From Haliotis rubra (lineage: Eukaryota), in the NCBI RefSeq assembly GCF_003918875.1, contig NW_025766981.1:682001-746000 (forward strand): a DNA stretch of 64,000 nt. Direction: 5' to 3'. A program made the position numbers and the translations under genes. Within the stretch, counting starts at the first letter, position 1. Every line of letters begins with the position of its first letter. The notes beneath the pieces are model-generated. The model had not been told where the DNA came from. It worked only from the letters and a program-made list of their open reading frames with translations, and did no database searches. Shown here piece by piece: positions 1 to 64,000 of the stretch.

Positions 1-207
1 GAATCGGAAAATTAAACCTTCTTGTAGCTTCTTTTCAGGAGAAAGTTAAGACATTGCTGACGATATCTCGACACTGAAATGTTTTATAGCGACATGTTGA
101 CAATCAACTGACAAAGGTGCACCCCTTCACAATAATAGACCAAACCAGTTGTGACACGGTCACGCAGTGCATTAGTATTCAGTTGATCAGGTCAAGCTGG
201 ATGAGTT

Positions 208-1185
208 GTACATGCTGCGTCTATTTACGGCTCGGACGGAAAGGAGCATGTGTAAGTTGCCTATGGGAACCAGACAATCGTCAAGTTGTTGTTGTCATGA
301 TATCCACATATCATATAACTTACCAATGACACATTATCAGCCGGTTCACTTTTCCAGGACGATTGTGTCACCATGGTACACGAATACCATGATATAGTGT
401 CAACCTTCTTATTGAAGAAACGTTCCTGTCCTAACTAGCACAAGCAATAAACAGTCACTGAGTGGTCTGTTCTTATTTACACACCAAGATATCAGTTTCA
501 TTGCATGCTACATTGTATTTCTGTCACAGCGGCAGTAACAACCTTCGCCTCAAGCGTTTTAACATATCACATTTCCTGACCATCTTCAAATTATGAAAGT
601 ATGCATTACAAATCATAAGATATATGTTTTGTGTCTGCATAGTGATTCTATGTATATCATACAATGGGCATAATGAATACGTGCGATAGAATTTAAACAG
701 TTCAAGTCTATAATCATAGTAGCACCAGTTTTGATACCTGCAATCGAGTACAGATGTCCCCAAACATATTTGGGTTATCATAGTCTGGATTCACGTGACA
801 AATGTTATCACAAGTGTTTAGTCGGCCAGTGTGGCAATTTACTCCTGGGACGGATGGGCTACCCTTTGATGGTTAAGCAGAAGACACGGGTTCGATTCCC
901 CACATGGGTACAATGTGTGAAACCCATTTTCGTTGTACCCCCACCTTGATATTGCTGGAATATTGCTAAAACCGGCGTCAAACTAAAGTAACACAGTCAC
1001 TAATTTAAATGAAGGTATCGAGACGTCAAGGCTGATTATATCACGGAGAACATCAACAAAGTTGATTATGAAACACTACCTATCATTGTCATTATGTACC
1101 AACAATACTCAATAAAAGTAGCATGGTCCCTAGTATGGTGATCTACCTTCAGTTGTTGGCGATCTTTAGCCCATTTTACATTGTA
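208..1185. repeat. Segmental duplicate of 10515-11500
   Basis: Near-identical ~1 kb sequence upstream of copies 1 and 2. Confidence 0.9.
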
Positions 1186-1397
1186 TTGTCCAAACATGCT
1201 TTTCTACTTTTAAAGATATATGCTAGCTAGTTTTAACTCAATCTGTGATACTCTAGTAATTTTACTGTCCTTCGTTGACAGGGTTTTATATATTATATGT
1301 ATGTATTATGAATTTAGAACTAGTTTTAGTCACGATATGGCTGAAAAATTGCCAATGTGACTTTAAATTTTAACTCACTCACTCACTCACTCAATAA

Positions 1398-1607
1398 AAG
1401 TAGTAAAATAGGTTTTGGTTTCTTATTTGTAAATTATCCTGGAGTCTCAGAGAATATTTCATATATTCTTTCGGTGAGCATATCGGCTACTTCCAGTATG
1501 CTTGTGCTCCATTCAACACAGGCACTGGTGATTCCATCCACACAGTTGCAAGCAGGAGCCAATGTCCTACACGCCCTGAACAACACTGACCTCGTGCTTT
1601 TCTCGTG
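1398..1607 (+). pseudogene. Decayed remnant of the 3' part of SLC46 exon 1
   Basis: Reads ...IGYF/SMLVLHSTQALVIP...QAGANVLHALNNTDLVLFS, matching copy 5/6 ...IGYFN...GIP...QAGAYVLHGxANTDLMLFM with deletions. Confidence 0.7.
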
Positions 1608-1610
1608 GAA

Positions 1611-1860
1611 GACCCGTGATGATCCGGGGTAGAATAGGTCTTCAGCAACCCATGCTTGCCACAAAAGGCGACTATGCTTGTCGTAAGAGGCGACTAATGG
1701 GATCGGGTGGTCAGGTTCGCTGACTTGGTTGACACATGTCATCGGTTCCCAATTGCGCAGATCGATGCTCATGCTGTTGATCACTGAATTGTCTGATCCA
1801 GACGCGATTATTTACAGACCACCGCCATATAGCTGGAATATTGCTGACTATGGCGTAAAA
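1611..1860 (+). mobile_element. SINE family B (non-tRNA head GACCCGTGAAGATCCGGG)
   Basis: Multi-copy ~250-bp element ending ...atattgctgagtgcggcgtaaaac(tcac)n. Confidence 0.8.
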
Positions 1861-2628
1861 AGTGTTGATAACATGATTTTACACAATTGCACAAGTAAAA
1901 AGTCGACTTCACCTGAAAATGTTGATTTTGATGAGATTTCTTACAAGGATTAAAAAGGCAACCAAAAACATCTTCCAGTTGAAATTGTGCAGCAAAGAGC
2001 ATGCACTGTCTGGCTATCAAAATCCAGATTACTTTCGGAAACCGGCATTCGTTTTGAAGGAGTTTCAATGCCAAATCACTACGCCACGTCTTGAATCTGC
2101 GACACGGAACATCACCATTGAAAGAATACATGCTGGAGATTACCAATCTTCTGTTGCCAGGCGTCTGAATGTTAGTCTGAGCACGATATCACGGCTTGCG
2201 GCTCGTTACAACCAAACAGGTATAACAAATGACCGTCCTCGTACGGGCAGAGCTCGAGTCACCACTGCAGCCCAAGATCGGAACATCCGGGTACTACATT
2301 TGCGTGTTCGTACTGCCACGGGTGAGAGCACAGCAGCCAGGGTGCCTGAACTTCGGAAGATATCCGGTCAAACTGTACGGAACAGGTTGAGAGAGATTGG
2401 ACTGAGAGCCAGGAGACCCGACGTCGGGGCCGTGCTACGTCGTCACCATCGCGTTCAACGGATCCGTTATCTAAAATTATCCACTTGGTTGTATAGACAT
2501 TTCCTTCTTCTAAACCGATGTAAACATTCATGTACTAAAGTCTATTTGTGAACGAGTTATACATGTTTAAAAATACAACATTTTCGCAACAGATTTCTGG
2601 TCTATGCGTTTCTTTTTGGGATAGTATA
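1860..2628 (+). mobile_element. Truncated Tc1/mariner transposon (N-terminal HTH part of the transposase)
   Basis: ORF 1919-2551: PRL...SVARRLNVSLSTISRL...DRPRTGRARVTTAAQDRNIR...ISGQTVRNRLREIGLRARRP; no DDE domain; right end ctatgcgtttctttttgggatagtata. Confidence 0.85.
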
Positions 2629-2730
2629 TTTTGCACCTTCAATAATTCTTATTCAACATCACCACAGCTTCAATTCCCCAAAATGAGTAGTTGATGTCAC
2701 AATTGCTAACTCTGATGTATACTCAAGACA

Positions 2731-2894
2731 AGGGGCGGTGGAGTAGCCTAGTGGTTAAAGCGTTCGCTCGTCACGCCGAAAATCCGAGTTCTATTCCCCA
2801 TATGGGTACAATATGTGAAGCCCATGTCTGGTGTCCCCGCCGTGATATTGCTGGAATATTGATAACAGCGGCGTAAAACCAAACTCACTCACTC
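2731..2894 (+). mobile_element. SINE family A (tRNA-derived, Asp-like head)
   Basis: A box tagcctagtgg, B-box-like segment, gtc anticodon-like loop, tail shared with family B. Other copies at ~848, 5781(-), 11157, 12472, 21263, 39130, 62082(-), 62662. Confidence 0.8.
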
Positions 2895-3929
2895 TTAATT
2901 TATTCTATTTGCCTTTGTGCATATGCAACATAAGTGAACAAATATTCCTATTGGTGTCAAAGTACTCTTTCCAATCTCGTGAATGTGGTGTAGAAGACAC
3001 AGGTGTCATTCGATTGTGTAATCCCACATTATCATTTCTTATCTCCATTTTGTGTGCAAAATATATAAAATGGCATGTATCCAGCTAGGGTCCATGCACG
3101 TATCAAAAGTACTGTAAGTCCTTGTGGTCCCTGGTATGATGAGCTACCTTCAGTTGCTGGCGATACTCAGCCCGTTTATATATTGTTGTATTGTCCCAAT
3201 TTGAAATCTAATTTTAGAGAAAGATGCTAGTTTTAATTCTTGATACTGTGATATTCTAATTAGTTTTACTGTCCTTCGTTGACAGGTTTTAAAATATATA
3301 TACTTATCATGAATTTATAACTAGTTTTGGTCACGATATGACTGAAATACTGTCGCTGTGACTATAAACTTTAACTCACTCACTCACTCATTCACTCACT
3401 ATAAATGTGATACACATAAAGTGTGAAAAGTTATGGATGTCAACAACAACAACAACAACAAGTCCTTCATTGGGTGAGCTTTCATTTATTTCTTTTCGAT
3501 CCAGTTGAATCTGTGCTTAATTGATAAACAAAACAAAACATCATTTCTAACTAGTTGAAATTATGAGCAGCAAACCACTGCATGTCTTGGAAATATATTC
3601 AGGTTACATTCCAAAATGACAAGGCATTCTACAATTCACACTCAAGATTACTTCATGGTATTTGCCAGCAACACGCAACCCTGACGTCTTTATCACAGCC
3701 TCTTTAGCATGTGATCATTTCACATATCTACACAGCTTATCGATTAATGTTAAAGATGCTGCACCACTGTGACATCACTTATTATCTCATGTATCACATG
3801 GCCATTACATCGATATATGTTAGGTCAATGGGTTGCGCCATTAAATGCACCGCGCATGTATCAGGGTAACTTGTTGGGGCAGGAGACGCAAGCTAGGCCA
3901 CAATCTCCTGGATGAGCATCGGGACAAAC

Positions 3930-6731
3930 ATGGAGTCCACACCGCTTCTTGAAAACAAGGCTAAAGAAGAGAAGTCTAAGCTTAGAAATCTACTCAAGGC
4001 CAACATTGTGTTTCTTGTTTACCATCTGTCTATCAATGTCCATGATCCAGTGTTAACACAATACCTTTACCAGAGGTACTCCGAGGAGGTGTTCGACAAC
4101 AGCACAAAGTCAGCCAGTACTGCTAATCAAACATCCAAGTGTTTACGTCAATGAGTCGGATCCAGGATACCTGTTACAGGAAAGGGTTCAGGATCTTACT
4201 TCCAACTGTCAAACAATACCTCACAGCCATCGGAAGCTCTGGGGCGGTAATTAGTTGTATGTTCTTGGGGGCGTATTCTGATTTTCTTGGTCGACGATTT
4301 CTCTTCATATTACCTTTAGTCGGCCAGGTTCTGAAGTATGTACTGATGACACTTGTTATTTACTGGAATCTGGATCTGAAATACCTGTACATTGGCGAGG
4401 TGTTTGAAGGTGTTTCGGGGATATAATGGTACGATTTTGGCTAGCTATGCCTACACGGCTGACAATACACCACCTAAGAACTCACGGACAATTGGCATCG
4501 CTTTGATAGATTTCACGACCTACCTAGCAGCCGCAGCTTCCCAAGTTATTACCGGATTCTTCATCAAAGACCTAGGTTACCTCTACCCGTCCATAACTAC
4601 GACTTCGCTAATGCTTCTGTCACTAATCCTTGTCGTTGTTCTTCTCCCTGAAACTATCAACAAAGATAGAAGATCCCAGTACCCATCTCCGGGTGAAGGC
4701 AGTAAAAAATGTTTTGGATTCTACTTTTCAAAAGATTTTGGACAAACAAGAAGTCTTTTCTGGCTTTCGCTGACAGCGTATTTCATAACATATTTTAGTT
4801 TGAATGGTGTCTTCTTTTCTGGAATATCTTTTCCAGCTGAACCTGCCTTTCTGTTGGGGACCAGAGCTCATCGGCTATTTCAATATGGCGTTGGCCCTTT
4901 CCAGACAAATGCTTGGGATTCCAGTTATCAAACTATTCCATCTGTGCACCTCAGACCCAGAGATATGTATCATAACATCTGTCATACTGGCCGGATCCTA
5001 CGTCCTAAATGGTGTGGCCAAGACTGATCTGATGCTTTTCATGTGTAAGTCACCATTGCAGTAACGAACGCGAATAATCTTCACTGTGATAACTTTAAGT
5101 TAGCCCAAAGCACAGTCATGATCTTCCTGTGTAAGTCATGCTACATCTTCAGAAGACATTACATATTAACACCGTTGAGTTTTGCTGTTGTGTAAAGTGG
5201 ATTGTTTGTTGCAGCTGTTTTGCCAAATGGTATTGCAGCTCCTTTGTTGCCAGCACTGCGGGCTATCATGTCACGGATGGCCCCTCACAAAATGCAGGGT
5301 GAGTATGCAGGTACATTTTGATGGACTTGTCAGGCTTGCAAACAGAATGAAAACATGGATCCTCGTAGACAGATATGAATGGATATTGACACCCTTTGCA
5401 ATCAAATGCATATGCCATAGATTTTACAGATAAACAATCAGACGAATTGCATGTGGTGATAATTGAGAGAACATTCCATACATAATTTTCATAATTTTAG
5501 AAACCATATTAGAAATGATCTTAATTATACCCTCAACCTGTGCTTATGGGCCATGATTAAATAGGACTTGATAACGTCTCTATGGTGATCCTATCTCAGT
5601 GGTGGCACTCTTTACAACGACAACCACATGATTTCCAACATGCAAAGGAGAGCCACAAATTCTTCCTTTTGTGCTGGTATGAGAAGCATAACTAGACAAA
5701 CCTTTCGTCTCTGAAATGAACATATTTTACAGAAAAACGTTCATAAATAATAATCATAAAATATAAGGAAAGGAACACTGTTCCAGCAACATAACGTTCT
5801 GACACCAGAAATGGGCTTCACACATTGTTCCCATGTGGGAAATTGAACCCGGTTCTTAAGCGGGACGAGCGAACGATTCAACCACTAGACTACCCCACCG
5901 CCCCTTCTCTGAAATGAATATATTTTACAGAAAGACGGTTCATACATAATAATCATAAAATATAAGAGAAAGGAGCCCTGAGGCTTTCTCCATTATCAGA
6001 AACTATGGTAATCCAGACTAGCCATATATTCTCGACTTGCATGGGTTTCCTTGTATATATTTGTTTCAAGGTCTGTATGACAGACTAAGGTATAACCATC
6101 AATTTATTTACACACAGCAGACCTTCTACTGATTTAAAAGGAAATCAGGTAAACTGATTCTATTTTGGATCCTTACTTAAGAAATCTACAGATCATTAGA
6201 CTATAACACATGCATTACAATGATGAAATCATGTGTTTCTGAAAACGCTATCAAATAGTGATTGTAACATGTAAACGATAGGGTGAGTATATCTTCCTCC
6301 AATAGTGAACATTAATTTCAGGATCACTTTTGCGGGTATCGGACTTGTGAACATCATCTCATCAGGTACAGGGGGTAACAGTTTTCAACGAGATATATAA
6401 TGCCACTGTGAAGATGCTCCGTGGTTTTGCCTTCTTCGCCAGTGCAGGATGTCAACTGTTGTGTGCAGTTATCATGATGTGAGTAAAGTTTATTTGGTTC
6501 TAAATGTCCACAGAAAATGGTAAGGACCACCTTCATCTCGTATACAGAGTCAGTGTTTGTACCCACTTAGATGCTTGCAAGAAGTAACAGTTAGAGGTCA
6601 CATCGTGCAAATGGAAAATATTGAGATATTTACCACAAACATATTCCCTGTGTTGCAGAGTATTCTTGTATACCTCCCGCCGCGGGATTGTAACTGATAT
6701 CTCCACTGTTGCCATCAACGACAACGACTAA
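3930..6731 (+). pseudogene. SLC46A3-like: SLC46-family transporter copy 1; frameshifted (pseudogene or assembly error). Exons 3930-5044, 5215-5298, 6322-6478, 6659-6731
   Basis: Collinear with copies 2-7 (MESTPLL..., GAYSDFLGRR, LPFCWGPELIGY) but split over ORFs 3912/4139/4392/4804 by small indels; GT-AG sites at homologous positions; TAA at 6729-6731. Confidence 0.8.
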
Positions 6732-7669
6732 ACGCCAAGCCCCATCATCTACCAACACAAGTGTGTCACCGACACGACCATGTGGTATCCGTTGTTGATG
6801 TTGTCGTCAAGGAACTAGGATGACACTGAGTTATTACTCTTAAAATGAACCTGTCAATACAGGGACCTTATTAGTTCATAACCTAATTCTCAGGAACGTT
6901 TTGTATATTTGGAATTAAAGCTTTAATGCATCATGAGATTTCTTTGGGGAGGGTGATCAGTGCTTTCGGGAGTATCAGTATCAAACTAATTGTAGTTTGG
7001 CTATAGAGTGTGTCTGGTGTGGGTCGGAGAGGCTTGTAAAACTTGAAACAGCAAAATTACCTTTTGATATAGAAAACACATGGACTGTATTTACCATAAC
7101 AGCCATGAAAATAAAAGAGAGACTCATCAAAACCAACTCCAAATTGTCAATAGCATGAGGGATTACAATGGCTTCAGTAAAGGAAGGCATAAGTAATCGG
7201 CTTGATACTTTACCTTTCAGAAACGGGGTGGGAAAAACTTCATTCATTATTTTTTGGAAAATAGATGACTGCTCTTTGTTCATGTCGGAATTTTGGGTAC
7301 AAAGTATCACTAACACTAAGCATAATCAGCATGACAGGCACAGCTTTGGAATTGAAACTGTAAATCGAAAATACTTTCTTGCAACAAAACGGCCAAGATT
7401 TTTAAGCTGTCCGCCTGGCATTTCGTATCTCATTTCACTATTCTTATTTTAATCATGCATTAAATGTGATCTTGTTAAATTTTTTGAAAATGTTATTCAA
7501 ATCCTTTGGCCAATAGGCCAAAGTTATGTACCTAAATTACAGTTGCTGGTTCCTTATTTCAAGACGTTAGCAAACACCGTTGGGGCATGTTTAATGGCAA
7601 TACATTGATGTGAACCGATATGATAGCTAATATTTTACAACACGAGAAGTGTTTAGGGAATTAATGATT

Positions 7670-8258
7670 TTCACCTACGTCACCGACTTGCTACAGCAGC
7701 GGACACTGCAGGACAGGTGCCTGGTCTTCGAATAATTTCCGACCAACCATCAGAAATCGTCTGAGAGAAGTCGGACTTCGAGCATATCGACCAAAAGTTA
7801 CGACCTGTCCTGACACGACGACAGGTGACACGACGACTCGTGTAACAGGTGCCCTAGCCTTCCAAATAGCCTGATCTGAACCCGATCGAGCATCGTCTAT
7901 GGACGAACTTGATCGACATGTCAGGAAACGTCACCATCGTCCTCAGACACTTGCAGAACTTATCAACGCGTTGCAGGAGGAATGGCAAAGAAGTCCCCAA
8001 GGAAAAATCCGACGACTTGTGCAATCCCTTCCAAGCAGTGACGGTTGTAAGGGGTGGTGCCACCAGTACTGACCTGAACGCTCCCTTGTGTTCACCCATG
8101 TGCAGTGAGCAAACTGAATTAATGCTGACAATGACAACAATACATATGTTCACCTCTTTGTAGAATTTCATTCATCTATGTTCAAGCTTAATCGACTTAA
8201 ATACGGTTAATACATTTCCTAATTTTTAGCCTATGCGTTTCTTTTTAAGAATGTGGAT
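7670..8258 (+). mobile_element. Degenerate Tc1 transposase remnant
   Basis: IRNRLREVGLRA segment, PDLNPIEH motif at ~7870-7893, right end similar to 2602-2628. Confidence 0.8.
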
Positions 8259-8264
8259 AAAGAA

Positions 8265-8435
8265 GTGAGTTAGTTAATGATTATGGTTTTACGCGCCGCT
8301 TTTAGCAATATTCCAGCAATATCACGGCAGGAGGACACCAGAAATGGGCTTCACACATTCTACCCATGTGGGGAATCGAACCCGGTCCTCGGCGTGACGA
8401 GCGAACGCTTTAACACCGGCACCATTCACCGCCCC
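8265..8435 (-). mobile_element. SINE family A
   Basis: Reverse complement with B box ggttcgattcc. Confidence 0.75.
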
Positions 8436-8932
8436 TGTAGATAAAGAAAGATGTACAAAGGAAAAATAACGTTCTATTTTATATCTGTTTATGTTAACAG
8501 CGTCCTATCTAAAAAATGCATTTAACAAAGCACTGAATAATTACAAAAACATGACACATGTCAACAAGGAATGCAACAGTTTATGCCTCGTGGGTATGCA
8601 TGCATCGCTACATTAATCATTTCATCATGGGCATGACCATATGTCTACATGTTGTATGTATGTATCTGAGAGTACAAATTCGTCTGAAATTCAAATACAT
8701 CTCAGAGAGTATATTTCCAGTAGTCCAGAACAATCAGTATTTAGTTTTTAGGTCATGAAGTACTTTGCGGACTCATTATGTCAGCAACTTATATTCAATT
8801 TGATTAATTAAGGAGGCATGCAGGTATTCAGTGTTATATGCCAGCTTGATATATGCTGGTTGAAGCAGCATATTTATAAAAATCACTGCAAGTTATGTAA
8901 GATCAAACATTGCACAATAAACAGTTACCCTT

Positions 8933-9170
8933 ACCCGTGAAGATCCTAACCCGATAGAATTAATCTTCAGTAACCCATGCTTTTAAGAGGCGACTAACGG
9001 GATCGGGCGATCAGGCGCGCTGACTTAGTTGACCAAGTCATCGTATCCCAATTGCGAAGTCGATGCTCATGATGCTGATCACTGGAGTGTCTGGTCCAGA
9101 TGCGATTATTCACAGACCGCCGCCATTTAGCTGAAATATTGCTGAGTGCGGCGTTAAACAACAAACCAAC
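8933..9170 (+). mobile_element. SINE family B
   Basis: Homologous to 26406-26673. Confidence 0.75.
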
Positions 9171-9992
9171 CCACAGTTACACCATTAATCTGCGATTGCA
9201 ACGATATCAAAATCTTATGCTGTTCATGAATGACTATCAAATAGTGATGATATCAGGGATTGTTCAAGGAAAGTAGAGAACCGCATAAGACATCACTTTG
9301 GTCACCGAGTGTCTAAATTAGAGGTTTTCTCCCATTGCTACCATGCAACTTTTTGAAAACAATATTAACGCCTTAGATGGTGTAACCTGGATCAAAGAAA
9401 CGTTTGAGCAAGTGCAACAAGTTCACAGTGCGTGGCATGCCGGCAAGAGCCCCTAAGAAGGTCTGAAAACATAGTTACAAAGATGTTGCTGCTAAAGCAT
9501 GGCTTCACTCAGGCAAGAGAGTCAGGGGAAAGGTTGACTTTGCAAGTCTTCACACAGATTTTCATGAATATGTATACAGAGATCTTAGAATGTTCAGAAG
9601 AATAAATGAGTGGTACATGATTGGCTGTTTGGCCATTAGTGAGCAATATCAGATCATCCATATACCAGAAACCCAATTTCAGAATTGGGTGAATGCACAA
9701 AAGCCATTTGGAAAGTGATAGGTGTAGCATGTTTGCAGCACACCAAGTCAGCCATCTAACCCACTCAGCCGACATGATTTTTAAAAACGGAAGTCGGACA
9801 ACTGGCAGTTTAGTTGCCTGACTCTGAAAGTGTGGGTTCTGAATCAACCCAAAATGAACTAGAATCTATACTTTTACTGAAAAAGTGTAATCCCAAATAT
9901 ATAGCATATGTCCCTTGTTTTGTGTTTGCCAGTCAGATCAGGATCCGATTCTGATTCCTATGTAAATGCATACGGTCAGCTTTTGCTTGCAG

Positions 9993-10145
9993 GATCACTG
10001 TTTGCCGGAGTTGGGCTTATGAACATCCTCCTCAGCAGGGTTAGGAGTAACAGCTTTCAACGTATGATGCAACTGTAAAGATATTCCGTGGTTTCGCCTT
10101 CCTCGTCTGTGCTGCTTGTCATTTGTTGGCGATGGTTATCATAGT
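9993..10145 (+). pseudogene. Orphan, frameshifted SLC46 exon 3
   Basis: ttgcag|GATCACTGTTTGCCGGA...ATCATAGT|gtgag; 153 nt versus 157 nt; no exon 1 or 2 found upstream. Confidence 0.8.
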
Positions 10146-10482
10146 GTGAGTATATGAATGGTCATTAGTAAATATTCAGGAAAAATGTGCAGGATTTATT
10201 ATTTGCCGTTTGTTATTACTGAGTCGTTCAATGTCAGTACCCACATTACATAGTGTTAACGAATTACCTTTAAAAGGTGTCCAGTCACGTCGAACATCTG
10301 ATGTCATCTGTGTGGTATATCTGTTCTACGTAGTTTTAGTATTTTTACTAGTTTTAGACTTCACTGAATAACAAATACGATCACATGTGTATCGACGTTT
10401 TACAGCTGAAATATGCCTGTTTTTCTCTCATCCAGTGAAGCAAACACTTGTCACAAACTCATATATATTTTCTTTCTTGCAA

Positions 10483-10636
10483 GGTGTTTGTATGTTTGTC
10501 ACAACCGCACCATCGTACATGCTGCGTCTATTTACGGCTCGGACGGAAAGGAGCATGTGTAAGTTGCCTATGGGAACCAGACAATCGTCAAGTTGTTGTT
10601 GTCATGATATCCACATATCATATAACTTACCAATGA
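10483..10636 (+). pseudogene. Orphan SLC46 exon-4-like segment (VFVCLSQ...)
   Basis: Begins like exon 4 (VFLCISR); the homologous acceptor reads ttgcaa instead of ttgcag. Confidence 0.55.
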
Positions 10637-11498
10637 CACATTATCAGCCGGTTCACTTTTCCAGGACGATTGTGTCACCATGGTACACGAAAACCATGAT
10701 ATAGTGTCAACCTTCTTATTGAAGAAACGTTCCTGTCCTAACTAGCACAAGCAATAAACAGTCACTGAGTGGTCTGTTCTTATTTACACACCAAGATATC
10801 AGTTTCATTGCATGCTACATTGTATTTCTGTCACAGCGGCAGTAACAACCTTCGCCTCAAGCGTTTTAACATATCACATTTCCTGACCATTTTCAAATTA
10901 TGAAAGTATGCATTACAAATCATAAGATATATGTTTTGTGTCTGCATAGTGATTCTATGTATATTATACAATGGGTATAATGAATACGTGCGATAGAATA
11001 GTTAAACAGTTCAAGTCTATAATCATAGTAGCACCAGTTTTGATACCTGCAATCGAGTACAGATGTCCCCAAACATATTTGGGTTATCATAGTCTGGAGT
11101 CACGTGACTAATGTTATCACAAGTGTTAAGTCGGTAAGTGTGGCAATTTACTCCTGGGGACGGATGGGCTACCCTTTGATCGTTAAGCAGAAGACACGGG
11201 TTCGATTCCCCACATGGGTACAATGTGTGAAGCCCATTTCCGTTGTACCCCTACCTTGATACTGCTGGAATATTGCTAAAACCGGCGTCAAACTAAAGTA
11301 ACACAGTCACTAATTTAAATGAAGTTATCGAGACGTCAAGGCTGATTACATCACGGAGAACATCTGTAATCTACTAAGTTGCTTATGAAACACTTCCTAT
11401 CATTGTCATTATGTACCAACAATACTCAATAAAAGTAGCATGGTCCCTAGTATGGTGATCTACCTTCAGTTGTTGGCGATCTATAGCCCATTTTTACA

Positions 11499-11785
11499 TT
11501 TTTGTCCTAAAATTAAAAAAGTTGTTAAACAATCTATCTTTAAGATATTGACACAGTTCACTATTTGTTACGAGGGAGGAGGGCAGAGAAAGGGACAGCC
11601 AGGTGTTCGAGAACGGATGGAGACGGCACAGCACAGGTTAATGAATAAATAACTTTGTCTGTGAACGCGCTTCTCGAACACCTGGCTGTCCCTTTCTCTG
11701 CACTCCTCCCTCGTAACAAATACTGAACTGTGTCAATATTTTAATGATAGTTTGTTAAACAACTTCATTATTTTTAGGACAAAAA
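11499..11785. mobile_element. Foldback/MITE with ~115-bp inverted arms
   Basis: 11499-11613 is reverse-complementary to 11671-11785. Confidence 0.8.
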
Positions 11786-11920
11786 TTCTGCAAAAACCTC
11801 ACAGAGTTGGTATGATGTTTTGATTATGATCAGCGTTTCATTGAGTATGTTATGTTTATTAGTTTTCGAGTTAGATTGCAATTCATCGGTCCGCTTTTCA
11901 GCCAAACGGACTATAGTAGA

Positions 11921-12092
11921 AAGTAGTAAAATCGCTTTTGGTTTCTTATGGGTAAATGATTCAGAGTCTCCGAGAATATTTCATATATACTTTCGGTGAG
12001 GTGATCTACACACTACCTTTGAATATCTCACACTCTAGAGCATATCGGCTACTTCAGTATGCTTGTGCTCCATTCCATACAGTTACTGGTGA
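11921..12092 (+). pseudogene. Decayed SLC46 exon-1 remnant (paralog of 1398-1530)
   Basis: gagcatatcggctacttcagtatg resembles gagctcatcggctatttcaatatg; also tttgaatatct (EYL). Confidence 0.55.
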
Positions 12093-12180
12093 CTGATTTG
12101 TTTCAAGGTTTGTGTGACAGATTATTCTTGTACATACATTTAAGGATGTGTGAGCAGGTATATTCTTTACTATTTGTTGT

Positions 12181-12412
12181 ACCCGTAAAGATCCGGGTTA
12201 CAACACATGCTTGTCGTAAGAGGCGACTAACGGGATCGGGTGGTCAGGCTCGCTGACTTGGTTGACACATGTCATCGTATCCCAATTGCATAGATCGATG
12301 CTCATGCTGTTGATCACTGGATTGTCTGGTCCAGACTCGATTATTTACAGACCGCCGCCATATAGCTGGAATATTGCTGAGTGCGGCGTAAAACTAAACT
12401 CACTCACTCACT
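12181..12412 (+). mobile_element. SINE family B
   Basis: Homologous body and (tcac)n tail. Confidence 0.8.
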
Positions 12413-13354
12413 AATGTAAGGTAAGCAAGTGTGTCACTGAACATGATGAGATTACACCTCCACAGTCAGTAAGGGAAGCTTAGTGGTTAAAGCGTTCGCT
12501 AGTCACTCCGACGATACATGATACAGTGTGGGAAGCCCATATCTGGTGTCTGAGGCTGTGATATTTCTGAAATATCATATAACGGCGCAAAACCATATTC
12601 ATCCCTTGTTTGATTGGCATTCTAGAAGTTAGAATATTGGAATATTGCTGAGTGTGGAGTTAAACTCAACTCACACATATACTACTTGTTGTCCGATGTC
12701 TTTTACTGTCCTTGGTTTATTCAGTGACATCGCAGTTTATGCGAACTATCATGCCGGCAGTGGCCCCTGTTTAAACAGTGCGAGTGTAAAGATAATGATG
12801 GTCAAGGTCAAGTATTCACTGGGCAGATAAAGCACTGACATGAGTCATATGATGCTGCAGACTTCCTCTGTGTATAATCAATGTCATTATCTGGTGTCAT
12901 TATCTCATAGTAGCTTGAATGTCCAGCATGCAATTCAAGCAATATAAAAAGGCAGTATCTCCAGGTATAAATTATTATCATTCATTTATTTTCGATCCAG
13001 CTGAATCTGTTCCTAGTTGATAAACAAAGCAAAACATAATTTCTAGCTAATTATGAGCAGCAAACCACAATTATACTGAATATCTTAGAAATATATTCAG
13101 GTTATAAACCAAAATTACAAGGCATTATACAATTAATACTCAAGATAAGATTTGTTCATTGCATATGCCAGCAACACGTTACTCTTACGTGTTTATCATG
13201 TACACTGTATCAGTATATCACATGACCATCATATCATATATGTTACGTCAATCAGGATTGCGCCATTAAATGCACTGCGCATGTATCAGGGCAGTTTTCT
13301 GGGATAAGGTGACGCAAAGTAGGCCACAGTCTCCTGGCTGAACACGAGACAAAC

Positions 13355-16300
13355 ATGGAGTCCACACCGCCTCTTGAAAACAAGGCTAAAGAAGAGAAGT
13401 CTAAGCTAGGAAATCTAATCAAGGTCAACATTGTGTTTCTTGTTTACCAGCTGTCTGTCAATGTCCATGATCCAGTGTTAACACAATACCTTTACCAGAG
13501 GTACTCGGACGAGGTGTTCGGCAACAGCACAAAGTCAGCCAGTACTGCTAATCAAACGTCCAAGTGTTACGTCAATGAGTCGGATCCAGGATACCTGTTA
13601 CAGGAAAGGGTTCAGGTTCTTACTTCCAACTGTCAGACAATACTCACAGCTATCGGAAACTCTACAGCGTTAATTAGCTGTATGTTCTTGGGGGCGTATT
13701 CTGATTTTCTTGGTCGACGATTTCTCTTCATATTACCTTTAGTCGGCCAGATTCTGAAGAATGTATTGACGATATTTGTTATTTACTGGATTCTGGATCT
13801 GAAATACCTGTACGTTAGCGAGGTGATTGAAGGTGTTTCGGGAGGATATAATGGTGTGATTCTGGCTACCTATGCCTACACGGCTGACAACACACCACCT
13901 AAGAACTCACGGACAGTTGGCATCGCTGTGCTAGATTTTACCACCTACCTAGCAGCCGCAGTTTCCGAAGTTATTACTGGATACTTCATCAAATACCTAG
14001 GTTACCTCTACCCGTCCATAACTACGACTTCGCTAATGCTTCTGTCACTAATTCTTGTCGTTGTTCTTCTTCCTGAAACTATCAACAAAGACAGAAGATC
14101 CCAGTACCCATCTCCGGTGAAGGCGGTGAAAAATGTTTTTGGATTCTACTTTTCAAAAGATTTTGGACAAACAAGAAGTCTTTTCTGGCTTTCGCTGACA
14201 GCGTATTTCATAACATATTTTAGTTTGAGTGGTGTCTTTTTTCTGGAGTATCTTTTCCAGCTGAACCTGCCATTCTGTTGGGGACCAGAGCTCATCGGCT
14301 ATTTCAATATGGCGTTGGCCCTTTCCAGACAAATTCTTGGGATTCCAGTCATCAAACTACTTCATTTATGCACCTCAGACGCAGGACTATGTATCATAAC
14401 ATCTGTCATACTGGCCGTATCCTACGTCCTAAATGGTGTGGCCAACACTGACGTCATGCTCTTCCTGTGTAAGTTATTCTACATCTTCAGAAGACTTGTT
14501 TATATAAATACTGTTTAGTCTTTGCGGTTGAGTAAAGTGGATTGTTTTGTTGCAGGTGTTTTGCCCAGTGGTATTGCAGCTCCTTTGTTGCCAGCACTGC
14601 GGGCTATCATGTCACGGATGGCCCCTCCTGAAATGCAGGGTGAGTATGCAGGTATATTTTGATGGAATGAGTGAGTGAGTGAGTGAGTTAATGTTTAACG
14701 TCACATCGGCAATATTTCAGCCATATTGTGATGACAAAAAGTTATGTACTAAGAATAGACATATGTATACTTATTTAAAAACCTGCCAGCGAAGGACAGT
14801 ATAACGACTAGAATGTCACAAATCGATTAAAATTAGTTTGAGTTCAGTGTAAAATGTTAAATCATTTCAAAACAACACAATATAAAATCGGGCTATAGAT
14901 CGCCAACAACTGAAGGTAGATCACCATACTAGGGACCATGGGGACTTACAGTACAATTGCTTCCTGCATGGGACCTAGCTGGATTTACACCATCCCCTCA
15001 GCCGCTGGTGATGGAAGGGAAACTTAGCCATAAATATAAAATAACAAATAGTCTACGTTTAACATTTTGATGGACATGTCAGGCCTGCAAACAGAATGAA
15101 AACATGGATGATCGTAGATAGATATGGATGGACATTGACACGAATGCAATCAGAGATATAACAATAGAGGGTCCCATGATATCAATATTCAAATAGATAT
15201 TACAGATTTAAACAATCGGGCGAAATGCCTATGATAATAATTAAGAGAACGTTGTAATCAAATTTACATACATAACGCAATTTTCACAATTATTAGAAAC
15301 CTTTATTTACGATCTTAATTATATCCTCAACTCATGGCCATGATGAAATAGACTTGATAACGTGTCCATGGTGATGTGAGCTTTCCTATCTCAGTGGTGA
15401 CACGCTTTACAACGCCAACCACATGCTTTCCAAAATGCAAAGGAGAGCCACACGTTCATCTTTTGTACAAAGCTGGTATGAGAGGCATAAGTAAACTAAC
15501 AATTTAGTCTTTGAGAAGCATAACTAGACTAACATTTTATTCTCTGAAATGAGTGAGTGAGTTTGGTTTTAAGCCGCTTTTAGCAATATTTCAGCAACAT
15601 AACGTTCTGACACCAGAAATGGACTTCACACATTGTACACATGTGGGGAATCGAACCCGGGTGTTTGGCGTGGCGAGCGAACGCTTTAACCACTAAGCTA
15701 CCCCACAACCCCGACGGTAACATGTAAACGATAAGGTGAGCTTATCTTCCTCTAATAGTGAACATTCATTTCAGGATCACTGTTTGCCGGTATCGGACTT
15801 GTGAACATCATCTCATCGGGTACTGGGATGATAATTTTCAACGAGATGTATAATGCCACTGTGAAGATGCTCCGTGGATTTGTCTTCTTCGCCGGTGCGG
15901 GATGCCAACTGTTGTGTGCAGTTATCATAGTGTGAGTACAGGTCTTGTTGCGAGTATTGAACATTCAGGACGTCCATAGATAACCCGACTAATTGATAGT
16001 CTCCCTATCTATTTCAGTATCTTTGTATGTTTACATTTCATGGATAGGATTGTATTGTATACGAAAGACTAAAACTGCTAGTTTTGCAGCATACATATTT
16101 TCTCATTGATTAGTTTCTCATTGCTTCGATTATTTCAAATTTCTTTCAACAACCTGAAAATCTGTGTATTTTCTCGCTGCTTCTAATATTTTCTCGATGT
16201 TCTTAAATGTTTTAGTATTTTCTCGTTATTTCGTTCATTTTTGCGAGATTTTCAGTATTTACGTTACTTGAAATGACAAGAAAATATTCAAAACTTGAAG

Positions 16301-16611
16301 TAACCAGAAATAGATAGAAGTAACGAGAAATTCCGCTGAAACAACAATAGTGGCAGCATTAGGCTTGTGTAGTATGTTTATTTGGTATATTTCCACACAA
16401 AAAATGGTAAGGACCATCTTCATCTCGCATACAGTGTCAGTGTATGTACCAGCTGAGATGTTTGCAAGAGGTTACTGTTAGATGTCACATCGTGCAAATG
16501 AAAAAAAATGAGATATTAAGTAAATACATATTTATGTATTGCAGAGTGTTCTTGTGTATCTCCCGCCGCAGGAGTGTAACTGATACCTCCACTTTTGGCC
16601 TCAATGACTGA
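13355..16611 (+). CDS. SLC46A3-like: SLC46-family (PCFT/SLC46A3-like) proton-coupled MFS transporter copy 2; join(13355-14468,14556-14639,15775-15931,16545-16611), 473 aa
   Basis: Open frame across GT-AG introns; DxxGRR motif (GAYSDFLGRR), glycosylated first loop (NST/NQT/NES) with Cys, PFCW Cys, IAVLDF; internal 84- and 157-nt exons as in SLC46A1. Confidence 0.9.
14667..15063 (-). mobile_element. Retroposon family C (SINE or LINE 3' end) with TSD attttgatgga
   Basis: 11-bp TSD, (tcac)n tail; empty site in copy 1 (~5315); same family on + at ~1119-1393 and ~3070-3400. Confidence 0.8.
15550..15711 (-). mobile_element. SINE family A (chimeric, see findings)
   Basis: Left half matches 24452-24614, right half matches 25530-25688. 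Confidence 0.8.
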
Positions 16612-16666
16612 ACGCCAGGCCTCATCATCTACCAACACAAGTCTGTCACCGACACGACCATGTGGC

Positions 16667-17063
16667 TGTCACGCGACTCGCGTGCCGGGGGGTGTTATGC
16701 AACACGGCCGTAAGTGCCTGCACAATTGTATATTCAGCTAATCTAGTTGAGCCGTCCGTCCCCTGTTGTTACTTTTCGCTTGTTATGCATTGTACCCTCT
16801 TGTAGAGGAGTTTACTAGCTTTTTGTATATGTTACTCCCGTCACTGTTTCTGATTTTATAAGGGAGATATAAGCGTTTATACCGCTCCCACCTTTATGTA
16901 TACCCCTTATTTTATCAGGGTTTTTGTTAACTACAAAATTGTACAAACTATTGTCTCAATATCCACCTATATCTGATTGTAGTAGAGTTGTGTGACTGTG
17001 GTGTAAATATTGCCTTTTTGCAACTTGTACTTGTACTCTCCCAACTTGGAGGATAAATAAAGA

Positions 17064-17095
<32 letters not shown>

Positions 17096-19424
17096 CCCTC
17101 GCGTCAGGTATGTCCTCTGCGACGTCCGCGCGGTCTCGTTATAGCTGGACGTGGCCAGTTATCCGACACACCTTGGGAAAGTTAGACTGCTTTGTGCATG
17201 TCGGCCTACTACCAGTTGTCAATTGCCGCATCGTGGGGACCGAACATGGGAGCTCAAGACTGGCTTTGGTGATGGTATATCTTGTTCTCGTCTGTTTGTC
17301 CTTTTGATCACTTTGGGTGTTAAATGTTTATTGGACCGATACTCTCCCTGTAAGTGGCGGTAGTTACGGTGGAGAAATCAATAACACGGAAGGCCTCTGA
17401 CAGGGAATTAAGGGCAACAATGGAGTGTGTTAATTGAATCACAACACCTAGCTGATTGCAATTAGACAAGGGGCAATTAAGCAAGCTGGATACAGGTGTA
17501 TTAATTTCATTAGCCCGCACAAAGCTAGACTGAACGCTGGGTTGTTGTTTTTGGCAGCACGGGCCAAGTCGGGCTGAACTGAGACTAACACTTTTGATTG
17601 AGGCTATGTTGTGAATGGAGAGAGAGAGAAAATGGCTTCACTTTAACGAACCAGTTGTCTTTACAAGTGGCATTTGATAACATTACAAAGTGATATTTAG
17701 GTAGATATAATACTAATCAATGGATTTAAACACAAATAATGATACATGTGTGGGGTTTAGCCCGGGCCAAGGCGGACCGAACGCTTGTGATACAGTGTCT
17801 TTGTTGAGAATATATAGAAAAGAGAGCTTCACTTTCAGCAACGTTTTCACTTCAAATACTACACTTTGAGACTCTGTGAAGTGATATGTAGGTAGATATA
17901 ATACTAATCTATGGATATAAACACATTTCAAGATACATGTGTGAGGTTTAAGTTGTTTTTGACAGCACGGGCCAAGTCGGGCCGAACAGAGACTAACACT
18001 TTTATTGAGGCTATGTTGTGAATGGAGAGAGAAAAGGGCTTCACTTAAACGAACCAGTTATCTTTACATGTGGCATTTTGTAACATCACACATTGATATT
18101 TAGGTAGATATAATTCTAATCTATGGATTTAAACACAAATCAGAATACATGTGTGGGGTTTAGCCCGGGCCAAGGCGGACCGAACGCTTGTGATACAGTG
18201 TCTTTGTTGAGAATATATAGAAAAGAGAGCTTCACTTTCAACAACGTTTTCGCTTCAAATACTACGCTTTGAGACTCTGTGAAGTGATATGTAGGTAGAT
18301 ATAATACTAATCTATGGATATAAACACATTTCAAGATACATGTGTGAGGTTTAAGTTGTTTTTGACAGCACGGGCCAAGTCGGGCCGAACAGAGACTAAA
18401 CACTTTTGATTGAGGATTTTGTTTTCCGAGGACTTTTTTTCCTAAAATCGTTGGGAATGGAGAGAGAAAAGGGCTTCAATTTTACTTTACTTTATGAAGT
18501 GGTATTTAGGTAGATATGATACCATTTTGTGTTTCATGTGTATTAGTAAATATAAGCATATGCATACGCGCTGGCTATTTGATTTGGGCTGGTATTGTTT
18601 ACAATGAAAACACTTAAGAATTTTTTGTGTGTGAATGCATACCTTGTTTGATCCTTTATAACATATTACAAAAGGTTGTGATGTAAAAGATTTCTTTTAA
18701 TATACATAACCATGTCATATTTGCCCATTGACACTCGCCAATATCCACTTCTCTTTAACATAAACATCCTGTGCTGATTCAGCATGAGACAATAAAGGTT
18801 AATTAGGGAACCCCAATATCTTAATTAAGGAAAGAAAAGCAGTCAAAACACTGTCACTTCCTGCCCAGGACCCCAGGATGTCACACGCCAAGAGAAGTAA
18901 GCAACCTTCCCACATAGACATATCAAGGAAAACACATAACAACAAGACGGTGTCTTTTCTATGGGAATCTCGGTATGTAGTCATTGTTGTTGTGTGTTTT
19001 TTCATCGTTAACCATACATTTCAATCAAACTATGCATTTGTGAAGGCAGGAAGTGTATCTACCCAAATGTGCAGATTTCGTTTTAATATTCTGCAATCCA
19101 TTCTTAGTATTACCCGGTGGCCGGGCCCGGCCCGACTTTTCTTGGCCCGACTTTTAGGCCATCCTCTTATTATCCCCCACTCATTAGGTGTCACCAGTCA
19201 ATATATGGTCTGATCCCTGAGCTAGTCTATTAAGGCGAGTTTACTTAGCTAGTTAGCTTGTTTCTAGCGGCTCTGTTGTTGTGATTGAGGTGCAAGCTCA
19301 TTCATGCTTGAGCAGGTACTTAGCTTTAATAAATGGTTGTATCCAACAATCGGGTTGTGTATTTGCTTACTATTCTGGATCATTTTCCGTCCAGTCTCCC
19401 TGGACGGTAGTTGGCGCCGTGACA
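16667..19424. mobile_element. Solo-LTR-like element (TGTCAC...GTGACA, 5-bp TSD GTGGC) with ~1.8 kb extra internal sequence, in the 3' UTR of copy 2
   Basis: TG...CA inverted termini, TSD at 16662-16666 and 19425-19429; empty site in copy 1 (~6781). Confidence 0.75.
17543..18520. repeat. ~410-bp tandem repeat (about 2.3 units) inside the LTR-like element
   Basis: Unit starts gtttttg(a/g)cagcacgggccaagtcggg at ~17547, ~17955 and ~18358. Confidence 0.8.
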
Positions 19425-19973
19425 GTGGCGTCCGTTGTTGATGTTGTCGTCAAGGAACGAGGATGATACTGAGTTATTACTCTTGAAATGAACATAACTG
19501 CCAGGAAACGTTTTATATATTTATCATCAAAGCTTTAATCCATTATGAGATTTGTAGGGAAGGATGATCGGTGCTTTCGGGAGTATCAGTTTTAATTGTA
19601 GTTTGGCTATAGAGTGTGTCTAGTGTGGATCGGAGATGCTTGTAAAACTTGAAACAGGCAAAAATGATAATTTTGACATAGGTAACACAGAGACTCTATC
19701 TATCATAACTCTAGGAAAATGAGAAAGAGAATCATCCAAACCAACTCAATGTCAATAGCATGAGGATTACAATGGCTTCTGGAAAGGCATGAGCAGTCTG
19801 CTTGAACAGAGATACTTTCACTTTCACAAACATGGTGGCAATAAATCAACAAATTTTGAAGACAAAACTATGACGTCATGCTCTTCCTGTGTATTACCTA
19901 TTCTGTTAGGAATATCTCACGTGTGCGAAATGTGTAACTCCACCGGATGACACACACAAGTGATTTCAGGCTA

Positions 19974-20099
19974 GGGGCGATGGGGTAGCCTAGTGGTTAA
20001 AGCGATCGCTCGTCACGTCGAAACCCATTTTTGGTGTCCTCCGCCGGGCTATTGCTAGAATATTGCTAAAAGCGGCGTAAAACCATACTCACTCACTCA
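19974..20099 (+). mobile_element. SINE family A
   Basis: Internally deleted paralog of 30753-30915. Confidence 0.75.
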
Positions 20100-20227
20100 T
20101 TTCAGGACATTGAGCCATCCGATATTAACCAACATATACAACAGAAAAGGAGAATAAAACAAGATCCTGATTCACGGGGATGCTGAAAGAACGTGCATTT
20201 GAATCAGGATGCCGGTGTTGCAGCATG

Positions 20228-21042
20228 TGTAAGTGTAATGGTCGACGGGGTGGCTGGAGAGGTATGTACTACGACAATGTGGGTATGTGATCACTCTCTT
20301 CCAGTCACGGCAACACAACAGTTTTATCTAGTAAATGATTACACAAGTCATTAAAAGTTACCAACAGCAAAATTTATTATATACAATAGCAAACTTCTAA
20401 CAGTAAAGACAATATGCAATCACGTCGCCCAAAGCGTTACTCTACAAGTTATAAGGTACAGTACAATTATATATAGTTACAACAGTAGAAAGATTTTACA
20501 TGCGCTTCATTGAGTAGAGTGCCTCCGGCAAGCCGGGTGTAAACTTACAGGTTATTCATGGTTTTCTTCCCTACAATGGAGATGCAACCATCCAACTCTC
20601 AGTGATTCGTCTCTCTCTTTCAACCGTTAATCGAAGAAATTTCTCATCTCCGTTATTTCTATTGTGACGTAAAATCCTAGATACGAAACCTTCTAAAACA
20701 CCTCGCTATGACGTCACAACATGGCGGCGCCCATGTCGAGACGTAGCTTACCTGAGGCAGCACAAGTCAACACCAAAGTCGCTACATACATTACGCCACA
20801 TCAGGTAGACTGATGGAACGAGGTGAAGAGAAGGCTTGGATCTGTTTTACATACTAATTCCAACGGTATGAGCTCTCGTAATCTAAAGATCACGGTAAAC
20901 TATATGTTGCAGTGCACTGGCACGGAACAACACTACATGGACAGTGTAACTGATACCGCGGGAATAAGTATACCCAAAATACGTCATAAGTAGTAAAGAT
21001 ATCTATATAGGGTAATTATTATCGATTACCCTGTACATTACA
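20228..21042. mobile_element. ~815-bp insertion with TGTAA...TTACA termini (possible solo LTR)
   Basis: Absent at the paralogous sites (~31040, ~39322); no clean TSD. Confidence 0.5.
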
Positions 21043-22198
21043 TAAGCGATTCGATGTGGAGCTTTGGAGTCACATACCCTACCCTGTATACGAACAGACA
21101 GACAGACAGATTATTTATTAAAGTTACCCCTGTTATACATATATACAAACTAATTAAACATATATTTACATAAGGGCCATTCCATACGGAATTATGAGAG
21201 ACTAAAATTCTTTAAAAATTGCATGTACATGTATTATGAATAACAATAATTAAAAGTTATATTGGGCACAATGTGTTAAGCCCATTTCCGGTGTCCCCCG
21301 CCGTGATATTGCTGGAATATTGCTAAAAGCGGCGTAAAACTAAACTCAGTCAGTCAGTCAGTCAGTAAAAGTTATATAATACGGATTTTGGTGTATTTAG
21401 TAGGATAATATTGCATATTGTGTTCCAGCCATCCTATGCACAACATTCAAAGAGATTCATACGCAACTGATGGAGGAAGTTCAGGGCCCCTGCACCAACA
21501 GGAATGGCCAGGCGGTACCACACTTTGCACATAAGGACTTCGGCATTGTCTTATTTAATTAATTAAGAACTTGTTTTATAAATGGGAAATGTAAGGAGAA
21601 ACACTAAAGTGTTGTCCCATAATATTTCTATTTTCCTAATATCTTAGTCGACCAGCCTTCATAAATACAACAACTTTACTTTTATCAATATTTATTTTCA
21701 ATTTCCACTTGTTACAATACGAAACTAGCTTGTCTAGCCTCTTTTGCAGACTTATAACTGTAAAGTCAAAAAGAGCAATATCATCAGCAAACAATAGGAT
21801 GAACAGCTCAACTAAGTCTAGATTGATACCCCTCTGACCATCAGCAGATAGACAATCCTAGTTGATAAACAAAGCAAAACATAATTTCTATCTAATTATG
21901 AGCAGCAAACCACAATTATACTGAATATCTTAGAAATATATTCAGGTTACAAACCAAAATTACAAGGCATTCTACAATTATTACTCAAGATAAGATTTGT
22001 TCATTGCATATGCCAGCAACACGTTACCCTTACGTGTTTATCATGTACACTGTATCAGTATATCACATGGCCATCATATCATATATGTTACGTCAATCAG
22101 GATTACGCCATTAAATGCACTGCGCATGTATCATTTTATTTTACTGGGACAGGTGACGCAAAGTAGGCCACAATCTCCTGGCTGAACACGAGACAAAC

Positions 22199-25100
22199 AT
22201 GGAGTCCACACCGCTTCTTGAAAACAAGGCTAAAGAAGAGAAGTCTAAGCTAGGAAATCTACTCAAGGCCAACATTGTGTTTCTTGTTTACCAGCTGTCT
22301 ATCAATGTCCATGATCCAGTGTTAACACAATACCTTTACCAGAGGTACTCCGAGGAGGTGTTCGGCAACAGCACAAAGTCAGCCAGTACTGCTAATCAAA
22401 CGTCCAAGTGTTACGTCAATGAGTCGGATCCAGGATACCTGTTACAGGAAAGGGTTCAGGTTCTTACTTCCAACTGTCAGACAATACTCACAGCTATCGG
22501 AAACTCTACAGCGTTAATTAGCTGTATGTTCTTGGGGGCGTATTCTGATTTTCTTGGTCGACGATTTCTCTTCATATTACCTTTAGTCGGCCAGATTCTG
22601 AAGAATGTATTGACGATATTTGTTATTTACTGGAATCTAGATCTGAAATACCTGTACGTTAGCGAGGTGATTGAAGGTGTTTCGGGAGGATATAATGGTG
22701 TGATTCTGGCTACCTATGCCTACACGGCTGACAACACACCACCTAAGAACTCACGGACAGTTGGCATTGCTGTGCTAGATTTCACCACCTACCTAGCAGC
22801 CGCAGTTTCCCAAGTGATTACTGGATACTTCATCAAATACCTAGGTTACCTCTACCCGTCCATAACTACGACTTCGCTAATGCTTCTGTCACTAATTCTT
22901 GTCGTTGTTCTTCTTCCTGAAACTATCAACAAAGATAGAAGATCCCAGTACCCATCTCCGGTGAAGGCGGTGAAAAATGTTTTTGGATTCTACTTTTCAA
23001 AAGATTTTGGACAAACAAGAAGTCTTTTCTGGCTTTCGCTGACAGCGTATTTCATAACATATTTTAGTTTGAGTGGTGTCTTTTTTCTGGAGTATCTTTT
23101 CCAGCTGAACCTGCCATTCTGTTGGGGACCAGAGCTCATCGGCTATTTCAATATGGCGTTGGCCCTTTCCAGACAAATTCTTGGGATTCCAGTCATCAAA
23201 CTACTTCATTTATGCACCTCCGACCCAGGACTATGTATCATAACATCTGTCATACTGGCCGTATCCTACGTCCTAAATGGTGTGGCCAACACTGACGTCA
23301 TGCTCTTCCTGTGTAAGTTATTCTACATCTTCAGAAGACTTGTATATATTAATACTGTTTAGTCTTTGCGGTTGAGTAAAGTGGATTGTTTTGTTGCAGG
23401 TGTTTTGCCCAGTGGTATTGCAGCTCCTTTGTTGCCAGCACTGCGGGCTATCATGTCACGGATGGCCCCTCCTGAAATGCAGGGTGAGTATGCAGGTATA
23501 TTTTGATGGAATGAGTGAGTGAGTGAGTTAATATTTAACGTCACATCGGCAATATTTCAGCCATATTGTGACGACAAAACGTTATGTACTAAGAATAGAC
23601 ATATGTATACTTATTTAAAAACCTGCCAGCGAAGGACAGTATAACGACTAGAATGTCACAAATCGATTAAAACTAGTTTGAGTTCAGTGTAAAATGTTAA
23701 ATCATTTCAAAACAACACAATATAAAATCGGGCTATAGATCGCCAACAACTGAAGGTAGATCACCATACTAGGGACCATGGGGACTTACAGTACAATTGC
23801 TTCCTGCATGGGACCTAGCTGGATTTACACCATCCCCTCAGCCGCTGGTGATGGAAGGGAAACTTAGCCATAAACATAAAATAACAAATAGTCTACGTTT
23901 AACATTTTGATGGACATGTCAGACATGCAAACAGAATGAAAACATGGATCATCGTAGATAGATATGGATGGACATTGACACGAGTGCAATCAGAGACATA
24001 ACAATAGAGGGTCCCATGATATCAATATTCAAATAGATATTACAGATTTAAACAATCGGGCGAAATGCCTATGATAATAATTAAGAGAACGTTGTAATCA
24101 AATTTACATACATAACGCAATTTTCACAATTATGAGAAACCTTCATTTACAAGCTTGGAAATGTCTTGGAAAGATGATGCTTCCAAGACATTTCCAATTT
24201 TGGAAAGATGGTGTTTCCAAGACATTTATTTACGATCTTAATTATATCCTCAACTCATGGCCATGATGAAACAGACTTGATAACGTGTCAATGGTGATGT
24301 GAGCTTTCCTATCTCAGTGGTGACATGCTTTCCAAAATGCAAAGGAGAGCCACACGTTCATCTTTTGTACAAAGCTGGTATGAGAGGCTTAACTAGACTA
24401 ACATTTTAGTCTTTGAGAAGCATAACTAGACTAACATTTTAGTCTCTGAAATGAGTGAGTGAGTTTGGTTTTACACCGCTTTTTGCAATATTCCAGCAAC
24501 ATAACGTTCTGACACCAGAAATGGGCTTCACACATTGTTCCCATGTGGGAAATTGAACCCGGTTCTTCAGCATGACGAGCGAACGATTCAACCACTAGAC
24601 TATCCCACCGCCCCTTCTCTGAAATGAACATATTTTACAGAAAAACGGTTCATAAATAATAATCATAACATATAAGAGAAAGGAGCCCTGAAGCTTTCTC
24701 CATTATCAGAAACCATGGTAATCAAGACTTGCCACATATTCTAGACTTGCATGGGATTCCTTGCATATATTTGTTTCAGGGTCTGTATGGCAGACTAAGG
24801 TATAACCATCAATGTGATCAGCACACAGCGAGAATCTTCAACTGGTTTATAGGAAATAAAGTAAACTGTTCCTTTTCTGGAGCTTTACTTAATAAATCTA
24901 CAGATCATCAGACTATAACTTTATTATCTCATTTAGGTGTCCATGAACCATTTCCATGGTCTGAAAGCCACAACGTCTCCAATTAACCGTGATTACAAAC
25001 ATATGCACTTCCATAAAAATAAATATATAGAATGTCCAATGACATCTTTGAGTTCAATACAAAACATCCAAATGCACTTGTATGACGTTCCATATTTATT

Positions 25101-26866
25101 ATATATCCCCTTATCTTGCGTTACTTAATAAAAGAAATCATAGCATAGCAATGTAAAACCAACAGGGGTTCAATACGGAATCTTGGCTGCAATACGGAGT
25201 TACTATCCTAAGTTTACATGGGTATATAATAATCCTGCAAACTGAAACTGGAAATACATGACAAATAGAAGTGGAAAAGGCATGAGAGTGCAGACAGAAA
25301 CGTATTGTTTATTACAAATGTTTTCTAAACTCATTTGTTTAACATGTGTGTACCGATTAGTGTAAAGGAGAGACAGTGTAAACAACTTGACATTCCAGGT
25401 GAAACTATTCAAAACACAAATCCTAGATTAGTTGCTGCATAAGAAGCTGATTGTATTTTCCAAAACATGCATTACAATAATGAAACCATGTGTTTCTGAA
25501 ACGCTATGAAATAGTGACGATAACATGTGGTGAGTGAGTGAAGGTTACGCCACTTTAGCAATTTTCCAGCAATATCACGGCGGGGACACCAGAAATGGGC
25601 TTCACACATTGTACGCATGTGGGGATTCGAACCCGGGTGTTTGGCGTGGCGAGCGAACGCTTTAACCACTAGGCTACCCCACAACCCCGACGGTAACATG
25701 TAAACGATAAGGTGAGCTTATCTTCCTCTAACAGTGAACATTGATTTCAGGATCACTGTTTGCGAGTATCGGACTTGTGAACATCATCTCATCGGGTACT
25801 GGGATGATAATTTTCAACGAGATGTATAATGCCACTGTGAAGATGCTCCGTGGATTTGTTTTCTTCGCCGGTGCGGGATGCCAACTGTTGTGTGCAGTTA
25901 TCATAGTGTGAGTACAGGTCTTGTTGCGAGTATTGAACATTCAGGACGTCCATAGATAACCCGACCAATAGATAGTCTCCCTATCTATTTCAGTATCTTT
26001 GTATGTTTACATTTCATGGATAGGATTGTATTGTATACGAAAGACTAATGCTGCTAGTTTTGCAGCATACATATTTTCTCATTGATTAGTTTCTCATTGC
26101 TTCGATTATTTCAAATTTCTTTCAACAACCTGAAAATCCGTGTATTTTCTCGCTGCTTCTAATATTTTCTCCGTGTTCTTAAATGTTTTAGTATTTTCTC
26201 GTTATTTCGTTCATTTTGCGAGATTTTCAGTATTTACGTTACTTGAAATGACAAGAAAATATTCAAAACTTGAAGTAACCAGAAATAGATAAAAGTAACG
26301 AGAAATTCCGCTGAAACAACAATAGTGGCAGCATTAGGCTTGTGTAGTATGTTTATTTGGTATATTTCGACAAATAATGGTAAGGACCATCTTCATCTCG
26401 CATACGACCTGTGAAGATCCGGGGTAGAATAGGTCTTCAGCAACCCATTCTTGTCATAACAGGCGACAATGCTTGTCGTAAAAGGCGACTAACGGGATCG
26501 GGTGGTCAGGCTCGCTGACTTGGTTGACACATGTCATCGGTTCCCAATTGCGCAGATCGATGCTCATGCTGTTGATCACTGGATTGTCTGGTCCAGACTC
26601 GATTATTTACACACCGCCGCCATATAGCTGGAATATTGCTGAGTGCGCCGTAAAACTAAACTCACTCACTCACTCATCTCGCATACAGTGTCAGTGTATG
26701 TACCCACTGAGATTTTTGCAAGAGGTAACCGTTAGATGTCACATCGTGCAAATGAAAAAAAAATGAGATATTAAGTAAATACATATTCATGTGTTGCAGA
26801 GTGTTCTTGTGTATCTCCCGCCGCAGGAGTGTAACTGATACCTCCACTGTTGGCCTCAATGACTGA
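22199..26866 (+). CDS. SLC46A3-like: SLC46-family transporter copy 3; join(22199-23312,23400-23483,25751-25907,26800-26866), 473 aa
   Basis: Near-identical to copy 2, same exon sizes and phases, TGA at 26864-26866. Confidence 0.9.
23511..23903 (-). mobile_element. Retroposon family C (shared insertion, copy 3)
   Basis: Same site and TSD as in copy 2. Confidence 0.8.
24452..24614 (-). mobile_element. SINE family A with TSD tctctgaaatga
   Basis: TSD on both sides; paralog at 34209-34371. Confidence 0.8.
25530..25688 (-). mobile_element. SINE family A with TSD gacg(a/g)taacatgt
   Basis: Empty site in copy 1 (~6264); paralog at 35369-35528. Confidence 0.8.
26406..26673 (+). mobile_element. SINE family B, full length with 13-bp TSD
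   Basis: TSD tcatctcgcatac at 26393-26405 and 26674-26686; empty sites in copies 2 (~16420) and 4 (~36250). Confidence 0.9.
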
Positions 26867-26921
26867 ACGCCAGGCCTCATCATCTACCAACACAAGTCTG
26901 TCACCGACACGACCATGTGAC

Positions 26922-29900
26922 TGTCACGCGACTCGCGTGTGTGTTATGCAACATGGCCGTAAGTGCCTGCGCATTTGTATATTCAGCTAATCTAGTTGAG
27001 CCGTGGGTCCCCTGTTGCTACTTTTCGCTTGTTATGCATTGTACCCTCTTGTAGAGGAGTTTACTAGTATTTTGTATATGTGACTCCCGTCACTGTTTCT
27101 GATTTTATAAGGGAGATATAAGCTTTATACCGCTCCCACCTTTATGTATACCCCTTATTTGATCAGGGTTTTTGTTAACTACAAAATTGTACAAACTATT
27201 GTCTCAATATCCACCTATATCTAATTGTAGTAGAGCTAACGCTCTTCTTATACATGTATTCCCCTTCACTGTACATACGCTTACAAGTGAGTTATGGTCG
27301 TTTATGTACCCAAGTATTAGCACACTTCTTTGTTGGACAGAGTCTAGGTGCCAACCTTCACCCTCGCGTGAGGTATGTCCTCTGCGACGTCCACGCGGTT
27401 ACGTTATAGCTGGACCTGGCCAGTTATCCGACACACCTGGGGAAAGTTAGACTGCTGTGTGCATGTCGGCCTACTACCAGTTGTCAATTGCCGCATCGTG
27501 GGGACCGAACATGGGAGCTCAAGACTGGTTTTTGTGATGGTACATCTTGTTCTGGTCTGTTTGTCCTATTGATCACTTTGGGTGTTAAATGTTTATTGGC
27601 CCGATACTCTCCCTGTAAGTGGCGGTAGTTACGGTGGAGTAATCAATAACACGGAAGGCCTCTGACAGGTAATTAAGGGCAACAATGGAGTGTGTTAATT
27701 GAATCACAACACCTAGCTGATTGCAATTAGACAAGGGGCAATTAAGCAAGCTGGATACAGGTGTAATTAACAGGTGTATTAATTTCATTAGCCCGCACAG
27801 AGCTAGACTGAACACTGGGTTGTTGTTTTTTAGGGTGTCAGCCCGATCTGTCGACAAATGAAAAATAGGATTTTGCTAACCGTCGACAAAACAAAACCCG
27901 GAGTGTCGACATCGCGTGGTCAACATACCGTGACGGTGTTAATTAATGAAAGAGAATGTTTGCTTAGCGGTTTGCAAGTGGCTATGGCGGCTACAGCTAT
28001 GCTCGTATCATGAGTAAATGAATTAAGTTGATTAAAAAGAATGTCTTTTTAACAATTTGCAAGAGAATTAAGGTTGCAAAAACAGACTATTATTTTACGT
28101 TATGCGAGTGGAAGGATTACCATTTTGGAGTTTAACATGCAACAACATCCGGAAAGAAACAGCTTACAAATTATTTTGTGATATTGGGAGTAGAAGGATT
28201 ATCGAAATGCTGTTGTAAACATTTAGCATTTGGGTATATATAATAGATCATGAATATTTTGTTACCCATGTCAAAATGGCAAACGCTATGGTGCGCGTTA
28301 CATTGATTGACAAAATTCATAGAGGTCAGAATCTTTACCACAATGGATTCAAGTACAGAGTCAACAGACGCAGAGCTCAAAAAACATACTGGAGATGTAC
28401 AGATGCAACCTGTCCATATATAAAGGAGTTTTGGCAAGAAGAAATAACTGGACTCATCTTTTATATATTTATTACTTATACACCTGCAGAAATCACTTGT
28501 TTATATAAAACACACACACAAAATATATTGTGTGAGCTTTATGAAATATATATACAAATATGTTATATTGTGTGACATATGATACATGCATGTTGTTATA
28601 TTGACTGAATAACTATGTTGTCTACTATATATATCACACTCTGTTTTAATTGGTTTGTTAATTTCGATGACACTGGGAGTGAAGTCACTCATGTAGAACA
28701 TCACCTCCCTTTTCCCGGACTGTCGACAAGTAATTTGGACGGATTATTTCTTGTTGTCGACAGTCCGGGCATAAACCGTTTTTGACAGCACGGGCCAAGT
28801 CGGGCTGAACAGAGACTAACACTTTTGATTGAGGCTATGTTGTGAATGGAGAGAGAAAAGGGCTTCACTTAAACGAACCAGTTATCTTTACATGTGGCAT
28901 TTTGTAACATCACACATTGATATTTAGGTAGATATAATTCTATTCTATGGATTTAAACACAAATCAGAATACATGGGTGGGGTTTAGCCCGGGCCACGCT
29001 TGTGATACAGTGTCTTTGTTGAGAATATATAGAAAAGAGAGCTTCACTTTCAGCAACGTTTTCACTTCAAATACTACACTTTGAGACTCTGTGAAGTGAT
29101 ATGTAGGTAGATATAATACTAATCTATGGATATAAACACATTTCAAGATACATGTGTGAGGTTTAAGTTGTTTTTGACAGCACGGGCCAAGTCGGGCCGA
29201 ACAGAGACTAAACACTTTTGATTGAGGATTTTGTTTTCCGAGGACTTTTTTTCCTAAAATCGTTGGGAATGGAGAGAGAAAGGGGCTTCAATTTTACTTT
29301 ACTTTATGAAGCGGTATTTAGGTAGATATGATAACATTTTGTGTTTCATGTGTATTAGTATTTATAAGCATATGCATACGCGCTGGCTAACTGATTTGGG
29401 CTGGTATTGTTTACAATGAAAACACTTAAGAATTTTGTGTGTGTGAATGCATACCTTGTTTGATCCTTCATAAAATATGACAAAAGGTTGAGATGTAAAA
29501 TATTTCTTTTAATATACGTAATCATGTCATATTTGCCCATTGACACTCGCCAATATCCACTTCTCTTTAACATAAACATCCTGTGCTGATTCAGCATGAG
29601 ACAATAAAGGTTAATTAGGGAACCCCAATATCTTAATTAAGGAAAGAAAAGCAGTCAAAACACTGTCACTTCCTGCCCAGGACCCCAGGATGTCACACGC
29701 CAAGAGAAGTAAGCAACCTTCCCACATAGACATATCAAGGAAAACACATAACAACAAGACGGTGTCTTGTCTATGGGAATCTCGGTATGTAGTCATTGTT
29801 GTTGTGTGTTTTTCATCGTTAACTATACATTTGTGAAGGCAGGAAGTGTATCTACCCAAATGTGCAGATTTCGTTTTAATATTCTGCAATCCATTTTTAG

Positions 29901-30203
29901 TATTACCCGACTTTTCTTGGCCCGACTTTTAGGCCATCCTCTTATTATCCCCCACTCATTAGGTGTCACCAGTCAATATATGGTCTGATCCCTGAGCTAG
30001 TCTATTAAGGCGAGTTTACTTAGCTAGTTAGCTTGTTTCTAGCGACTCTGTTGTTGTGCTTGGGGTGCAAGCTCATTCATGCTTGAGCAGGTACTTAGCT
30101 TTAATAAATGGTTGTATCCAACAATCGGGTTGTGTATGTATTTGCTTACTATTCTGGATCATTTTCCGTCCAGTCTCCCTGGACGGTAGTTGGCGCCGTG
30201 ACA
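26922..30203. mobile_element. Same solo-LTR-like element in copy 3, with nested insertions
   Basis: Same termini and site. Confidence 0.75.
27834..28777 (+). mobile_element. Non-autonomous MULE-like DNA transposon with FLYWCH zinc-finger fragment
   Basis: ORF 28276: LYHNGFKY...KTYWRC...C; imperfect TIRs ggt...gcccg..ctgtcgacaa; imperfect 9-bp flanks gttttttag/gtttttgac; absent from copy 2. Confidence 0.7.
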
Positions 30204-30752
30204 GTGGCGTCCGTTGTTGATGTTGTCGTCAAGGAACGAGGATGATACTGAGTTATTACTCTTGAAATGAACATAACTGCCAGGAAACGTTTGATATATT
30301 TATCATTAAAGTTTTAATCCATTATGAGATTTGTAGGGAAGGATGATCGGTGCTTTCGGGAGTATCAGTTTTAATTGTAGGTTGGCTATAGAGTGTGTCT
30401 AGTGTGGATCGGAGATGCTTGTAAAACTTGAAACAGGCAAAAATGATAATTTTGACATAGGTAACACAGAGACTCTATCTATCATAACACTAGGAAAATG
30501 AGAACGAGAATCATCCAAACCAACCCAATGTCAATAGCATGAGGATTACAATGGCTTCTGGAAAGGCATGAGCAGTCTGCTTGAACAGAGATACTTTCAC
30601 TTTCACAAACATGGTGGCAATAAATCAACAAATTTTGAAGACAAAACTATGACGTCATGCTCTTCCTGTGTATTACCTATTCTGTTAGGAATATCTCACG
30701 TGTACGAAATGTGTAACTCCACCGGATGACACACACAAGTTATTTCAGGCTA

Positions 30753-30915
30753 GGGGCGGTGGGGTAACTTAGTAGTTAAAGCGATCGCTCGTCACGCCGA
30801 AGACCTGGGTTCGATTCCCCACATGGGTACAATGTGTGAAACCCCTTTGGTGTCCTCCGCCGGACTATTGCTAGAATAATGCTAAAAGCGGCGTAAAACC
30901 ATACTCACTTACTCA
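30753..30915 (+). mobile_element. SINE family A
   Basis: A and B boxes plus tail. Confidence 0.8.
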
Positions 30916-32017
30916 TTTCAGGATAGTGAGCCATCCGATATTAACCAACATATACAACAGAAAAGGAGAATAAAACAAGATCTGATTCTCGGGGGGATGC
31001 TGAAAGAACGTACATTTGAATCAGGATGCCGATGTTGCAGCCTTTTTAAGCGATTTGATGTGGAGCTTTGGAGCCACATACCCTACCCTGTATAGCCTAG
31101 CGTTTAAGGTTGGCTCGTATTGTAAAATGTTGCAGCCCATTTCTGTTCCCCGCCGTCCTGGAATATTGCAGTCATTCAGTCAGTCAGTCAGTCAGTCAGT
31201 ATACGTTTTGGTGTATTTAGTAGGCTAATATTGCATATTCTGTTCCAGCCATCCTATGCACAACATTCAAAGAGATTCATACGCAACTGATGGAGGAAGT
31301 TAAGGCCCCTGCACCAACAGGAATGGCCAGGCGGTACCACACTTTGCACATAAGGACTTCGGCATTGTCTTATTTAATTAATTAAGAACTTGTTTTATAA
31401 ATGGGAAATGTAAGGAGAAACACTAAAGTGTTGTCCCATAATATTTCTATTTTCCTAATGTCTTAGTCGACCAGCCTTCATAAATATAATAACTTGACTT
31501 TTATCAATATTTATTTTCAATTTCCACTTGTTACAATACGAAACTAGCTTGTCTAGCCTCTTTTGCAGATCTATAACTGTAAAGTCAAAAAGCGCAATAT
31601 CATCAGCAAACAGTAGGATGAACAGCTCAACTACATCTAGATTGATACCCCTCTGACCATCAGCAGATAGACAATCCTAGTTGATAAACAAAGCAAAACA
31701 TAATTTCTAGCTAATTATGAGCAGCAAACCACAATTATACTGAATATCTTAGAAATATATTCAGGTTACAAACCAAAATTACAAGGCATTATACAATTAA
31801 TACTCAAGATAAGATTTGTTTATTGCATATGCCAGCAACACGTTACCCTTACGTGTTTATCATGTACACTGTATCAGTATATCACATGGCCATCATATCA
31901 TATATGTTACGTCAATCAGGATTACGCCATTAAATGCACTGCGCATGTATCAGGGCAGTTTTCTGGGACAGGTGACGCAAGGTAGGCCACAATCTCCTGG
32001 CTGAACACGAGACAAAC

Positions 32018-35000
32018 ATGGAGTCCACACCGCTTCTTGAAAACAAGGCTAAAGAAGAAAAGTCTAAGCTAGGAAATCTACTCAAGGCCAACATTGTGTT
32101 TCTTGTTTACCAGCTGTCTGTCAATGTCCATGATCCAGTGTTAACACAATACCTTTACCAGAGGTACTCCGAGGAGGTGTTCGGCAACAGCACAAAGTCA
32201 GCCAGTACTGCTAATCAAACATCCAAGTGTTACGTCAATGAGTCGGATCCAGGATACCTGTTACAGGAAAGGGTTCAGGATCTTACTTCCAACTGTCAGA
32301 CAATACTCACAGCTATCGGAAACTCTACAGCGTTAATTAGCTGTATCTTCTTGGGGGCGTATTCTGATTTTCTTGGTCGACGATTTCTCTTCATATTACC
32401 TTTAGTCGGCCAGATTCTGAAGAATGTATTGACGATATTTGTTATTTACTGGAATCTAGATCTGAAATACCTGTACGTTAGCGAGGTGATTGAAGGTGTT
32501 TCGGGAGGATATAATGGTGTGATTCTGGCTACCTATGCCTACACGGCTGACAATACACCACCTAAGAACTCACGGACAGTTGGCATCGCTGTGCTAGATT
32601 TCACCACCTACGTAGCTTCTGCAGTTTCCGAAGTTATTACTGGATACTTCATCAAATACCTAGGTTACCTCTACCCGTCCATAACTACGACTTCGCTAAT
32701 GCTTCTGTCACTAATCCTTGTCGTTGTTCTTCTTCCTGAAACTATCAACAAAGATAGAAGATCCCAGTACCCATCTCCGGTGAAGGCGGTGAAAAATGTT
32801 TTTGGATTCTACTTTTCAAAAGATTTTGGACAAACAAGAAGTCTTTTCTGGCTTTCGCTGACAGCGTATTTCATAACATATTTTAGTTTGAGTGGTGTCT
32901 TTTTTCTGGAGTATCTTTTCCAGCTGAACCTGCCATTCTGTTGGGGACCAGAGCTCATCGGCTATTTCAATATGGCGTTGGCCCTTTCCAGACAAATTCT
33001 TGGGATTCCAGTCATCAAACTACTTCATTTATGCACCTCCGACCCAGGACTATGTATCATAACATCTGTCATACTGGCCGTATCCTACGTCCTAAATGGT
33101 GTGGCCAACACTGACGTCATGCTCTTCCTGTGTAAGTTATTCTACATCTTCAGAAGACTTGTATATATTAATACTGTTTAGTCTTTGCGGTTGAGTAAAG
33201 TGGATTGTTTTGTTGCAGGTGTTTTGCCCAGTGGTATTGCAGCTCCTTTGTTGCCAGCACTGCGGGCTATCATGTCACGGATGGCCCCTCCTGAAATGCA
33301 GGGTGAGTATGCAGGTATATTTTGATGGAATGAGTGAGTGAGTGAGTTAATATGTAACGTCACATCGGCAATATTTCAGCCATATTGTGACGACAAAACG
33401 TTATGTACTAAGAATAGACATATGTATACTTATTTAAAAACCTGCCAGCGAAGGACAGTATAACGACTAGAATGTCACAAATCGATTAAAACTAGTTTGA
33501 GTTCAGTGTAAAATGTTAAATCATTTCAAAACAACACAATATAAAATCGGGCTATAGATCGCCAACAACTGAAGGTAGATCACCATACTAGGGACCATGG
33601 GGACTTACAGTACATTTGCTTCCTGCATGGGACCTAGCTGGATTTACACCATCCCCTCAGCCGCTGGTGATGGAAGGGAAACTTAGCCATAAACATAAAA
33701 TAACAAATAGTCTACGTTTAACATTTTGATGGACTTGTCAGACATGCAAACAGAATGAAAACATGGATCATCGTAGATAGATATGGATGGACATTGACAC
33801 GAATGCAATCAGAGAGATAACAATAGAGGGTCCCATGATATCAACATTCAAATAGATATTACAGATTTAAACAATCGGACGAAATGCCTATGATAATAAT
33901 TAAGAGAACGTTGTAATCAAATTTACATACATAACACAATTTTCACAATTATTAGAAACCTTTATTTACGATCTTAATTATATCCTCAACTCATGGCCAT
34001 GATGAAATAGACTTGATAACGTGTCCATGGTGATGTGAGCTTTCCTATCTCAGTGGTGACACGCTTTACAACGACAACCACATGCTTTCCAAAATGCAAA
34101 GGAGAGCCACACGTTCATGTTTTGTACAAAGCTGGTATGAGAGGCATGACTAGACTAATATTTTAGTCTTTGAAAAGCATAACTAAACTAACATTTTAGT
34201 CTCTGAAATGAGTGAGTGAGTTTGGTTTTACGCCGCTTTTAGCAATATTTCAGCAACATAACGTTCTGACACCAGAAATGGGCTTCACACATTGTTCCCA
34301 TGTGGGAAATTGAACCCGGTTCTTCAGCGTGACGAGCGAACGATTCAACCACTAGACTACCCCACCGCCCCTTCTCTGAAATGAACATATTTTACAGAAA
34401 AACGGTTCATAAATAATAATCATAACATAAAAGAGAAAGGAGCCTGAGGCTTTCTCCATTATCAGAAACCATGGTAATCAAGACTTGCCACATATTCTAG
34501 ACTTGCATGGGCTTCCTTGCATATAATTGTTTCAGGGTCTGTATGGCAGACTAAGGTATAACCATCAATATGATCTGCACACAGCGAGAATCTTCAACTG
34601 GGTTAAAGGAAATAAAGTAAACTGTTCCTATTCTGCAGCTTTACTCAATTAATCTACAGATCATCAGACTATAACTTTATTATCTCCATGAACCATTTCC
34701 ATGGTCTGAAAGCCACAACGTCTCCAATTGACCGTGATTACAAACATTATGCACTTCCATAACAATAAATATATTCATGCCAATAATGATTGTCACCCCC
34801 TTCAATTTTCTTTATTGGGTGTGGGGGGTTGGGGTGGGGAGGACCATTATTGGCAGGAGTATATATAGAATGTCCCATGACATCTTTGAGTTCAATACAA
34901 AACATCCAAATGCACTTGTATGACGTTCCATATGTATTAATATACCCCCTTATCTTGCGTTACTTAATAAAAGAAATCATAGCGTAGCAATGTAAAACCG

Positions 35001-36440
35001 ACAGGGGTTCAATACGGAATCTTGGCTGCAATACGGAGTTACTATCCTAAGTTTACATGGGTATATAATAATCCTGCAAACTGAAACTGGAAATGCATGA
35101 CAAATAGAAGTGGAAATGGCATGAGAGTGCAGACAGAAACGTATTGTTTATTACAAATGTTTTCTAAACTCATTTGTTTAACATATGTGTACCGATTAGT
35201 GTAAAGGAGAGACAGCGTAAAAAACTTAACATTCCAGGTGAAACTATTCAAAACACAAATCCTAGATTAGTTGCTGCATAAGAAGCTGATTGTATTTTCC
35301 AAAACATGCATTACAATAATGAAACCATGTGTTTCTGAAACGCTATGAAATAGTGACGATAACATGTAGTGAGTGAGTGAAGGTTACGCCACTTTAGCAA
35401 TTTTCCAGCAATATCACGGCGGGGGACACCAGAAATGGGCTTCACACATTGTACGCATGTGGGGATTCGAACCCGGGTGTTTGGCGTGGCGAGCGAACGC
35501 TTTAACCACTAGGCTACCCCACAACCCCGACGGTAACATGTAAACGATAAGGTGAGCTTATCTTCCTCTAATAGTGAACATTGATTTCAGGATCACTGTT
35601 TGCGAGTATCGGACTTGTGAACATCATCTCATCGGGTACTGGGATGATAATTTTCAACGAGATGTATAATGCCACTGTGAAGATGCTCCGTGGATTTGTT
35701 TTCTTCGCCGGTGCGGGATGCCAACTGTTGTGTGCAGTTATCATAGTGTGAGTACATGTCTTGTTGCGAGTATTGAACATTCAGGACGTCCATAGATAAC
35801 CCGACCAATTGATGGTCTCCTAATCTATTTCAGTATCTTTGTATGTTTACATTTCATGGATAGGATTATATTGTATAAAAGACTAATGTTGCTAGTTTTG
35901 CAGCATACATATTTTCTCATTGATTAGTTTCTCATTGCTTCGATTATTTCAAATTTCTTTCAACAACCTGAAAATCCGTGTATTTTCTCGCTGCTTCTAA
36001 TATTTCTCGGTGTTCTTAAATGTTTTAGTATTTTATCGTTATTTCGTTTATTTTTTCGAGATTTTCAGTATTTACGTTACTTGAAATGACAAGAAAATAT
36101 TCAAAACTTGAAGTAACCAGAAATAGATAGAAGTAACGAGAAATTCCGCTGAAACAACACTAGTGGCAGCATTAGGCATGTGTAGTATGTTTATTTGGTA
36201 TATTTGAAATATTTGATATATTTCGACAAAAAAATGGTAAGGACCATCTTCATCTCGCATACAGTGTCAGTGTATGTACCAGCTGAGATGTTTGCAAGAG
36301 GTAACCGTTAGATGTCACATCGTGCAAATAAAAAAAATGAGATATTAAGTAAATACATATTCATGTGTTGCAGAGTGTTCTTGTATATCTCCCGCCGCAG
36401 GAGTGTAACTGATACCTCCACTGTTGGCATCAATGACTAA
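32018..36440 (+). CDS. SLC46A3-like: SLC46-family transporter copy 4; join(32018-33131,33219-33302,35591-35747,36374-36440), 473 aa
   Basis: Near-identical to copies 2 and 3, same splice sites, TAA at 36438-36440. Confidence 0.9.
33330..33722 (-). mobile_element. Retroposon family C (shared insertion, copy 4)
   Basis: Same site and TSD as in copy 2. Confidence 0.8.
34209..34371 (-). mobile_element. SINE family A
   Basis: Paralog of 24452-24614. Confidence 0.8.
34772..34861. mobile_element. Tc1/mariner-type MITE (TA site) in intron 2 of copy 4
   Basis: TIR ta(c/t)tcatgccaataatg; empty TA site in copy 3 (~25024). Confidence 0.7.
35369..35528 (-). mobile_element. SINE family A
   Basis: Paralog of 25530-25688. 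Confidence 0.8.
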
Positions 36441-36495
36441 ACGCCAGGCCTCATCATCTACCAACACAAGTCTGTCACCGACACGACCATGTGAC

Positions 36496-37475
36496 TGTCA
36501 CGCGACTCGCGTGTGTGTTATGCAACATGGCCGTAAGTGCCTGCGCAATTGTATATTCAGCTAATCTAGTTGAGCCGTGGGTCCCCTGTTGCTACTTTTC
36601 GCTTGTTATGCATTGTACCCTCTTGTAGAGGAGTTTACTAGTTTTTTGTATATGTTACTCCCGTCACTGTTTCTGATGTTATAAGGGAGATATAAGCGTT
36701 TATACCGCTCCCACCTTTATGTATACCCCTTATTTTATCAGGGGTTTTGTTAACTACAAAATTTTACAAACTATTGTCTCAATATCCACCTATATCTAAT
36801 TGTTGTAGAGCTAACGCTCTTCTTATACATGTATTCCCCTTCACTGTACATACGCTTACAAGTTACTTATGGCCGTTTATGTACCCAAGTATTAGCACAC
36901 TTCTTTGTTGGACAGAGTCTAGGTGCCAACCTTCACCCTCGCGTGAGGTATGTCCTCTGCGACGTCCGCGCGGTTACGTTATAGCTGGACGTGGCCAGTT
37001 ATCCAACACACCTGGGGAAAGTTAGACTGCTGTGTGCATGTCGGCCTACTACCAGTTGTCAATTGCCGCATCGTGGGGACCGAACATGGGAGCTCAAGAC
37101 TGGTTTTTGTGATGGTATATCTTGTTCTGGTCTGTTTGTCCTATGGATCACTTGGGGTTTTAAATGTTTATTGACCCAATACTCTCCCTGTAAGTGGCAG
37201 TTGTTGGGTCCTTATTATCATCTCCCACTCATTAGGTGTCACCAGTCAATATATGGTCTGATCCCTGAGCTAGTCTATTAAGGCGAGTTTACTTAGCTAG
37301 TTAGCTTGTTGTTTCTAACGGCTTGTTGTTGTGCTTGAGGTGCAAGCTCATTCATACTTGAGCAGGTACTTAGCTTTAATAAATGGTTGTATCCAACAAT
37401 CGGGTTGTGTATTTGCTTACTATTCTGGATCATTTTCCGTCCAGTCTCCCTTCGACGGTAGTTGGCGCCATGACA
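36496..37475. mobile_element. Same solo-LTR-like element in copy 4, short 980-bp form
   Basis: TGTCA...TGACA, flanks gtgac/gtggc. Confidence 0.75.
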
Positions 37476-38532
37476 GTGGCGTCCGTTGTTGATGTTGTCG
37501 TCAAGGAACGAGGATGATACTGAGTTATTACTCTTGAAATGAACATAACTGCCAGGAAACGTTTTATATATTTATCATTAAAGTTTTAATCCATTATGAG
37601 ATTTGTTGGATGATCGGTGCTTTCCGGAGTATCAGTTTTAATTGTAGTTTGGCTATAGAGTGTGTCTAGTGTGGATCGGAGATGCTTGTAAAACTTGAAA
37701 CAGGCAAAAATGATAATTTTGACATAGGTAACACAGAGACTCTATCTATCATAACACTAGGAAAATGAGAAAGAGAATCATCCAAACCAACTCAATGTCA
37801 ATAGCATGAGGATTACAATGGCTTCTGGAAAGGCATGAGTAGTCTGCTTGAACAGAGATACTTTCACTTTCACAAACATGGTTGCAATGAATCAACAAAT
37901 TTTGAAGACAAAACTATGACGTCATTGATTATTTAAAACAATGGTTGACTGCTCTTTTTGACACAACTTTCATTAGGAACAGTAAGCTAAATTAGCATAA
38001 CAGGCACATCTTTTGAATTTGAAACTGTAAATCGAAAATACTTTCATGCAACGAAACACCCAGGATTTTAAACTGTTCGTCTGGCATTTCTTATACCATT
38101 TTCTTTAACTATTCTTATTTTCACTATGCATTACATATGCTATTGTTAGAGGTTTGTGAAAATGTTATTCAAATCCTTTCGTTAGTATTTACGTTACATC
38201 ATAGACTGACACTTTAATATGGAACAAATAGAAAGATTTTTATGAAAAATGTGTTGTTTTGCTTTACACTATTCCAGCTTTATGATATTGCCCTGAAAAT
38301 AACTGATCTTGGATCAGCAATACCAGTGATTGATAATATGGCATTAATCCATCTAATTAAAAAGTCACTGAGTCATTTAGTCAACGCTGAAGTGACCAAT
38401 GTTTAGTGACTAAAATGTTTTAGGCTGTTTGATCTTATTTTACTTGTCAAATTCACTTGTCGCATTAGGTAACCACAAAGACGTTTTTGGACCAAAGGTC
38501 AGTATAGGCGGACCATATTCCAGCAACCACTA

Positions 38533-38762
38533 AGTGAGTAAGTGAGTTTAGCTTTACGCCGCACTCAGCAATATTCCAGGTATATGGCGGCGGTCTGTAA
38601 ATAATCGAGTCTGATCAACAGCAAGAGCATCGATCTGCGCAACTGGGAACCGATGACATGTGTCAACCAAGCCAGCGAGCCTGACCACCCGATCCCGTTA
38701 GTCGCCTTTTTACGACAAGCATGGGTTACTTAAGGCTCATTCTAACCCGGACCTTCACGGGT
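38533..38762 (-). mobile_element. SINE family B
   Basis: Reverse complement of the family consensus. Confidence 0.8.
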
Positions 38763-38907
38763 GGCAACCACCAAGTAAAAATAAAACAACACGAAATATT
38801 TGGGGAACAGACCAAAGACATTTTGATGAGGACATGTAAAGATTTAAGCAAATAGGAGATATTTGGGGCAATGCATTTATGTGAACTGATCTGGTGTCTG
38901 ATAAAAC

Positions 38908-39102
38908 TGATCTTCAGCAACCTTTGCTTGTCGTAAGAGGCGACTAACGGGATTATGGTTGACACATGTCATCGTATCCCAATTGCGTAGATCGATGTTA
39001 ATACTGTTGCTCACTGGATTGTCTGGTCCAGACTCGATTATTTACAGACCGCCGCCATATAGCTGGAATATTGCTGAGTGTGGCGTAAAACTAAACTCAC
39101 TC
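38908..39102 (+). mobile_element. SINE family B, 5'-truncated
   Basis: Homologous body and tail. Confidence 0.7.
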
Positions 39103-39344
39103 TTTTCCCTATCAGTTCCATACTTCTTGTGTCCTCCGCCGGACTATTGCTAGAATAATGCTAAAAGCGGCGTAAAACCATACTCACTCACTCATTTCAG
39201 GATATTGAGCCATCCAATATTTACCAACAGATACAACAGAAAAGGAGAATAAAAACAAGATCCTGATTCTCGGGGGGATGCTGAAAGAACGTGCATTTGA
39301 ATCAGGATGCCGATGTTGCAGCATTTTGAAGCGATTCAGTGTGG

Positions 39345-39692
39345 TGAGGTGAGGTGAAATTGGGTTTAACGTCGTGCTTGAGAATATTTCGCTCATATGA
39401 CGACGTGCATGCGTGTGTATGTGTATATGCGGCTGCTTGCACTAGCCCAGAATGAAGCTGATTTTAATAGTGCTAGCCCACTGAGATACCATGCCGCAGT
39501 GAAGCCCCACTCAGACACATTATACTGACTCCGAGCCGACCAGTCCTTGTTGTACCCATTAATGCCGAGCGCCATGCAGCGACCAACAAGTACCATCATT
39601 TAACGTCTTTTGGTATGACACAGTCGGGGATCGAACCCGCGAACTTCCGCTCTCCGGGCGGACGCTCTAACCACTAAACCACGGAGGCGGCC
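39345..39692 (-). mobile_element. tRNA-derived SINE family D (Meta/MESC-like central domain), (cacct)n tail, 13-bp TSD
   Basis: TSD cgattcagtgtgg at 39332-39344 and 39693-39705; A and B boxes on the minus strand; empty paralogous sites at ~21047 and ~31051. The domain name is from recall and unverified. Confidence 0.8.
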
Positions 39693-40617
39693 CGATTCAG
39701 TGTGGAGCTTTGGAGTCACATATCCTACCCTGCATACGTTTGGGTGTATTTAGTAGGATAATATTGCATATTCTGTTCCAGCCATCCTATGCACAAAATT
39801 CAAAGAGATTCATACGCAACTGATGGAGGAAGTTAAGGCCCCTGCACCAACAGGAATGGCCAGGCGGTACCACACTTTGCACATAAGGACTTCGGCATTG
39901 TCTTATTTAATTAATTAAGAACTTGTTTAATAAGGAGAAACACTAAAGTGTTGTCCCATAATATTTCTATTTTATGCATTAGCCAGTGAAATATATCAGC
40001 CAACATACATGCATTAAGAGAAGGCAAATCTTAAGTGTAATTCCCGAACAATGTACACTGTTTAAGAGTCTTTCTATAAACGTTCACTTGCCAAGGTGAA
40101 GGTCACCGGGAGACACTCCCTGTAGGTATCGAAAAATAACATTCAGTTCTGATTCCACGTCAGCCAATCAGAAAATAGGATAATACAAATACTTTGTAAT
40201 TAAATTCCAATATAGCTATGCATCCACGAGACCATTCCCTCCACAGTTTAGTTAGCCTCACATGTTTATCTAATCAGTGGCATTTCATATTTCAACACAG
40301 CTAAGTTGTTCATAAGTAACAAAAGGTATAATTACGACAGTTTTCCAAACAATATAATTAATAGTATTATTTTAACATTTTTCAACCCTAACAGCAATAA
40401 TTCCACAATGCCATATCACGAGGGACAGTGAATCACGGGTCGTCACACAACTGATTATCTGAGGTATCGTAGTTGTCTCATATCTCACACATACTAAGTT
40501 TATCAGCGTCACTGCATGCATTGGACACGAATTACGACAATAGGCTACAGGTCATTGACTTGGAGCAAGTGAAGCAAGGTGGACCACAATATCTTGGTTG
40601 CATGATACTTGACAAAC

Positions 40618-43590
40618 ATGGAGTCTACTCCTCTTCTGGGAAACAACGACAAAGAAGAGAAGTCTAAACTGGGAAATCTACTCAAGGCAAACCTTGTGTT
40701 TCTTGCTTTCCATTTGGCCATCAATGTCCGTAATCCACTGTTAACGCAATACCTGTACAAGAGGTACTACGATGAGGAGTTCGATAACAGCACTGGGTCT
40801 ACCAACACTCCAAATCAAACATCCAAGTGTTATGTCAATGAGTCGGATCCAGGATATATGTTACAGGAAAGGGTTCAGGAAAAGACATCGGATATTCAAA
40901 CTTTAATCACAGTCATCGGAAGCTCCGGAGCACTAGTCAGCTGCATGTTTCTTGGAGCATATTCTGATTTTCTTGGTCGACGATTCCTCTTCATAGTACC
41001 TTTGGTCGGCCTGGTTCTGAAGTTTTGGCTATTTTCAGGTGTTATTTACTGGAATCTAGATCTGAGTTACATGTACATTGGTGAGGTGTTTGAAGGTATT
41101 TCAGGGGGATATAATGGTGTCATTCTGGCCAGTTATGCCTACACGGCTGACAATACACCACCTAAGAACTCCAGGACAGTTGGCATCGCTTTGATAGATT
41201 TCACCACCTACCTCGCAACCGCAGCTTCCCAAGTTATTACTGGATACTTCATCAAAGACCTAGGTTACCTCTACCCGTCTATAACTACTGCTTCGCTAAT
41301 GCTTCTGTCACTAATCCTTGTCGTTGTTCTTCTCCCGGAAACTATCAACAAAGATAGAAGATCCCAGTACCCGACACCTGTGAAAGCAGTCAAAAATGTC
41401 TTCGGATTCTACTTTTCGAAAGACTTTGGTCCAAAGAGGTGTCTTTTTTGGCTCTCACTTTCATCATATTTCATATTATATTTTAGTCAGGCCGGTGTGT
41501 ATTTTGTTGAATACCTTTTTCAACTGAACCTGCCTTTCTGTTGGGGACCAGAACTCATCGGCTATTTCAATTTGGCGTTGGCCCTTTCCAGGCAATTTCT
41601 TGGAATTCCAGTCATCAAACTTCTCCATCTGTGCACCTCAGATCCAGGAATAGGCATCATAGCATCTGTCATTCAGACAGGAGCCTATGTCCTACATGGG
41701 TTGGCCAACACTGACCTCATGCTTTTCATGTGTAAGTCACCATTCAGTAAGGAACGCGAATAAATATCTTCACTGTAATAACTTTAAGTTAACTCACAGA
41801 GATGGCCTCACAGGGTTTTTGACAAAAGTGTGACAATAAGCTGATGACCCGATACCTTGTCATTGATATATCATTCTACAAAAAGAATATATACATATTA
41901 GTTGGTCTTTGGTTTTGTTTAAAGAGGATTGTTTGTTGCAGTTGTTTTACCGAATGGTATTGCAGCTCCTCTGTTGCCGGCTCTGCGGGCTGTCATGTCG
42001 AGGATGGCCCCTCCTGAAATGCAGGGTGAGTATGCAGAGAACTAAAGATGGACAGTGTCAGGCTTGTAAAGAGTAAGTTCGAAAGACCGGATATTCCATG
42101 AGCGTCAGGCAAAAAATCCTTCCATTTTAAAGCAAAATGTGTGAATGACGGGTGCTACCGGTAGGGCATGACATGCTTTCCCTTTTTGCGAACGGTTGAT
42201 GTTATTGATCCATTCACATACTTCTCACAGCTATTTCTTCCTTTTTCCCCAAAGCAATATGTTTTTTGAAGATAGTCAAGACTGGGTATTCTTTTGCATT
42301 GACGTCCTATATTTGACATTCAGATGCATATGGCAAAACCAGATAAAGAGATGGGTAGTTTTGTTGTAATGAATCGTGTGTAGTAAGTAAGTGAACAGTG
42401 ACGATCACGGTGATATATAATCGAAGTCTCCATAATCATTAGAAATCGCCACTGTTCGATTTCCCTTACATCATTAGCATGTGTTTTTGAAACGCTATCA
42501 AATAGTGATTGTAACATGAAACGATAAGAAGATCTTGATCCATTCGTGAACATTGATTTCAGGATCGCTGTTTGCGGGTATCGGACTTGTGAACATCATC
42601 TCATCAGGTACAGGGGTAACAGTTTTCAACGAGATGTATAATGCCACTGTGAAGATGCTCCGTGGTTTTGTCTTCTTCGTCTGTGCGGGATGCCAACTGT
42701 TGGCTGGAGTTATCATAGTGTGAGTACAGGTCTTGAACATTCAGAAATCCATAGCACCGGCGTAATGATGGTTCCCTGTCTAAGTTCTGTATTTTTGCAT
42801 GGTAAGAGTTCTCATTGGTCGTGACATGTGTTGTTGAGTTGACGTTGACAGGTGCAGTAAATAGGGTACCAAAGGTATCCAGAAGAATGGTTAGAATAAC
42901 TGTTCAGCATAAGTGCATGTCATTCGTAACTACTCGCCTCTTTCCGTGACCTACAAGAAGACTCGTACCTGTATAGTACGCCATTATTGACAAGAATCCT
43001 GGCAAACAATCAAATCACGCGTAGCAAAATGTGAAATGTAGTCAAATAGTTTCTTTGCGATTATCGATTCTCATTATCATTTCCGTGATTATGAAATTAT
43101 CGTGTTATTGATATTTGTTAGCGACATAAGAAACTTACTTAAAGTGACTTTTGTGTTGTATCATAAATTAATTGGCGTTTTCTAAGAGTAGCCATGTTTG
43201 GAAATTCAGAGTTATCTTTCCTTGGAAATAGTCCTAGACTATTTTCATCACCGTGCCCATTTGAGCTCAGACAAGGCCCAGTCGTGAACATTGTGACGAG
43301 AGGAGTACGAGTCGCCATCCGGCGTGCCGGAATGACACGAGTAGTTACGAATGCAGTACATGTGCCTATAGAGATAAATCGGAAATACTAAAATTCACTT
43401 TTGCCTCATTGTGTCAGAAAAGAAAAGGCTAAGATGATGAACAAAAGATATTCATGTTTGCAGAGTGTTCTTGTATACATCACGCAGCGTCCCTGACAAA
43501 GATTCATCAGCTGTTGTCATCAACGACAGCAACTGGAAGCCAGACCCCATCGTCACAAAGGACAAGTCTATCACCGACACGACGATGTAG
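40618..43590 (+). CDS. SLC46A3-like: SLC46-family transporter copy 5; join(40618-41731,41942-42025,42563-42719,43464-43590), 493 aa
   Basis: Intact spliced frame ending ...KDKSITDTTM*; all family motifs present. Confidence 0.9.
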
Positions 43591-44344
43591 CGTCCATGGC
43601 TGATGTTTCAGAGCTTTTGTATAATGCTGATACGGAAGCATTACTCTTGAAATGAACCTGTCCAATACAGGGACCATATCCTAGTCCGGAAAACCTGCGT
43701 TTCTGAACAAAACGTTTTATGTACGGTCGAACACCACAACTTCTTGTCCGTTTTGGACATAGGGTATGTGTAGTGACCGTAGCAGAGGGATTCTGATATT
43801 AAGTGCCATGACGAGATTGTTGTGAACGCATCATTTCAAAACTTGAAACAGACAAAAATGACATGATCAATATTGATTTGAGTAATACTGAGGTCATTTT
43901 CTGATCTTTGTTGATATTGACTCAATCAAGTTCTTAACTTGAGGCCTTAATTGGAACATGTATTACGGCATCCATAATTTGTGTTAGAGTTATTGTGTGT
44001 GCGTTAGCTAACACTGACGTCATTTGTTAGCAAATTGCAGACCACAGATTGGACCTACAACTACATTATTTTGAAATCTGCAAATGGAATCTGTCAGTGT
44101 CTCACACAATGTATATTGACATGTTTTAAATTGCGACACTATCTCTGTGACATTCCAAATACTGACTTCGGTCCAATAAACTGAAAATGTTGAAGACGTC
44201 ACGGTATTTCTTTGAACAAGATGTAATCAGTGTAGATTTCAAATATGCCATGTGTGAGGAGCTCGTGATAGAGTTACCTCCCGTCAACTTAACATCTATC
44301 TCCCTTTATCATATTTCTCTTCGGCCTCAAGGCGACCATATGAT

Positions 44345-44560
44345 TTTGTTTATTGTTTAACGCGGCATTCAGCAATATTCAAGTTATATGAGGGTGGTCT
44401 GTAAATAACCGAGTCAGACAATCCAGTGATCAGCATGAGCATCGATCTACACAGTTGGGATACGATGAAATGTGTCAACCAAGTCAGCGATCCCGTTAGT
44501 CGCCTCTTATGACAAGCATGGGTTGCTGAAGACCAATTCTAACCCACATCTTCACAGGTC
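44345..44560 (-). mobile_element. SINE family B
   Basis: Reverse complement, with internal deletions. Confidence 0.7.
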
Positions 44561-45167
44561 GCGACCACAAGGGGCTGATTTAGCAGCCCACTGAACCTGA
44601 TGTAATTAGTGTACCGACGCCGAATAATCTGCCTTAGCATAGGTATTTTGCTCCTTTGTCAATCTCAATCACAGTTCAATCCATTTCAATTGACATGTAA
44701 TTGCTACAATAAGAACGTAAGTAGGGAACAGTTAGGGTGCAATCTTGAACCACTTTGAATTTGAAAACGAAAGTAAAGTCATCTGAGAAATAATCGTTAG
44801 TTTTTGACTATGATAACATTCTCAAAAATATTTATTCCCATACATCTGGGGTGAATGAGAAAGAGTGTTAAGATTTTACACTTTTTGATCATGGAAGCTT
44901 ACACACTGGGAGGGGTAATATTCCTAGGGGGTAATGAAATGGTTGAAATAGCAGCATAGCTGCAACATTGGTAAAATGGCAGCAAAATAGTCCAATAACC
45001 ACAGAGGCATGTCGCTTTTAAGCACTTTTAGGAAGTGATATACATCCATACTGAAATATACTTTATCATTTTGGGCCGAATGATACCAGAAGGTTGGTTT
45101 TAGGGAAGTTTATAGCACAACAGATAACCTGTACATATTACAGTCTGATAACTGTCAAAGGAGTGGG

Positions 45168-45232
45168 CTCAAGCACGACGTACAACCCAATTTCACCTCA
45201 CCTCACCTCACCTCACCTCACCTCACCTCACC
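45168..45232 (+). mobile_element. Severely 5'-truncated SINE family D with TSD tcaaaggagtggg
   Basis: Tail fragment plus (cacct)n between 13-bp direct repeats. Confidence 0.7.
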
Positions 45233-45379
45233 TCAAAGGAGTGGGATTAACTGTACAGAGTATTAGCGGACTTTGGAAATGCATCGACTTTGCCCGCCTA
45301 TCCAAATTATGGTATATTTTTAAGTTTAAGAGCATTTCCCACAGAAATGTTAAATGCACTCAGATCAATAAATAGTTGT

Positions 45380-45910
45380 GTGAAAGGTGGTGTAAGAGAC
45401 AATAAATACTCTCAGACGTATTCAACTGCCCACCTTGCGTAAGGCAAGGGTGTCTACCTAGCCCATTACTATTTTTACTTTTTATAAATGAATTAGCTTT
45501 AGACTAAGTTGAATCGACACGAGCACTTGTATGCATTTACACCCTGATAGCCTATTATTCCCTAAGATATTGTAATCATTGCTTACACTGTTTATGGCCT
45601 GCAGAAGCACACGGGAGCTTTTAATTCAACCGTATTATTTAATCGTAAATCTAGACAAAACTAAAACTGTTGTATTAAAAATGGTGGCATGTTATATAAG
45701 CATGAGATATGGTATTCCAATTACCATGGAATGTGATCAACTTGAATGTGTTACTTTCTATAAATATCTAGGTGTGTTATTTGCAAGATCACTATCATGA
45801 ACTGCTCGTGGGACGAATGAAGAAAATACTTTAAGGTGTTCTTAAATCTTTAAACATGTTCAAATATTATCCATATGAGTTAAAATAATTAAAATATTTG
45901 ATACTTAGAA
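45380..45910 (+). mobile_element. Degenerate non-LTR (CR1/L2-like) reverse transcriptase remnant
   Basis: VRQGCLPSPLLFLLFINEL at ~45440, VNLDKTK, FYKYLGV motifs with stops and frameshifts. Confidence 0.75.
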
Positions 45911-46048
45911 TTATGAATACACAATGCCATTTAGAAAGTGGTCACGTGTAACATATGTTATATTGGGGATTACCTAACCTGCTCAGCCTCAGCTCACACA
46001 AAGTCCGTAGTCTAGACTACCAGATTTCCGACTTCCATTTTTGTGGAA

Positions 46049-46260
46049 GCCGCGGTGGCCGAGCGGGTTAGGCGCCTGACTGGCGATTATGTGCCTGACT
46101 CTGAGGGTGTGGGTTCGAATCCCGGATGGGACTCAACCCAACAAAAGATACAAGAATCTGTACTTTACTAAACAAATCCAAAATTTAACATATGTTATAC
46201 CAATATTATCTGGGGTGTTGAAAACCATGAAGAAATTGAAACTGTTCATATGTATACGGG
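46049..46260 (+). mobile_element. tRNA-headed SINE-like fragment
   Basis: A box ggtggccgagcggg, B box ggttcgaatcc; a related fragment lies at ~9800-9900. Confidence 0.5.
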
Positions 46261-47048
46261 GTTTTTTGTGTGTAAAGTAATCAACCTCTAACCATGTAGT
46301 CAGATGTGAGTGCGGAAAGTACCCAATGTAGTCATTGTTAAGTACACTTACTACTGTGCCACATTTTACATTTGTGAGAAAATGCAACAATCATGGAAAC
46401 ATGGGTTCCAAAAAATATATATAGTATTTCCTTTGGGCTACATGTGGGAGCAGCTTAGAGTGAAGTTATTTCTCTTAAATTTGAATATACCTGTCAAAAT
46501 AAATCTAATAATGGGCTACTCCGTAAGAATAGATAATGACAAATCAAATTTAGCCACACTCAAACTTGTATCAAACGTCTAAAGTATCATTTCAGTACAA
46601 TTTCTTCGAGATATGAAGTGAGAAATATTGCTATCAATATGTGGTGCTTCTACCATGTACACAGTAGCTTTACGCAATGCACATCTGTGTGAACCACGAG
46701 TCTTGGAGACGATCATGTCGGGAATATAATGAACGTCGTTTGCGAAAACGGTGTCCTACTTTGGCGTATCTTTCCTCCTATATGGAAGCAATCCACGCGA
46801 CTTTCCTCAACGTTTAATAATCCCAACGATGCGGCAGTGTCAACCCTTCACCTGTGCAGAATATGGATAGATTCGCTAGTAACTAACTCGCTACTTACTG
46901 TATGAATCCCTCCTGCAACATGACTCATTTGCATATAAAATGATAATCTTAAATTCCATCCAGGCAGTGTTCCATTCACAGGAGTAATGCGGTTTTCATC
47001 GATTTCCGTTTGTCTGTTTACACAACAAATTTAACTACGTGTAATATA

Positions 47049-47173
47049 TACTCATTCCAATAATGGTTGTCACCCCCCCCGACCCCAACCCCACACACAC
47101 CTCACATCCCACCCCACACCCCCTCTCCAATTAAACAAATTGAAGGGGGTGACAACCATTATTGGCATGAGTA
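47049..47173. mobile_element. Tc1/mariner-type MITE, same family as 34772
   Basis: ~29-bp TIR tactcattccaataatggttgtcaccccc, TA flanks. Confidence 0.75.
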
Positions 47174-47781
47174 TATAAATATGTTATATATCCATATTTG
47201 TTACTTAACGTTCATTAGATCATAACGATGCAAATGTCGTCTACGTTTTTGTCTGAAATTCAACAACAGAGTATGCAAAGTAAATATTCGAAATTTTCGT
47301 TCATTCCAATATAGAAATATCATCTGTGTGATTCATTGTACAGATTAGCTGATGATAACTGCCATGAATGTGTGATCCTCGCGTGATTATCGCTATATTT
47401 ATCTGAAGGTCACAAGAGGTTGTTCTTGATCCACAATGAGTTGACATATCCACATAGATTGTCAAAAAGGAATGATTCTTAGCAACTAAAGATTTTCATT
47501 AAAATACCGTTCCAATCAAAATAATGATAGAAACAAACTAACAATACCACAATGAACATCTTTTGTTCACACAGCCAAATCGTGAAGGAAGTCGGATCAC
47601 GCGATCATCATACAATTGATTATCTTAAGTATTATCATAAACTCTGACCTTTTGGTCCGCATGTCACACATACCAAGTCAGGGTCATATCCTGGACACTG
47701 GCAACAGGCTACAGAGCATTTACTCGTAGCAGGTGAAGCAAGGTGGACCACAATATCTTGGTTGCATGATACTGGGCAAAC

Positions 47782-50700
47782 ATGGAGTCTACTCCTCTTC
47801 TTGAAAACAAGGATAAAGAAGACAAGTCAAAACTTGGAAATCTACTCAAAGCCAACCTTGTGTTTATTGTTTTCCATTTGGCAATCAACATTCGTAATCC
47901 TCTGTTAACGCAATACCTTTACAAGAGGTACTACGATGAGGAGTTCGATAACAGCACCGTATTTTCCAAGACTCGGAACCAAACATCCAAGTGTTACGTC
48001 AATAAGTCGGATCCAGGATACCTGTTACAGGAAAAGGTTCAGGATCTTACTTCCAACTGTCAGACAATACTGACTGCCATTGGATACTCCGGAGCAGTAA
48101 TCAGCTGTATGTTTCTGGGAGCATATTCTGATTTCCTTGGTCGACGGTTCCTCTTTGTGGTACCATTAATCGGAGAGGTTCTGAAGTTTTGGTTGCTGAC
48201 AGTTGTTATTTACTGGAATCTAGATCTGAGGTACCTTTACATTGGTGAGGTGTTTGAAGGAATTACAGGGGGATACAATGGTGTGATTCTGGCTAGCTAT
48301 GCCTACACGGCTGACAACACACCACCTAAGAATTCCCGGACACTTGGCATCGCTGTGATAGATTTCTCTGCCTACTTGGCGGCTGCGGTTTCTTCGGTCG
48401 TTACCGGATTCTTCATCAAAGACCTAGGTTACCTCTACCCGTCCATAACTACGGCTTCACTCATGCTTCTAGCACTAATCCTTGTCGTTGTTCTTCTCCC
48501 TGAAACTATCGACTCAGATAGAAGATCCCAATACCCATCTCCGGGGAAGGCAGTAAAAAATGTCTTCGGATTCTACTTTTCGAAAGGTTTTGGACCAAAG
48601 AGAAGGCTTTTCTGGCTCTCACTGGCGTCGTATTTCATATTATATTTCAGTCAGCGTGGTGTAAATTATATTGAATACCTTTTCCAACTGAACTTGCCTT
48701 TCTGTTGGGGGCCAGAACTCATTGGCTATTTCAATATGGCGTTTTCCCTCTCTCGACAATTACTTGGAATTCCAGTCATCAAACTTCTCTATCTGTGCAC
48801 CTCAGACCCAGGAATATGCATCATTACATCTGTTATTCAGGCAGGAGCCTATGTCCTTCACGGATTCGCCAACACTGACCTCATGCTCTTCATGTGTAAG
48901 TCGACCCGTGAAGATCCGGGTTAGAATTGGTCTTCAGCAACTTATATTTGTCTTAAGAGGCGTCTGGGAGTGGGTGTTTAGCCTCATCTACTTAGTTTGA
49001 TGTACGGAGTAAAAGGTGAATAACGGGACCGGGTGGTCAGGTTCGCTGACTTGGCTGACACATGTCATCGTATCCCAGTTGCGCAGATCGATGCTCATCA
49101 AGATGATCACTGGATTGTCTGGTCCAGACTCGATTATTTAAAGACCGCCTCCATACAACTTGAATATTGCTGAGTGCGGCGTAAAACTAAACTCACTCAC
49201 TCATAAAGTCTGTGAATATGAATAGCGTGGTCCAGACTCAATTATTTCCGGAGGTCGCCATATAGCTGAAATATTGCTGAGCCGCTAGGTCACCTCTGAC
49301 TTCGCAGTAACGAAAATGAATGAACACAGTAAATATCATAACGTTTGCAAAAGCACTTCTGGTTATTTTACAAGAGTTTACTTAAGTTATGGATAATTAG
49401 TATTGGTATATCATTTTACGTATTTAGAACAAACGCTATATACTGATATTTTAATATTTGATCCTGTATAATGATTATTCCTATTCCTGTTGCAGTTCTT
49501 GTACCAAATGGTATTGCCGCCCCTCTGATGCCAGCACTGCGAGCTATCATGTCGCGGACAGCTCCTGCTGAAATGCAGGGTAAGTAGCTATAATCGTTGA
49601 CGTCATCTTTCATCTTCCTCCATTCGCAGTATTGTTTATGACGTTATTCCCAGGTGTATTCTACACTCATTAGGATAGAATCGACGAGTTCAGCTTCATC
49701 GTAAGCATCTTATTATCAATCAGCATCAAATGGTAATGATACCAGATGGTCGCGATACGGTGAGGGCATCCTTTCTCAGTGTTTGAATGTCAAATCTGAA
49801 AAAGTCATTCTATTCCCTGTGTACAAACCACGCTTTACCAGAAATATATTTGCGTAGAGTGAGTGAGCGAGTTTAGTTTTACGCCGCTTATAGCAATATT
49901 CCAGCAGAATCACTGCGGACGATCACCAGAAATGGGTTTCACACATTGTACCTTGTGGGGAATCGAAACCGAATCTTCACGAGCGAACCTTTTAACCACT
50001 AGGCTTCCCCTCCGCCCTGATGGTAACGGAACCATGTATGAGAATCGGAGAATTTCTTTTTTATCTTTCTTGTAATGAAAACGGTTTGATGTTTCACCAT
50101 GTGCTCCGTTCAAAGAAAAGAAAAACATTTCGACATTGAGGTGAAACATTCCAAATACTGATCTCAAGTTAGATCTGTTTTTCGTCTTGTGGTTGTTCTT
50201 CCCAACTAGATGTTGTGTATTAAAAGTTAGAATATTGATTTCAGGATCTCTATTTGCCGGTATCGGACTTGTGAACATCATATCGGAAGGTACAGGGGTA
50301 ACAGTTTTCAACGAGATGTATGATGGCACTGTGAAGATGCTCCGTGGTTTTGTCTTCTTCGTCTGTGCGGGATGCCAACTGTTGGCTGGAGTTATCATAG
50401 TGTGAGTATATATCCAGATGTGGGTCCAGGAGGTCCATAGCCAACCGGAAATTCAGACCTATTGGGGTCTGTATGGGGTCCAGGAGATCCATAGCCATCT
50501 GCAGCTTCAGACGTATAGGGGTCTGTATGGGGTCAAGGAGGCTCATAGCCATCCGGAGCTTCAGACGTATAGGGGTCTGTATGGGGTCCAGGAGATCCAT
50601 AGCCATCCGGAACTTCAGACGTATAGGGGTCTGTATGAGACCAGTGAGTGAGTGAGTGAGTTTAGTTTTACGCCGCACTCAGCAATATTCCAGCTATATG

Positions 50701-52306
50701 GCGGCGGTCTGTAAATAATCGAGTATGGACCAGACAATCCAGTGACCAACAGCATGAATATCGATCTGCGCAATTGGGAACCGATGACATGTGTCAACCA
50801 AGTCAGCGAGCCTGACCACCCGATCCCGTTAGTCGCCTCTTACGACAAGCATAGTCGCCTTTTGTGGCAAGCGTGGGTTGCTGAAGACCTATTCTACCCC
50901 GGATCTTCACGGGTCTGTATGAGTCTAGACGATCCATAGCCAACCGTAACTTCAGACGTATGATGATGTGCATGTCTGCATGGGGCCCAGGAGGCCCATA
51001 GCCAACCGGAACATCAGACGTATGATGGTCTGTATGGGGCCCAGGAGGTCCATAGCCAACCGGAACATCAGACGTATGGGGGTCTGTATGGGGCCCAGGA
51101 GGCTCATAGCCAACCGGAACATCAGACGTATGGGGGTTTGTATGGGGCCCAGGAGGCCCATAGCCAACCGGAACATCAGACGTATGGGGGTCTGTATGGG
51201 GCCCAGGAGGCCCATAGCCAACCGGAACATCAGACGTATGATGGTCTGTATGGGGCCCAGGAGGCCCATAGCCAACCGGAACATCAGACGTATGGGGGTC
51301 TGTATGGGGCCCAGGAGGCTCATAGCCAACCGGAACATCAGACGTATGGGGGTCTGTATGGGGCCCAGGAGGCCCATAGCCAACCGGAACATCAGACGTA
51401 TGGTGTCTGTATGGGGCCCAGGAGGCCCATAGCCAACCGGAACATCAGACGTATGGTGTCTGTATGGGGCCCAGGAGGCTCATAGCCAACCGGAACATCA
51501 GACGTATGGTGTCTGTATGGGGTCCAGGCGGCCCATAGCCAACCGGAACATCAGACGTATGGTGTCTGTATGGGGTCCAGGCGGTCCATAGCCAACCGGA
51601 ACATCAGACGTATGGTGTCTGTATGGGGTCCAGGCGGTCCATAGCCAACCGGAACATCAGACGTATGGTGTCTGTATGGGGTCCAGGCGGTCCATAGCCA
51701 ACCGGAACATCAGACGTATGGTGTCTGTATGGGGTCCAGGTGGTCCATAGCCAACCGGAACATCAGACGTATGGTGTCTGTATGGGGTCCAGGAGGCCCA
51801 TAGCCAACCGGAACTTCTGACGTGAAATGAGGTCTCCCTATTTATTATCTGTATTTTCTTGGTTTTTTAACTTTACTAACTGACCGGGTAAGAGCGACTA
51901 TCAGCGACTAAAGGGACACACGTCATCGTATCCCTACTGAGTAGAACAATGCTCGTGATGTTAGTCGCTGGATTGTTTGGTCCAGACTCGATTATATACA
52001 GACATTCTTGTGATATTGCTAGAATATTGCTGAGTGCGACGTTTAACAACAAACACTTCTTTGTCTAACAGATTGTACAAATGTTGCACTGCCATATGTT
52101 GCTGTTGTATACTTTGTAGGTTTGAAAAATATTTTGAAAATGGTGAAGATATATAATACATATCCACGTGTTACAGGGTGTTCCTGTGTGTATCTCGCCG
52201 CGTGGATGACACTGAGACCTCCACTGTTGTTGTCATCAACGAAGAAGACAGGAAACCTGTTCCCATCCTCTCCCAGGACAAACCCATCTCCGAACCGACG
52301 ACGTAG
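47782..52306 (+). CDS. SLC46A3-like: SLC46-family transporter copy 6; join(47782-48895,49496-49579,50245-50401,52177-52306), 494 aa
   Basis: Intact spliced frame ending ...QDKPISEPTT*; canonical GT-AG sites. Confidence 0.88.
48903..49204 (+). mobile_element. SINE family B, 7 nt after the intron-1 donor of copy 6
   Basis: gtaagtc|gacccgtgaagatccggg; carries an internal insertion. Confidence 0.8.
49857..50017 (-). mobile_element. SINE family A
   Basis: Reverse complement, degenerate. Confidence 0.7.
50415..51822. repeat. 54/53-bp minisatellite (~21 units) in intron 3 of copy 6
   Basis: Unit tatgggggtctgtatggggcccaggaggcccatagccaaccggaacatcagacg; interrupted by a SINE-B. Confidence 0.95.
50644..50915 (-). 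mobile_element. SINE family B inserted in a minisatellite
   Basis: Full length; flanked by tgtatgagacca / tgtatgagtcta. Confidence 0.85.
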
Positions 52307-53165
52307 CGTCCTTGGTTGACGTTGGTGACTGTTGACGACGTGTAGCAAGTAAAATCACTGTCAAAACATTCCAGTAGTCAACTTAACCAAAATGTCGAGA
52401 AATATTCCGACTGTTTCCCGATTTCTACTTCAGATGAACAATTAAATAGCCTTTACAGATGTTTATGACGGGTGCCAGCTATGGGGTAGGATACGTTCAC
52501 CATTCCGCGAAAACCTGGTATCGTCACTATAAACACAGGCGTATGATATAGTCGGAACTGAAAATCGAATCACTTTCAGCAGAGATCTTTTATATATTGT
52601 GAAAAGGCATTTTGCTACTTATACATGTAATAAACATTTCATGAACTGAGTGTTCTATGAACAAAAATAGATAAGCACACTGAAAAAACATTTAATTTTC
52701 TTGGCCCTTATGTAACGCGTTGCTGCCAGGAAGATCTTGCTTGGAAATGATGCGTCACTAAACAAAGCTTAGAATTCGTTTATCTTTCTACCGTAGCAAT
52801 ATGGAAATTACAAGATTGCCCCGTATTATTCATGCTTATGGTCAGGTGAAAGGGTGTGCTCATTGGAAAAGGAAGTGTACAAGCTTGCTAGAAACGAAAA
52901 CCTCAGCTTGATCGAGCCCAGACAATGACACCGCGGTCAGTTCACACTCCTTTGGAATGTTACAAATAATTCTAATGGTAATAAGTTAAGGACCTATAGA
53001 TTTCTTACGATGGACCTGTGTCTTACATCCATGGAAACACTGGAATATATTCTTTCACTTTTTAGGCAGTGGCAGCCTCCCCTTTAACATTTCAGAAGTG
53101 AGGTGCAGTCGACCCTCTAGGATAGGGCAGTAGAGACAGTGGATTCAGTCTATTGTAATATGTAT

Positions 53166-53300
53166 GGGGACGGCGGGGTAGCCTAATGGTTAAACGTCCT
53201 CTCGTCAAATTGAATACCCGGGTTCGATTCCCCACATGGGTACAAGGTATGAAGCCCATTTCTGGTGTCCCCTACTGTGATATTGCCATTACTCACTCAC
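53166..53300 (+). mobile_element. SINE family A
   Basis: A and B boxes; paralog at 62662-62773. Confidence 0.7.
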
Positions 53301-53658
53301 TGTAATGTGTATGATGGTTTACGTTATAATGTTATGAGCGCTATGAGAGAATGTACGTAAGATTTCTTAAACCTACCTTCACCTGATATATTTATCACAT
53401 TACTCAGATGTGAAGTAAGCTATTACAATCTTCGTAAATTAATTGATCAAATGTTGACATTCATTTAATCTTTGTACTTGTATGTTGCAATTCCGCTTGG
53501 GAATATTTTTATATCTTCTTATAATGTGTTTGTGGCACGAATAGTCTGCGTGCGTGCGTGTGTGCGTGCATGCGGGAAAGGGGAAGGGGGCGTTGTCGAA
53601 AGGTTAGTTGTGTTTTTGTGGATAATTGTATTATAGTTTGTTTGTATTTTTTATTATT

Positions 53659-53662
<4 letters not shown>

Positions 53663-53725
<63 letters not shown>
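53663..53725. repeat. (GT)n microsatellite
   Basis: Direct reading. Confidence 0.95.
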
Positions 53726-53726
<1 letters not shown>

Positions 53727-54324
53727 TGCGTGTGTGCGTGTGTGGCTGTGGCTGTGTGTGCGGGCGCATCGTAGGTATGTTTGACATATTTTCGTAACTT
53801 AACACTAACCAATTTGTAGGTATATGTGTTTATCTACCTTACTCTGATGTATGGTTGTAAACATATGTTTTTCGCTTGCCATGCATGTACCTGGTCGGAT
53901 GTTATGTTTTATTGTCTGTGTACGTACTTTACTATAAACTGCATATAACATGTGACACTATAATAAACTTTATTCTCCCTCTTCTGTCTCTGTTAACTTG
54001 TAAGACGCGTGTCTTTCTATTTCTTGACTATGGCAGAAACGTCTTTCATATACAGAATCCATGTATAAGTATTATTAAATATACGATGGTCAGTGTTTGA
54101 AAAACGCTGTGATTCATGAGAGGTGCTATGTCCAGCACTGAGTGCAATAGCTAAGTGAGCCAGGTCGGTTCACGAATACAACACACTTTAAAGTACCTTT
54201 TATAACAAACTGACGAAAATAGTCACGATGAAGTAAAAACCACGACCCTGTGAGTTTGTGATAACCGTAGTATACTGAACGGAGATATACAGATATGACT
54301 GTCAGTGTTATCACTAATGTACAG

Positions 54325-54522
54325 AGTAAAAGGTGACTAACGGGATCGGGTGGTCAGGTTCGCTGACTTGGTTGACACATGGCATCGTATCTCAACTGCG
54401 TAGATCGATGCTCATGCTGTTGATCACTGGATTGTCTGGTACAGACTCGATTATTTACAGATGGTCGCCATATAGCTGGACTATTGTCGAGTGAGGCGTA
54501 AAACTAAACTCACTCACTCACT
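54325..54522 (+). mobile_element. SINE family B, 5'-truncated
   Basis: Homologous body and tail. Confidence 0.75.
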
Positions 54523-55522
54523 TAACAGATTAAACAGAGATTTCATTTCATCACAATGCTCTCTACAACTGCCTGTGTAAGGAGTGAGTGGTGGAGTGTT
54601 CCGTCTGTACATTGGTCAAAGAAAATTAGGTACAGTGTCAGCAGTACCGGAGGGGCCGCAATACCATTGGGCAAAAGAACTGCAACAGACTTAACAATCC
54701 TAATTAATCAAGATCAAATATTATAATGTCAGTATATAGTGTTCGTTCTGAACACGCAAGATCATTTATCATCCAAAAATGTGTTCCACTGAAGATATTG
54801 CTTGTGTGAGATCAAACGATATCTCTTAGGAGATATGTATAATTATTACCCACGTGGTCAACGTATGGGTAGTTGCATACTAATCTCGTACGTCACACGA
54901 GTGTCGTATCGCGTTGACCTGTGTCGTAACGACTTGACCTGAGATTCTAACGATTTGATTGGATAACCGATGACCTCTCAGTTAGGTCACGTTGTGACGG
55001 AACTACTTGTTCATTCATAACAAACACGTGAATTCATTCATTCTACAACTTAGATGCATTGTGGGAATGTAAACATTGCGAACGTTGCCGTGTCGCTGTT
55101 TAATTGTGAGTCGAACTGAGACATTATATCCGTCGAAAAACATAAACGCAATGTTTCCACCAGTGATGTTAACCGAGTGAAGCAGTTGCAAACCAAGAAA
55201 CGGGGTGCTACGGAGTAGTTTACTGTAGGAGGCTGTACGAGAGGCGATGACAACTGACATGCATCGTGACGTCGGTTACCAAGGGGACAGACGAGAATGG
55301 CGTAGTGACGTCAATACAGTGTGACGTCATGCAAAAGTGTACTTCAGAACAAAATTCTTCCGCAACCTCTTTATGAAACCGGTTTCGGTTTGAAACCATA
55401 ACAATAACAAAAATACGCTATTTTGTCAATTCAATGCATGTAAGACGTGGGTAATAAATAAAATACCACACTCGGTCTCATTACATACGAATTATACGAA
55501 ACTCGTGACCTTCCTATGGTTT

Positions 55523-56055
55523 CTCTGGTAACGTTCGTCTTAACGTAGGGGCAGACACATCAATAGAACAGCGCGCCAGTTAGCCCTGTGCGAGGATTCT
55601 TAATTTAGGTCACCGACACTGTCGTTTGTTTTCTGCCTTAAATTAATCGTAATTATCCTTAGAAAGCATTAAATTTGGCATCTTAGAAAAGAAATACAGT
55701 TCGCTCTACCACCATGTATTTAGGAAATAAAGTTCGCTCTACCCCAATGTGTTTTGTAATAAAGTATAGTTTTGCCCTGAACTATTATAATTAAAAGCAC
55801 GAGGACGGTAGTCCGAGTGCTTTGATGTTATAATAGTTCAGGGCAAACTATACTCAAAACACATTGGGGTAGAGCGAAACTTTACTCTTTCTAAGATGCT
55901 AAATTTAATACTTTCTAAGGATAATTACGATTAATCTAAGGCAGAAAACAAATGACGGTGTCGGTGACCAAAATTAAGAATCCTCGCACAGGGCTAACTG
56001 GTGCGCTGTTCTATTGATGTGTCTGCCCCCCTACGTTAAGACGAACGTTACCAGA
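55523..56055. repeat. ~530-bp near-perfect palindrome (foldback element)
   Basis: Arms reverse-complementary around ~55808. Confidence 0.9.
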
Positions 56056-57142
56056 AAAAAACAAATGATAACAGTTTGATGACGGTTTACGTTCGGATTA
56101 AATATCTTCTCTGAATTATTTTAATTACATCTGCCATTAACGTAAACCATATGGGGCAATATGAACGTCGCATTTCTACTACCAACGTAAGTTTAGATCA
56201 GTACATCCAGATGAAGCTGAGTAGTCAAGCGACATTCCACGATTGCATTGTGGGAATGTAAACATTGCGAACGTTACCGTGTCGCTGAAAACTTGTGAGT
56301 CGAATTGACACAATTTAACCGTCGTAAAACATAAACGTAATGTTTCCACCAGTGATGGTAGCTGCGTGAAGCAACTGCAAACCAAGAAACGGGATGCAAC
56401 GGAGTAGTTTACTGTAGGAGGCCGTACGAGGCGATGACAACTGACATGCATCGTGACGTCACTTACATTGTGACGTTATGTAAAATGATTCGATTACGAG
56501 GGGGGCACACTAGAATGGCGCAGTGACGAGATAACGTCATTCAATTGTTACGTCATCCAAAAACTATACCTTTATTGTCTGATAATGTATTCTTTTTTTC
56601 GATTGTTCTACCCGCCAGGCATCTTAGAAAGTGTAATAAGCACACTTTCGCCCTGAACTATTATAACGTTAAAGCACTCGGACACTACATGGTGGTAGAG
56701 CGAACTGTATTTCTTAAGTATTTTTGACAGTAGATTTTGTACAATGCCCTGACAATGCTATGACGTCATGAACTTGATGACGTCACAATGCTATGACATC
56801 GCTGCACTGCAAGTCTAATGGCAGTACCGTGTTCAGAGATGTACATTTTTCATTGAAAACTAATGAAGGGCGATTTTGGATGATAAATAGAATCTCACCC
56901 TCGTGTCTTCTGATATCAAATATATCAATACTCGTTGATAAAAGTTAAGATTTGTAACTTTATGAACTCCTGTTGATATAATTGATATCAAAAGACACTT
57001 GAGTCAGATGCTCTATATACCAATATTAGTTATCTATCATTTGTCAGTAAACTTTTGTAAAATAACCAGATGTGCTTTTGCAAACTTTATGATACTAACT
57101 GTGTTCGTTCATGTTCGTAACTGTGATGTGACTTACACCATG

Positions 57143-57380
57143 TTTGTTTGTTGTCTAACGCTGCATTCAGCAATATTCCAGCTATATGACGGAGGCCTCT
57201 AAATAATCGAGTCTGGGCCAGACAATCCAGTGATCAACATCATGAGCATCGATCTACGCAGTTGAGATACGATGACATATGTCAACCAAGTCAGCTATCC
57301 TGACCACCTGATCCTGTTATTTGCTTCTGACGACAAGCATGGTTTACTGAAGACCAGTTCTAACCCGGATCTTCACGGGG
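57143..57380 (-). mobile_element. SINE family B upstream of copy 7
   Basis: Reverse complement of the consensus. Confidence 0.75.
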
Positions 57381-57669
57381 CGCCTGTGTAAGAGAAAGAA
57401 GTTGTCTCTAAAACCGTACTGGAGTGACTGACTGCGTGAAAGTTGTTCTTGGCCGCAGTTAGACAAATTGCATCTAAATCCCGTATCTACTGTGTAGTGT
57501 TGAACGCCATTCAACTGATTAGATGAGTGACCTGAAAGGTAAATAGTTGGTCCATTGCTCATCCCGCCCTTGTCACCTCGATAACTGTATCGCTCCTACA
57601 GATAGATGACGTAACTACCTCATGACGCCCAGATTACAGCCGGTGTGAATAACCTCGCCTGCAGTCACC

Positions 57670-60600
57670 ATGGAGTCCACGCCTCTGCTTCAAGTTCACA
57701 AAGATTCAGAAGACAGATCCAAGCTGGGCAATCTCGTAAAGGCCAACATCGTGTTGCTGATCTTCCATTTAGCTTCCTATATGCGGAGTCCAGTTCTCTC
57801 TCAGTACCTTTACCAGCGTTACTCAAGCGAGCTGGTGGACAATGGAACAGCCACTTTCTCCACAAACGCATCATCAAAATGTTTCGTGAACAAATCAGAT
57901 CCAGCATACCAAACGCACGCTCAGGCAGAAGAAATGAGCAACAACTTAACGGTCATGTTCAGCTACATTAGCGTACCGTTATGCATTATAACCTCCACGC
58001 TGCTTGGTTCGTACTCTGACTTCATCGGTAGGCGGATTCTGTTCGTAGTCCCACTAATGGGCGAAGGTCTTCGCAATGCCCTGTGTACAGCGATCATGTA
58101 CTGGGACATGGACTTGAGATATATGTACATCGGGGAAGCAATCACAGGGATTACGGCAGGAGCCTATGGTGTAAATCTTGCCAGCTATGTATACACCGCT
58201 GACAATACACCACCTAAAGCATCCAGGACGGTTGGAATGGCTGTTCTGGACTTCACAACCTACTTCGCTGCAGCTCTATCTCAAGCAGGGACTGGATACT
58301 TTATCACATATATGGGTTTCGTTTGGCCTACTTTCGTCACAGCCGCTCTCGTATTCCTCTCAGTATTCTTCGTTGTTGTTTTACTTCCAGAAACAGTTCC
58401 TCTTGAAAAGAAACAATCGCCTTGCGTTGCGCCAACTAAAGCTATTAAGAACGTTTTTGGATTCTATTTCTCCAAAGATTTTGGCAGAAAGAGGTCATTG
58501 TTTTGGATAGCTTTCATAGCGCTCTTCGTCACAAGTGTAGGCAATTCTGGCACGGGATACATAGATTACATGTTGGTTCTTAATCAACCATTTTGCTGGG
58601 GACCGGAGATGATTGGCTACGTCAACATGGCGGCCATGCTGCTAAACCAGTTCCTGAGTGTTGGTGTGGTCAAGCTGTTTCACATGTGTTCAACTGACGA
58701 GATGATCGCCATTTTGACGGCACTGGTCAGAGGCGGCTCTGATGTTCTTCATGGTCTGGCCTACACTGATTATATGATATATGTTCGTAAGTGGTTTGTG
58801 TTTTGTGTTTGGGGGGATGGTTGATTTCATTAGTACCGTCATCACTCAGCTGACACTCAGTCATATGACAGGGGAAAATGTTTACAATTTTAAATGGTGC
58901 AATGTTTAGATTTAATGGTAAGGTTAATTTCATCATATGAAATCAACATTCCTAATTTCGTAAATACACGATGCCTTTAGAAATTGGTTAAAGTTAAAGG
59001 TCACATGCAACGTAAAACACAACTTTGCAGATTCTGATACCTTTCGGTATACCTTATAAAGTTGAAAAATAACGCGATGAAAAAACCGCGCGAAATCGGA
59101 GTTCAAACGATTCACTAATTTTCCCCCGAAAATTTCGGGGAAAAACTGGTTTCAACAACTGGGCTGCGCTCATAGCACGTGCGCAGTGAAATAGGTTCGC
59201 GCAACTTGGAAGCGGGCTGTCTGGTGAATACTCGGTGAAGGCTTTGGTGTGAGATATTTTTCTAATGTTTTGTTGATATCTCACAGGCGCGAGCTTTTTT
59301 ATATGTTATGACAGTAAATAAACTGTTTATATAATTTCATTTGTCTATTTCACCACACGTTCTTCTTACCGAGTCACTTTCTCAGTTCGATACTTAAAAG
59401 CAATGTCATTATTTAGCGTTGACAGCATTTCTAACTGTGATATAGATATGTCGTTGTCACAGACAAAACTCAATGTCTTGTTTTATTGACACCTGTGTGT
59501 CTGCCTGCCTTCTGCTAATGACAATATTCAATACACAACTGCGATCACTGACCACATGCAATTTGAACTTAACACCAATCAGGCTATACACCATAAACAA
59601 AACGCATTGATTTATGGCCCGAGTTCGGTCTCTGTCACATTATGTAATTACACAGACAGGCAGGTGTGATACTTGAACACATGACATGTTATGATGTCTG
59701 TTGATTGCAAAATGTTATACACAAAAAATGAGCCTGTATTTACAAAACCCAACATCTCTATATATACACACACAATGAGCCGTGAAGGCATCTGCAAATG
59801 AACCAGCCGTTACACTTGAGTGCACACCCACCCGCTCTGACTGGGTTCGGTATCCCGGCTGCTTCGTTTCGAGGGAGGTAAACCCAAGTACAAAATATTG
59901 CACTTTTGATTTGCGATTATACGCTTATAATTTTGTTTATTTGTTTTTTCATATTCAGCAATGCATATTATATGTCATGAAGAAGTGATAATTGTGTTTT
60001 AATTATTATGTTTGATTTTTTGGTTGCATGTGACTTTTAAGGTATACCTTCAGTGTAATCCTTTTTAATTCCGTTAAAATAGAAATCAAACTTTAAAAAC
60101 ATTAAAAACATTTTTCTACAAATATCATTAATGTCATCGCGGTTCATATTCTTCATGCTATTTACGCGTGAAGGCCCGTGTATTATTGTTGTTGTTGTTG
60201 TTGATGTTGTTGTTTAACGTCGCACTCGACAATAGTCCTGCTATACGGCGGCGGTCTGTAAATAATCATATAGGTGGAAGCAATAAATATTATAAAACAT
60301 AAATTTAGGTTTCATAAAATGACATTTCTCTCAAAGTGAAATAAGTTTTGAGTGGTATCTTCAATAATATTCATTCTTTTGGAGACAGCGGTTGCTCTCT
60401 GAAGACCATGTCTCAGTTTTGCTGAATGCGGTTGTTCTTTTGTCCTACAGAGACCGTTCTGTCAGCACTGGCTGCTCCAATGATGCCTGTAATCAGAGGG
60501 ATCGTGTCAAGGCTGGCTCCAGCTCACATTCAGGGTAACACTCATCATTCTTCTCATAAAATCTCATAAAATATGGGGGCCCGTGGGTAGCCTAGTGGTT

Positions 60601-61927
60601 AAAGCGTTCGCTCGTCACGCCAAAGACCTGGGTTCGATTCTCCACATGGGTACAAAATGCAAAGCCTATTTCTGGTCTCAGTCGGATATTGCTGAAATAT
60701 TGCTAAAAGCGGCGTAAAATCATACACACTCACTGAACCACGTGATGACTATCTGTTGATGGTTGTGTTACGTCATACACTGATGTTAGTTTCATTCGCT
60801 CAGGCTCTTTGTTTGCGGGACTGACCGTGGCGGGGGCTGTGGCGACTATGTTGGGGATGACGATATACGGGGCCGTGTACGACGCAACCGTGGAGACGAT
60901 GCGCGGATTTGTCTACTACACCAGCGGTGGAACACGCGCCCTGACAGCCGCCATACTTGTGTAAGTAGGAAAAGCCATTATACTTCGTAACGTGTATCCA
61001 TAGAGGATATGTGTAGATTCTGTTTCATAGCAATCATGTTCACAAGGGTTAATGCATAATGAGATTTTATTGCTGTGAAGTGTGACAAGTGTTGATGTAT
61101 AGCAATAGTGTTATAGGGTGTTTTATTGACGTAAAGCAATACTGTTATAGGGTGTTCTATTGACGTAAGAATGCTATTACAGGGTGTTTTATTGACGCAT
61201 AACAAAACAGTTACATGGTGTTTAGTAACGTAAAACAAACCTGATACAGGGTGTTATTGACGTTTAACAAATGCGTTACAGGGCATTTTATTTACATGTG
61301 TATTAACGTATAACAAAACTGTTACATGGTGTTTTATTAACGTAAAGGAATGTTGTTACAGGGTGTTTTATTGACACATAACAAAACTGTTACATGGTGA
61401 TTGTTTTAAGGTAAAGGAATGCTACTACATGGTGTTTTATTGACACATAACAAAACTGTTACATGGTGTTTTATTACCGTAAAGGAATGATATTACAGGG
61501 CGTTTTTGGACGCATAACAAAACTGTTGCATAGTCGGCTTTTTTAGGGTAAAGGAATGTTGTTACAGGTTGTTTTACTGACACATAACAAAACTGTTACA
61601 TGGTGTTTTATTAACGTAAAGGAATGCTATTACAAGGTGTTTTTGGACGCATAACAAAACTTTTACATGGTGTTTTTTCAGGTAAAGGAATGCTATTACA
61701 GGGTGTTTTATTGACACATAACAAAACTGTTACACGGTGTGTTTTTAAGGTAAAGGAATGTTATTACATGGTGTTTTATGGACGCATAACAAAACTGTTA
61801 CAGGGTGTTTTACTGCGTGGCGCCGGGGATACTACGCCAGATCAAAACCGAGACGATCATTATCAACGACCAGGACGAGAGGGCACACATCGCCAGACCG
61901 TCCGAAAAGCCAGTTCTTGACTCTTAG
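57670..61927 (+). CDS. SLC46A3-like: SLC46-family transporter copy 7 (most divergent); join(57670-58786,60451-60534,60804-60960,61804-61927), 493 aa
   Basis: GSYSDFIGRR, QPFCWGPEMIGY; 84- and 157-nt exons conserved; last exon VFYCVAPGILRQ...PVLDS*. Confidence 0.86.
58998..60036. mobile_element. Kolobok-like non-autonomous DNA transposon in intron 1 of copy 7
   Basis: TTAA|AGGTCACATGCAAC ... GTTGCATGTGACTT|TTAA. Confidence 0.7.
60575..60733 (+). mobile_element. SINE family A in intron 2 of copy 7
   Basis: A box, B box ggttcgattc, tail. Confidence 0.8.
61100..61812. repeat. ~31-bp (62-bp dimer) minisatellite containing the exon-4 acceptor of copy 7
   Basis: Repeats of tgttaca(g/t)ggtgttttattgac... 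alternating cataacaaaac / gtaaaggaatg. Confidence 0.9.
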
Positions 61928-62239
61928 GTGTAATATTGCAAATGGATCTGGGACTATGTGGAAATCATTCGTGTTAGGGTCTAATCCTTGTGGACATATG
62001 GCTATACTTAACCTATGAATTCTAGCTTTTGGAATAGCTGATGATCTGACTATAGAAGACTCAAAAGTGTTACTATTACACTGAGTGAGGGAGTATGGTT
62101 TTACGTCACTTTTAGCAATAATTTAGCAATATCACGGCGGGAATACCAGAAATGGGCTTCACACATTGTATCCATGTAAGAAATCAAACGTTTTAATTAT
62201 TTATATATAATATATAAATATTATGCAATATATATATAT

Positions 62240-62390
62240 ATATTGCATAGATAAATAAAAACAGAATGCCTTTTTCTCCAACATGTTTCGTTCTTTTACT
62301 CTTCAGGAGATTGTGAATCTCCCTGAAGAGTAAAGAACGAAACATGTTGGAGAAAAAAAGGCATTCTGTTTTTATTTATCTATGCAATAT
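62240..62390. repeat. 150-bp palindrome, Penelope-like inverted end
   Basis: Arms reverse-complementary around ~62314. Confidence 0.85.
62318..62353 (+). ncRNA. Minimal type I hammerhead ribozyme motif (mirror copy at 62275-62310, minus strand)
   Basis: TCTCC-CTGAAGA-GTAAAGAAC-GAAA-CATGTT-GGAGA: stem I, CUGANGA core, minimal stem II, palindromic stem III. Confidence 0.6.
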
Positions 62391-62429
62391 TTATGACTGA
62401 ACACCTGTACTACTTTGGACATTTTGTGC

Positions 62430-62430
<1 letters not shown>

Positions 62431-62478
<48 letters not shown>
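62431..62478. repeat. (TA)n microsatellite
   Basis: Direct reading. Confidence 0.95.
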
Positions 62479-62482
<4 letters not shown>

Positions 62483-62644
62483 TACTCATGGAATAAAAAT
62501 AAGGGAACACATGAAAGTGCATGTGTTTATTTATTTATTTCCAGAATTTCACCCACGGTGCAATACATACCTTGTGAACAAACCTGGAAAAGAATAAAGG
62601 AACACCTGTCCTTTGATGTGTTCCATTATTTGTTTCCATGAGTA
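62483..62644. mobile_element. Tc1/mariner-type MITE
   Basis: TIR tactcatggaa...ggaacac, TA flanks. Confidence 0.7.
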
Positions 62645-62655
62645 TATATTTTAAT

Positions 62656-63449
62656 GTGTATGGGGACGGCGGGATAGCCTAATGGTTAAACGTCCTCTGA
62701 AAACCCGGGTTCGATTTTCCACATGGGTACAAGGTATGAAGTCCCCTACAGTGATATTGCCATACTCACTCACTGTAATGTGTATGATGACTTACGTTAT
62801 AATGTTATGAGCGCTATGAGAGATTATCTTACCTCACACATAAATGTTGCTTTCTGAGTGGCTGAGCGCTCTTCTATTATTTTCAATGTACCCTTCTTAC
62901 AAGCGAGTAACATTTCAATGTACCCCGCTGTCAATGGCAACTCATTTGGTACTTCGTGGTAGTAATTCTTTATCTCGAATAACATTGAATCACGTATGAT
63001 GTACGGAAATTACCGATGTTTTTCGAATGCAAATTTTCTTGTCAGCAAAATCTAGCGATGGCTACACAAATATTTATACCCTCGATGTTTGTTTATGTTC
63101 CCCCCGCCCTTCGGGCTCAAGGAACATAAACAAACATCGAGGGTATGCCCCCCTCGTGACCAGTGAACAACTTATAATGTACGTCAGGTTTCTTAAACTT
63201 ACCTTCACCTGATATATTTATCACATTACTCAGATGTGAAGTAAGCTATTATAATCTTTGTAAATTAACTGATCAAATGTTGACACTCATTTAATCTTTG
63301 CACTTGTATGTGGTAATTCTGCTTGGGAATAATTTATATAATTCGTTTGTGGCACGAATAGACTGCGTGCATGGAAAGGGGAGGAGGGGCGTTGTTGAAA
63401 GGTATGTCGTGATTCTGTACGTGATTGTATATAGTATTTAGTGTATGTG

Positions 63450-63494
<45 letters not shown>

Positions 63495-64000
63495 GTGTGT
63501 TTGTGTGTGTTAGTTAGTGTNNNNNNNNNNNNNNNNNNNNNNNNNNNNNNNNNNNNNNNNNNNNNNNNNNNNNNNNNNNNNNNNNNNNNNNNNNNNNNNN
63601 NNNNNNNNNNNNNNNNNNNNNNNNNNNNNNNNNNNNNNNNNNNNNNNNNNNNNNNNNNNNNNNNNNNNNNNNNNNNNNNNNNNNNNNNNNNNNNNNNNNN
63701 NNNNNNNNNNNNNNNNNNNNNNNCTGACCATTTGTAGGTATATGTATATGTGTTTATCTATCTTACTCTGATGTATGATTATATACACATTGCCGTTCCA
63801 GGCTGGATGTTTTCATTGTCTGTGTACGTATTCTACCATGAAGTGCATATAACATGTGACACTATAATAAACATTATTTTCTCTCTTCTCTCTTAACTTG
63901 TAAGACGTGTTTCATTATATTTCCTGACTTTGACGGAAACATCCATCAGAAGCAGAATCTATGTATATTGTTAAATGTATACGATGGTCAGTGTTTTAAA
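62656..64000. repeat. Diverged duplicate of 53160-54105
   Basis: Same SINE-A, unique sequence and GT repeat in the same order; extra insertion at ~62822-63177. Confidence 0.85.
63521..63723. other. Assembly gap (N run) at a GT repeat
   Basis: Run of n. Confidence 1.

What the first reader, a model, noticed from the sequence alone, without database searches (positions are those of the whole stretch)
3930..61927. Seven-member tandem SLC46 expansion with charge changes in predicted cavity-lining helices
Seen: loops are conserved but TM segments differ in polar or charged residues. TM1: QLSVNVHDP (copies 2-4), HLAINVRNP (5/6), HLASYMRSP (7). TM5: SEV/SQV/SSV, which differs even among near-identical copies 2-4. 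TM7: SLSGVFFLEY, SQAGVYFVEY, SQRGVNYIEY, GNSGTGYIDY. Known: vertebrates have three SLC46 genes, transporting folate (A1) and muropeptides, cGAMP or steroid conjugates (A2/A3). Inference: a diversifying lysosomal or gut transporter repertoire (diet-derived or microbial ligands) evolving by birth and death.
Basis: partly seen in the sequence, partly recalled or inferred. Interest (0 to 1): 0.7.

Follow-up and report, generated by a model that had tools for sequence, protein, structure and literature searches.

The report
Abalone SLC46 transporter gene array
This stretch of the blacklip abalone genome holds six intact genes and one broken gene for SLC46-type membrane transporters. They belong to an array of at least 35 such genes whose pocket residues differ between gene groups, but the genes evolve mainly under ordinary purifying selection and their cargo is unknown.

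Summary
The window (Haliotis rubra, contig C2091:682001-746000) carries six intact four-exon SLC46-family genes of 473-494 aa. All introns are GT-AG at conserved positions. It also carries one frameshifted copy and a stray exon relic. The quoted motifs are right apart from two conservative I/V differences.

"Seven-member" understates it. The contig holds about 35 full-length SLC46-like first exons between 403 and 775 kb, plus relics.

The proteins keep the SLC46 scaffold: the DxxGRR loop, the Cys pair, the TM5 acid and TM10 Arg gate, and a PCFT-like fold. All lack the folate-binding residues of PCFT, so folate is unlikely to be the cargo.

The variable polar or charged sites in TM1, TM5, TM7 and TM11 fall on cavity-facing positions. 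This is judged by homology to mapped PCFT pocket residues and by family-wide polar helix faces.

Selection is mainly purifying (omega 0.28). The fastest helices are TM12, TM1 and TM3. Pocket positions as a set are not accelerated. Positive selection is borderline: M2a is not significant, M8 gives p=0.02, and two sites stand out (291 and 414).

Birth-and-death evolution is supported. RefSeq already annotates most of these genes, and this scan has already reported the same array from neighbouring windows.

The parts
3930..6725 (+). Copy 1: frameshifted SLC46 copy (apparent pseudogene) with relics of all four exons, at about 3930-5044, 5217-5300, 6315-6479 and 6660-6725
   Evidence: Exon 1 is 94.3% identical to copy 3. 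It carries six 1-2 nt indels, at 4142, 4219, 4419, 4691, 4712 and 4814, and no nonsense substitution. Alignment-guided dN/dS against copy 3 is 0.35. Six-frame reading shows 7 stops (L013). Some indels adjoin short homopolymers, so assembly error is not excluded.
9986..10146 (+). Stray exon-3 relic between copies 1 and 2, frameshifted
   Evidence: tblastn matches to exon 3 peptides. Residues 423-450 of P0009 match at 96%. The translation switches frame.
13355..16611 (+). Copy 2, intact gene of 473 aa. Exons 13355-14468, 14556-14639, 15775-15931 and 16545-16611
   Evidence: The spliced model equals RefSeq protein P0001 exactly. All introns are GT-AG. The N-terminal motif is altered (MESTPPLE, with Pro in place of Leu6).
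22199..26866 (+). Copy 3, intact gene of 473 aa. Exons 22199-23312, 23400-23483, 25751-25907 and 26800-26866
   Evidence: It differs from copy 2 at 10 residues, with dS 0.027 and dN/dS 0.35.
32018..36440 (+). Copy 4, intact gene of 473 aa. Exons 32018-33131, 33219-33302, 35591-35747 and 36374-36440
   Evidence: It differs from copy 3 at 8 residues, with dS 0.024.
40618..43590 (+). Copy 5, intact gene of 493 aa. Exons 40618-41731, 41942-42025, 42563-42719 and 43464-43590
   Evidence: RefSeq P0017 (337 aa) is a shorter isoform of this gene that skips residues 216-371.
47782..52306 (+). Copy 6, intact gene of 494 aa. Exons 47782-48895, 49496-49579, 50245-50401 and 52177-52306
   Evidence: The H. 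asinina orthologue is P0013. Intron 3 holds a 53-54 bp minisatellite.
57670..61927 (+). Copy 7, intact gene of 493 aa. Exons 57670-58786, 60451-60534, 60804-60960 and 61804-61927
   Evidence: The model fits RefSeq P0016: all four exact-match segments map at these exons, apart from residue 373 at the exon 1/2 junction, which the exact-match scan skipped. It is about 51% identical to copy 2 and synonymous sites are saturated. Its sister paralogue lies just past the window at C2091:747286.

Best explanation
The window is a seven-copy slice of a much larger tandem array of SLC46-family genes in the blacklip abalone. SLC46 proteins belong to the major facilitator superfamily and are probably proton-coupled. 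The array has about 35 full-length members on one 1.2 Mb contig.

The array grows and decays by local tandem duplication and pseudogenisation. The proteins keep the SLC46 transport machinery:
- 12 TM helices with a PCFT-like fold;
- the DxxGRR loop between TM2 and TM3;
- an extracellular Cys-Cys pair;
- an acidic residue in TM5 paired with an Arg in TM10, which forms the inner gate;
- the proline kink in TM1.

They lack the residues that make PCFT a folate carrier, so they most likely move other small organic solutes.

A conserved N-terminal E-x-x-P-L-L (acidic dileucine) motif suggests an endolysosomal location. This is inferred and was not shown.

Paralogue groups differ at a limited set of cavity-facing positions:
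- TM1 38/39, where H-D or H-E alternates with R-N or R-S;
- TM5 205;
- TM7 291, 292 and 295;
- TM11 414.

Most of these differences are stable within each group across abalone species; the two sites flagged by the site models, 291 and 414, still vary within groups. The whole gene is under purifying selection. This fits specialisation of substrate or charge preference after duplication, not a continuing arms race. At most two pocket sites show weak signs of repeated adaptive change.
For: Identity and fold:
- Pfam MFS_1.
- The only solved relative is chicken PCFT, E=1.8e-39 over residues 28-450.
- The AlphaFold model has pLDDT 91.3 and pTM 0.90 with 12 TMs. Its best structural match is 7BC6, TM-score 0.84/0.91 and rmsd 2.8 A.
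- RefSeq names the genes SLC46A3-like or PCFT-like.

Gene models: six intact four-exon genes with GT-AG introns. Nine orthologues in three other species have the same structure.

Array size: 61 matches in the genome. About 35 cover the full first exon on C2091 between 403 and 775 kb.

Birth and death:
- Tree with the species-specific triplet c2-c4 and cross-species orthologues for c5, c6 and c7.
- Relics: copy 1, the stray exon, L010, L035, L036 and L044.
- A truncated c2-type copy in H. asinina.

Scaffold kept and folate residues lost:
- D117/G120/R121, C71/C308, D194 and R387 are kept.
- Chicken PCFT R156 becomes E, D164 becomes G, E407 becomes N or G, Y323 becomes Q, and H289 becomes L, Q or N.

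Selection:
- Pairwise dN/dS is 0.24-0.43 and M0 omega is 0.277.
- Site models: M1a/M2a p=0.33, M7/M8 p=0.02, M8a/M8 p=0.008.
- Flagged sites are 291 (P 0.89) and 414 (P 0.97).

Cavity placement:
- c2 288-298 aligns with the hPCFT TMD7 residues 278-288 found by cysteine scanning (PMC8978580).
- Site 291 aligns with human H281.
- Site 414 lies one helical turn from N410, which aligns with chicken E407.
- Family-wide polar faces agree.

Group-specific chemotypes are conserved across species.
Against: - No expression, localisation or transport data were obtained.
- Cavity orientation rests on alignment to PCFT and on polarity periodicity.
- The site models used fixed nucleotide-tree branch lengths and ignore gene conversion between tandem paralogues. 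Gene conversion can create false positives.
- Subfamily placement (A1, A2 or A3) was not tested by a tree that includes vertebrates.
- The dileucine motif is altered in copy 2 and in a few orthologues.
- The assembly is a draft. The frameshift-only lesions in copy 1 and in Hrub_638143 may be assembly errors.
Confidence: 0.75

Rival explanations
1. The repertoire is under pervasive diversifying (positive) selection on cavity residues, driven by varied microbial or dietary ligands, as in immune-receptor families.
For: - M8 beats M7 (p=0.02) and M8a (p=0.008).
- The two flagged sites, 291 and 414, are pocket positions.
- TM7 289-299 and TM1 36-40 are very diverse across all 35 paralogues.
- TM1 38/39 switched at least three times between H with an acid and R with a neutral residue.
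Against: - M2a against M1a is not significant (p=0.33).
- Only about 1.2% of sites fall in the omega>1 class, and that omega is about 2.
- The 24 PCFT-defined pocket positions have omega 0.26 against 0.31 for other TM sites, permutation p about 0.10.
- The highest omegas include the outer helices TM12 (0.82) and TM3 (0.45).
- The young copies c2-c4 have dN/dS of 0.32-0.43, not above 1.
- Gene conversion was not modelled.
Confidence: 0.15
2. The young triplet (copies 2-4), and perhaps much of the array, is a dosage amplification or neutral copy-number variation without functional divergence. The residue differences would then be drift under relaxed constraint.
For: - Copies 2-4 differ at only 8-14 residues. 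Most of these changes are conservative or lie in loops, and the TM7 and TM1 motifs are identical.
- Their dN/dS (0.32-0.43) is somewhat higher than between older pairs (0.24-0.27, NG86).
- The outer helices evolve fastest.
Against: - Older paralogue groups keep distinct pocket chemotypes across species.
- All six genes keep intact reading frames and splice sites.
- E205Q and L6P distinguish members of the triplet at possibly functional positions.
Confidence: 0.25
3. Copies 2-4 are allelic or assembly duplicates, meaning haplotypes of one gene laid in tandem by the assembler.
For: - Coding identity is high (97-98%).
- The assembly is a draft with small-indel lesions in some copies.
Against: - There are three copies, not two.
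- Identity drops to 92-96% outside the gene. Intron 2 is 1135, 2267 and 2288 bp in the three copies, and intron 3 is 613, 892 and 626 bp.
- Spacing between copies differs (8.8 and 9.8 kb).
- dS is 0.02-0.04.
- There is no gap of Ns between them. The only N run is at 63521-63723.
Confidence: 0.05

Closest known systems
[quoted passage not shown]
   Same: - 12-TM MFS fold, TM-score 0.84-0.91.
- The DxxGRR loop between TM2 and TM3.
- The ECL1-ECL4 cysteine pair.
- N-glycosylation sequons in ECL1.
- The TM1 proline kink and breaks in TM4 and TM10.
- The gate pair of a TM5 acid and a TM10 Arg.
   Different: About 26% identical. The folate-contact and coupling residues are all replaced:
- Arg156 and Asp164 become Glu and Gly.
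- Glu407 becomes Asn or Gly.
- Tyr323 becomes Gln.
- His289 becomes Leu, Gln or Asn.
- Asp294 becomes Phe or Tyr.

None of the 35 abalone paralogues has the TM4 Arg. A conserved TM7 acid (E or D at 298) is present instead.
SLC46A2 and SLC46A3 (vertebrate muropeptide, cGAMP, and lysosomal steroid-conjugate or bile-acid transporters)
   Same: RefSeq names most abalone copies 'SLC46A3-like'. They are non-folate members of the family. The N-terminal E-x-x-P-L-L motif suggests a possible endolysosomal location.
   Different: Orthology to A2 or A3 was not tested here. Vertebrates have one gene of each, while abalone has about 35 in one array. No substrate or localisation data exist for the abalone genes.
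Drosophila SLC46 homologues (for example CG8046, which is needed for cytosolic sensing of tracheal cytotoxin)
   Same: They are invertebrate SLC46 paralogues linked to import of a microbial ligand (Paik et al. 2017, as summarised in PMC11509177).
   Different: No such functional evidence exists for molluscs.
SLC family expansions reported in other gastropods (Alviniconcha holobiont preprint)
   Same: SLC46 is listed among the expanded solute-carrier families in a gastropod (10.1101/2025.05.21.655246).
   Different: That report is a gene-family count without locus structure, pocket analysis or selection tests. It concerns a different lineage and ecology.

Membership tests
SLC46 family (MFS; PCFT/HCP family) | 12-TM major facilitator fold closest to PCFT | tested here: met
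   The AF2 model has pLDDT 91.3 and 12 TM helices. The top Foldseek hit is 7BC6, E=2e-20 and TM-score 0.84/0.91. Pfam MFS_1 matches.
SLC46 family (MFS; PCFT/HCP family) | Sequence homology to PCFT over the whole length | tested here: met
   phmmer against the PDB gives E=1.8e-39, with residues 28-450 aligned to PCFT 34-447. It is the only hit below 1e-5.
SLC46 family (MFS; PCFT/HCP family) | TM2-TM3 loop motif D-x-x-G-R-R/K (hPCFT Asp109, Gly112, Arg113) | tested here: met
   SDFLGRR is present in copies 2-6 (SDFIGRR in copy 7; D, G and RR kept in all six). G120 and R121 are invariant and D117 is at least 90% conserved in the 98-sequence alignment.
SLC46 family (MFS; PCFT/HCP family) | Extracellular cysteine pair (hPCFT Cys66-Cys298) | tested here: met
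   C71 and C308 are present in all 34 intact H. rubra paralogues examined and are at least 90% conserved across the family.
SLC46 family (MFS; PCFT/HCP family) | Inner-gate salt bridge between a TM5 acid and a TM10 Arg (chicken Glu193-Arg384) | tested here: met
   D194 and R387 align with these residues. A D or E at 194 is present in nearly all array members.
SLC46A1 (PCFT, folate transporter) | TM4 Arg156-Asp164 pair; the Arg binds the folate gamma-carboxylate | tested here: not met
   The aligned residues are E156 and G164 in all window copies. No array member has Arg at 156 (role of the residues from PMC7612623).
SLC46A1 (PCFT, folate transporter) | Pterin-contact residues Glu407 (TM11), Tyr323 (TM8) and His289 (TM7) | tested here: not met
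   N410 (G in copy 7), Q326, and L, Q or N at 291.
SLC46A3 (lysosomal symporter) | Orthology to vertebrate SLC46A3 rather than A1 or A2 | not tested
   Only RefSeq's automatic names support this. No vertebrate A2 or A3 sequences were in hand for a tree.
SLC46A3 (lysosomal symporter) | Lysosomal localisation | not testable with these tools
   The only evidence is a sequence hint. The N-terminal E-x-x-P-L-L fits the [DE]xxxL[LI] sorting motif. It is the majority consensus of the 98-sequence alignment and is present in most array members.

The most novel reading that the evidence does not exclude
Abalone, and perhaps gastropods more widely, may maintain a repertoire of at least 35 endolysosomal SLC46 importers. 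Their pocket electrostatics would have been repeatedly re-tuned: the TM1 H-D/E to R-N/S switch, loss of the family-typical TM7 Arg294 and TM11 Glu410 pair, and hypervariable TM7 291 and TM11 414. Such a repertoire could deliver a wide range of microbial or algal small molecules (muropeptides, cyclic nucleotides, conjugated metabolites) to the cytosol. This would be a transporter-level counterpart to the expanded innate-sensor families of molluscs.
Probability: 0.15. Interest if true: 0.65.

Novelty: new member of a known kind. Interest (0 to 1): 0.35.

Why it matters
SLC46 carriers are the only known dedicated importers of muropeptides and cGAMP in animals. Vertebrates have three of them. An animal with dozens, differing mainly at cavity positions, is a natural library for learning which pocket residues set substrate and charge selectivity in this family. 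It may also show how a herbivorous mollusc handles microbial or algal metabolites.

As it stands, this is an ordinary lineage-specific expansion of a transporter family, though a large one. RefSeq already annotates most of its genes, there are no functional data, and the evidence for adaptive diversification is weak.

Tried and rejected
- **RNA evidence.** Expression and read depth were not tested.
- **Ancestral-state counting (SLAC-type).** I did not attempt reconstruction by any other route and used marginal-likelihood site models instead.
- **IQ-TREE codon-model tree search.** It timed out. I used a GTR+G nucleotide tree and scaled its branch lengths.
- **Model coordinates.** None are exposed. 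Burial and cavity exposure could not be computed, so I used PCFT homology and family polarity as proxies.
- **Allelic or assembly duplication of copies 2-4.** Rejected on intron-length and flank divergence.
- **Folate-transporter reading.** Rejected on the pocket residues.
- **Gene models outside the window.**
  - The model for Hrub_662070 lacks a recognisable exon 3.
  - Hrub_638143 has a frameshift in a T6 run in exon 3.
  - The first exon of H. asinina P0013 is truncated.
  - All three were used only in part.
- **Literature.** Searches found no paper on the abalone SLC46 array. The SLC46A3 remarks in the pearl-oyster paper are generic and were not used.
- **Joined spliced models.** The joined proteins of copies 3-6 were handled only inside scripts that read the window file. 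They were not sent to any search or fold tool. Copies 2 and 7 were searched as the database proteins P0001 and P0016, and first exons were sent by reference.


Full report
**What is there**

The window is G000:C2091:682001-746000 of the blacklip abalone, Haliotis rubra. The organism follows from a 100% match to a RefSeq H. rubra protein.

ORF listing shows six long + strand ORFs of 380-387 aa and one shorter, related ORF. All hit Pfam MFS_1. The only solved relative is chicken PCFT (SLC46A1), at E=2.7e-29 for exon 1 and 1.8e-39 for the full protein P0001.

I mapped RefSeq models and enumerated splice sites. This gave six intact four-exon genes of 473-494 aa. Exons are about 1114, 84 and 157 nt, with a last exon of 67-130 nt. 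All introns are GT-AG and sit at the same positions and phases. Nine orthologues from H. asinina, H. cracherodii and H. rufescens have the same structure.

The model of copy 2 equals P0001 exactly. The model of copy 7 fits P0016 in all four exact-match segments, apart from residue 373 at the exon 1/2 junction, which the scan skipped.

Copy 1 (3930-6725) retains all four exons. It has six 1-2 nt frameshifting indels in exon 1 and at least one in exon 3. It has no nonsense substitution, and its alignment-guided dN/dS against copy 3 is 0.35. It is therefore a recent pseudogene or a copy damaged by assembly indels. A stray, frameshifted exon-3 relic lies at 9986-10146.

**The motifs**

The quoted TM7 strings are exact. 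The TM5 pattern of SEV, SQV and SSV is right, including the E/Q difference within the near-identical copies 2-4. Two TM1 strings differ from the quotation by conservative I/V changes: copy 3 has QLSINVHDP and copy 6 has HLAINIRNP.

**The array is far larger than seven**

A six-frame search of the whole assembly with the copy 2 first exon gave 61 matches. About 35 cover the full first exon with an open frame on this one 1.2 Mb contig, between 403 and 775 kb. Weaker relatives lie at 150-390 kb. Two further copies are on contig C7 and one on C247. Several relics or split hits also appear: L010 with two stops, copy 1, L035, L036 and L044.

Most of the array is on the + strand.

This scan has already reported the same array from neighbouring windows, with verdicts of 'ordinary duplicated family' and 'borderline selection at two positions'. 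I treated those notes as leads and re-tested them here on different genes.

**Are copies 2-4 real paralogues?**

Their units are 97-98% identical over the gene and its 5' flank. Identity falls to 92-96%, with indels, elsewhere. Intron 2 is 1135, 2267 and 2288 bp in the three copies. Intron 3 is 613, 892 and 626 bp. The spacing between copies is 8.8 and 9.8 kb. dS is 0.02-0.04. No gap of Ns separates them. Three copies with these differences are not two alleles. Read depth could not be checked.

**History**

In a tree of 50 first-exon proteins, copies 2-4 form an H. rubra-specific clade (SH-aLRT 98). Their nearest relatives are the upstream gene at 675818, copy 1 and H. asinina P0002. Copy 6 pairs with H. 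asinina P0013. Copy 7 pairs with the next gene downstream (747286) and has an H. cracherodii orthologue, P0015.

Gene order is colinear between H. rubra and H. asinina, from the P0012 type through the P0011 and P0002 types to the P0013 type. H. asinina also has a truncated c2-type copy between P0002 and P0013. Birth and death is therefore supported in more than one lineage.

**What kind of SLC46**

The AlphaFold model of P0001, built with a 98-sequence alignment, has pLDDT 91.3 and pTM 0.90. It shows 12 TM helices, with breaks in TM4 and TM10 as in PCFT. Its best PDB match is 7BC6, at TM-score 0.84/0.91 and rmsd 2.8 A.

These family features are kept:
- the TM2-3 loop DxxGRR (D117, G120, R121);
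- the Cys71-Cys308 pair;
- the TM1 proline;
- D194 in TM5 and R387 in TM10, which align with the chicken Glu193-Arg384 gate pair.

The residues that define folate recognition and coupling in PCFT are described in PMC7612623 and PMC8978580. All of them are replaced:
- Arg156 becomes Glu.
- Asp164 becomes Gly.
- Glu407 becomes Asn or Gly.
- Tyr323 becomes Gln.
- His289 becomes Leu, Gln or Asn.
- Asp294 becomes Phe or Tyr.

None of the 35 paralogues has Arg at 156. Filing these genes under SLC46 is justified. Filing them as PCFT-type folate carriers is not.

The N-terminus E-x-x-P-L-L fits the [DE]xxxL[LI] adaptor-binding motif. It is the majority consensus of the family alignment and is present in most array members. 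That supports an endolysosomal location by inference only. Copy 2 has Leu6 replaced by Pro.

**Do the variable residues line the cavity?**

Model coordinates are not exposed, so I used two proxies.

The first proxy is homology to mapped PCFT residues:
That stretch includes the cysteine-scanning substrate-pathway residues Ile278, His281, Phe282, Gly283, Ala284, Asp286 and Leu288.
- Site 291 aligns with human His281.
- E/Q/S205 lies 11 residues, or three helical turns, from the gate acid D194 on TM5.
- Site 414 lies one turn from N410, which aligns with chicken Glu407.
- Sites 38/39 lie just before the TM1 proline break.

The second proxy is polarity across 87 more distant relatives. Positions 205, 291, 294-296, 298, 410, 414 and 418 are polar in 47-97% of sequences, while flanking positions are almost purely hydrophobic.

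Cavity-lining is thus supported for the quoted sites.

The same table shows that the window clade has lost two family-typical charges. Glu410 is found in 66 of the 87 relatives and Arg/Lys294 in 42 of the 87.

**Selection**

Pairwise dN/dS is 0.24-0.43. I built a 19-sequence codon alignment of the clade that contains copies 2-6, drawn from H. rubra and three other species. On it I fitted Goldman-Yang site models with my own likelihood code, using a GTR+G tree with one free branch-length scale.

| Test | Result |
|---|---|
| M0 | omega 0.277 |
| M1a against M2a | 2dlnL = 2.2, p = 0.33 |
| M7 against M8 | 2dlnL = 7.8, p = 0.02; 1.2% of sites at omega about 2.1 |
| M8a against M8 | 2dlnL = 5.8, p = 0.008 |

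Only two sites reach a posterior above 0.8: site 291 (0.89) and site 414 (0.97).

Omega by region is as follows.

| Region | Omega |
|---|---|
| All TM helices | 0.30 |
| All loops | 0.23 |
| ICL3 | 0.11 |
| ECL1 | 0.35 |
| TM12 | 0.82 |
| TM1 | 0.50 |
| TM3 | 0.45 |
| Core helices (1, 4, 7, 10) | 0.28 |
| Side helices (2, 5, 8, 11) | 0.24 |
| Outer helices (3, 6, 9, 12) | 0.42 |

The 24 PCFT-defined pocket positions have omega 0.26 against 0.31 for other TM sites. Their mean posterior omega is not significantly higher (permutation p about 0.10).

The family is therefore under ordinary purifying selection. Part of the TM variability lies in outer, presumably lipid-facing helices. Adaptive change is, at best, confined to a couple of pocket sites. 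Gene conversion among tandem copies was not modelled and could inflate even that signal.

**Pattern of pocket differences**

Apart from the two flagged sites, 291 and 414, which still vary within groups, the differences are mostly fixed between paralogue groups and conserved within groups across species.

The clearest case is TM1 38/39. His is always paired with Asp or Glu, and Arg is always paired with Asn or Ser. At the codon level, CAT GAT alternates with CGT AAT, which is two transitions. At least three co-switches are needed on the tree, for example H. cracherodii P0006 against its sister H. rufescens P0007.

This looks like specialisation of cavity charge after duplication, possibly helped by gene conversion. 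It does not look like continuous diversification.

**Limits**

- Joined spliced proteins of copies 3-6 were used only inside scripts and were not sent to search or fold tools.
- Placement relative to vertebrate A1, A2 and A3 was not tested. It rests on RefSeq names alone.

**Verdict**

The array is real and its coordinates are accurate. It is part of a very large abalone SLC46 array, is not folate-type, and shows cavity-position differences between paralogue groups. Selection is predominantly purifying and evidence for diversification is only borderline.

It is a new member, and a large lineage-specific expansion, of a known family. RefSeq already annotates most of these genes (protein models were found here for copies 2, 5 and 7 in the window and for several neighbours), and this scan has seen the array before.

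Noticed in passing
window 13370-13375 (codons 6-7 of copy 2), compared with copies 3-7: Copy 2 alone among the window genes has MESTPPLE instead of MESTPLLE. This breaks the conserved N-terminal E-x-x-P-L-L (acidic dileucine-type) motif. A few orthologues (H. asinina P0002, H. rufescens P0004, H. cracherodii P0006) also deviate. It may mean a different subcellular destination.
   Followed up: partly
codons 38-39 of every copy (for example window 13466-13471 in copy 2 and 40729-40734 in copy 5): There is a coupled toggle in mid-TM1, just before the proline kink. His is always paired with Asp or Glu, and Arg with Asn or Ser (CAT GAT against CGT AAT). At least three co-switches occur across the clade. 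The cause could be epistasis or gene conversion.
   Followed up: partly
c2 residues 294 and 410 (window copies 2-7): The window clade has lost two charges that are typical of the wider family. These are Arg/Lys at TM7 294 (42 of 87 distant relatives) and Glu at TM11 410 (66 of 87; it aligns with chicken PCFT Glu407). This looks like a correlated loss of a possible cavity charge pair.
   Followed up: partly
window 50422-50637 and 50973-51823: A GC-rich 53-54 bp minisatellite (4 and 16 copies, 88-95% matches) lies inside intron 3 of copy 6. It produces the long spurious ORFs on both strands at 50250-51485.
   Followed up: partly
window 1919-2551: An ORF of 210 aa has HTH_29 and Tc3-type transposase HTH domains. 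It is a Tc1/mariner-like transposase fragment upstream of copy 1.
   Followed up: partly
window 208-1197 and 10515-11513: A dispersed repeat of about 1 kb, 96% identical, flanks copy 1 on both sides. Further shared blocks (6782-7507, 19167-19879, 29942-30658, 37215-38179) recur between the duplication units.
   Followed up: no
window 40618-43590 (copy 5), RefSeq protein P0017: RefSeq lists a 337-aa isoform that uses an internal donor in exon 1 near 41262. It skips residues 216-371 (TM6-TM9) and is unlikely to be a working transporter.
   Followed up: no
L058 2924-3081 (G000:C2091, about 640.4 kb; RefSeq P0010): Exon 3 of the paralogue at 638143 changes frame at a T6 run, which gives P0010 an aberrant C-terminus instead of TM12. 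This is either a very recent pseudogene or a homopolymer error in the assembly.
   Followed up: partly
window 61089-61812: A degenerate tandem repeat (about 78% between offset copies) lies in intron 3 of copy 7, just upstream of the last exon.
   Followed up: no
window 63521-63723: An assembly gap of 203 N. It was left untouched.
   Followed up: no
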